64,000 nt of DNA from Eledone cirrhosa (Eukaryota). Below, piece by piece: positions 1 through 64,000 of the stretch; position 1 is the first letter of the stretch; each line of letters starts with the position of its first letter. The notes under the pieces are model-generated. The model had not been told where the DNA came from, ran no database searches, and was given only the letters and a program-made list of their open reading frames with translations. Location: positions 124,001-188,000 of the forward strand of contig OZ024757.1 of NCBI GenBank assembly GCA_964016885.1, written 5' to 3'. The translations under genes and the position numbers were made by a program.

Positions 1-3000
1 GAGATAGTGACATTGGGGTGAAGACAATAGCTACTAGGGTGCGATAGTGACATTGGGTGAAGACAATAGCTACTAGGGTGAGATAGTGACATTGGTGTGA
101 AGACAGTAGCTACTAGAGTGAAATAGTGACATTAGGGTGAAGACAGTAGCTACTAGGGTGAGATAGTGACATTAGGGTGAAGACAGTAGCTACTAGGGTG
201 AGATAGTGACATTGGGGTGAAGACAGTAGCTACTAGGGTGAGATAGTGACATTCGGGTGGAGACAGTTGAAACTAGGGTGAGATAGTGACATTGGGGTGG
301 AGACAATAGCTTCTAGGGTGAGATAGTGACATTGGGGTGAAGACAGTAGCTACTAGGGGTGAGATAGTGACATTGGGGTGAAGACAGTAGCTACTAGGGT
401 GAGATAGTGACATTGGGGTGAAGACATTAGCTACTACAGTGAGATAGTGACATTGGGGTGCAGACAGTAGCTACTAGGGTGAGATAGTGACATTGGGGTG
501 CAGACAGTAGCTACTAGGGCGAGATAGTGACATTAGAGTGAAGACAGTAGTTACTAGGGTGAGATAGTGACATTGGGGTGATGACAGTAGCTACTAGGGT
601 GCGATAGTGACATTGGGTGAAGACAATAGCTACTAGGGTGAGATAGCGACATTGGTGTGAAGACAGTAGCTACTAGAGTGAAATAGTGACATTAGGGTGA
701 AGACAGTAGCTACTAGGGTGAGATAGTGACATCAGGGTGAAGACAGTAGCTACTAGGGTGAGATAGTGACATTGGGGTGAAGACAGTAGCTACTAGGGTG
801 AGATAGTGACATTCGGGTGGAGACAGTTGAAACTAGGGTGAGATAGTGACATTAGGGTGAAGACAGTAGCTTCTAGGGTGAGATAGTGACATTCGGGTGA
901 AGACAGTAGCTACTAGGGGTGAGATAGTGACATTGGGGTGAAGACAGTAGCTACTAGGGTGAGATAGTGACATTGGGGTGAAGACAGTAGCTACTTGGGT
1001 GAGATAGTGACATTAGGGTGAAGACATTAGCTACTACAGTGAGATAGTGACATTGGGGTGCAGACAGTAGCTACTAGGGTGAGATAGTGACATTAGAGTG
1101 AAGACAGTAGTTACTAGGGTGAGATAGTGACATTGGGGTGATCACAGTAGCTACTAGGGTGCGATAGTGACATTGGGGTGAAGACAGTAGTTACTAGGGT
1201 CAGCTAGTGACATTGGGGTGAAAACAGTAGCTACTAGGGTGAGATAGTGACATTGGGGTGAAGACAGTAGCTACTAGCATGAGATAGTGACATTGGGGTG
1301 GAGACAGTAGCTACTAGGATGAGATATTGAGATTGGGGTGGAGACAGTAGCTACTAGGGTGAGATAGTGACATTGGGGTGGAGACAATAGTTACTAGGGT
1401 GAGATAGTGACATTAGGGTACAGACAGTTGCTATTATCATGAGATAGTGACATTGGGGTGAAGACAATAGCTACTAGGGTGCGATAGTGACATTGGGTGA
1501 AGACAATAGCTACTAGGGTGAGATAGCGACATTGGTGTGAAGACAGTAGCTACTAGAGTGAAATAGTGACATTAGGGTGAAGACAGTAGCTACTAGGGTG
1601 AGATAGTGACATTAGGGTGAAGACAGTAGCTACTAGGGTGAGATAGTGACGTTAGGGTGAAGACAGTAGCTACTAGGGTGAGATAGTGACATTCGGGTGG
1701 AGACAGTTGAAACTAGGGTGAGATAGTGACATTGGGGTGGAGACAATAGCTTCTAGGGTGAGATAGTGACATTCGGGTGAAGACAGTAGCTACTAGGGGT
1801 GAGATAGTGACATTGGGGTGAAGACAGTAGCTACTAGGGTGAGATAGTGACATTGGGGTGAAGACAGTAGCTACTTGGGTGAGATAGTGACATTAGGGTG
1901 AAGACATTAGCCACTACAGTGAGATAGTGACATTGGGGTGCAGACAGTAGCTACTAGGGTGAGATAGTGACATTAGAGTGAAGACAGTAGTTACTAGGGT
2001 GAGATAGTGACATTGGGGTGATGACAGTAGCTACTAGGGTGCGATAGTGACATTGGGGTGAAGACAGTAGTTACTAGGGTCAGCTAGTGACATTGGGGTG
2101 AAAACAGTAGCTACTAGGGTGAGATAGTGACATTGTGGTGAAGACAGTAGCTACTAGCGTGAGATAGTGACATTGGGGTGGAGACAGTAGCTACTAGGAT
2201 GAGATATTGAGATTGGGGTGGAGACAGTAGCTACTAGGGTGAGATAGTGACATTGGGGTGGAGACAATAGTTACTAGGGTGAGATAGTGACATTAGGGTA
2301 CAGACAGTTGCTACTATCATGAGATAGTGACATTGGGGTGAAGACAATAGCTACTAGGGTGCGATAGTGACATTGGGTGAAGACAATAGCTACTAGGGTG
2401 AGATAGTGACATTGGTGTGAAGACAGTAGCTACTAGAGTGAAATAGTGACATTAGGGTGAAGACAGTAGCTACTAGGGTGAGATAGTGACATTAGGGTGA
2501 AGACAGTAGCTACTAGGGTGAGATAGTGACATTGGGATGAAGACAGTAGCTACTAGGGTGAGATAGTGACATTCGGGTGGAGACAGTTGAAACTAGGGTG
2601 AGATAGTGACATTGGGGTGGAGACAATAGCTTCTAGGGTGAGATAGTGACATTCGGGTGAAGACAGTAGCTACTAGGGGTGAGATAGTGACATTGGGGTG
2701 AAGACAGTAGCTACTAGGGTGAGATAGTGACATTGGGGTGAAGACATTAGCTACTACAGTGAGATAGTGACATTGGGGTGCAGACAGTAGCTACTAGGGT
2801 GAGATAGTGACATTGGGGTGCAGACAGTAGCTACTAGGGTGAGATAGTGACATTAGAGTGAAGACAGTAGTTACTAGGGTGAGATAGTGACATTGGGGTG
2901 ATGACAGTAGTTACTAGGGTCAGCTAGTGACATTAGGGTGAAAACAGTAGCTACTAGGGTGAGATAGTGACATTGGGGTGAAGACAGTAGCTACTAGCGT

Positions 3001-3403
3001 GAGATAGTGACATTGGGGTGGAGACAGTAGCTACTAGGATGAGATATTGACATTGGGGTGGAGACAGTAGCTACTAGGGTGAGATAGTGACATTGGGGTG
3101 GAGACAATAGTTACTAGGGTGAGATAGTGACATTAGGGTACAGACAGTTGCTACTATGGTGAGATAGTGACATTGGGGTGAAGACAATAGCTACTAGGGT
3201 GAGATAGTGACATTGGTGTGAAGACAGTAGCTACTAGTGTGAGATAGTGACATTAGGGTGAAGACAGTAGCTTCTAGGGTGAGATAGTGACATTGGGGTA
3301 AAGAGAGTAGCTACTAGGGTGAGATAGTGACATTGGGGTAAAGAGAGTAGCTACTAGGGTGAGATAGTGACATTAGGGTGGAGACAATAGCTACTCAGGT
3401 GAG
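1..3403. repeat. 40-bp satellite array 1 (consensus GAGATAGTGACATTGGGGTGAAGACAGTAGCTACTAGGGT), ~85 monomers, truncated by the window start
   Basis: Direct 40-bp periodicity. Diagnostic variants recur at 880-bp spacing (agacagttgaaac at 821, 1701, 2581). Confidence 0.97.
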
Positions 3404-4460
3404 TCGTCACAACCTCATCCCATGTCTTCCTGGGTCTACCTCTTCCAAGGGTCCTAGCTACTGGGGTTTCTCTGTATCTCCTTATCCAGCTTCTATTTAC
3501 CATATACATCAAATACCCATACCAACATAGTCTTCTCTCTTGCACACTCTATCCAATTCCTCTTATGCCAAATTCTGCTTATGCTATTTCACTCATGCAC
3601 ACTAACATTACATACATTGTATGCTTGCTAAGTTTACTTTTAGTCCTTTCACCTTTTGGTTCTTCTTCCATGCTTGAAATTTCGTCCCTAACTTTCCTAC
3701 AGATTCAGCTATGAGTACTACATCATCAGCACATAGGACGTCCCAGGGATTGCCAATGTTAAACTGCTTAATGATGGCCTGAAGGATAATTATAAACAGG
3801 ATTGGGCTGAGGACTGAACTCTAATGGACTCCTACCTGTACATTTCCACACTAAACTCAGAACCAAACTCACTTTACTAACAGTTTCTCTGTACATAGCT
3901 TGCACTTCTCTTACAAGGCATTCTCCTACACCTAGTTTCCTTAAGGACCACAATATGACAGATACAGATACTCTGTCAAAGGACTTCTCCACATGAACAA
4001 TATTTAGATACAGAGGCTTATTCTTAGCTAGTAACTTCTCTTGTAGTTTTGTCATTAAGAAAAGAGTATATCTGTAGTACTTCTCCCTGGCATAAAATCT
4101 AACAACATCTCATCTAATTTGATTCTTTCCCTAAGTATTAAAACTCTTTCTCACATTTCCATTACTTGTTCCATGCTTGAGTAGTTGCTCCTTTCTAGTA
4201 CCTAGACAGTAGCTACTAGGGTGAGATAGTGATAGTGGGATGAAGACAGTAGCTACTAGGGCGAGATTACCTGATTGACTATGTAGGTGACTAGTTTGAA
4301 ATCTACTTCCCCAGAACCTTTCAACATCTCAGTTATTTCTAATGGAACAGCAGCTTTACCATTTTTATTCCCCTTGATTGCTTCTTTGACCCTATAACTA
4401 TCTATTTCAATAGCTGGTCCCTCTTTGGGGTTAGTTGGAGGTAGTCTCTCTTTTCAGTTA
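3404..4460 (-). mobile_element. Degenerate RTE-clade LINE fragment (reverse transcriptase and C-terminus)
   Basis: Minus-strand ORF pieces LQEKLLAKNKPLYLNIVHVEKSFDRV, WDVLCADD (degenerate YADD) and GRGRPRKTW, with frameshifts and stops. Confidence 0.88.
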
Positions 4461-4639
4461 TTTACCATTTTACAGGGTTAACTGTGTGTGATCCCTTCTA
4501 TTCATTCGGGAACATATTCAACTTTGATAATAAATTGACTAAATTAGTAAATTCTATACCATACAGTAGTTTCAATACAAGTCTTGGTTAGATCTTCTAT
4601 AAATAAACTGAGAGGAGGGTAATTTTTTAGTAAACCAGT

Positions 4640-4645
4640 TTTATT
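4640..4645 (-). promoter_or_regulatory. Candidate polyadenylation signal (AATAAA) of ZNF gene 1
   Basis: AATAAA on the minus strand just past the last decayed finger, retained in unit 2 at 28938..28943. The AT-rich context makes a chance match possible. Confidence 0.3.
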
Positions 4646-4739
4646 ATGAACATTTACAACATAGGTGGCACAATCTTGGGTGACTGGTGTGGTTTTTATC
4701 TTGTCTTATTGTGTTTGTGTTTCATTAAACAACTTTTAC

Positions 4740-5557
<818 letters not shown>

Positions 5558-7171
5558 CTATGGTTTCTCTCCTATATGGATGAGATTGTGTGTTGTTAAA
5601 TGTCCTTTCAGAGAGAATGATTTACCACAGATATCACAGTGGTATGGTTTCTCTCCTGTATGAATACGTTTGTGATTTGTTAAGACATTATTTTGAGAGA
5701 ATGATTTACCACAGATATCACAGTGATAGGGCTTCTCTCCTGTATGGATGAGATTGTGTGTTGCTAAGTGTCCTTTCTGAGAGAATGATTTACCACAGAT
5801 ATCACAGTGGTATGGTTTCTCTCCTGTATGAGTAAAATTGTGTGTTAATAAGCTTCCTTTCTGTGAAAATGACTTACCACAGATATTACAATGGTATGGC
5901 TTCTCGCCTGTATGAATAAGATTGTGTAATGTTAAGTGTTTTTTCTGAGAGAATGATTTACCACAGATATCACAGTGGTATGGTTTCTCTCCTGTATGAG
6001 TAAGATTGTGTGCTAATAAGCTTCCTTTCTGTGAAAATGACTTACCACAGATATTACAATGGTATGGCTTCTCTCCTGTATGGATGAGATTGTGTGTTAA
6101 TAAGCTTCCTTTCTGTGAAAATGACTTACCACAGATATTACACTGGTATGGCTTCTCTCCTGTATGAGTAAGATTGTGTGCTAATAAGTGTCCTTTCTGT
6201 GAAAATGACTTACCACAGATATTACAGTGATATGGCTTCTCTTCTATATGAATAGATTTGTGATTTGTTAAGACATTATTTTGAGAGAATGATTTACCAC
6301 AGATATCACAGTGGTATGGTTTCTCTCCTGTATGAATACGTTTGTGATTTGTTAAGGCATTATTTTGAGAGAATGATTTACCACAGATATCACAGTGATA
6401 GGGCTTCTCTCCTGTATGGATGAGATTGTGTGTTGTTAAGTGTCTTTTCAGAGAGAATGCTTTACCACAGATATCACAGTGGTATGGTTTCTCTCTTGTA
6501 TGAGTAAGATTGTGTGTTAATAAGCTTCCTTTCTGTGAAAATGACTTACCACAGATATTACAATGGTATGGCTTCTCTCCTGTATGAGTAAGATTGTGTG
6601 TTAATAAGTTTCCTTTATGTGAAAATGACTTACCACAGATATTACAGTGATATGGCTTCTCTTCTGTATGAATAGATTTGTGATTTGTTAAGACATTATT
6701 TTGAGAGAATGATTTACCACAGATATCACAGTGGTATGGTTTCTCTCCTGTATGAATACGTTTGTGATTTGTTAAGACATTATTTTGAGAGAATGATTTA
6801 CCACAGATATCACAGTGATAGGGCTTCTCTCCTGTATGGATGAGATTGTGTATTGTTAAGTGTCCTTTCTGAGGGAATGATTTACCACAGATATCACAAC
6901 GGTATGGTTTCTCTCCTGTATGAATACGTTTGTGATTTGTTAAGACATTATTACGAGAGAATGATTTACCACAGATATCACAGTGGTATGGTTTCTCTCC
7001 TGTATGGATGAGATTGTGTATTGTTAAGTGTCCTTTCTGAGAGAATGATTTACCACAGATATCACAATGGTATGACTTCTCTCCTCTATTCTTTGTTATC
7101 TCATTAGGAATACTAATACCTTTAGGCAGTGTTTCACATTTAACCTTCTTCTCACCCAACTTATTTTCCAT
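5558..7171 (-). CDS. Poly-C2H2 zinc-finger protein with 18 fingers, a short N-terminal leader and no visible effector domain
   Basis: 18 x 28-aa CxxC..HxxxH-TGEKP repeats. The ORF-track start at 7192 is TTG; the first in-frame ATG is at 7171 (MENKLGEKK). Ends at a TAG replacing the Tyr of finger 19. Confidence 0.93.
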
Positions 7172-7528
7172 AATGTCTCTTCTTCTCACCAAAGTATATA
7201 GACGTTTTTCTTGTGTTATATTTATATTATATTTCTAGAAATATTGTCTGATTCTATATTTCAATCAACTTTGATCTCAGTTAATATCTGAAGATTATGA
7301 AAACTTCTTTGTCATCCAAGTTTAATTAAAATACAAAATCTTCATTCGAGATAGTGAAGAAACGAACATTTGCCAATAAACTCACTTCTGATGAAATATT
7401 TTACAGTAAGTCAGTCATAGATTTATATAATCAGTGTTATATCAGTTCTGTATAAAACACTTTAGTCTTTGATGATAAATGTTGATGTATCCAAGGTTTA
7501 AAAATTTATCCCAATGTCATCTGGTATT

Positions 7529-7550
7529 CTGAAATAAGAAAGAAACAGTA
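7529..7550 (-). promoter_or_regulatory. Putative splice acceptor of the ZNF coding exon
   Basis: Minus strand reads tactgtttctttcttatttcag|AATACC (pyrimidine tract plus CAG). Same in unit 2, with the AG at 32251..32252. Confidence 0.6.
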
Positions 7551-7675
7551 TGAGTTAATACAGAATACTTAAATACTAGAGATAGATTTATTAGAGCAAA
7601 TTTTAAACTTTTATATCAATAATCTCTAGATATAGACCTTTAATTGAAAAATCAACTTTAGTTTTTAATTTGTTA

Positions 7676-7932
7676 TCAATATTACATCATACAACCTTGT
7701 ATGATATCTATATATACAGACATATATACATATGTCAATGTTACATTGTACAACCTTGTGTAATGTCTATATATACAGACATATATATATATATTACATT
7801 ATATAACCTTGTGTAATGTCTATATATATAGACATAAATATATATATGTTACATTATACAACCTTGTGTGATGTCTATATATACAGACATATATATACAT
7901 ATGTCAATATTACATTATACAACCTTGTGTGA

Positions 7933-7970
<38 letters not shown>

Positions 7971-8064
7971 CATATATATATTGCATTATACAACCTCGTG
8001 TAATGTCTATATATATATACAGACATATATATATTACATTATACAACCTTGTGTAATGTCTATA
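7676..8064. repeat. TA-variable minisatellite (tacattatacaaccttgtgtaatgtc(ta)n[g/c]agacat...), left block
   Basis: Repeated ~45-60 bp units with variable TA runs. The same repeat resumes at 9346. Confidence 0.9.
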
Positions 8065-8410
8065 TCATCATTCATCATCATTTCACTTTACGTCCGCTTT
8101 TTCCCTGCTTGCAAGGGTGGGACAGGAAATGATTCTGGCTTGATTTCTACAGCTGGATGCCCTTCCTAACACCAACCTCATTTACAGTGAGTGCTGGGTG
8201 CTTTTTTGCCATGGCACCTCCACGACCACTTTGCAGTGGAATGATATGGACCCCAGTCCCTATCATCTCATTTCTACAGCTGAGTAAACTGGAGCAATGT
8301 GAAATAAAGTGTCTTGCTCAAGGACACAACACATCACCTGGTCTGAGAATTGAACTCACAACCTTTCAATTGCAAGGCCAATGCTCTAACCACTAAGCCA
8401 TGTGCCTCCA
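8065..8410 (-). mobile_element. tRNA-derived SINE with a CORE-like domain and an RTE-type tail ending in (ATG)n
   Basis: Minus strand has A box TGGCTTAGTGG, B box GAGTTCAATTC, then GTGTCCTTGAGCAAGACACTT. The tail TTAGGAAGGGCATCCAGCTGTAGAAA is shared with the LINE 3' end at ~13495. Confidence 0.82.
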
Positions 8411-8427
8411 TGTATATATATATATAT

Positions 8428-9345
8428 CTCTCTTGTTCACGATTTCAACGAATTTAAATTCATAGAAATTTGGGACTTGACTCCTTCTTCCTCACTTTTC
8501 GTTGCTTCACCATTTTTGTTTGTTTACACTCGTGTTCCCTTTATTTACGTGTCTCAACGACTTTTTTTAGCCGTTGCTCACACCAACCGGAGGTATATGG
8601 TCTTTAAAGCGATGAAATACCAATGATGGTTGGAAGATCATTGATGAAGGACTAACTTTATTCATATGTAACCCATTAGCAACCCAGCAGCACGTTTTTC
8701 TCATATTTACACATATTGTTTTCCCCGCTGTTACACGTCTATTTCGTTCTTACTGCTTCCTCTTTCTCTGTATCTTTACCCTCTCTAGCAGTCACTCTCT
8801 CTGTTAGCCTCTTCCTCACCCTTCACTCACTCATTCTCTGTTACTACCTCTCTGCTGCCTCCTTCTTCCCGTTTGACCTGTGCGTAATTCTTTTCTTTCG
8901 CACCCTTGGTCTGGCAGGTTGCTTTTTTCTCTCTCTCGTTTACGATTTCATAGAACTTACGTTCACCGAAATCACAGACTAGATCCCTTCTTCCTCCCGT
9001 TAGACCTGTACGGAATTCCTTCCTTGCTTACATTCCAACCAGGTTTGATGGTCTTTATTCTCTCTCGTTCACGATTTCACCGAATTTAAATTCATAGAAA
9101 TTTGGGACTTGACTCCTTCTTCCTCACTTTTCGTTGCTTCACCATTTTTGTTTGTTTACACTCGTGTTCCCTTTATTTACGTGTCCCAACGACTTTTTTT
9201 AGCCATTGCTCGCACCAACCGCAGGTATATGGTCTTTAAAGCGATGAAATACCAATGATGGTTGGAAGATCACTGATGAAGGACTAACTTTATTCATATG
9301 TAACCCATTAGCAACCCCGCAGCACGTTTTTCTCATATTTACACA
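8428..9345 (+). mobile_element. Non-coding element with ~286-bp direct repeats (8428..8713 and 9060..9345), possibly Penelope-like pseudo-LTRs
   Basis: Near-identical direct repeats without TG..CA ends, flanked by (TA)n. CTGATGAAGG in the second repeat. The family assignment is inference. Confidence 0.5.
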
Positions 9346-10045
9346 CATATATATATATATATACATATGTCAATATTACATTATACAACCTTGTGTAATG
9401 TATATATATAGACATATATATACACATGTTACATTATACAACCTTGTGTAATGTCTATATATAGACATATATATACATATGTTACATTATACAACCTTGT
9501 GTAATGTCTATATATATAGACATATATATACATATGTCAATATTACATTATACAACCGTGTGTAATGTCTATATATACAGACATATATACATATGTCTAT
9601 TACATTATACAACCTTGTGTAATGTCTATATATACAGACATATATATACATATGTTACATTGTACAACCTTGTGTAATGTATATATATACAGACATATAT
9701 ATACATATGTTACATTGTACAACCTTGTGTAATGTATATATATACAGACATATATATACATATGTTACATTATACAACCTTGTGTAATGTCTATATACAG
9801 ACATATATATACATATGTTACATTGTACAACCTTGTGTAATGTATATATATATAGACATATATATACATATGTTACATTATTCAACCTTGTGTAATGTCT
9901 ATATATATATAGACATATATATACATATGTTACATTATACAACCTTGTGTAATGTCTATATATATATATAGACATATATATACATATGTTACATTATACA
10001 ACCTTGTGTAATGTCTATATATAGACATATATACATTTGTCAATG
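9346..10045. repeat. TA-variable minisatellite, right block
   Basis: Same unit as 7676..8064. Explains the spurious YIYI-rich ORFs. Confidence 0.92.
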
Positions 10046-10699
10046 TCTGTCAGTCTGGTGCATTGCTCCAGCCACAAATCTCATCAGTAGTTCACAATAG
10101 GCTTTCAATAATATATATATATACATATATATATGGAACTAGCTGTTCCAATGGCAAGCTGTCAGCTCAGTTGTCATGCTCTACTATCTCAAGTATTGAG
10201 TACTCTGTAGAATAATGGTATATATATATATATATAAAATAAACCTGTCGAGAGTTATGAATCAGAATTTGTCGAATCTTACTGTTGCCGAATTGTTGTT
10301 TTGAGAAATGTAATGTATTTCACTTCATTTCCTTGTCTCTCCATGTTTCTTGGTCTAATTTACCTATCAGTATTTATATTGTCCCTTTAACTTTTCATAA
10401 TGATGGTCAAATCTGTAGGTCCTTTATAAAAATAATCTTCTCGTTAACTCCCCCCACGCCACCATTACTATTTGGTCCAATCATAATTCAGTGGCTTATA
10501 ATTATGTTTCTCTTACCAATCTCTTCCACAAAACCACTGCCTCGGCTATCACTCCTTAAGTTTAGACTTGGTTGCTTTTGATATGCTAGATGGACTATAG
10601 AATTTGGAGAGTTTGTAGAATCTGGACACTCAATGACAATGTCAAAGATAAAGATAAATGTTGCCAGACGAGAATGCAAGGACTCCTCTCTATTTCAGA

Positions 10700-13625
10700 C
10701 ACGGATGGCTGTACATAACCTCATCTCCCTCACCCCTCCTTGCACCACCAACCCGTCCCTTCCACCCACCCAAGGAAATCCAAAATTTCAGAGTTGGTAC
10801 TATGAATGTAGCCACTTAAAAAGGTCGCTCTAACGAAGTTGTAGAGATGCTTCAACATGAGGAAGTTGATGTGTGCTGTGTCCAAGAGACCAGGTGGAGG
10901 GGTGGGTCTGCTAGATTTATTGTGGGTAAAATACGATGCTATAAACTTTTCTGGGTGGGAAATTACAAAGGGCTGGGTGGAGTAGAAATTATGTTAGCTG
11001 AAAAATGGGTAGATAAGGTAATTGACGTAAATAGAGTGAATGACAGAATAATTAAAATAAGACTTGTCCTAAATAGAACTACCTGGCATTATAAAAGATT
11101 CTATGAGTCGCTAATGCCCAAATAAATGACAGTGACTACATAATTATTGCTGGCTACTTAAATAGTCATGTTGGACAACATTGTGACGGCTATGACAGAA
11201 TCCATGGTGGCTATGGGTTTGGTACTAGAAATGAGGAAGGCTTCATAATCCTGGAATTCTGTAAAGAAAACTTCAAAAAAGAAGACAATCACTTGATCAC
11301 CTATAGATCAGGGGAACACGCCAGTCAGATAGATTATATCCTTACCAGAAGACGTGACAGAGTGTCTATTGTAAAAACTAAATCCCTCCCCCGTGAAGAA
11401 TGCACCTCCCAACATAGCCTCATAGTTAGTGACCTCATAGTCAGGACTAGACATACTCAACAATAAAAGAATACCTTGAGGAGAAGAATATGGAAGTTGA
11501 AGGACCCCTCAGCCAGTAACAAATTTAAAAGCATATTACTTGATGCTTTTGACAGTAAGGAAGAGCAATTAGAGATATACAATATAGAGGAATAGGGGGA
11601 ATTCCTGAAAGTTAACCTGCTGAAGGCAAAAGATAAGATCAGTGGCTGGAGTAGACCTATAGGCAGGAAGAGAGTAACGTGGTGGTGGAACAGTAAGGTA
11701 GAGGAGTCAATCAAGGCCAAAAAGCAGACTTGGAAAGTATGGCGAGATGGGGGAAGTAGAGAACACTATCAAGTGGCCAGGAGAGAAGCTAGGAAACACA
11801 TGTACTTTGCAAGAAGGGAAGCAGAGGAAAGAAAGTTCAAGCATGTTCTGCAACGCGAGGACCAAAAACGTGAGGTGTTCAGGATTGCTAGGCAATGTGT
11901 CAAGGAAAACCGTGATATTGTCGGGGAGAAGTGTGAGCGTAATGATGATGGTGTACTTGCCATCACTGATGCTGATAAGAAAGTAGCTTGGAAGTGTCAC
12001 TACGAGAGACTACTAAATGAGGAGAATAAATGTAAAAAAGATAGTCTGCCCCAAATTGATCCAATAGAGGGACCAGCAGTGCAAGTTAAAGGTAGTATAA
12101 TAAGGCAATCAAAGATATGAAGACAAGCAAGGCAGCTGGGCCTTCAGGGATAGTTGCTGAAATGCTCAAAGCATCTGGAATGGTGGGACACACTATGGTC
12201 ATCCGGATAGTAAACCAAGTCATACAGAATGGGATCATACCAAATGACTGGCGTAGCAGCATCATCATTAACTGCTACAAGGGTAAAGGAGATGCCCTAG
12301 ATAGGGGAAACTATAGAGGCTTTAAATTAGTTGACCAGGTCATGAAGGTCACAGAAAGAGTTATAGCACAACTAAGCAGAGAGCGAATTGATCTAGATGA
12401 AATGCAGTTTGGGTTTGTGTTTGCTAAAAGTACCACAGATGCTCTTTTCCTTGTACAACAACTACAAAAGTTACCTAGCTAAAAGTAAACCCCTATACTT
12501 AGCTTTTGTCGACTTGGAGAAAGCCTTTAACAGAGTCCCCCGCTCCATTATCTGGTGGGCTCTTAGAAAAGTAGGTGTTGATGAATGGCTTGTGAGAGCT
12601 ATACAAGCCTTGTATAAAGAAATAGTCAGCAAGGTTAGAATTAATGAATATAGTGAAGAATTTAGCGTAAAAGTTGGTGTTCATTAAGGCTCTGTCTTTA
12701 GCCCCCTCCTATTTATTATTGCCGTTCAGGCTATAACAGAGGAGTTCAAGACTGGCTGCCAATGGGAACTTCTATATGCAGATGATCTAACTCTCATAGC
12801 AGAATCGATGGGTGAACTAGAGAAGAAATTCCAAACATGGAAGCATGGCCTAGAATCAAAAGGCCTTAAAGTTAATTTGTCTAAGACTAAAGTTCTAGTA
12901 TGTAGAAAGGAAAATAGGGCACAGGTTACCTCTGGGAAATGGCCATGCTCAAAATCAGCAGTGGTGGAGGGTGCTCTGAAAGTACAGTAGTCAGAACGGG
13001 AATAAGAGGGATCAGATGCTGTTTACTCGAGAGAAGACTATGTTTGGATCGTCATGTGATGTGCATGAAAAACGACAGCTGTATAAAAAAGTGCAGGGCG
13101 ATCAGAATTGATGGAAGTTACGGAGTAGGTAGACCCAGAAAAACCTGAGACGATTTGATAAATTCCGACCTTACACATTTACACCTCTCTAAGACAATGT
13201 CACTGAACCGAGATCTTTGGCGCTACATAGTAATACAGAAGACCCGCCTTACCTATCTACAAAGCAAAACCTACAGTCAGTAGGTACCTCTTAACCAAAT
13301 ATACACCCCCATTCCACTACCCCCCTTTCTCTATAAAGTTATGTTGGTACCACAACATACAGTCAAAATAAATGAGATAATGAGATCGAGATCATGTAAG
13401 TGTCACTACAAAAAAACACACAGTTCACACTGTAATGTGGCTGTGTAGGTAACACAGCAGAACCTCCCAGTCCACACTGTAAACATTGTTGGTGTTAGGA
13501 AGGGCATCCAGCTGTAGAAAACCTGCCAGATACAGTCCTATAAGAGCGAGACACGTTGACCTGACCAATCTTGCCTCAACCCATGCTAGCGTGGAAGATA
13601 GCTGTTAAACAATGATGATGATGAT
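10700..13625 (+). mobile_element. Near-full-length inactivated RTE-clade LINE (AP endonuclease + reverse transcriptase)
   Basis: APE motifs VCCVQETRWRG and SQIDYIL; RT motifs KGKGDALDRGNYRG, AFVDLEKAFNRV and ELLYADDL; GRPRKT C-terminus; (ATG)n tail at ~13612-13625; several stops, frameshifts and deletions. Confidence 0.93.
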
Positions 13626-13969
13626 TGAGATGATAGGTTTCTTATAAGCAGTTGATATACCGTAACCTCTTGAGAATAGGCTGGTCCTAGTGATCCAAAA
13701 GCACTTCACATCAGTAGTTTATCCCAGGTAGGTGTTGGTAATTAGGAGAGACAGAGTAATCATTTATCAAATAAGAGTAGTTAAGATGGGATTAATTCAC
13801 CATAATTGTTTATTGCATGATATATATTTCTGTGACATGGTTATTCACGTGACATTATCAGATTCTTACACAATCATAGTTACAGTTATGTAATGATTGG
13901 GATATGTCAGTGGGCATGTATAACTATCCTGTAGTAATGTCAGCTGGCATATGTATCATGAATAGTAGT

Positions 13970-16900
13970 AGTAGTGAAATAACAAGGAATGATATGAGAG
14001 GTTATTGACTACTGGTAGTGATATAACAAGGAATGATATGACAGGCTATTGACTAGTAGTAGTGATATAACAAGGAATGATATGACAGGCTATTGACTAC
14101 TGGTAGTGATATAACAAGGAATGATATGACAGGCTATTGACTAGTAGTAGTGATATAACATGGAATGATATGACAGGCTATTGACTACTGGTAGTGATAT
14201 AACAAGGAATGATATGACAGGCTATTGATTACTGGTAGTGATATAACAAGGAATGATATGACAGGCTATTGACTACTGGTAGTGATATAACAAGGAATGA
14301 TATGACAGGCTATTGACTACTGGTAGTGATATAACAAGGAATTATATGACAGGCTATTGATTACTGGTAGTGATATAACAAGGAATGATATGACAGGCTA
14401 TTGACTACTGGTAGTGATATAACAAGGAATGATATGACAGGCTATTGACTACTGGTAGTGATATAACAAGGAATGATATGACAGGTTATTGACTACTGGT
14501 AGTGATATAACAAGGAATGATATGACAGGCTATTGACTACTGGTAGTGAAATAACAAGGAATGATATAAGAGGTTATTGACTACTGGTAGTGATATAACA
14601 AGGAATGATATGACAGGCTATTGACTACTGGTAGTGATATAACAAGGAATGATATGACAGGCTATTGACTACTAGTAGTGATATAACAAGGAATGATATG
14701 ACAGGCTATTGACTACTGGTAGTGATATAACAAGGAATGATATGACAGGCTATTGACTACTGGTAGTGATATAACAAGGAATGATATGACAGGCTATTGA
14801 CTACTAGTAGTGATATAACAAGGAATGATATGACAGGTTATTGACTACTGGTAGTGAAATAACAAGGAATGATATGAGAGGTTATTGACTACTGGTAGTG
14901 ATATAACAAGGAATGATATGACAGGTTATTGACTACTGGTAGTGATATAACAAGGAATGATATGACAGGTTATTGACTACTGGTAGTGATATAACAAGGA
15001 ATGATATGACAGGCTATTGACTACTGGTAGTGATATAACAAGGAATGATATGACAGGCTATTGACTACTGGTAGTGATATAACAAGGAATGATATGACAG
15101 GCTATTGACTACTGGTAGTGATATAACAAGGAATGATATGACAGGTTATTGACTACTGGTAGTGATATAACAAGGAATGATATGACAGGTTATTGACTAC
15201 TGGTAGTGATATAACAAGGAATGATATGAGAGGTTATTGACTATTGGTAGTGATATAACAAGGAATGATATGACAGGTTATTGACTACTGGTAGTGATAT
15301 AACAAGGAATGATATGACAGGCTATTGACTACTGGTAGTGATATAACAAGGAATGATATGAGAGGTTATTGACTATTGGTAGTGATATAACAAGGAATGA
15401 TATGACAGGTTATTGACTACTGGTAGTGATATAACAAGGAATGATATGAGAGGTTATTGACTATTGGTAGTGAAATAACAAGGAATGATATGAGAGGCTA
15501 TTGACTACTGGTAGTGAAATAACAAGGAATGATATGAGAGGCTATTGACTACTGGTAGTGAAATAACAAGGAATGATATGAGAGGTTATTGACTACTGGT
15601 AGTGATATAACAAGGAATGATATGAGAGGTTATTGACTACTGGCAGTGATATAACAAGGAATGATATGACAGGTTATTGACTACTGGTAGTGATATAACA
15701 AGGAATGATATGACAGGTTATTGACTACTGGTAGTGATATAACAAGGAATGATATGACAGGTTATTGACTACTGGTAGTGATATAACAAGGAATGATATG
15801 ACAGGCTATTGACTACTGGTAGTGATATAACAAGGAATGATATGACAGGCTATTGACTACTGGTAGTGATATAACAAGGAATGATATGACAGGCTATTGA
15901 CTACTGGTAGTGATATAACATGGAATGATATGACAGGCTATTGACTACTGGTAGTGAAATAACAAGGAATGATATGAGAGGCTATTGACTACTGGTAGTG
16001 ATATAACAAGGAATGATATGAGAGGTTATTGACTACTGGTAGTGATATAACAAGGAATGATATGACAGGTTATTGACTACTGGTAGTGATATAACAAGGA
16101 ATGATATGACAGGCTATTGACTACTGGTAGTGATATAACAAGGAATGATATGACAGGCTATTGACTACTAGTAGTGATATAACAAGGAATGATATGACAG
16201 GCTATTGACTACTGGTAGTGATATAACAAGGAATGATATGACAGGCTATTGACTACTGGTAGTGATATAACAAGGAATGATATGACAGGCTATTGACTAC
16301 TAGTAGTGATATAACAAGGAATGATATGACAGGTTATTGACTACTGGTAGTGAAATAACAAGGAATGATATGAGAGGTTATTGACTACTGGTAGTGATAT
16401 AACAAGGAATGATATGACAGGTTATTGACTACTGGTAGTGATATAACAAGGAATGATATGACAGGTTATTGACTACTGGTAGTGATATAACAAGGAATGA
16501 TATGACAGGCTATTGACTACTGGTAGTGATATAACAAGGAATGATATGACAGGCTATTGACTACTGGTAGTGATATAACAAGGAATGATATGACAGGCTA
16601 TTGACTACTGGTAGTGATATAACAAGGAATGATATGACAGGTTATTGACTACTGGTAGTGATATAACAAGGAATGATATGACAGGTTATTGACTACTGGT
16701 AGTGATATAACAAGGAATGATATGAGAGGTTATTGACTATTGGTAGTGATATAACAAGGAATGATATGACAGGTTATTGACTACTGGTAGTGATATAACA
16801 AGGAATGATATGACAGGCTATTGACTACTGGTAGTGATATCACAAGGAATGATATGAGAGGTTATTGACTATTGGTAGTGATATAACAAGGAATGATATG

Positions 16901-17737
16901 ACAGGTTATTGACTACTGGTAGTGATATAACAAGGAATGATATGAGAGGTTATTGACTATTGGTAGTGAAATAACAAGGAATGATATGAGAGGCTATTGA
17001 CTACTGGTAGTGAAATAACAAGGAATGATATGAGAGGCTATTGACTACTGGTAGTGAAATAACAAGGAATGATATGAGAGGTTATTGACTACTGGTAGTG
17101 ATATAACAAGGAATGATATGAGAGGTTATTGACTACTGGCAGTGATATAACAAGGAATGATATGACAGGTTATTGACTACTGGTAGTGATATAACAAGGA
17201 ATGATATGACAGGTTATTGACTACTGGTAGTGATATAACAAGGAATGATATGACAGGTTATTGACTACTGGTAGTGATATAACAAGGAATGATATGACAG
17301 GCTATTGACTACTGGTAGTGATATAACAAGGAATGATATGACAGGCTATTGACTACTGGTAGTGATATAACAAGGAATGATATGACAGGCTATTGACTAC
17401 TGGTAGTGATATAACATGGAATGATATGACAGGCTATTGACTACTGGTAGTGAAATAACAAGGAATGATATGAGAGGCTATTGACTACTGGTAGTGATAT
17501 AACAAGGAATGATATGAGAGGTTATTGACTACTGGTAGTGATATAACAAGGAATGATATGACAGGCTATTGACTACTGGTAGTGATATAACAAGGAATGA
17601 TATGACAGGCTATTGACTACTGGTAGTGATATAACAAGGAATGATATGACAGGCTATTGACTACTGGTAGTGATATAACAAGGAATGATATGAGAGGTTA
17701 TTGACTACTGGTAGTGATATAACAAGGAATGATATGT
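13970..17737. repeat. 44-bp satellite (TAGTGATATAACAAGGAATGATATGACAGG[C/T]TATTGACTACTGG), ~85 monomers
   Basis: Direct 44-bp periodicity with an internal 1496-bp (34-mer) duplication. Confidence 0.97.
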
Positions 17738-18030
17738 GATAAAAAGGCAAATAATTATGTCTTCTAATTAATGTAACAATCTTCTTGGACGATAATATCT
17801 CTCTCAAGGAAATGGAGAAATTATCTAAATATAAAGATCTAGAGGTGGAAATAATTCAAACGTGGATGGTGAAAACAGAAACAATACCTGTAATAATAGT
17901 TGCTCTGGGAATAAAAACAAAACAGAAAGACACATAACAGAAACCTCACAACTTACACACACACACACATATATATATACAACAGAAAGTAGCACTACTA
18001 GGTACTACACATATATTACATAGAGTACCC
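17738..18030 (+). mobile_element. 3' fragment of a Dong/R4-like non-LTR retrotransposon (restriction-like endonuclease domain)
   Basis: Manual translation gives CLLINVTIFLDDNISLKEMEKLSKYKDLEVEIIQTWMVKTETIPVIIVALGI and QKVALLGTTHILHRV, matching my recollection of the R4/Dong RLE C-terminus. Confidence 0.75.
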
Positions 18031-18539
18031 CAGGACTTACATATATATGATCGTGTCCACAAGACATGTATCAGACGGTGTTTCAGCTAACTCTATTAGA
18101 ACCCTATTATGTACAGCCACCAACAAATGCCCCTTCACCATCAAAGCAGCTCCCTGATATACAATCCCTACTTGGCTGGCTAATCCTGACAGTCATAATT
18201 GTTTCTACTTTTGGCACAAGGCCAGCAATTATCACAGTGTATTACTGGTACTTTAGTCAATGAAACGAAACCCACGTTTAAATAAGTTTCAACCATAAGT
18301 AGATGAAGAATTAATTTGAAAGAGATTTAGACTAAAACGACGATAACTTTAATTTACGTCAAACAGCGAGGTACAGTTAAATATAAAATATATTTTATAA
18401 TATAAGGTAGTAAATAACATAATTAAATAGACAGAGGTAATTGAAATAATAAAGATATCTTTAATTTACTTCTAACAACGAGGTACAGTTAAATATAAAA
18501 TATATTTCATAATAAATAGACGGAGGTAATTGAAATAAT

Positions 18540-18725
18540 TGTTTCTACTTTTGGCACAAGGCCAGCAATTATTCCAGTGTATTACTGGTACTTTATTTTA
18601 TCGACCCGTTAAGGATGAAAGGCAAAGTTAACCTCGGCGGGTCTTGAACTCAGTCCGTAAAGGGACGTAACTGTGCTGCAAAGCATGGCGTCCGACCCTC
18701 TACTGATACTGCCAATCCACCGCCC
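18540..18725 (-). mobile_element. tRNA-derived SINE with a Nin/Deu-like central domain, present only in unit 1
   Basis: Minus strand GAGTTCAAGACC (B box), then TTTGCCTTTCATCCTTAACGGGTCGATAAAATAAAGTACCAG. Flanked by direct TTGAAATAAT (18530..18539 and 18726..18735). Confidence 0.8.
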
Positions 18726-18980
18726 TTGAAATAATAAAGACAGTCATGATAACAATATATTTTATATTACATGTTACAGTGGAATCTGTCTATTGAAAAA
18801 TAACCCATTTCAGTTTGGAAGTATTTTTCTCTATATATAAAATGACGAGGTTGAAATATCTTCTCTCAATGTTGTTATATAATTTCACTTTTATATAATT
18901 ACTGTATCGTTGAAAGGTTCACATAATTCTATTTTTTACATACATTAATATAGACTTCAAATGAATCTTTGTCAACTTAC

Positions 18981-19021
18981 CTCCTTCACATATAATCAAT
19001 GTGTTGTGTTGTTAGATTTTA
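18981..19021 (-). other. Putative 41-nt non-coding 5' exon of ZNF gene 1
   Basis: Acceptor ttatttcttttgttgtttag| and consensus donor GAG|GTAAGT, both retained in unit 2 (40667..40707). No transcript evidence. Confidence 0.45.
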
Positions 19022-19488
19022 CTAAACAACAAAAGAAATAATCTCTTTGTTGTTAAATTGGAAATTTCAAAGATGTTATCAGCTTTATTTCAGGACATCA
19101 ACGTTGGTGTAACTTCTTCATATTTAGTCATGAATTGATATCTGGTCAGAATAAAGTAGTGAGGCTGACTTTATGTCTTTAGCCAGAGATTTGATAGGAA
19201 ATATGTATATATTAGGTTGATATGTGGTCTAAATATATATATTGTCTACAAATGACTGATAGCAGATATTCTGGTGAAATAGACGTTTTTCTACTACAGA
19301 TTATAATGGAACTCTTAGTAGACACAATTGTAAAGTAAGAATAGATATGACAGTGTAAGACTGATGTCAGGGAAAGAAAATTATGTGTGTGTATATATAT
19401 ACTTAATTGTTACACAAGATATAATTAGACTAATTAAAGTTGTAATGAAGACAGCAGGTACGCTGTGTCGTTTACAATGTTTAAACTT

Positions 19489-20400
19489 TCTTACCGGTGT
19501 CGTACGTTAAAAGTCCCTGATATAATTTAATTCATTCAATCACATTTCCAATCGTATCTAATTGATGGTAAATCGAAAAGTATCACTCAGTTAAATATCG
19601 ATAAGGAAACATCTACGTAGTATCTCACACTGCTAGAAATAGCAGCTAAATTATCTTTTACAGCTTTGTTTTTTGTTTAGACTCTCTTAATTTTGGTTAT
19701 ACAATCAACAACAGTAAGTCTTTTGTTCAGACTTCGGAATAAGGTCGTAGACCGTCAGGACATGCACGTGTGTGTTAATATATATATATATATATAAATA
19801 AATGTTGAGAAACATGCGTTAGGGGTTAGATCGAAAGGTGATGTGTTGTGTCCTTTAGCAAGACACTTTATTGCCAAGCTGTATCGGTCAAAGGGGGTCT
19901 TTGATATATATATAAAATAGAGGTGTGACACACGAGTTGTGATATATTAGTAAAAAGGAAAAGAAAATGCTGACAAATTTTTCCCAGTGAAAAATAGTTT
20001 AATTCGGAATAAGTATTAATTAGTATTTAGTTTTAAGTTTTTACCGGTTGCGCATTTCTTATGCTTTTCAAAAATAATTTTGAGATAGAGTGGTTATTAT
20101 TTTTGCTCTGATCTGATCAGTTTTGGAAATTCTTCCTGTTTTATGTGAAAAAAAGTGGCTTGGCAGGCATTAAAATTTGGTTGGTTGTTGAATGCCACGT
20201 AAATAAGCACTATAAAATTCGCGCCAATTCGTGTGGCAAAAATTCTTGTAGTCAAAACAATATTGATTGGTCGGTAGAAGTCACATGAATGTTTAAATTG
20301 ATTTTACCGCAAGCTGGTTTCGCGTTAAATGTAGGTTTGTCGAAGAGTGATCTTTTCCGCTTGATTGAGTTGCAGTCATGTTGAGAGGTCAACAGTTCAG
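19489..20400 (-). promoter_or_regulatory. Putative first-exon donor and promoter region of ZNF gene 1
   Basis: Donor CCG|GTAAGA at 19495/19494, TATCGATA at 19596..19603, local CpG enrichment, TTCGCGCC and CCAAT/ATTGG motifs at ~20215-20325. Confidence 0.35.
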
Positions 20401-20854
20401 GTGTCTATTAAGACAAATATATGTGTGTGTGTGTGTAGCACAAAAGAGCATCAATAACATCAATAATAAAAGAGGTGAAATGATGTATAGTATTGTCATA
20501 ACAACAAGGCTTGTGTGTGAGTCCAGATTGTACGTACTGCAAGGGGAATCGATGAGGCCCTGCCGTATGGGATACTTGTGTACAAATATGTATGCACCCA
20601 TCATTGTGCAATACATGTGTGCGTGTCGGCACATGTATATCTATAAACATAAAAAGGTATGCGAATTTGTGTTGCACCATAGAACATGTGTGTTTACGTA
20701 TGTCATTGTGTTTATATGTGGATAGAAATGTATGTAGGATGTATGCTGATGTAGGTATGTATGTCAACGTGTGTATGTTGTGTGTTCGTCTTAGGAAGAA
20801 GTGTTTAGACGGGGTCCGTATTTGTTAATAAAGTGAGATTCTTTATATATATAT

Positions 20855-21204
20855 ATATCAATGATATTAATAGATGGAAGCTATATTTATAAAACCATAT
20901 TTATTCTATTATATATATTTCAAGAAGCAGACCTTAACGGTTCAAGTTCCAGACGGAACTTGAACCGTTGAAGTCTCATTCCTGGATATGTCACTATTTA
21001 TAAAACAAACTTTGTATTTTATCTGATGAGTGCATACCAAAGTTTTGGTACCCTTGAAATATATATAATAGAATAAATATGGTTTTATAAATAGTTTCCA
21101 TTTATTAATATCATTGATATTATACTCCAGAAAACCAGTCGAGTGCTCTGAATCTGTTATAAATATATCTGTTGAATTACCAACAAATTAAATATCACTT
21201 TGCT
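20855..21204 (+). mobile_element. Small inverted-repeat element inserted in (TA)n, probably a Penelope-like pseudo-LTR remnant
   Basis: Inverted arms 20855..20924 and 21053..21120, inner 15-bp hairpin 20936..20969, hammerhead motif, TA microsatellite on both sides. Confidence 0.65.
21015..21075 (+). ncRNA. Type I hammerhead ribozyme motif, stem II partly disrupted
   Basis: TATTTTAT-CTGATGA-stem II-GAAA-TATATA-TA|ATAGAATA. Stem I has 8 pairs (one G-U), stem III is a palindromic ATATATAT, and basal stem II has three mismatches. Confidence 0.6.
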
Positions 21205-21499
21205 TATATATATATGTATATATAAACATGCATATATATATATGTATATATAAATATATATATATATATGTATATATAAACATACATATATATATACATA
21301 CATACATACATATATTTATACATTGAAGACCTCACACTGTCATGAATGTATGACAGACCTCACTCTGTCATACATATATTTAGATATGAATGTATGAATA
21401 TGTATATATAAATATATATACATATATATACGATAGCATGGGTCAGACTAGTCATCCTGTTGTGAAACAAGTCAGATCAGACGACCATTTCTTGCTCAC

Positions 21500-21580
21500 A
21501 AACCATTTCTGCCTTGGTTTCTATTGCTGGATGGTCTTCCTAACACCAACCACATTTACAAGGTGGACTGTGCAGTTATT
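21500..21580 (-). mobile_element. Degenerate RTE/SINE 3'-tail fragment
   Basis: gctggatggtcttcctaacaccaacc resembles gctggatgcccttcctaacaccaacc at ~8152. A plus-strand relative lies at ~22260-22300. Confidence 0.55.
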
Positions 21581-23024
21581 GTTGTCTCATGTCACTAACA
21601 TGACCACTCTATAGGGTGGACTGGCTACTTCGAGCTAGCGTGATTGCATGTATCAACACGATGATACAATATAACAGGAAGACGGAAGAAGAGGTGAAGC
21701 ATAGAAATAAACAATATGACTTACTATGTGTGTGTGTGTGTCTATTCTTAGTATACGTTATTCGTCTCAAGGACTGCTGGTTCGATCTGGCTGTTTGGCT
21801 GTAGTCTATGGCTGAGAAGGTGAAAGCCAGGAGAGAGAAAGTGTAAAAGGTCTGCTGATGTCTATATCATTATCTCTCACAGACTGCTGCTTCAGTCTGC
21901 TTGCTGGATTTCCCAAGTGCTTGTATTAATAATAATGCTATAGCTAGAAGGATGTGTATTTGAGTTGATTTTTGATCAGCCGTCTGTGTGTCCTCTGTCT
22001 ACAATCTGGGGTCACTGGTCAAGTGGTATGTACCTTTATCATACTGTTTCTTGACAGGACAATCATGGGAAACTCCCGATAATGGGTGGTCTCAGAGGCG
22101 AGAAACCTCAGATTCGGTTTCGGGTCTTCCCCTGTAAAACATAACAGTATTCCATTATATATAAACACAGTAAAGTGGTCATGACAAAGTGGTCAAGTGC
22201 CCAACCCAAATTATAAAGTGGTTGTGTAGGTGTCATGACAAAGATCACCAACTGCACACTCTAAATATTGTTGGTGTTAGGAAGGACATTCACCATAAAA
22301 AGCCAAGCCAGAACCAGTTCTGTAGGAGTCAAATTCCATTCATTGAGGACTCACTGCATTAATTTTCAGTTATTTTTCAGAAACAACAACCAAAAACTAA
22401 CAGAAATGAATATGTAAAAAAATATTGCAGGTTCCACATGTGATATTTTTAGTAGTCTTTTTATAAATTGGGAAAATAACATTGGTAGTCATAGTAACAG
22501 TAAGATGTCAACAGTGCCACCACCCACCACCAACTACAAACATGACTTAGAGTTACCTACCTTAGAGTGTGTTCAAATACAAACACAATACCCTCAAACT
22601 GTATGGAGGTGTTTTTGTTCAAGGGCTAAATATTAAGTAGATATGACATACACACAGAAGAGATATAAAGTATGTATGACAAAATGTGCTGCAGCCAATA
22701 GAGGAGAGAGCAGGTGTTGATATTAAAGCAGGTGTGTGTTGTTGGTTAATGTTGATTGAACAGGTGTTGTCTACTGGTTTTAGTAGTACCACTTGTCATA
22801 TAGGAGAGAGAGAGACATTCAATACTGAAGCTTGTGTTTGTTGCTTTAGTGTCAGCTACTCTGTTGATTGTAAATGAGGTTAATTAGTCATTTACACAGG
22901 TGAAAAAACTATATATTTTCACCTGTCTCAAAGTCCAGCTGTAGGCAGAGGTAAGCACTGTGATGACGAGAACCATTTTAGTTTGAAATGCAGAGACAAA
23001 TATAGTCCTTGCCTTTGCTGAATT

Positions 23025-23040
23025 CCACCAGATGGCGCTG
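23025..23040 (+). promoter_or_regulatory. CTCF-like core motif CCACCAGATGGCGCTG
   Basis: Close match to the bilaterian CTCF core consensus, in an AT-rich background. Confidence 0.55.
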
Positions 23041-23156
23041 GCTGTCAGTCTTCTATTTATAACTGAGGCTTTCAAAACGTTTATTTATTAAACATGCCGT
23101 ATATCTGAGATGTAGTAAATTCACACATACACACACAAATATTATATATATATATG

Positions 23157-23265
23157 GGAAAAGAGTCAGGACCCCGACGGCTGAGTTCTGGCCGTTTTGA
23201 CAGCTAGTTCAGATCCAGCTGTCAAAACGGCCAGAACTCAGCCGTCGGGGTCCTGACTCTTTTCC
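23157..23265. repeat. Perfect inverted repeat with 49-bp arms and an 11-nt loop, within a ~190-bp element flanked by (TA)n
   Basis: 23157..23205 is the exact reverse complement of 23217..23265. Confidence 0.95.
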
Positions 23266-23540
23266 TATTACCCACTCTACTACCCTAAGTATCGAGTACT
23301 CTGGTGTGTTATGGTCCACCTGGTTCCTTACCACACTTCCTTCATTATATATATATATATATAAAGATATGTACGGATAAAATTTGTTTGTGTGGATCAG
23401 TGTACAAACAAAAATAAGTAAGATTGCTTACCAAAGTATTTTTCTTGACATGGTCTTTGTATATTGTAAGATGCAGCGACCTCACCTCGAACTTTGAAAT
23501 CTTTCTGATGAAATGTAGTATTTTATGTATTGTTAGTGAA

Positions 23541-23942
23541 TGTGCATAATAATTGTTTCTACTTTTGGCACAAGGCCAGCAATTAACAAGTACATTACTG
23601 GTACTTTATTTTATCGACCCCATAAGGATGAAAGGCTAAGTTAACCTTCGCGGGATTTGAACTCGGACCATAAAGGGCCGTAACTCTTTGCTGCAAAGCA
23701 TGGTGCCTGACTCTACTGATACTGCCAATCCACAACCGAATGTGCATAATAATTGTTTCTACTTTTGGCACAAGGCCAGCAATTAACCAGTACATTACTG
23801 GTACTTTATTTTATCGACCCCGTAAGGATGAAAGACAAATTTAACCTTGGCAGGATTTGAACTCAGACCGTAAAGGGATGTAACTATGCTAGAAAGCATG
23901 GCTTCCAACCCTCTACCGATACTGTAAATTGTGCATAATAAT
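23541..23942 (-). mobile_element. Tandem dimer of Nin/Deu-like tRNA SINEs
   Basis: Two ~190-200-bp copies of the 18540 SINE family, bounded by tgtgcataataat at 23541, 23741 and 23930. Confidence 0.82.
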
Positions 23943-24040
23943 AATATGTAACCAGCAGTTGTAGACTGATATTGTATTGAAACATGGGTTAAAGAATGGA
24001 CTTTGATTAAATTCTTCTCTTCTAACCTATACTTCATGCC

Positions 24041-27000
24041 TAGTGACATTGGGGTGAAGACAATAGCTACTAGGGTGAGATAGTGACATTGGAGTGGAGA
24101 CAGAAGCTACTAAGGTGAGATAGTGACATTGGGGTGAAGACAATAGCTACTAAGGTGAGATGGTGACATTGGGTTGAAGACAATAGCTACTAGGGTGAGA
24201 TAGTGATATTGGGGTGAATACAATAGCTACAAGGGTGAGATAGTGACATTGGAGTGGAGACAGAAGCTACTAAGGTGAGATAGTGACATTGGGGTGAAGA
24301 CAATAGCTACTAGGGTGAGATGGTGACATTGGGGTGAAGACAATAGCTACTAGGGTGAGATGGTGACATTGGAGTGGAGACAGAAGCTACTAAGGTGAGA
24401 TAGTGACATTGGGGTGAAGACAATAGCTACTAGGGTGAGATGGTGACATTGGGGTGAAGACAATAGCTACTAGGGTGAGATGGTGACATTGGGGTGAAGA
24501 CAATAGCTACTAGGGTGAGATGGTGACATTGGAGTGGAGACAGAAGCTACTAAGGTGAGATAGTGACATTGGGGTGAAGACAATAGCTACTAGGGTGAGA
24601 TGGTGACATTGGGGTGAAGACAATAGCTACTAGGGTGAGATAGTGACAGTAGCTACTAGGGTGAGATAGTGACATTGTAGTGGAGACAGAAGCTACTAAG
24701 GTGAGATAGTGACATTGGGGTGAAGACAATAGCTACTAGGGTGAGCTAGTGACATTGGGGTGAAGACAGAAGCTAATAAGGTGAGATAGTGACATTGGGG
24801 TGAAAACAATAGCTACTAGGGTGAGATAGTGACATTGGGTTGACAACAATAGCTACTAGGGTGAGATAGTGACATTGGGGTGAAGACAAATGCTACAATG
24901 GTGCGATAGGGACATTGGGGTGAAAACAATAGCTACTAGGGTGAGATAGTGACATTGGGATGAAGACAGTAGCTACTAGGGTGAGATAGTGACATTGGAG
25001 TGGAGACAGAAGCTACTAAGGTGAGATAGTGATATTGGGGTGAAGATAATAGCTACTAGGGTGAGATAGTGACATTGGGGTGAAGACAGAAGCTACTAAG
25101 GTGAGATAGTGACATTGGGGTGAAGACAGTAGCTACTAGGGTGAGATAGTGACATTGGGGTGAAGACAATAGCTACTAGGCTGAGATAGTGACATTGGGG
25201 TGAAGACAGTAGCTACTAGGGTGGGATAGTGACATTGGGGTGAAGACAATAGCTACTAGGGTGAGATAGTGAACTTAGGGTGAAGACAGTAGCTACTAGG
25301 GTGAGATAGTGACATTGGGGTGAAGACAGTAACTACTAGGGTGAGATAGTGACATTGGGGTGAAAACAATAGCTACTAGGGTGAAATAGTGACATTGGGG
25401 TGAAAACAATAGCTACTAGGGTGAGATAGTGACATTGGGTTGACAACAATAGCTACTAGGGTGAGATAGTGACGTTGGGTGAAGACAAATGCTACTATTG
25501 TGCGATAGTGACATTGGGGTGAAAACAATAGCTACTAGGGTGAGAGTGACATTGGGATGAAGACAGTAGCTACTAGGGTCAGATAGTGGCATTGGAGTGG
25601 AGACAGAAGCTACTAAGGTGAGATAGTGACATTGGGGTGAAGACAATAGCTACTAGGGTGAGATGGTGACATTGGGGTGAAGACAGTAGCTACTAAGGTG
25701 AGATAGTGACATTGGGGTGAAAACAATAGCTACTAGGGTGAGATAGTGATATTGGGATGAAGGCAGTAGCTACTAGGGTCAGATAGTGGCATTGGAGTGG
25801 AGACAGAAGCTACTAAGGTGAGATAGTGACATTGGGGTGAAGACAATAGCTACTAGGGTGAGATGGTGACATTGGGGTGAAGACAGTAGCTACTAGGGTG
25901 AGATAGTGACATTGGGGTGAAGACAGTACCTACTAGGGTGAGATAGTGACATTAGGGTGGAGTCAGTAGATACTAGGGTGAGATAATGACATTCGGGTGA
26001 AAACAGTAGCTACTAGGGTGAGATAGTGACATTAGGGTGGAGACAATAGCTACTAAGGTGAGATAGTGACATTGGGGTGAAGACAGTAGCTACTAGGGTG
26101 AGATAGTGACATTAGGGTGAAGACACTAGCTACAAGGGTGAGATAGTGACATTGGGGTAAAGAGAGTAGCTACTAGGGTGAGATAGTGACATTAGGGTGA
26201 CGACAGTAGCTACTAGGGTGAGATAGTGACATTAGGGTGAAGACACTAGCTACTAGGGTGAGATAGTGACATTGGGGTAAAGAGAATAGCTACTAGGGTG
26301 AGATAGTGACATTGGAGTGAAGACAGTAGCTACTAGGGTGAGATAGTGACATTGGGGTGAAGACAGTAGCTACTAGGGTGAGATAGTGACATTGGTGTGA
26401 AGACAGTAGCTACTAGGGTGAGATAGTGACATCGGGGTGAAGACAGTAGCTACTAGGGTGAGATAGTGACATTGGGGTGGAGACAGTAGCTACTAGGGTG
26501 AGATAGTGACATTGGGGTGAAGACAATATCTACTAGGGTGAGATAGTGACATTGGTATGAAGACAGTAGCTACTAGGGTGCGATAGTGACATTAGGGTGG
26601 AGACAGTAGCTAGTAGGGTGAGATAGTGACATTGGAGTGAAGACAGTAGCTACTAGGGTGCGATAGTGACATTGGGGTGAAGACAGTAGCTAATAGGGTG
26701 AGATAGTGACATTAGAGTGAAGACAGTAGTTACTAGGGTGAGAGCACTAGCTACTAGGGTGAGATAGTGACATTGGGGTAAAGAGAATAGCTACTAGGGT
26801 GAGATAGTGACATTGGAGTGAAGACAGTAGCTACTAGGGTGAGATAGTGACATTGGGGTGAAGACAGTAGCTACTAGGGTGAGATAGTGACATTGGGGTG
26901 GAGACAATAGTTACTAGGGTGAGATAGTGACATTAGGGTACAGACACTTGCTACTATGGTGAGATAGTGACATTGGGTGAAGACAATAGCTACTAGGGTG

Positions 27001-27364
27001 AGATAGTGACATTGGTGTGAAGACATTAGCTACTAGGGTGAGATAGTGACATTGGGGTGAAGACAGTAGCTACTAGTGTGAGATAGTGACATTAGGGTGA
27101 AGACAGTAGCTACTAGGGTGAGATAGTGACATTGGGGTAAAGAGAGTAGCTACTAGGGTGAGATAGTGACATTAGGGTGAAGACAGAGGCTACTGAGTGA
27201 GATAGTGACATTGGGGTGAAGACAGAGGCTACTGGGTGAGATAATGACATTGGGGTGGAGACAGTAGCTATTAGGGTGAGATAGTGACATTGGGGTGAAG
27301 ACAGAGGCTACTAGGGTGAGATAGTGACATTAGGGTGAAGACTGTAGCTACTAGGGTAAGATAG
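24041..27364. repeat. 40-bp satellite array 2, complete, ~83 monomers
   Basis: Same monomer as array 1; both ends visible. Confidence 0.97.
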
Positions 27365-28760
27365 AGAGGGGATCTAAGGACGGGGTGTCAGTAGAAAGGA
27401 AATGAATACATATGGAGCCATGGGGGGTGTAGAGAGTGCAGCAGCCAGTGTGAAGGGTATAAAGGGAAGAGAGTAACAACCAGGGCATGATAATGGGGGT
27501 ATCTCAGAGCTTTTAAGGGGGCAGCAGCTGAGGACTCTAGGTGTGTAATGATGATGAAGATAGATGTTAGGGCGTGTTAGTGGAAGATGTGAAGGGGACA
27601 TGAGAAGTTAGGCCACATTCAATGTTGTTAATGAGGTCTTCATTTGCACAACATAGTACCAGCAGTTATGGGCTTTTATCATTTCTGTTGTGAGCTTTAG
27701 TTTTATAAGGTCAGTCTTCACAGCCTCATACCATGTCTTCCTGGGTCTACCTCTTCCAAGGGTCCTAGCTACTGGGGTTTCTCTGTATTTCTTTATCCAC
27801 CTTCTATTTGCCATACCAACACAGTCTTCTCTCTTGCACACTCTATCCAATTCCTCTCATGCTATTTCACTCATGCACACTAACATTACATACATCATAT
27901 GCTTGCTTAGTTTACTTTTAGTCCTTTCACCTCTTGGTTTTTCTTGCATGCTTGAAATTTCGTCCTAACTTTCCTACAGATTCAGCTATGAGTACTACAT
28001 CATCAGCACATAGGACGTCCCAGGGATTGCCAATGTTAAACTGCTTTATGATGGCCTGAAGGATAATGATAAACAAGATTGGGCTGAGGACTGAACTCTG
28101 ATGGACTCCTACCTGTACATTTCCACACTAAACTCAGAACCAAACACACTTTACTAACAGTTTCTCTGCACATAGCTTGCACTTCTCTTACAAGGCATTC
28201 TCCTACACCTAGTTTCCTTAAGGACCACAATATGACAGATACAGATACTCTGTCAAAGGACTTCTCCACATGAACAATATTTAGATACAGAGGCTTATTC
28301 TTAGCTAGTAACTTCTCTTGTAGTTTTGTCATTAAGAAAAGAGTATATCTGTAGTACTTCTCCCTGGCATAAAATCTAACAACATCTCATCTAATTTGAT
28401 TCTTTCCCTAAGTAGTTGTATTAAAACTCTTTCTCACATTTCCATTACTTGTTCCATTAGTTTCATGCCTGAGTAGTTGCTCCTTTCTAGTACCTCACCT
28501 TTTCCTTTATAGCATTATATTAGTATACTACTATGTCAGTTATTGGTTATGGCCCCATCCTATAGTATCTGATTGAGTATGTAGGTGACTAGTTTGACAT
28601 CTATTTCCCCAGAATCTTTCAACATCTCAGTTATTTCTAATGGAACAGCAGCTTTACCATTTTTATTCCCCTTGATTGCTTCTTTGACCCTATAACTATC
28701 TATTTCAATAGCTGGTCCCTCTTTGGGGTTAGTTGGAGGTAGTCTCTCTTTTCAGTTATT
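27365..28760 (-). mobile_element. Degenerate RTE-clade LINE fragment with a longer 3' end than in unit 1
   Basis: ORFs 27608..27850 (GRGRPRKTW) and 28036..28332; paralogous to 3404..4460. Confidence 0.88.
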
Positions 28761-29039
28761 TACCATTTTACAGGGTTAACTGTGTGTGAATCCTTCTATT
28801 CATTTGGGAACATATTCAACTTTGATAATAAATTGACTAAATTAGTAAATTCTATACCATACAGTAGTTTCAACACAAGTCTTGGTTAGATCTTCTACAA
28901 ATAAACTGAGAGGAGGGTAATTTTTTAGTAAACCAGTTTTATTATGAACATTTACAACATAGGTGGCACAATCCTGGGTGACTGGTGTGGTTTTTATCTT
29001 GTCTTATTGTGTTTGTGTTTCATTAAACAACTTTTACAA

Positions 29040-29757
<718 letters not shown>

Positions 29758-31893
29758 CTAATTTCCTTTCTGAGAGAATGATTTACCACAGATATCACAG
29801 TGGTATGGTTTCTCTCCAGTATGAATACATTGGTGATTTGTTAAGGAAGTAGAATGAGAGAATGATTTACCATAGATATTACAGTGCCATGGCTTTTGTC
29901 CTGTCTGAATATATTTGTGAGTAGTTAAGCAAGTAGATAGAGAGAATGATTTCTCTCCTATATGGATGAGATTGTGTGTTGTCAAATGTCCTTCCAGAGA
30001 GAATGATTTACCACAGACATCACAGTGATATGGTTTCTCTCCTGTATGAATACGTTTGTGATTTGTCAAGACATTATTTTGAGAGAATGATTTACCACAG
30101 ATATCACAGTGATAGGGCTTCTCTCCTGTATGGATGAGATTGTGTGTTGCTAAGTGTCCTTTCAGAGAGAATGATTTACCACAGATATCACAGTGGTATG
30201 GTTTCTCTCCTGTATGAGTAAGATTGTGTGTTAATAAGCTTCCTTTCTGTGAAAATGACTTACCACAGATATTACAATGGTATGGCTTCTCTCCTGTATG
30301 AGTAAGATTGTGTGTTAATAAGTTTCCTTTCTGTGAAAATGACTTACCACAGATATTACAGTGATATGGCTTCTCTACTGTATGAATAGATTTGTGATTT
30401 GTTAAGACATTATTTTGAGAGAATGATTTACCACAGATATCACAGTGATAGGGCTTCTCTCCTGTATGAATACGTTTGTGATTTGTTAAGACATTATTTT
30501 GAGAGAATGATTTACCACAGATATCACAGTGATAGGGCTTCTCTCCTGTATGGATGAGATTGTGTGTTGCTAAGTGTCCTTTCTGAGAGAATGATTTACC
30601 ACAGATATCACAATGGTATGGTTTCTCTCCTGTATGAATACGTTTGTGATTTGTTAAGACATTAATTTGAGAGAATGATTTACCACAGATATCGCAGTGA
30701 TAGGGCTTCTCTCCTGTATGGATGAGATTGTGTGTTGCTAAGTGTCCTTTCAGAGAGAATGATTTACCACAGATATCACAGTGGTATGGTTTCTCTCCTG
30801 TATGAATACGTTTGTGATTTGTTAAGACATTATTTTGAGAGAATGATTTACCACAGATATCACAGTGATAGGGCTTCTCTCCTGTATGGACGAGATTGTG
30901 TGTTGCTAAGTGTCCTTTCTGTGAAAATGATTTACCACAGATATCACAGTGGTATGGTTTCTCTCCTGTATGAGTAAGATTGTGTGTTAATAAGCTTCCT
31001 TTCTGTGAAAATGACTTACCACAGATATTACAATGGTATGGCTTCTCTCCTGTATGAGTAAGATTGTGTGTTAATAAGTTTCCTTTCTGTGAAAATGACT
31101 TACCACAGATATTACAGTGATATGGCTTCTCTTCTGTATGAATAGATTTGTGATTTATTGACACATTATTTTGAGAGAATGATTTACCACAGATATCACA
31201 GTGGTATGGTTTCTCTCCTGTATGAATACGTTTTTGATTTGTTAAGTCATTATTTTGAGACAATGATTTACCACAGATATCACAGTAGTATGGTTTCTCT
31301 CCTGTATGAGTAAGATTGTGTGTTAATAAGCTTCCTTTCTGTGAAAATGACTTACCACAGATATTACAATGGTATGGCTTCTCTCCTGTATGGATGAGAT
31401 TGTGTGTTAATAAGCTTCCTTTCTGAGAGAATGATTTACCACAGATATCACAATGGTATGGCTTCTCTCCTGTATGAATACGTTTGTGATTTGTTAAGAC
31501 ATTATTTTGAGAGAATGATTTACCACAGATATTACAATGGTATGGTTTTTCTCCTGTATGGATGAGATTGTGTATTGTTAAGTGTCCTTTCAGAGAGAAT
31601 GACTTACCACAGATATTGCAGCGGTATGGTTTCTCTCCTGTATGAATACGTTTGTGATTTGTCAAGACATTATTATGAGAGAATGATTTACCACAGATAT
31701 CACAGTGGTATGGTTTCTCTCCTGTATGGATGAGATTGTGTCTTGTTAAGTGTTCTTTCTGAGAGAATGATTTACCACAGATATCACAATGGTATGACTT
31801 CTCTCCTCTATTCTTTGTTATCTCATTAGGAATACTAATACCTTTAGGCAGTGTTTCACATTTAACCTTCTTCTCACCCAACTTATTTTCCAT
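29758..31893 (-). CDS. Poly-C2H2 zinc-finger protein with 22 finger repeats (one His>Gln) plus 3 degenerate or partial C-terminal fingers
   Basis: ORF 29758..31914 starts at TTG; first ATG at 31893. The N-terminal leader is identical to gene 1. Confidence 0.93.
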
Positions 31894-32404
31894 AATGTCT
31901 CTTCTTCTCACCAAAGTATATAGACGTTTTTCTTGCGTTATATTTATATTATATTTCTAGAAATATTGTCTGATTCTATATTTCTATCAACGTTGATCTC
32001 AGTTAATATCTGAAGATTATGAAAACTTCTTTGTCATCCAAGTTTAATTAAAATACAAAATCTTCATTCGAGATAGTGAAGAAACGAACATTTGCCAATA
32101 AACTCACTTCTGATGAAATATTTTACAGTAAGTCAGTCATAGATTTATATAAACAGTGTTATATCAGTTCTGTATAAAACACTTTAGTCTTTGATGATAA
32201 ATGTTGATGTATCCAAGGTTTAAAAATTTATCCCAATGTCATCTGGTATTCTGAAATAAGAAAGAAACAGTATGAGATAATAGAGAATACTTAAAAACTA
32301 GAGATAGATTTATTAGTGAAAATTTTAGACTTTTATATCAATAATCTCTAGATATAGACCTTTAATTGAAAAATCAACTTACTTTAGTTTTTAATTTGTT
32401 ATCA

Positions 32405-34535
32405 ATATTACATCATACAACCTTGTATGATATCTATATATACAGACATATATACATATGTCAATGTTACATCGTACAACCTTGTGTAATGTCTATATAT
32501 ACAGACATATATATATATATTACATTATATAACCTTGTGTAATGTCTATATATATAGACAAAAATATATATATGTTACATTATACAACCTTGTGTGATGT
32601 CTATATATACAGACATATATATACATATGTCAATATTACATTATACAACCTTGTGTGATGTCTATATATATATACAGACATATATATATTGCATTATACA
32701 ACCTTGTGTAATGTCTATATATATATATATACAGACATATATATATTACATTATACAACCTTGTGTAATGTCTATATCATCATTCATCATCATTTCACTT
32801 TACGTCCGCTTTTTCCCTGCTTGCAAGGGTGGGACAGGAAATGATTCTGGCTTGATTTCTACAGATGGATGCCCTTCCTAACACCAACCTCATTTACAGT
32901 GAGTGCTGGGTGCTTTTTTGCCGTGGCACCTCCACGACCACTTTGCAGTGGAATGATATGGACCCCAGTCCCTATCATCTCATTTCTACAGCTGAGTAAA
33001 CTGGAGTAATGTGAAATAAAGTGTCTTGCTCAAGGACACAACACATCACCTGGTCTGAGAATTGAACTCACAACCTTTCAATTGCAAGGCCAATGCTCTA
33101 ACCACTAAGCCATGTGCCTCCATGTATATATATATATATATCTCTCTCGTTCACGATTTCAACGAATTTAAATTCATAGAAATTTGGGACTTGACTCCTT
33201 CTTCCTCACTTTTCGTTGCTTCACCATTTTTGTTTGTTTACACTCGTGTTCCCTTTATTTACGTGTCCCAACGACTTTTTTTAGCCGTTGCTCACACCAA
33301 CCGGAGGTATATGGTCTTTAAAGCGATGAAATACCAATGATGGTTGGAAGATCATTGATGAAGGACTAACTTTATTTATATGTAACCCATTAGCAACCCA
33401 GCAGCACGTTTTTCTCATATTTACACATATTATTTTCCCCGCTGTTACACGTCTATTTCGTTCTTACTGCTTCCTCTTTCTCTGTATCTTTACCCTCTCT
33501 AGCAGTCACTCTCTCTGTTAGCCTCTTCCTCATCCTTCACTCACTCATTCTCTGTTACTACCTCTCTGCTGCCTCCTTCTTCCCGTTTGACCTGTGCGTA
33601 ATTCTTTTCTTTCGCATCCTTGGTCTGGCAGGTCGCTTTTTTTCTCTCTCTCGTCAATGATTTCACAGAACTTACGTTCACCGAAATCACAGACTAGATC
33701 CCTTCTTCCTCCCGTTAGACCTGTACGGAATTCCTTCCTTGCTTACATTCCAACCAGGTTTGATGGTCTTTATTCTCTCTCGTTCACGATTTCACTGAAT
33801 TTAAAGTCATAGAAATTTGGGACTTGACTCCTTCTTCCTCACTTTTCGTTGCTTCACCATTTTTGTTTGTTTACACCCGTGTTCCCTTTATTTACGTGTC
33901 TCAGCGACTTTTTTTAGCGATTGCTCGCACCAACCGCAGGTATATGGTCTTTAAAGCGATGAAATACCAATGATGGTTGGAAGATCACTGATGAAGGACT
34001 AACTTTATTCATATGTAACCCATTAGCAACCCAGCAGCACGTTTTTCTCATATTTACATATATATATATATATACATATGTCAATATTACATTATACAAC
34101 CTTGTGTAATGTCTATATATAGACATATATATACACATGTTACATTATACAACCTTGTGTAATGTCTATATATATATAGACATATATATATATATGTTAC
34201 ATTGTACAACCTTGTGTAATGTCTATATATATATAGACATATATATATATATGTTACATTGGACAACCTTGTGTAATGTCTATATATATACAGACATATA
34301 TATACACATGTTATATTATACAACCTTGTGTAATGTCTATATATATATAGACATATATATATATATGTTACATTGGACAACCTTGTGTAATGTCTATATA
34401 TAGACATATATATACATATGTTACATTATACAACCTTGTGTAATGTCTATATATATATAGACATATATATATATATGTTACATTATACAACCTTGTGTAA
34501 TGTCTATATATAGACATATATACATTTGTCAATGT
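32405..34535. repeat. Unit-2 copy of the TA-minisatellite / SINE (32777..33122, minus) / direct-repeat element (33142..34058) / minisatellite cluster
   Basis: Colinear with 7676..10045. Confidence 0.88.
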
Positions 34536-34706
34536 CTGTCAGTCTGGTGCATTGCTCCAGCCACAAATCTCATCAGTAGTTCACAATAGGCTTTCAATAA
34601 TATATATATATACATATATATATGGAACTAGCTGTTCCAATGGCAAGCTGTCAGCTCAGTTGTCATGCTCTATTATCTCAAGTATTGAGTACTCTGTAGA
34701 ATAATG

Positions 34707-34756
<50 letters not shown>

Positions 34757-35214
34757 AACCTGTCGAGAGTTATGAATCAGAATTTGTCGAATCTTACTGT
34801 TGCCGAATTGTTGTTTTGAGAAATGTAATGTATTTCACCTCATTTCCTTGTCTCTCCATCTTTCTTGGTCTAATTTACCTATCAGTATTTATATTGTCCC
34901 TTTAACTTTTCATAATGATGGTCAAATTTGTAGGTCCTTTATAAAAATAATCTTCTCGTTAACTCCCCCCACGCCACCATTACTATTTGGTCCAATCATA
35001 ATTCAGTGGCTTATAATTATGTTTCTCTTACCAATCTCTTCCACAAAACCACTGCCTCGGCTATCACTCCTTAAGTTTAGACTTGGTTGCTTTTGATATG
35101 CTAGATGGACTATAGAATTTGGAGAGTTTGTAGAATCTTGACACTCAATGACAATGTCAAAGATAAAGATAAATGTTGCCAGACGAGAATGCAAGGACTC
35201 CTCTCTATTTCAGA

Positions 35215-38200
35215 CACGGATGGCTGAACATAACCTCATGTCCCTCACCCCTCCCTGCACCACCAACCCGTCCCTTCCACCTCAACGAGGTTGTAGAGAT
35301 GCTTCAACATGAGGAAGGTGATGTGTGTTGTGTCCAATAGACCAGGTGGAGGGGTGGGTCTGCTAGATTTATTGTGGGTAAAATATGATGCTATAAACTT
35401 TTCTGGGTGTGAAATTACAAAGGGCTGGGTGGAGTAGAAATTATGTTAGCTGAAAAATGGGTAGATAAGGTAATTGACGTAAATAGAGTGAATGACAGAA
35501 TAATTAAAATAAGACTTGTCCTAAATAGAACTACCTGGCATTATAAAAGATTCAATGAGTCGCTAATGCTCACTACCTCCCAAATAAACGACAGTGATTA
35601 CATAATTATTGCTGGCGACTTAAATAGTCATGTTGGACAACATTGTGACGGCTATGACAGAATCCATGGTGGCTATGGGTTTGGTACTAGAAATGAGGAA
35701 GGCTTCAGAATCCTGGAATTCTGTAAAGAAAACTTCAAAAAAGAAGACAATCACTTGATCACCTATAGATCAGGGGAACACGTCAGTCAGATAGATTATA
35801 TCCTTACCAGAAGACGTGACAGAGTGTCTATTGTAAAAACTAAATCCCTCCCCCGTGAAGAATGCACCTCCCAACATAGCCTCATAGTTAGTGACCTCAT
35901 AGTCAGGACTAGACATACTCAACAATAAAAGAATACCTTGAGGAGAAGAATATGGAAGTTGAAGGACCCCTCAGCCAGTAACAAATTTAAAAGCATATTA
36001 CTTGATGCTTTTGACAGTAAGGAAGAGCAATTAGAGATATACAATATAGAGGAATAGGGGGAATTCCTGAAAGTTAACCTGCTGAAGGCAAAAGATGAGA
36101 TCAGTGGCTGGAGTAGACCTATAGGCAGGAAGAGAGTAACGTGGTGGTGGAACAGTAAGGTAGAGGAGTCAATCAAGGCCAAAAAGCAGACTTGGAAAGT
36201 ATGGCGAGATGGGGGAAGTAGAGAACACTATCAAGTGGCCAGGAGAGAAGCTAGGAAACACATATAGTTTGCAAGAAGGGAAGCAGAGGAAAGAAAGTTC
36301 AAGCATGTTCTACAACGCGAGGACCAAAAATGTGAGGTGTTCAGGATTGCTAGGCAATGTGTCAAGGAAAACCGTGATATTGTCGGGGAGAAGTGTGAGC
36401 GTAATGATGATGGTGTACTTGCCATCACTGATGCTGATAAGAAAGTAGCTTGGAAGTGTCACTACGAGAGACTACTAAATGAGGAGAATAAATGTAAAAA
36501 AGATAGTCTGCCCCAAATTGATCCAATAGAGGGACCAGCAGTGCAAGTTAAAGGTAGTATAATAAGGCAATCAAAGATATGAAGACAAGCAAGGCAGCTG
36601 GGCCTTCAGGGATAGTTGCTGAAATGCTCAAAGCATCTGGAATGGTGGGACACACTATGGTCATCCGGATAGTAAACCAAGTCATACAGAATGGGATCAT
36701 ACCAAATGACTGGCGTAGCAGCATCATCATTAACTGCTACAAGGGTAAAGGAGATGCCCTAGATAGGGGAAACTATAGAGGCATTAAATTAGTTGACCAG
36801 GTCATGAAGGTCACAGAAAGAGTTATAGCACAACTAAGCAGAGAGCGAATTGATCTAGATGAAATGCAGTTTGGGTTTGTGTTAGGTAAAAGTACCACAG
36901 ATGCTCTTTTCCTTGTACAACTACAAAAGTTACCTAGCTAAAAGTAAACCCCTATACTTAGCTTTTGTTGACTTGGAGAAAGCCTTTAACAGAGTCCCCC
37001 GCTCCATTATCTGGTGGGCTCTTAGAAAACTAGGTGTTGATGAATGACTTGTGAGAGCTATACAAGCCATGTATAAAGAAACAGTCAGCAAGGTTAGAAT
37101 TAATGAATATAGTGAAGAATTTAGCATAAAAGTTGGTGTTCATTAAGGCTCAGTCTTTAGCCCCCTCCTATTTATTATTGCCGTTCAGGCTATAACAGAG
37201 GAGTTCAAGACTGGCTGCCAATGGGAACTTCTATATGCAGATGATCTAACTCTCATAGCAGAATCGATGGGTGAACTAGAGAAGAAATTCCAAACATGGA
37301 AGCATGGCCTAGAATCAAAAGGCCTTAAAGTTAACTTGTCTAAGACTAAAGTTCTAGTATGTAGAAAGGAAAATAGGGCACAGGTTACCTCTGGGAAATG
37401 GCCATGCTCAAAATCAGCAGTGGTGGAGGGTGCTCTGAAAGTACAGTAGCCAGAGTCAGAACGGGATGGAAAAAGTTCAGAGAGCTTATACCACTATTGG
37501 CCACTAAAGGTTTCTCTCTAAAAATGAAAGGCAGATTGTATGATGCCTGCATACGAACAGCAATGTTACATGGCAGTGAGACATGGGCACTGTGTGCAGA
37601 GGACCTGCGCAGACTGGAGAGGAACGAAACATGCATGTTCCGTTGGATGTGTAATAGTAATATACGTGAACGACAAAGGATAAATGAACTAAGTGAGAAA
37701 TTAGGAATAAGAGGGATCAGATGCTGTTTACTCGAGAGAAGACTATGTTGGTATCGTCATGTGATATGCATGAAAAACGACAGCTGTATAAAAAAGTGCA
37801 GGGCGATCAGAATTGTAGGTAGACCCAGAAAAACCTGAGACGATTTGATAAATTCCGACCTTACAAATTTACACCTCTCTAAGACAATGTCACTGAACCG
37901 AGATCTTTGGCGCTACATAGTAATACAGAAGACCCGCCTTACCTATCTACAAAGCAAAACCTACAGTCAGTAGGCACCTCTTAACCAAATATACACTCCC
38001 ATTCCACTACCCCCCTTTTTCTATAAAGTTATGTCGGTACCACAACATACAGTCCAAATAAATGAGATAATGAGATTGAGATCATGTAAGTGTCACTACA
38101 AAAAAACACACAGTCCACACTGTAATGTGGCTGTGTAGGTAACACAGCAGAACCTCCCAGTCCACACAGTAAACGTTGTTGGTGTTAGGAAGGGCATCCA

Positions 38201-38314
38201 GCTGTAGAAAACCTGCCAGACCTTCCTATTGGACCGTGACACGTTGAGCTGACCAATCTTGCCTCAAGTGGGACAATTCCCGTCTAAACCCATGCTAGCG
38301 TGGAAGATAGATGA
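35215..38314 (+). mobile_element. Inactivated RTE-clade LINE, unit-2 copy
   Basis: APE (IIAGDLNSHVG, SQIDYIL), RT (LYADDL) and C-terminal MLHGSETW...GRPRKT. Retains ~240 bp that unit 1 lacks. Confidence 0.93.
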
Positions 38315-38659
38315 TTGAGATGATAGGTTTCTTATAAGCAGTTGATATACCGTAACCTCTTGAGAATAGGCTGGTCCTAGTGATCCAAAAGCACTTCACA
38401 TCAGTAGTTTATCCCAGGTAGGTGTTGGTAATTAGGAGAGACGGAGTAATGATTTATCAAATAAGAGTAGTTAAGATGGGATTAATTCACCATAATTGTT
38501 TATTGTATGATATATATTTCTGTGACATGGTTATTCATGTGACTTTATCAGATTCTTACACAATCATAGTTACAGTTATGTAATGATTGGGATATATAAG
38601 TGGCCATGTATAACTATCCTGTAGTAATGTCAGCTGGCATATGTATCATGAATAGTAGT

Positions 38660-39755
38660 AGTAGTGAAATAACAAGGAATGATATGAGAGGTTATTGACT
38701 ACTGGTAGTGATATAACAAGGAATGATATGACAGGCTATTGACTACTGGTAGTGATATAACAAGGAATGATATGACAGGTTATTGACTACTGGTAGTGAT
38801 ATAACAAGGAATGATATGACAGGTTATTGACTACTGGTAGTGATATAACAAGGAATGATATGACAGGTTATTGACTACTGGTAGTGATATAACAAGGTAT
38901 GATATGACAGGTTATTGACTACTGGTAGTGATATAACAGGCTATTGACTACTGGTAGTGATATAACAAGGAATGATATGACAGGTTATTGACTACTGGTA
39001 GTGATATAACAAGGAATGATATGACAGGCTATTGACTACTGGTAGTGATATAACAAGGAATGATATGACAGGTTATTGACTACTGGTAGTGATATAACAA
39101 GCTATTGACTACTGGTAGTGATATAACAAGGAATGATATGACACGGTTATTGACTACTGGTAGTGATATAACAAGGAATGATATGACAGGCTATTGACTA
39201 CTGGTAGTGATATAACAAGGAATGATATGACAGGTTATTGACTACTGGTAGTGATATAACAAGGAATGATATGACAGGTTATTGACTACTGGTAGTGATA
39301 TAACAAGGAATGATATGACAGGTTATTGACTACTGGTAGTGATATAACAAGGAATGATATGACAGGTTATTGACTACTGGTAGTGATATAACAAGGAATG
39401 ATATGACAGGTTATTGACTACTGGTAGTGATATAACAAGGAATGATATGACAGGTTATTGACTACTGGTAGTGATATAACAAGAAATGATATGACAGGTT
39501 ATTGACTACTGGTAGTGATATAACAAGGAATGATATGACAGGTTATTGCCTACTGGTAGTGATATAACAAGGAATGATATGACAGGTTATTGACTACTGG
39601 TAGTGCTATAACAAGGAATATGACAGGTTATTGACTATTGGTAGTAATATAACAAGGAATGATATGAGAGGTTATTGACTACTGGTAGTGATATAACAAG
39701 GAATGATATGACAGATTATTGACTACTGGTAGTGATATAACAAGGAATGATATGT
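38660..39755. repeat. 44-bp satellite, unit-2 copy, ~25 monomers
   Basis: Same monomer, with a few truncated units. Confidence 0.96.
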
Positions 39756-40020
39756 GATAAAAAGGCAAATAATTATGTCTTCTAATTAATCTCTCAAGGA
39801 AATGGAGAAATTATTTAAATATAAAGATCTAGAGGTAGAAATAATTCAAATGTGGATGGTGAAAACAGAAACAATACCTGTAATAATAGTTGCTCTGGGA
39901 ATAAAAACAAAACAGAAAGACACATAACAGAAACCTCACAACTTACACACACACATATATATATATACAACAGAAAGTAACACTACTAGGTACTACACAT
40001 ATATTACATAGAGTACCCCA
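39756..40020 (+). mobile_element. Dong/R4-like RLE fragment, unit-2 copy
   Basis: Paralogous to 17738..18030, with a small deletion. Confidence 0.7.
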
Positions 40021-40666
40021 GGACTTACATATATATGATCATGTCCACAAGACATGTATCAGACGGTGTTTCAGCTAACTCTATTAGAACCCTATTATGT
40101 ACAGCCACCAACAAATGTCCCCTCACCATCAAAGCAGCTCCCTGATATACAATCCCTACTTGGCTGGCTAATCCTGACAGTCATAATTGTTTCTACTTTT
40201 GGCACAAGGCCAGCAATTATCACAGTGTATTACTGGTACTTTAGTCAATGAAACGAAACCCACGTTTAAATAAGTTTCAACCATAAGTAGATGAAGAATT
40301 AATTTGAAAGAGATTTAGACTAAAACGACGATAACTTTAATTTACGTCAAACAGCGAGGTACAGTTAAATATAAAATATATTTTATAATATAAGGTAGTA
40401 AATAACATAATAAATAGACGGAGGTAATTGAAATAATAAAGACAGTCATGATAACAATATATTTTATATTACATGTTACAGTGGAATCTGTCTATTGAAA
40501 AATAACCCATTTCAGTTTGGAAGTATTTTTCTCTATATATAAAATGACGAGGTTGAAATATCTTCTCCCAATGTTGTTATATAATTACTGTATCGTTGAA
40601 AGGTTCACATAATTCTATTTTTTACATACATTAATATAGACTTCAAATGAATCTTTGTCAACTTAC

Positions 40667-40707
40667 CTCCTTCATATATAATCAATGTGTTATGTTGTTA
40701 GATTTTA
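40667..40707 (-). other. Putative 41-nt non-coding 5' exon of ZNF gene 2
   Basis: Same splice signals as 18981..19021. Upstream donor at 41181/41180; TATCGATA at 41282..41289. Confidence 0.45.
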
Positions 40708-42336
40708 CTAAACAACAAAAGAAATAATCTCTTTGTTGTTAAATTAGAAATTTCAAAGATGTTATCAGCTTTATTTCAGGACATCAACGTTGGTTTAACT
40801 TCTTCATATTTAGTCAAGAATTGATATCTTGTCAGAATAAAGTAGTGAGGCCGACTTTATGTCTTTAGCCAGAGATTTGATAGGAAATATGTATATATTA
40901 GGTTGATATGTGGTTTAAATATATATATTGTCTACAAATGACTGATATCAGATATTCTGGTGAAATAGTCGTTTTTCTACTACAGATTATAATGGAACTC
41001 TTAGTAGACACAATTGTAAAGTAAGAATAGATATGACAGTATAAGACTGATGTCAGGGAAAGAAAATTATGTGTGTGTATATATATACTTAATTGTTACA
41101 CAAGATATAATTAGACTAATTAAAGTTGTAATGAAGACAGCAGGTACGCGGTGTCGTTGACAATGTTTCAACTTTCTTACCGGTGTCGTACGTTAAAAGT
41201 CCCTGATATAATTTAATTCATTCAATCACATTTCCAATCGTATCTAATTGATGGTAAATCGAAAAGTATCACTCAGTTAAATATCGATAAGGAAACATCT
41301 ACGTAGTATCCCACACTGCTAGAAATAGCAGCTAAATTATCTTTTACAGCTTTGTTTTTTGTTTAGACTCTCTTAATTTTGGTTATACAATCAACAACAG
41401 TAAGTCTTTTGTTCAGACTTCGGAATAAGGTCGTAGACCGTCAGGACATGCACGTGTGTGTTAATATATATATATATATATAAATACATGTTGAGAAACA
41501 TGCGTTAGGGGTTAGATCGAAAGGTGATGTGTTGTGTCCTTTAGCAAGACACTTTATTGCCAAGCTGTATCGGTCAAAGGGGGTCTTTGATATATATATA
41601 AAATAGAGGTGTGACACACGAGTTGTGATATATTAGTAAAAAGGAAAAGAAAATGCTGACAAATTTTTCCCAGTGAAAAATAGTTTAATTCGGAATAAGT
41701 ATTAATTAGTATTTAGTTTTAAGTTTTTACCGGTTGCGCATTTCTTATGATTTTCAAAAATAATTTTGAGATAGAGTGGTCATGATTTTTGCTCTGATCT
41801 GATCAGTTTTGGAAATTCTTCCTGTTTTATGTGAAAAAAAGTGGCTTGGCAGGCATTAAAATTTGGTTGGTTGTTGAATGTCACGTAAATAAGCACTATA
41901 AAATTCGCGCCAATTCGTGTGGCAAAACATTATTGATTGGTCGGTAGAAGTCAAGTGAATGTTTAAATTGATTTTAGCGCAAGCTGGTTTCGCGTTAAAT
42001 GTAGGTTTGTCGAAGAGTGATCTTTTCCGCTTGATTGAGTTGCAGTCATGTTGAGAGGTCAACAGTTCAGGTGTCTATTAAGACAAATATATATGTGTGT
42101 GTGTGTAGCACTAAAGAACATCAATAACATCAATAATAAAAGAGGTGAAATGATGTATAGTATTGTCATAACAACAAGGCGTCTGTGTGAGTCCAGATTG
42201 TATGTACTGCAAGGGGAATCGATGAGGCCCTGCCGTATGGGATACTTGTGTACAAATATGTATGCACCCATCAATGTTCAATACATGTGTGTGTATGCGT
42301 ATGTGTGCGTGTCAGCACGTGTGTATCTATAAACAT

Positions 42337-42974
42337 TGTAGCGGTTGTCTCCCTTGTTTTGGTTGGGATCTGGACGGGAGGTGGAGCCCTTTCTGCGACT
42401 TCCGGTCAGAGCCCTATAAAACTGGCGGCTTTGAGCTTCCTTGCTCTCTTTGCCTTTTCGGCACCAGGTCAAGAGTCTTCTCATTTGGCTCTGCCATTAA
42501 TTTGGCCAACAGGCGCCTGGCTAAGGCCAGGCGCCCTCTGCCAGCCGCGTTTGCCTGGCAATCAAAACGGTAACTGCTAACTTTGTTTCATTCTAACATC
42601 TATCTTTGACATGTCAAGTATTCTATCTACCGTTAATTAAATATTATATACACAAACATTGTCTCGTTTTGTTACATTCATGCAACCAGTAATCCCGCTA
42701 TATTGGTAACCCTGACGTGATACGAACACGCAGCCGTTCATCGCTATAAGTGGTCACCCCCCAAAAAAAAAGAAAAAAATAGCACATCTGGTTTTGTGAG
42801 TAACATTACGAATACACAGCAAATTTAGCGACAAACTATGAAAATACTCAAGGACACGCACACACGCACATGTGGAATTCGCACAGACATACTTTTTCTC
42901 TCACGCATCAATTAACTGTCGCATTTCACCAATATATATATGTTTCTCGTTTCTTACAACGAACACTTACAAAA

Positions 42975-43019
<45 letters not shown>

Positions 43020-43701
43020 GATATATATATATATATGTTTCTCGTTTCTTACAACGAACTCTTTCAAAACACAAAAAAAAAAAAAAAAAAAAAAGTTCTA
43101 GTTTTTTGTTTTTTTTCCAAAGTTCACACCTATAATTATGCTGATGGAAGCCTTTCTTTTTCATCATGGTCACTTTCAAAATTGCACTATCATTTTATCG
43201 CGCGTTAGAAATATTTTTTTTCAACCTTGTATTGGCACGTGTAGGCAGCATAAATTCTCGATTCACTGAGATGTCTCTTACTCACAGACAGCCGCACGCC
43301 AGAGATAGCATTTCTCCCCCAAGGATTCTTCAGCCTTAAGCTACATTCTTCTCTTTGCCGGTTTATAAGTTTGCAATGTAAATTTACCGTTGATAACCGC
43401 GCATTTAGTAGGAATGCTTATTTCTCTGGTCGCTGGCCTCTGGACCCTTCCAGATCAACGCATTCTCAACATCGACCATCAACTTCGGCTGCTATTTCTA
43501 GCACTTTGCGCAACTCATTTTTTCTGAAAAATTTTTTGTCTACTGTGAGTTGAAACACCGAATACGCTCACTCAGCGAGACAACAGCAGCAGCAACAGCA
43601 ATACAGCAGCAACTTCAATACAGCAGCAACAGCAATACAGCAATACAGCAGCAGCAACAGCAACTACAGCAGCAACAACAGCAACAGCAATACAGCAGCA
43701 G

Positions 43702-43733
<32 letters not shown>

Positions 43734-44431
43734 ACCAAAGCCAGAGAATTTATTTTTGCAGCACTCTTCCTGTGAGAAAATCCATTCGGAGGTTGGAAAT
43801 TCACGATATACCACAGAACAGAGACCACCTGCATTCATTCTCTGGAACACACTTTCTTTCCTGCGGTCATGTGATTGCACACCAGTGAACTATATTTTGT
43901 ACATTTGAACTTTGAGCCCTTCCCTTACTTTACTACCTTGATATCTAGCATTGATTTTTCCAAACATTCTTTTGTCGTAATTTTCATGCCTGTTACAACA
44001 TTCTCGCCAACTTGCTACATATTTTCATTTCGATTTTTATACACTAAAATTCTGGCGGGAGGTTATGTAGCGGTTGTCTCCCTTGTTTTGGTTGGGATCT
44101 GGACGGGAGGTGGAGCCCTTTCTGCGACTTCCGGTCAGAGCCCTATAAAACTGGCGGCTTTGAGCTTCCTTGCTCTCTTTGCCTTTTCGGCACCAGGTCA
44201 AGAGTCTTCTCATTTGGCTCTGCCATTAATTTGGCCAACAGGCGCCTGGCTAAGGCCAGGCGCCCTCTGCCAGCCGCGTTTGCCTGGCAATCAAAACGGT
44301 AACTGCTAACTTTGTTTCATTCTAACATCTATCTTTGACATGTCAAGTATTCTATCTACCGTTAATTAAATATTATATACACAAACATTGTCTCGTTTTG
44401 TTACATTCATGCAACCAGTAATCCCGCTATA
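42337..44431 (+). mobile_element. Non-autonomous LTR retroelement with 366-bp LTRs (42337..42702 and 44066..44431), tRNA-Trp PBS and ~1.36 kb non-coding interior
   Basis: LTRs look identical by eye. Termini TGTAGCGG...CCGCTATA; TATAAAA and ATTAAA inside the LTR; PBS TGGTAACCCTGACGTGAT at 42704; purine-rich GGCGGGAGG before the 3' LTR. Absent from unit 1. Confidence 0.9.
43580..43737. repeat. (CAG/CAA)n imperfect trinucleotide tract inside the LTR element
   Basis: Seen directly. Confidence 0.9.
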
Positions 44432-44726
44432 TTGTATGCACCCATCAATGTTCAATACATGTGTGTGTATGCGTATGTGTGCGTGTCAGCACGTGTGTAT
44501 CTATAAACATCAAAAGGTATGCGAATTTGTGTATATTTGTGTTGCACCATAGAACGTGTGTTTACGTATGTCATTGTGTTTATATGTGGATAGAAATGTA
44601 TGTAGGATGTATGCTGATGTAGGTATGTATGTCAACGTGTGTATGTTGTGGGTTCGTCTTAGGAAGAAGTGTTTAGACGGGGTCCGTATTTGTTAATAAA
44701 GTGAGATTCTTTATATATATATATAT

Positions 44727-45076
44727 ATATCAACGATATTAATAAATGGAAAATATATTTATAAAACCATATTTATTCTATTATATATATTTCAAGAATC
44801 AGACCTTAACGGTTCAAGTTCCAGACGGATCTTGAACCGCTGAAGTCTCATTCCTGGATATGTCACTATTTATAAAACAAAATTTGTATTTTATCTGATG
44901 AGAGCGTACCAAAGTTTTGGTACGCTTGAAATATTTATAATAGAATAAATATGGTTTTATAAATAGTTTCCATTTATTAATATCATTGATATTATACTCG
45001 AGAAAACCAGTCGAGTGCTCTGAATCTGTTATAAATGTACCTGTTGAATTACCAACAAATTAAATATCACTTTGCT
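44727..45076 (+). mobile_element. Penelope-like inverted-repeat element, unit-2 copy
   Basis: Paralogous to 20855..21204. Confidence 0.65.
44887..44947 (+). ncRNA. Type I hammerhead ribozyme motif with intact stem II
   Basis: TATTTTAT CTGATGA GAGCGTACCAA-AGTT-TTGGTACGCTT GAAA TATTTA TA|ATAGAATA. Stem II has 11 pairs; predicted cleavage after A44939. Confidence 0.72.
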
Positions 45077-46186
45077 TATATATATATGTATATATAAACA
45101 TGCATATATATATATGTATATATAAATATATATGTATATATAAACATACATATATATATACATACATACATATATATATACATACATTGAAGACCTCACT
45201 CTGTCATGAATGACCAAGAAAGTTTATATACATATATTTAGATATGAATGTATGAATATGTATATATAAATATATATACATATATATACGATTGCATGGG
45301 TCAGACTAGTCGTCCTGTTGTGAAACAAGTCAGATCAGACGACCATTTCTTGCTCACAAACCATTTCTGCCTTGGTTTCTATTGCTGGATGGTCTTCCTA
45401 ACACCAACCACATTTACAAGGTGGACTGTGCAGTTATTGTTGTCTCATGTCACTAACATGACCACTCTACAGGGTGGACTGGCTACTTCGAGCTAGCGTG
45501 ATTGCATGTATCAACACGATGATACAATATAACAAGAAGACGGAAGAAGAGGTGAAGCATAGAAATAAATAATATGACTTACTGTGTGTGTGTGTGTGTG
45601 TGTGTCTATTCTTAGTATACGTTATTCGTCTCAAGGACTGCTGGTTCGATCTGGCTGTTTGGCTGTAGTCGATGTAAGATGTCAACAGTGCCACCACCAC
45701 CAGCAACTACAAACATGACTTAGAGTTACCTACCTTAGAGTGTATACAAACACAATACCCTCAAACTGTATGGAGGTGTTTTTGTTCAAGGGCTAAATAT
45801 TAAGTAGATATGACATACACACAGAAGAGATATAAAGTATGTATGACAAAATGTGCTGCAGCCAATAGAGGAGAGAGCAGATGTTGATATTAAAGCAGGT
45901 GTGTGTTGTTGGTTAATGTTGATTGAACAGGTGTTGTCTACTGGTTTTAGTAGTACCACTTGTCATATAGGAGAGAGACGTTCAATACTGAAGCTTGTGT
46001 TTGTTGCTTTAGTGTCAGCTACTCTGTTGATTGTAAATGAGGCTAATTAGTCATTTACACAGGTGAAAAAACTATATATTTTCACCTGTCTCAAAGTCCA
46101 GCTGTAGGCAGAGGTAAGCACTGTGATGATGAGAACCATTTTAGTTTGAAATGCAGAGACAAATATACTCCTTGCCTTTGCTGAAT

Positions 46187-46202
46187 TCACTAGATGGCGC
46201 TG
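46187..46202 (+). promoter_or_regulatory. CTCF-like core motif TCACTAGATGGCGCTG
   Basis: Paralogue of 23025..23040, still largely motif-compatible. Confidence 0.5.
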
Positions 46203-46306
46203 GCTGTCAGTCTTCTATTTATAACTGAGGCTTTCAAAATGTTTATTTATAAAACGCTGTATATCTTAGATGTAGTAAATTCACACACAAATATTATATA
46301 TATATG

Positions 46307-46415
46307 GGAAAAGAGTCAGGACCCCGACGGCTGAGTTCTGGCCGTTTTGACAGCTAGTTCAGATCCAGCTGTCAAAACGGCCAGAACTCAGCCGTCGGGG
46401 TCCTGACTCTTTTCC
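46307..46415. repeat. Perfect 49-bp-arm palindrome, unit-2 copy
   Basis: Identical to 23157..23265 by eye. Confidence 0.95.
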
Positions 46416-46689
46416 TATTACCCACTCTACTACCCTAAGTATCGAGTACTCTGGTGTGTTATGGTCCACCTGGTTCCTTACCACACTTCCTTCATTATAT
46501 ATATATATATATAAAGATATGTACGGATAAAATTTGATGTGTGGATCAGTGTACAAACAAAAATAAGTAAGATTGCTTACCAAAGTATTTTTCTTGACAT
46601 GGTCTTTGTATATTATAAGATGCAGCGACCTCACCTCGAACTTTGAAATCTTTCTGATGAAATGTAGTATTTTATGTATTGTTAGTGAA

Positions 46690-47092
46690 TGTGCATAATA
46701 ATTGTTTCTACTTTTGGCACAAGGCCAGCAATTAACAAGTACATTACTGGTACTTTATTTTATCGACCCCATAAGGATGAAAGGCTAAGTTAACCTTCGC
46801 GGGATTTGAACTCGGACCATAAAGGGCCGTAACTCTTTGCTGCAAAGCATGGTGCCTGACTCTACTGATACTGCCAATCCACCACTGAATGTGCATAATA
46901 ATTGTTTCTACTTTTGGCACAAGGCCAGCAATTAACCAGTACATTACTGGTACTTTATTTTATCGACCCCGTAAGGATGAAAGACAAATTTAACCTTGGC
47001 AGGATTTGAACTCAGACCGTAAAGGGATGTAACTATGCTAGAAAGCATGGCTTCCAACCCTCTACCGATACTGTCAATTGTGCATAATAATA
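46690..47092 (-). mobile_element. SINE dimer, unit-2 copy
   Basis: Paralogous to 23541..23942. Confidence 0.82.
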
Positions 47093-47189
47093 ATATGTAA
47101 CCAGCAGTTGTAGACTGATATTGTATTGAAACATGGGTTAAAGAATGGACTTTGATTAAATTCTTCTCTTCTAACCTATACTTCATGCC

Positions 47190-50100
47190 TAGTGACATTG
47201 GGGTGAAGACAATAGCTACTAGGGTGAGATAGTGACATTGGAGTGGAGACAGAAGCTACTAAGGTGAGATAGTGACATTGGGGTGAAGACAATAGCTACT
47301 AAGGTGAGATGGTGACATTGGAGTGGAGACAGAAGCTACTAAGGTGAGATAGTGACATTGGGGTGAAGACAATAGCTACTAAGGTGAGATGGTGACATTG
47401 GGGTGAAGACAATAGCTACTAGGGTGAGATAGTGATATCGGGGTGAATACAATAGCTACAAGGGTGAGATAGTGACATTGGAGTGGAGACAGAAGCTACT
47501 AAGGTGAGATAGTGACATTGGGGTGAAGACAATAGCTACTAGGGTGAGATGGTGACATTGGGGTGAAGACAATAGCTACTAGGGTGAGATGGTGACATTG
47601 GGGTGAAAACAATAGCTACTAGGGTGCGATAGTGACATTGGGGTGAAGACAATAGCTACTAGGGTGAGATAGGGACAGTAGCTACTAGGGTGAGATAGTG
47701 ACATTGTAGTGGAGACAGAAGCTACTAAGGTGAGATAGTGATATTGGGGTGAAGACAATAGCTACTAGGGTGAGATAGTGACATTGGGTTGACAACAATA
47801 GCTACTAGGGTGAGATAGTGACATTGGGGTGAAGACAAATGCTACAATGGTGCGATAGGGACATTGGGGTGAAAACAATAGCTACTAGGGTGAGATAGTG
47901 ACATTGGGATGAAGACAGTAGCTACTAGGGTGAGATAGTGACATTGGAGTGGAGACAGAAGCTACTAAGGTGAGATAGTGATATTGGGGTGAAGACAATA
48001 GCTACTAGGGTGAGATAGTGACATTGGGGTGAAGACAGAAGCTACTAAGGTGAGATAGTGACATTGGGGTGAAGACAATAGCTACTAGGGTGAGATAGTG
48101 ACATTGGGGTGAAGACAGTAGCTACTAGGCTGAGATAGTGACATTGGGGTGAAGACAGTAGCTACTAGGGTAAGAGAGTTACATATGGGTGAAGACAGTA
48201 GCTACTTGGGTGAGATAGTGACATTGTGTGACAACAGTAGCTACTTGGGTGAGATAGTGACATTAGGGTCAATACAGTAGCTACTAGGGTGAGATAGTTA
48301 CATAAGGGTGAAGACAGTAGCTACTAGGGTGGGATAGTGACATTGGGGTGAAGACAATAGCTACTAGGGTGAGATAGTGAACTTAGGGTGAAGACAGTAG
48401 CTACTAGGGTGAGATAGTGACATTGGGGTGAAGACAGTAACTACTAGGGTGAGATAGTGACATTGGGGTGAAAACAATAGCTACTAGGGTGAAATAGTGA
48501 CATTGGGATGAAGACAGTAGCTACTAGGGTCAGATAGTGGCATTGGGGTGAAGACAATAGCTACTAGGGTGAGATGGTGACATTGGGGTGAAGACAATAG
48601 CTACTAGGGTGAGATAGTGATATTGGGGTGAAGACAATAGCTACAAGGGTGAGATAGTGACATTGGGGTGAAGTTAATAGCTACTAGGGTGAAATAGTGA
48701 CATTGTAGTGGAGACAGAAGTTACTAAGTTGAGATAGTGACATTGGGGTGAAGACAATAGCTACTAGGGTGAGCTAGTGACATTGGGGTGAAGACAGAAG
48801 CTACTAAGGTGAGATAGTGACATTGGGGTGAAAACAATAGCTACTAGGGTGAGATAGTGACATTGGGTTGACGACAATAGCTACTAGGGTGAGATAGTGA
48901 CATTGGGGTGAAGACAAATGCTACTAGGGTGAGATAGTGACATTGGGATGAAGACAGTAGCTACTAGGGTGAGATAGTGACATTGGAGTGGAGACAGAAG
49001 CTACTAAGGTGAGATAGTGATATTGGGGTGAAGACAATAGCTACTAGGGTGAGATAGTGACATTGGGGTGAAGACAGAAGCTACTAAGGTAAGATAGTGA
49101 TATTGGGGTGAAGACAATAGCTACTAGGGTGCGATAGTGACGTTGGGGTGAAGACAATAGCTACTAGGATGAGATAGTGACATTGGGGTGAAGACAGTAG
49201 CCACTAGGGTGAGATAGTGACATTGGGGTGAAGACAATAGCTACTAGGGTGAGGTAGTGACATTGGGGTGGAGACAATAGCTACTAGGGTGAGATAGTGA
49301 CATTGGGGTGAAGACAATAGCTACTAGGGTGAAATAGTGACATTGGGTTGAAGACAATAGCTACTAGGGTGAGATAGTGACATTGGGGTGAAGACAGTAG
49401 CTACTAGGCTGAGATAGTGACATTGGGGTGAAGACAGTAGCTACTAGGGTAAGATAGTTACATATGGATGAAGACAGTAGCTACTTGGGTGAGATAGGGA
49501 CATTGTGTGACAACAGTAGCTACTATGGTGCGATAGTGACATTAGGGTCAATACAGTAGCTACTAGGGTGAGATAGTTACATAAGGGTGAAGACAGTAGC
49601 TACTAGGGTGAGATAGTGACATTGGGGTGAAGACAGTAACTACTAGGGTGGGATAGTGACATTGGGGTGAAGACAATAGCTACTAGAGTGAGATAGTGAA
49701 CTTAGGGTGAAGACAGTAGCTACTAGGGTGAGATAGTGACATTGGGGTGAAGACAGTAACTACTAGGGTGAGATAGTGACATTGGGGTGAAAACAATAGC
49801 TACTAGGGTGAAATAGTGACATTGGGGTGAAGACAGTAGCTACTAAGGTGAGATAGTGACATTGGGGTGGAGACAATAGCTACTAGGGTGAGGTAGTGAC
49901 ATTGGGGTGGAGACAATAGCTACTAGGGTGAGATAGTGACATTGGGGTGAAAACAATAGCTACTAGGGTGAGATAGTGACATTGGGTTGAAGACAAATGC
50001 TACTATTGTGCGATAGTGACATTGGGTTGAAGACAATAGCTACTAGGGTGAGGTAGTGACATTGGGGTGGAGACAATAGCTACTAGGGTGAGATAGTGAC

Positions 50101-53100
50101 ATTGGGGTGAAGACAATAGCTACTAGGGTCAGATAGTGACATTGGGGTGAAGACAATAGCTACTAGATTGAGGTAGTGACATTGGGGTGGAGACAATAGC
50201 TACTAGGGTGAGATAGTGACATTGGTGTGAAGACAATAGCTACTAGGGTAAGATAGTTACATATGGGTGAAGACAGTAGCTACTAGGGTGAGATAGGGAC
50301 ATTGGGGTGGAGAGAGTAGCTACTAGGGTGAAATAGTGACATTGGGGTGAAGACAGTAGCTACTAGGGTGAGATAGGGACATTAGGGTGAAGACAGAAGC
50401 TACTAAGGTGAGATAGTGACATTGGGGTGAAGACAATAGCTACTAGGGTGAGATAGTGACATTGGGGTGAAGACAATAGCTACTAGGGTGAGATAGTGAC
50501 ATTGGGGTGAAGACAATAGCTACAAGGGTGAGATAGTGACATTGGGGTGAAGTTAATAGCTACTAGGGTGAGATAGAGACATTGGGGTGAAGACAATAGC
50601 TACTAGGGTGAGATAGTGACATTGGGGTGAAAACAATAGCTACGAGGGTGCGATAGTGACATTGGGGTGAAGACAGTAGCTACTAGGGTGAGATAGTGAC
50701 ATTGTAGTGGAGACAGAAGCTACTAAGGTGAGATAGTGACATTGGGGTGAAGACAATAGCTACTAGGGTGAGCTAGTGACATTGGGGTGAAGACAGAAGC
50801 TACTAAGGTGAGATAGTGACATTGGGGTGAAAACAATAGCTACTAGGGTGAGATAGTGACATTGGGTTGACGACAATAGCTACTAGGGTGAGATAGTGAC
50901 ATTGGGGTGAAGACAAATGCTACTAGGGTGAGATAGTGACATTGGGGTGAAGACAATAGCTACTAGGGTGAGATAGTGACATTGGGGTGAAGACAGTAGC
51001 TACTAGGTTGAGATAGTGACATTGGAGTGGAGACAGAAGCTACTAAGGTGAGATAGTGATATTGGGGTGAAGACAATAGCTACTAGGGTGAGATAGTGAC
51101 ATTGGGGTGAAGACAGAAGCAACTAAGGTGAGATAGTGATATTGGGGTGAAGACAATAGCTACTAGGGTGCGATAGTGACGTTGGGGTGAAGACAATAGC
51201 TACTAGGGTGAGATAGTGACATTGGGGTGAAGACAGTAGCTACTAGGGTGAGATAGTGACATTGGGTTGAAGACAATAGCTACTAGGGTGAGGTAGTGAC
51301 ATTGGGGTGGAGACAATAGCTACTAGGGTGAGATAGTGACATTGGGGTGAAGACAATAGCTACTAGGGTGAGATAGTGACATTGGGGTGAAGACAATAGC
51401 TACTAGATTGAGGTAGTGACATTGGGGTGGAGACAATAGCTACTAGGGTGAGATAGTGACATTGGGGTGAAGACAATAGCTACTAGGGTAAGATAGTTAC
51501 ATATGGGTGAAGACAGTAGCTACTAGGGTGAGATAGGGACATTGGGGTGAAGACAGTAGCTACTAGGGTGAGATAGGGACATTAGGGTGAAGACAGAAGC
51601 TACTAAGGTGAGATAGTGACATTGGGGTGAAGACAATAGCTACTAGGGTGAGATAGTGACATTGGGGTGAAGACAATAGCTACTAGGGTGAGATAGTGAC
51701 ATTGGGGTGAAGACAGTAGCTACTAGGTTGAGATAGTGACATTGGGGTGAAGACAATAGCTACTAGGGTGAGGTAGTGACATTGGGGTGGAGACAATAGC
51801 TACTAGGGTGAGATAGTGACATTGGGGTGAAGACAATAGCTACTAGGGTGAGATAGTGACATTGGAGTGGAGACAGAAGCTACTAAGGTGAGATAGTGAC
51901 ATTGGGGTGAAGACAATAGCTACTAGGGTGGGATGGTGACATTGGGTTGAAGACAATAGCTACTAGGGTGAGATAGTAATATTGGGGTGAATACAATAGC
52001 TACAAGGGTGAGATAGTGACATTGGGGTGAAGTCAATAGCTACTAGGGTGAGATAGAGACATTGGGGTGAAGACAATAACTACTAGGGTGAGATAGTGAG
52101 ATTGGAGTGGAGACAGAAGCTACTAAGGTGAGATAGTGACATTGGGCTGAAGACAATAGCTACTAGGGTGAGATGGTGACATTGGGGTGAAGACAATAGC
52201 TACTAGGGTGAGATGGTGACATTGGGGTGAAGACAATAGCTACTAGGGTGAGATGGTGACATTGGGGTGAAGACAATAGCTACTAGGGTGAGATAGTGAT
52301 ATTGGGGTGAAGACAATAGCTACAAGGGTGAGATAGTGACATTGGGGTGAAGACAATAGCTACTAGGGTGAGATAGTGACATTGGGGTGAAAACAATAGC
52401 TACTAGGTTGAGGTAGTGACATTGGGGTGGAGACAATAGCTACTAGGGTGAGATAGTGACATTGGGGTGAAGACAATAGCTACTAGGGTAAGATAGTTAC
52501 ATATGGGTGAAGACAGTAGCTACTAGGGTGAGATAAGGACATTGGGGTGGAGAGAGTAGCTACTAGGGTGAGATAGTGACATTGGGGTGAAGACAGTAGC
52601 TACTAGGGTGAGATAGGGACATTAGGGTGAAGACAGAAGCTACTAAGGTGAGATAGTGACATTAGGGTGAAGACAATAGGTACTAGGGTGAGATAGTGAC
52701 ATTGGGGTGAAGCCAATAGCTACTAGGGTGAGATAGTGACATTGGGGTGAAGACAGTAGCTACTAGGTTGAGATAGTGACATTGGGGTGAAGACAATAGC
52801 TACTAGGGTGAGGTAGTGACATTGGGGTGGAGACAATAGCTACTAGGGTGAGGTAGTGACATTGGGGTGGAGACAATAGCTACTAGGGTGAGATAGTGAC
52901 ATTGGAGTGGAGACAGAAGCTACTAAGGTGAGATAGTGACATTGGGGTGAAGACAATAGCTACTAGGGTGAGATGGTGACATTGGGGTGAAGACAATAGC
53001 TACTAGGGTGAGATGGTGACATTGGGGTGAAGACAATAGCTACTAGGGTGAGATGGTGACATTGGAGTGGAAACAGAAGCTACTAAGGTGAGATAGTGAC

Positions 53101-56100
53101 ATTGGGGTGAAGACAATAGCTACTAGGGTGATATGGTGACATTGGGGTGAAGACAATAGCTACTAGGGTGAGATGGTGAAATTGGGGTGAAGACAATAGC
53201 TACTAGGGTGAGATAGTGATATTGGGGTGAAGACAATAGCTACAAGGGTGAGATAGTGATATTGGGGTGAAAACAATAGCTACGAGGGTGCGATAGTGAC
53301 ATTGGGGTGAAGACAATAGCTACTAGGGTGAGATAGTGACATTGGGGTGAAGACAAATGCTACAATGGTGCGATAGTGACATTGGGGTGAAAACAATAGC
53401 TACTAGGGTGAGATAGTGACATTGGGATGAAGACAGTAGCTACTAGGGTGAGATAGTGACATTGGAGTGGAGACAGAAGCTACTAAGGTGAGATAGTGAT
53501 ATTGGGGTGAAGACAATAGCTACTAGGGTGAGATAGTGACATTGGGGTGAAGACAGAAGCTACTAAGGTGAGATAGTGACATTGGGGTGAAGACAATAGC
53601 TACTAGGGTGAGATAGTGACATTGGGGTGAAGACAGAAGCTACTAAGGTGAGATAGTGATATTGGGTTGAAGACAATAGCTACTAGGGTGCGATAGTGAC
53701 GTTGGGGTGAAGACAATAGCTACTAGGTTGAGATAGTGACATTGGGGTGAAGACAGTAGCTACTAGGGTGAGGTAGTGACATTGGGGTGGAGACAATAGC
53801 TACTAGGGTGAGATAGTGACATTGGGGTGAAGACAATAGCTACTAGGGTGAGATAGTGACATTGGGGTGAAGACAATAGCTACTAGGGTGAGGTAGTGAC
53901 ATTGGGGTGGAGACAATAGCTACTAGGGTGAGATAGTGACATTGGGGTGAAGACAATAGCTACTAGGGTAAGATAGTTACATATGGGTGAAGACAATAGC
54001 TACTAGGGTAAGATAGTTACATATGGGTGAAGACAGTAGCTACTAGGGTGAGATAGGGACATTGGGGTGGAGAGAGTAGCAAATAGGGTGAGATAGTGAC
54101 ATTGGGGTGAAGACAGTAGCTACTAGGGTGAGATAGGGACATTAGGGTGAAGACAGAAGCTAGTAAGGTGAGATAGTGACATTGGGGTGAAGACAATAGC
54201 TACTAGGGTGAGATAGTGACATTGGGGTGAAGACAATAGCTACTAGGGTGAGATAGTGACATTGGGGTGAAGACAGTAGCTACTAGGGTGAGATAGTGAC
54301 ATTGGGGTGAAGACAATAGCTACTAGGGTGAGGTAGTGACATTGGGGTGGAGACAATAGCTACTAGAGTGAGATAGTGACATTGGAGTGGAGACAGAAGC
54401 TACTAAGGTGAGATAGTGACATTGGGGTGAAGACAATAGCTACTAGGGTGAGATGGTTACATTGGGGTGAAGACAATAGCTACTAGGGTGAGATGGTGAC
54501 ATTGGGGTGAAGAGAATAGCTACTAGGGTGAGATGGTGACATTGGAGTGGAAACAGAAGCTACTAAGCTGAGATAGTGACATTGGGGTGAAGACAATAGC
54601 TACTAGGGTGATATGGTGACATTGGCGTGAAGACAATAGCTACTAGGGTGAGATGGAGACATTGGGGTGAAGACAATAGCTACTAGGGTGAGATAGTGAT
54701 ATTGGGGTGAAGACAATAGCTACAAGGGTGAGATAGTGACATTGGGGTGAAAACAATAGCTACGAGGGTGCGATAGTGACATTGGGGTGAAGACAATAGC
54801 TACTAGGGTGAGATAGAGACAGTAGCTACTAGGGTGAGATAGTTACATTGTAGTCGAGACAGAAGCTACTAAGGTGAGATAGTGACATTGGGGTGAAAAC
54901 AATAGCTACTAGGGTGAGATAGTGACATTGGGTTGACGACAATAGCTACTAGGGTGAGATAGTGACATTGGGGTGAAGACAAATGCTACTAGGGTGAGAT
55001 AGTGACATTGGGATGAAGACAGTAGCTACTAGGTTGAGATAGTGACATTGGAGTGGAGACAGAAGCTACTAAGGTGAGATAGTGATATTGGGGTGAAGAC
55101 AATAGCTACTAGGGTGAGATAGTGACATTGGGGTGAAGACAGTAGCTACTAGGGTGAGATAGTGACATAGTAGTGGAGACAGAAGCTACTAAGGTGAGAC
55201 AGTGATATTGGGGTGAAGACAATAGCTACTAGGGTGAGATAGTGACATTGGGGTGAATACAGAAGCTACTAAGGTGAGATAGTGACATTGGGGTGAAGAC
55301 AATAGCTACTAGTGTGAGATAGTGACATTGGGGTGAAGACAATAGCTACTAGGGTGAGATAGTGACATTGGGGTGAAGACAGTAGCTACTAGGTTGAGAT
55401 AGTGACATTGGGGTGAAGACAATAGCTACTAGGGTGAGGTAGTGACATTGGGGTGGAGACAATAGCTACTAGGGTGAGATAGTGACATTGGAGTGGAGAC
55501 AATAGCTACTAGGGTGAGATAGTGACATTGGGGTGAAGACAGAAGCTACTAAGGTGAGATAGTGATATTGGGTTGAAGACAATAGCTACTAGGGTGCGAT
55601 AGTGACGTTGGGGTGAAGACAATAGCTACTAGGTTGAGATAGTGACATTGGGGTGAAGACAGTAGCTACTAGGGTGAGGTAGTGACATTGGGGTGGAGAC
55701 AATAGCTACTAGGGTGAGATAGTGACATTGGGGTGAAGACAATAGCTACTAGGGTGAGATAGTGACATTGGGGTGAAGACAATAGCTACTAGGGTGAGGT
55801 AGTGACATTGGGGTGGAGACAATAGCTACTAGGGTGAGATAGTGACATTGGGGTGAAGACAATAGCTACTAGGGTAAGATAGTTACATATGGGTGAAGAC
55901 AATAGCTACTAGGGTAAGATAGTTACATATGGGTGAAGACAGTAGCTACTAGGGTGAGATAGGGACATTGGGGTGGAGAGAGTAGCAAATAGGGTGAGAT
56001 AGTGACATTGGGGTGAAGACAGTAGCTACTAGGGTGAGATAGGGACATTAGGGTGAAGACAGAAGCTAGTAAGGTGAGATAGTGACATTGGGGTGAAGAC

Positions 56101-59100
56101 AATAGCTACTAGGGTGAGATAGTGACATTGGGGTGAAGACAATAGCTACTAGGGTGAGATAGTGACATTGGGGTGAAGACAGTAGCTACTAGGGTGAGAT
56201 AGTGACATTGGGGTGAAGACAATAGCTACTAGGGTGAGGTAGTGACATTGGGGTGGAGACAATAGCTACTAGAGTGAGATAGTGACATTGGAGTGGAGAC
56301 AGAAGCTACTAAGGTGAGATAGTGACATTGGGGTGAAGACAATAGCTACTAGGGTGAGATGGTTACATTGGGGTGAAGACAATAGCTACTAGGGTGAGAT
56401 GGTGACATTGGGGTGAAGAGAATAGCTACTAGGGTGAGATGGTGACATTGGAGTGGAAACAGAAGCTACTAAGCTGAGATAGTGACATTGGGGTGAAGAC
56501 AATAGCTACTAGGGTGATATGGTGACATTGGCGTGAAGACAATAGCTACTAGGGTGAGATGGAGACATTGGGGTGAAGACAATAGCTACTAGGGTGAGAT
56601 AGTGATATTGGGGTGAAGACAATAGCTACAAGGGTGAGATAGTGACATTGGGGTGAAAACAATAGCTACGAGGGTGCGATAGTGACATTGGGGTGAAGAC
56701 AATAGCTACTAGGGTGAGATAGAGACAGTAGCTACTAGGGTGAGATAGTTACATTGTAGTCGAGACAGAAGCTACTAAGGTGAGATAGTGACATTGGGGT
56801 GAAAACAATAGCTACTAGGGTGAGATAGTGACATTGGGTTGACGACAATAGCTACTAGGGTGAGATAGTGACATTGGGGTGAAGACAAATGCTACTAGGG
56901 TGAGATAGTGACATTGGGATGAAGACAGTAGCTACTAGGTTGAGATAGTGACATTGGAGTGGAGACAGAAGCTACTAAGGTGAGATAGTGATATTGGGGT
57001 GAAGACAATAGCTACTAGGGTGAGATAGTGACATTGGGGTGAAGACAGTAGCTACTAGGGTGAGATAGTGACATAGTAGTGGAGACAGAAGCTACTAAGG
57101 TGAGACAGTGATATTGGGGTGAAGACAATAGCTACTAGGGTGAGATAGTGACATTGGGGTGAATACAGAAGCTACTAAGGTGAGATAGTGACATTGGGGT
57201 GAAGACAATAGCTACTAGTGTGAGATAGTGACATTGGGGTGAAGACAATAGCTACTAGGGTGAGATAGTGACATTGGGGTGAAGACAGTAGCTACTAGGT
57301 TGAGATAGTGACATTGGGGTGAAGACAATAGCTACTAGGGTGAGGTAGTGACATTGGGGTGGAGACAATAGCTACTAGGGTGAGATAGTGACATTGGGGT
57401 GAAGACAATAGCTACTAGGGTGAGATAGTGACATTGGGGTGGAAACAATAGCTACTAGGGTGAGGTAGTGATATTGGGGTGAATACAATAGCTACAAGGG
57501 TGACATAGTGACATTGGGGTGAAGTCAATAGCTACTAGGGTGAGATAAAGACATTGGGGTGAAGACAATAACTACTAGGGTGAGATAGTGACATTGGAAT
57601 GGAGACAGAAGCTACTAAGGTGAGATAGTGACATTGGGGTGAAGACAATAACTACTAGGGTGAGATGGTGACATTGGGGTGAAGACAATAGCTACTAGGG
57701 TGAGATGGTGACATTGGGGTGAAGACAATAGCTACTAGGGTGAGATGGTGACATTGGGGTGAAGACAATAGCTACTAGGGTGAGATAGTGATATTGGGGT
57801 GAAGACAATAGCTACAAGGGTGAGATAGTGACATTGGGGTGAAGTCAATTGCTACTAGGGTGAGATAGAGACATTGGGGTGAAGGCAATAGCTACTAGGG
57901 TGAGATAGTGACATTGGGTGAAGACAATAGCTACTAGGGTGAGGTAGTGACATTGGGGTGGAGACAATAGCTACTAGGGTGAGATAGTGACATTGGGCTG
58001 AAGACAATAGCTACTAGGGTGAGATAGTGACATTGGGGTGAAAACAATAGCTACTAGGTTGAGGTAGTGACATTGGGGTGGAGACAATAGCTACTAGGGT
58101 GAGATAGTGACATTGGGGTGAAGACAATAGCTACTAGGGTAAGATAGTTACATATGGGTGAAGACAGTAGCTACTAGGGTGAGATAGGGACATTGGGGTG
58201 GAGAGAGTAGCTACTAGGGTGAGATAGTGACATTGGGGTGAAGACAGTAGCTACTAGGGTGAGATAGGGACATTAGGGTGAAGACAGAAGCTACTAAGGT
58301 GAGATAGTGACATTGGGGTGAAGCCAATAGCTACTAGGGTGAGATAGTGACATTGGGGTGAAGCCAATAGCTACTAGGGTGAGATAGTGACATTGGGGTG
58401 AAGACAGTAGCTACTAGGTTGAGATAGTGACATTGGGGTGAAGACAATAGCTACTAGGGTGAGATGGTGACATTGGGGTGAAGACAATAGCTACTAGGGT
58501 GAGATGGTGACATTGGGGTGAAGACAATAGCTACTAGGGTGAGATGGTGACATTGGAGTGGAAACAGAAGCTACTAAGGTGAGATAGTGACATTGGGGTG
58601 AAGCCAATAGCTACTAGGGTGAGATAGTGACATTGGGGTGAAGCCAATAGCTACTAGGGTGAGATAGTGACATTGGGGTGAAGACAGTAGCTACTAGGGT
58701 GAGATAGTGACATTGGGTGAAGACAGTAGCTACTAGGGTGAGATAGTGACATTGGGGTGAAGCCAATAGCTACTAGGGTGAGATAGTGACATTGGGGTGA
58801 AGACAATAGCTACTAGGGTGAGATGGTGACATTGGGGTGAAGACAATAGCTACTAGGGTGAGATAGTGATATTGGGGTGAATACAATAGCTACAAGGGTG
58901 AGATAGTGACATTGGGGTGAAAACAATAGCTACGAGGGTGCGATAGTGACATTGGGGTGAAGACAATAGATACTAGGGTGACATAGAGACAGTAGCTACT
59001 AGGGTGAGATAGTGACATTGGGGTGAAGACAATAGCTACTAGGGTGAGCTAGTGACATTGGGGTGAAGACAGAAGCTACTAAGGTGAGATAGTGACATTG

Positions 59101-62100
59101 GGGTGAAAACAATAACTACTAGGGTGAGATAGTGACATTGGGTTGACGACAATAGATACTAGGGTGAGATAGTGACATTGGGGTGAAGACAAATGCTACA
59201 ATGGTGGGATAGTGACATTGGGGTGAAAACAATAGCTACTAGGGTGAGATAGTGACATTGGGATGAAGACAGTAGCTACTAGGGTGAGATAGTGACATTG
59301 GAGTGGAGACAGAAGCTACTAAGGTGAGATAGTGATATTGGGGTGAAGACAATAGCTACTAGGGTGAGATAGTGACATTGGGGTGAAGACAGAAGCTACT
59401 AAGGTGAGATAGTGACATTGGGGTGAAGACAATAGCTACTAGGGTGAGGTAGAGACATTGGGGTGGAGACAATAGCTACTAGGGTGAGGTAGTGACATTG
59501 GGGTGGAGACAATAGCTACTAGGGTGAGATAGTGACATTGGGGTGGAGACAATAGCTACTAGGGTGAGATAGTGACATTGGGGTGAAGACGGAAGCTACT
59601 AAGGTGAGATAGTGATATTGGGGTGAAGACAATAGCTACTAGGTTGTGATAGTGACGTTGGGGTGAAGACAATAGCTACTAGGGTGAGATAGTGACATTG
59701 GGGTGAAGACAGTAGCTACTAGGGTGAGATAGTGACATTGGGGTGAAGACAATAGCTACTAGGGTGAGGTAGAGACATTGGGGTGGAGACAATAGCTACT
59801 AGGGTGAGGTAGTGACATTGGGGTGGAGACAATAGCTACTAGGGTGAGATAGTGACATTGGGGTGAAGACAATAGCTACTAGGGTAAGATAGTTACATAT
59901 GGGTGAAGACAATAGCTACTAGGGTAAGATAGTTACATATGGGTGAAGACAGTAGCTACTAGGGTGAGATAGGGACATTGGGGTGGAGAGAGTAGCAACT
60001 AGGTTGAGATAGTGACTTTGGGGTGAAGACAGTGGCTACTAGGGTGAGATAGGGACATTAGGGTGGAGACAGAAGCTACTAAGGTGAGATAGTGACATTG
60101 GGGTGAAGACAATAGCTACTAGGGTGAGATAGTGACATTGGGGTGAAGACAATAGCTACTAGGGTGAGATAGTGACATTGGAGTGGAGACAGAAGCTACT
60201 AAGGTGAGATAGTGACATTGGGGTGAAGACAATAGCTACTAGGGTGAGATGGTGACATTGGGGTGAAGACAATAGCTACTAGGGTGAGATAGAGACAGTA
60301 GCTACTAGGGTGAGATAGTGACATAGTAGTGGAGACAGAAGCTACTAAGGTGAGATAGTGACATTGGGGTGAAAACAATAGCTACTAGAGTGAGATAGTG
60401 ACATTGGGTTGACGACAATAGCTACTAGGGTGAGATAGTGACATTGGGGTGAAGACAAATGCTACAATGGTGCGATAGTGACATTGGGGTGAAAACGATA
60501 GCTACTAGGGTGAGATAGTGACATTGGGATGAAGACAGTAGCTACTAGGGTGAGATAGTGACATTGGAGTAGAGACAGAAGCTACTAAGGTGAGATAGTG
60601 ATATTGGGGTGAAGACAATAGCTACTAGGGTGAGATAGTGACATTGGGGTGAAGACAGAAGCTACTAAGGTGAGATAGTGACATTGGGGTGAAGACAATA
60701 GCTACTAGGGTGAGATAGTGACATTGGGGTGAAGACAATAGCTACTAGGGTGAGATAGTGACATTGGGGTGAAGACAGTAGCTACTAGGGTGAGATAGTG
60801 ACATTGGGGTGAAGACAATAGCTACTAGGGTGAGGTAGTGACATTGGGGTGGAGACAATAGCTACTAGGTTGAGATAGTGACATTGGGGTGAAGACAATA
60901 GCTACTAGGGTGAGATAGTGACATTGGGGTGAAAACAATAGCTACTAGGGTGAGGTAGTGACATTGGGGTGGAGACAATAGCTACTAGGGTGAGATAGTG
61001 ACATTGGGGTGAAGACAATAGCTACTAGGGTAAGATAGTTACATATGGGTGAAGACAATAGCTACTAGGGTAAGATAGTTACATATGGGTGAAGACAGTA
61101 GCTACTAGGGTGAGATAGGGACGTTGGGGTGGAGAGAGTAGCAACTAGGGTGAGATAGTGACATTGGGGTGAAGACAGTAGCTACTAGGGTGAGATAGGG
61201 ACGTTAGGGTGAAGACAGAAGCTACTAAGGTGAGATAGTGACATTGGGGTGAAGACAATAGCTACTAGGGTGAGATAGTGACATTGGGGTGAAAACAATA
61301 GCTACTAGGGTGAGATAGTGACATTGGGGTGAAGACAGTAGCTACTAGGGTGAGATAGTGACATTGGGGTGAAGACAATAGCTACTAGGGTGAGGTAGTG
61401 ACATTGGGGTGGAGACAATAGCTACGAGGGGGAGATAGTGACATTGGGGTGAAGACAATAGCTACTAGGGTGAGGTAGTGACATTGGGGTGGAGACAATA
61501 GCTACTAGGGTGAGATAGTGACATTGGGGTGAAGACAATAGCTACTAGAGTGAGATAGTGACATTGGGGTGAAGACAATAGCTACTAGGTTGAGGTAGTG
61601 ACATTGGGGTGGAGACAATAGCTACTAGGGAGAGATAGTGACATTGGGGTGAAGACAATAGCTACTAGGGTAAGATAGTTACATATGGGTGAAGACAATA
61701 GCTACTAGGGTGAGATAGAGACAGTAGCTACTAGGGTGAGATAGTTACATTGTAGTCGAGACAGAAGCTACTAAGGTGAGATAGTGACATTGGGGTGAAA
61801 ACAATAGCTACTAGGGTGAGATAGTGACATTGGGTTGACGACAATAGCTACTAGGGTGAGATAGTGACATTGGGGTGAAGACAAATGCTACTAGGGTGAG
61901 ATAGTGACATTGGGATGAAGACAGTAGCTACTAGGTTGAGATAGTGACATTGGAGTGGAGACAGAAGCTACTAAGGTGAGATAGTGATATTGGGGTGAAG
62001 ACAATAGCTACTAGGGTGAGATAGTGACATTGGGGTGAAGACAGTAGCTACTAGGGTGAGATAGTGACATAGTAGTGGAGACAGAAGCTACTAAGGTGAG

Positions 62101-64000
62101 ACAGTGATATTGGGGTGAAGACAATAGCTACTAGGGTGAGATAGTGACATTGGGGTGAATACAGAAGCTACTAAGGTGAGATAGTGACACTGGGGTGAAG
62201 ACAATAGCTACTAGTGTGAGATAGTGACATTGGGGTGAAGACAATAGCTACTAGGGTGAGATAGTGACATTGGGGTGAAGACAGTAGCTACTAGGTTGAG
62301 ATAGTGACATTGGGGTGAAGACAATAGCTACTAGGGTGAGGTAGTGACATTGGGGTGGAGACAATAGCTACTAGGGTGAGATAGTGACATTGGGGTGAAG
62401 ACAATAGCTACTAGGGTGAGATAGTGACATTGGGGTGGAAACAATAGCTACTAGGGTGAGGTAGTGATATTGGGGTGAATACAATAGCTACAAGGGTGAC
62501 ATAGTGACATTGGGGTGAAGTCAATAGCTACTAGGGTGAGATAAAGACATTGGGGTGAAGACAATAACTACTAGGGTGAGATAGTGACATTGGAATGGAG
62601 ACAGAAGCTACTAAGGTGAGATAGTGACATTGGGGTGAAGACAATAACTACTAGGGTGAGATGGTGACATTGGGGTGAAGACAATAGCTACTAGGGTGAG
62701 ATGGTGACATTGGGGTGAAGACAATAGCTACTAGGGTGAGATGGTGACATTGGGGTGAAGACAATAGCTACTAGGGTGAGATAGTGATATTGGGGTGAAG
62801 ACAATAGCTACAAGGGTGAGATAGTGACATTGGGGTGAAGTCAATTGCTACTAGGGTGAGATAGAGACATTGGGGTGAAGACAATAGCTACTAGGGTGAG
62901 ATAGTGACATTGGGTGAAGACAATAGCTACTAGGGTGAGGTAGTGACATTGGGGTGGAGACAATAGCTACTAGGGTGAGATAGTGACATTGGGCTGAAGA
63001 CAATAGCTACTAGGGTGAGATAGTGACATTGGGGTGAAAACAATAGCTACTAGGTTGAGGTAGTGACATTGGGGTGGAGACAATAGCTACTAGGGTGAGA
63101 TAGTGACATTGGGGTGAAGACAATAGCTACTAGGGTGAGATAGTGACATTGGGGTGAAGCCAATAGCTACTAGGGTGAGATAGTGACATTGGGGTGAAGA
63201 CAGTAGCTACTAGGTTGAGATAGTGACATTGGGGTGAAGACAATAGCTACTAGGGTGAGATGGTGACATTGGGGTGAAGACAATAGCTACTAGGGTGAGA
63301 TGGTGACATTGGGGTGAAGACAATAGCTACTAGGGTGAGATGGTGACATTGGAGTGGAAACAGAAGCTACTAAGGTGAGATAGTGACATTGGGGTGAAGA
63401 CAATAGCTACTAGGGTGATATGGTGACATTGGGGTGAAGACAATAGCTACTAGGGTGAGATGGTGACATTGGGGTGAAGACAATAGCTACTAGGGTGAGA
63501 TAGTGATATTGGGGTGAATACAATAGCTACAAGGGTGAGATAGTGACATTGGGGTGAAAACAATAGCTACGAGGGTGCGATAGTGACATTGGGGTGAAGA
63601 CAATAGCTACTAGGGTGACATAGAGACAGTAGCTACTAGGGTGAGATAGTGACATAGTAGTGGAGACAGAAGCTACTAAGGTGAGATAGTGACATTGGGG
63701 TGAAGACAATAGTTACTAGGGTGAGCTAGTGACATTGGGGTGAAGACAGAAGCTACTAAGGTGAGATAGTGACATTGGGGTGAAAACAATAACTACTAGG
63801 GTGAGATAGTGACATTGGGTTGACGACAATAGATACTAGGGTGAGATAGTGACATTGGGGTGAAGACAAATGCTACAATGGTGGGATAGTGACATTGGGG
63901 TGAAAACAATAGCTACTAGGGTGAGATAGTGACATTGGGATGAAGACAGTAGCTACTAGGGTGAGATAGTGACATTGGAGTGGAGACAGAAGCTACTAAG
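47190..64000. repeat. 40-bp satellite array 3, >16.8 kb (~420 monomers), running off the window
   Basis: Same monomer and same entry junction as array 2, with internal block duplications. Confidence 0.97.

Follow-up and report, generated by a model that had tools for sequence, protein, structure and literature searches.

Two tandem zinc-finger gene cassettes in Eledone cirrhosa and the possible origin of their 40-bp satellite inside a LINE

Whether satellites at ZNF clusters act as a cause or are carried along as cargo has been a standing question since human 19p12, where Eichler et al. 1998 reportedly proposed that blocks of beta-satellite, which has a 68-bp monomer, are linked to expansion of the KRAB-ZNF cluster. 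In octopus, a tandem repeat is said to be enriched near C2H2 genes, a parallel with beta-satellite having already been drawn (Albertin 2015). The octopod C2H2 expansion has been portrayed as a burst dating from 25-41 million years ago, and its mechanism has been inferred from old copies. The window analysed here, a stretch of 64,000 nt from Eledone cirrhosa, holds two colinear cassettes in the same orientation (A and B) that are only 1.85% diverged and represent a very young, testable snapshot of this expansion. At such low divergence the junctions, finger histories and satellite variants are still readable, and one can ask directly whether crossovers occurred within the satellite or at any point of the unit.

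The cassettes and their zinc-finger genes

Each cassette contains one poly-C2H2 gene, and the window holds three arrays of a 40-bp satellite (S1, S2 and S3) in one orientation (Table 1), as the earlier note had described; all three arrays, called by TRF, are G-rich on the + strand with a GC skew of about +0.53. The repeat period is 23,149 bp from the start of S2 to the start of S3 and 23,961 bp from the end of S1 to the end of S2, which bears out the head-to-tail unit of about 23 kb that had been proposed. With the tandem arrays left out, 220 of 11,862 aligned sites differ. Identity at aligned sites is 98.15%, yet indels reach 2.2 kb, the large ones being a 354-bp deletion in A, 690 bp present only in A and 2,190 bp present only in B. 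A test for gene conversion between the two gave a longest identical tract of 451 bp (P 0.011 if the rate is uniform), a length that uneven rates could also produce. No third cassette is visible within the window and there were no Rfam matches across 3400-47200.

Table 1 Features of the 64,000-nt window.
Feature	Position	Strand	Description
S1, 40-bp array	1-3403	+	TRF; open at left
Cassette A	3404-24040		holds one poly-C2H2 gene
LINE copy A	3404-4536	-	5'-truncated, broken, RTE-type
Satellite patch, LINE copy A only	4204-4267	+	about 65 bp
Candidate target-site copies, far LINE end	A 4521-4536; B 28819-28834
Degenerate, frameshifted finger tail	4740-5557	-	downstream of gene A stop
Poly-C2H2 ORF A	5558-7234	-	Pfam zf-C2H2
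ZNF gene A, coding part	5558-7171	-	Met at 7171, 537 aa, 18 C2H2 fingers
Likely 5' part of gene A	7172-9340	-	inferred from sequence
Second broken RTE-type LINE	10770-13625	+	endonuclease and RT remnants, GAT-repeat tail
44-bp VNTR, copy A	13971-17736	+	85.6 copies, 3.8 kb
Candidate target-site copy and GAA-type tail	24000-24013 and 24012-24023 (within 24000-24040)	-
S2, 40-bp array	24041-27364	+	TRF; complete
Cassette B	27365-47189		holds one poly-C2H2 gene
LINE copy B	27365-28834	-	3' UTR, ORF end GRGRPRKTW, RT remnant
Poly-C2H2 ORF B	29758-31956	-	Pfam zf-C2H2
ZNF gene B, coding part	29758-31893	-	711 aa from Met, 22 full fingers
44-bp VNTR, copy B	38661-39754		1.1 kb
B-only non-coding LTR element	42337-44431	+	two identical 366-bp LTRs
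S3, 40-bp array	47190-64000 (TRF call to 63998)	+	open at right

The two cassettes might be alleles of one locus that were joined in tandem through the satellite during assembly, since octopod heterozygosity of about 1% (0.96% and 1.10%; PMC9795677) is of the same order as their divergence, and S3 contains an exact 1,901-bp internal duplication, of a kind that mis-assembly can create. Such an artefact is very improbable given that the window has no Ns or gaps, that many large indels separate A from B and that the depth in a public run (see below) looks, on a rough measure, raised rather than halved. Nor is S2 an overlap of S1 and S3, because it is only 3.3 kb long, its middle is unique and its right junction is not shared.

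In gene A the 33 residues preceding finger 1 contain no effector domain, while a putative splice-acceptor-like site near 7529 and a donor-like site near 8960 were found in its likely 5' part. The first 99 nt of gene B are identical to those of A and the finger order is different. Several fingers are identical at 84/84 nt within and between the genes, yet their order differs, which supports the earlier suggestion that the 84-bp fingers are the units of shuffling; the 40 fingers comprise 34 distinct sequences. As read from the sequence, it is finger shuffling, and not the satellite, that makes the predicted proteins A and B differ.

The finger framework, with TGEKP linkers and no effector domain, matches the expanded C2H2 family of octopods, and among 229 proteins scored for this framework the seven highest were from Octopus, which bears out the octopod affinity suggested earlier. 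In a whole-protein search that scored 8,000 candidates no near-identical protein was found, and the best 120 matches, mostly vertebrate with 34-59% identity, carried no taxonomic signal. No KRAB was present among the best 25 of 35 and best 25 of 31 families for the two proteins. Binding of the fingers to their own satellites was unsupported in a weak test that used a crude recognition code (67-200 of 200 shuffles scored as high in 6/6 tests).

The satellite and the LINE that probably holds it

S1, S2 and S3 comprise 85, 83 and 422 monomer segments, respectively. S1 contains a 22-monomer (880-bp) higher-order repeat made of right-end variants, S3 has grown from left-end variants, and the minor variants of these two arrays differ. 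The left 33 monomers of S2 show 0-3 differences per 120 nt from S3, while in its short right end the monomers succeed one another as they do at the right of S1; the junctions and monomer order common to the left of S2 and S3, and to the right of S1 and S2, indicate that the satellite was duplicated together with the ZNF gene, and it had rightly been regarded as part of the amplifying unit. S2 is not a clean chimera of S1 and S3, because neither of those arrays contains a close match for about 25 central monomers of S2. The 40-mer had no matches in JGI metagenomes.

The flanks of S2 suggest that it likely lies inside the 3' end of one broken RTE-type LINE insertion. The LINE ORF end and 3' UTR enter S2 from the right, with homology in copy B reaching 28768 or slightly beyond, and a GAA-type tail adjoins S2 on the left, in a segment (24000-24040) that is identical at 47149-47189. 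The sequence ACTTTGATTAAATT ends at this tail and recurs as ACTTTGATAATAAATT 20-50 bp beyond the last LINE homology, forming a candidate target-site duplication with a 14/16-bp match and a 2-bp indel. This match, found only once the tail had been chosen by eye, is the best of 494 cassette B windows with the probe fixed; without probe choice, equally high scores were reached by 19/665, 26/659 and 165/5,000 control pairs (p about 0.03). The resemblance of the satellite end and tail to the terminus of the other LINE is weak, with 18 (one copy) and 135 (other copy) of 2,000 shuffles reaching the score; a third tail gave 351 and 379 of 2,000, and the best window ranked only about 17th of 1,856. The LINE holding S2 and the second LINE share 54-65% amino-acid identity and are presumably of the RTE clade, a label assigned from motifs; a search with a LINE piece gave five relatives, one of them crustacean.

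If S2 lies within one LINE insertion then its two flanks were likely adjacent before amplification. The arrays had been thought to mark the unit boundaries; as S2 is flanked by the LINE ORF end and 3' UTR, the tail and the candidate target-site duplication, the satellite is more likely cargo inside the unit, and this arrangement would imply at least three copies.

The same junctions can be read as the outcome of a single crossover within the satellite, where one cassette lay between, or had been inserted into, older satellite and exactly two units arose with S2 as the product. This would account for the match of the left of S2 to S3 and of its right end to S1, and for the different minor variants of S1 and S3. 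S2 begins at monomer position 2 and stops at position 4, in register with a 3-bp overlap (chance about 1 in 10, a rough estimate); this speaks for the LINE reading, but would also be expected had a cassette been inserted into an array and 3 bp been duplicated. In addition, the satellite is involved in two rearrangements found only in A, namely the absence of 354 bp of the LINE 3' end where it meets the satellite, at a short motif that is nearly identical, and a captured satellite patch (56 bp at 91%, E 6.5e-16) that displaces about 73 bp of LINE coding sequence retained in B. However, flanks that resemble one LINE insertion with a tail and target-site copy are unexpected from two unrelated arrays, the middle of S2 matches neither S1 nor S3, and contig depth suggests more than two copies, so we consider the single crossover unlikely.

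Copy number and proposed history

In one public run the contigs of the cassette have depths of 57-80 compared with about 8-11 at many other loci, a ratio without a proper single-copy baseline, and contig depth is not copy number. Among the listed contigs with two or fewer differences from A, three of four have depths of 57.5-80.5 and the fourth 26.4, while three diverged contigs of the same run have depths of 4.8-9.8; in the joint rows, six of 12 average 7.8-10.7 per contig and the other six 28-408. The run contains only 0.51 of the words of 7090-13960 and may therefore be from another individual or species. Two RAD runs yielded about 0-10 reads in the unique bins, and their other reads came from dispersed repeats at 90% likeness; pieces from another run were not attributable to the gene. 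The depth thus gives rough support for several cassette copies, which need not be tandem; taken with the LINE geometry it makes three or more copies likely, in agreement with the earlier expectation of more than two.

We favour, with moderate confidence, a young tandem amplification of a 23-24-kb one-gene unit in which the satellite is likely cargo and which would then exist in three or more copies. An RTE-type LINE would have inserted about 270 bp downstream of the degenerate tail of the ZNF gene, and 40 bp near the LINE 3' terminus would then have duplicated in place and grown into an array. Head-to-tail amplification of the entire block followed, as seen for two copies and presumed for more, most probably by unequal homologous exchange anywhere in the unit. 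The subsequent changes can be read in the window: the arrays formed different higher-order repeats and the copies diverged independently, the finger sets changed by gain, loss and reordering of 84-bp units, B acquired an LTR element, and A took up the satellite patch and lost the 354 bp that bordered the satellite.

A role of the satellite as the crossover substrate, supplying the homology for unequal exchange, is unproven, although the idea has a precedent in human 19p12 and the satellite is involved in the two A-only rearrangements. Homology is far more plentiful in the 20-kb cassette, and S2 is no clean chimera. The long S3 (over 16.8 kb) and the variant differences between S1 and S3 would also be accounted for if the ZNF block, with the LINE-borne satellite in it, had formed a circle that recombined through this satellite into a large array elsewhere and was then duplicated, a route by which the LINE flanks of S2 would stay joined. 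It needs more steps, no circle junction is seen in the window, and S1 and S3 end in monomers arranged like those at the ends of S2, as plain segmental copying predicts; we regard it as quite improbable.

With tandem amplification as the preferred reading, a satellite that is cargo in three or more copies would mean that the gene cluster is still growing, and a LINE origin, if true, would be a rare case of a multi-kilobase satellite with an identifiable birthplace. A bolder and doubtful possibility is that this octopod ZNF subfamily is now expanding as a 23-kb macrosatellite that has at least six units and varies in copy number, in which the LINE-born satellite seeds each unit, breaks and templates repair and so drives turnover, while fingers recombine between units in a minisatellite-like manner to give each copy a new binding array.

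Related clusters and other repeats

As in human 19p12, poly-C2H2 genes alternate with satellite blocks and are duplicated together with them; unlike 19p12, there is no KRAB domain, the monomer is 40 bp and not 68 bp, the copies are only 1.85% apart and the satellite was seemingly born in a LINE 3' end. The cassette array works like the 19p12 cluster and is not a member of it. The link between satellite and cluster reportedly proposed by Eichler et al. 1998 is cited in PMC3018141.

The mouse chromosome 4 KZFP cluster is likewise young and grows by segmental duplication, and its passenger repeats multiply and are proposed to promote recombination (PMC12575710). In the mouse, ERVs are the passengers and each duplication spans several genes, whereas here a one-gene unit carries LINEs and satellites. 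The finger type and tandem arrangement resemble coleoid C2H2 clusters (PMC9068888, PMC9795677), although A and B are far younger than the published bursts, dated at about 41 Ma (PMC9795677) and about 25 Ma (PMC13218726); the C2H2 genes of D. pealeii are reported to be without related subclusters. Satellite-linked ZNF cassettes in cephalopods were not found in the literature searched, which left out most subscription papers, so absence from print is not implied.

The human macrosatellites RS447, D4Z4, PRR20 and SST1 have 2.4-4.7-kb units in 5 to over 100 copies (PMC3018141). The cassettes share with them head-to-tail multi-kilobase units of high identity, some gene-bearing, but with a 23-kb unit and large indels they are closer to a tandem segmental duplication. 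Truncated 3' RTE pieces are known to end in and give rise to tandem repeats (PMC2887409); that precedent concerns microsatellite tails, whereas we propose that a 40-bp unit inside the 3' end gave arrays of 3 to over 16 kb.

A common origin of the 40-bp monomer and that of the 44-bp VNTR was unsupported (398/2,000 shuffles score as high). The second LINE is common to both cassettes and is the only one with an endonuclease match, which is below the Pfam cut-off (E 1.4e-4). The LTR element of B has a primer-binding-like site and is flanked by a duplication of about 76 bp.

Two colinear cassettes and their divergence

The earlier note's reading of two colinear cassettes (A and B), each with one poly-C2H2 zinc-finger (ZNF) gene, and of three 40-bp satellite arrays in the same orientation (S1, S2 and S3) was confirmed in the window, which contains no N letters. 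Colinearity extends along the entire cassette length and, with tandem arrays excluded, 220 of 11,862 aligned sites differ (1.85%), spread fairly evenly at 1.3–3.0% across 8 segments. The distance of 0.0188, together with the rate of 0.0036 per site per million years reportedly given by Albertin in 2015, would place the split of A and B at about 2.6 million years. The tandem ZNF amplification is real and very young and likely comprises three or more units; the label 'macrosatellite' for the cassette array is plausible, not established.

Positions of the satellite arrays, cassettes and B-only LTR element in the window
Feature	Position	Remarks
S1, array of 40-bp monomer	1-3403	same strand as S2 and S3
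S2, array of 40-bp monomer	24041-27364	same strand as S1 and S3
S3, array of 40-bp monomer	47190-64000	same strand as S1 and S2
Cassette A	3404-24040	between S1 and S2
Cassette B	27365-47189	between S2 and S3
Non-coding LTR element, B only	42337-44431	two identical 366-bp LTRs

The cassettes also differ by an A-only stretch of 690 bp, a B-only stretch of 2,190 bp and the length of a 44-bp VNTR (3.8 kb in A, 1.1 kb in B). The B-only LTR element has no ORF over 134 aa and a primer-binding-like site, which we take to be of the tRNA-Trp type. Its flanking duplication is about 76 bp in place of the 4–6 bp usual for such elements, which suggests an aberrant and very recent integration. The longest run of identity between A and B is 451 bp (P 0.011), no more than a hint of gene conversion. 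Two copies are too few for crossover mapping. Other features of the cassettes include a motif, presumably CTCF- or YY1-like, found once in each (23025-23038; B near 46190, with one difference), two SINE-like pieces of 200 bp and high copy number lying in tandem, together with two palindromic MITE-like elements (23538-23924, 20840-21130 and 23150-23270), and a further SINE-like piece in A only (18534-18725).

The satellite and its flanking LINE

The satellite belongs to the amplifying unit, as had been proposed: the left junction is identical for S2 and S3, and monomer order is shared at the left of S2 and S3 and at the right of S1 and S2. The first 33 monomers of S2 show 0–3 differences per 120 nt from S3 and the last few follow the same order as the S1 end, while about 25 in the middle (25860-26840) have a close match in neither S1 nor S3, mostly with 4–12 differences. 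Since then, right-end variants have been assembled into an 880-bp higher-order repeat in S1, and left-end variants have multiplied in S3. Exact duplications of 1,901 bp in S3 (53591-57397, lag 1,906) and of 774 bp in the 44-bp array at 14571 (lag 1,496) are either very recent events or assembly slips. Kinship of the 40-mers and 44-mers found no support.

The arrays were also thought to mark the unit boundaries, which is probably not the case, as S2 is flanked by a LINE 3′ end on the right and a GAA-type tail on the left. The broken minus-strand LINE on the right, presumably RTE-type judging by its motifs, has RT remnants 54–65% identical in protein to the second LINE, another broken element common to both cassettes (10770..13625 (+) in A); its ORF ends in GRGRPRKTW and is followed by a 3′ UTR continuing into the array. 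On the left, on the LINE strand, 17 bp precede the tail (24012-24023). The 14 bases ending at the tail (24000-24013) are found again, with a 2-bp indel, at 28819-28834, 20–50 bp beyond the point where LINE homology ends. Among 494 cassette B windows this recurrence takes first rank when the tail serves as the fixed probe, and 19/665, 26/659 and 165/5,000 probe-free control pairs score as well. S2 opens at monomer position 2 and closes at position 4; this 3-bp overlap is the expectation for a repeat born in place. Counting against a satellite inside the LINE, the array end and tail together only weakly resemble the window's other LINE tails (18, 135, 351 and 379 of 2,000 shuffles). Overall, we consider it fairly probable that the satellite lies inside the LINE, and it is likely to be LINE-born cargo. 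If it does lie there, the two S2 flanks were adjacent before amplification, the true unit junction is somewhere within the cassette and present twice in the window, and the three arrays stand for at least three copies. RTE 3′ ends are known as microsatellite sources (PMC2887409).

The satellite was involved in two events, both in A only. The first is the loss, relative to B, of 354 bp at the S1 edge, with the join at a short near-identical motif; in the second, ~65 bp of satellite replace about 73 bp of the LINE 800 bp away (4204-4267), resembling an insertion made during repair with the array as template. These events show local repair activity, not unit duplication. With two units in place, their 20 kb of 98%-identical sequence provides more homology than the arrays do.

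The ZNF genes and their fingers

Both ORFs are on the minus strand and, counting from the Met 33 residues ahead of finger 1, gene A is predicted to encode 537 aa with 18 fingers and gene B 711 aa with 22 full fingers; the two are identical over the first 99 nt. Finger types are few by contact residues (QGH, QNV, QGN, QGS and LGH), and several fingers match at 84/84 nt within or between genes, in an order that differs between A and B. Distinct sequences number 34 of 40, with a mean identity of 83%. Finger variation is concentrated in the helix, where residue-changing and silent pair differences sum to 3.55 and 0.48 over 7 codons, against 2.79 and 3.53 over the 21 non-helix codons; because fingers share descent, these counts are a description and not a selection test. 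Under a crude recognition code, binding of the fingers to the 40-, 44- or 55-bp repeats was unsupported.

A frameshifted finger tail lies behind both genes, with about nine such fingers after each stop (4740-5557 and 29030-29757). The gene B ORF extends further into this tail than that of gene A, and the ORF end has therefore shifted after duplication. A stretch of ~290 bp is locally duplicated (8430-8720 and 9060-9340) within what is likely the gene's promoter or first exon. Protein searches found no near-identical protein among the candidates scored. When 229 retrieved proteins were scored for finger framework, the seven highest were from Octopus, making an octopod the likely source.

Related clusters and copy number in public runs

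A parallel with beta-satellite was reportedly drawn in octopus work of 2015. ZNF genes of human 19p12 are interspersed with beta-satellite blocks (PMC3018141, citing Eichler 1998). Segmental duplication enlarges the KZFP cluster of mouse chromosome 4, and ERVs multiply with it as passengers (PMC12575710). Good descriptions exist of coleoid C2H2 clusters (PMC9068888, PMC9795677, PMC13218726), and repeats are predicted targets of ZNFs across animals, octopus included (PMC10547256). Searches of a largely open-access literature collection found no cephalopod report of satellite-linked ZNF cassettes; the supplements of octopus genome papers may bear on novelty.

Eleven public runs, none on record as RNA, matched 7090-13960, and the best three, from one sample, contain 0.48–0.51 of its words. 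Four of the eleven were compared with 17760-24030, with output dominated by dispersed repeats. Eight contigs are listed for one run (X1). Depth is 80.5, 70.8, 57.5 and 26.4 for the four closest to A (2 differences or fewer), 65.2 for a contig with 5 differences, and 9.8, 8.3 and 4.8 for the three with 8–13. X1 contigs also occur in 12 joint rows, six averaging 7.8–10.7 per contig and six 28–408. The cassette would be present about 6–9-fold if single loci lie near depth 9, and in about 3–4 copies per haploid genome if depth 9 is one haplotype; X1 depth is no direct copy number, the library type is off record, and the run may represent another individual or species. At 22880 and 23005 the main X1 contigs agree with B, and one contig shows 2 differences from A in a stretch with 4 between A and B, a pattern compatible with further copies and also with a merge of two. 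The two RAD runs (X9 and X10) are too shallow for copy-number use. The stretch 18810-20700, without an obvious ORF, attracts from tens to more than a thousand RAD reads along with a high summed contig depth; it is a middle-repeat family, perhaps upstream sequence that members of the ZNF family have in common.
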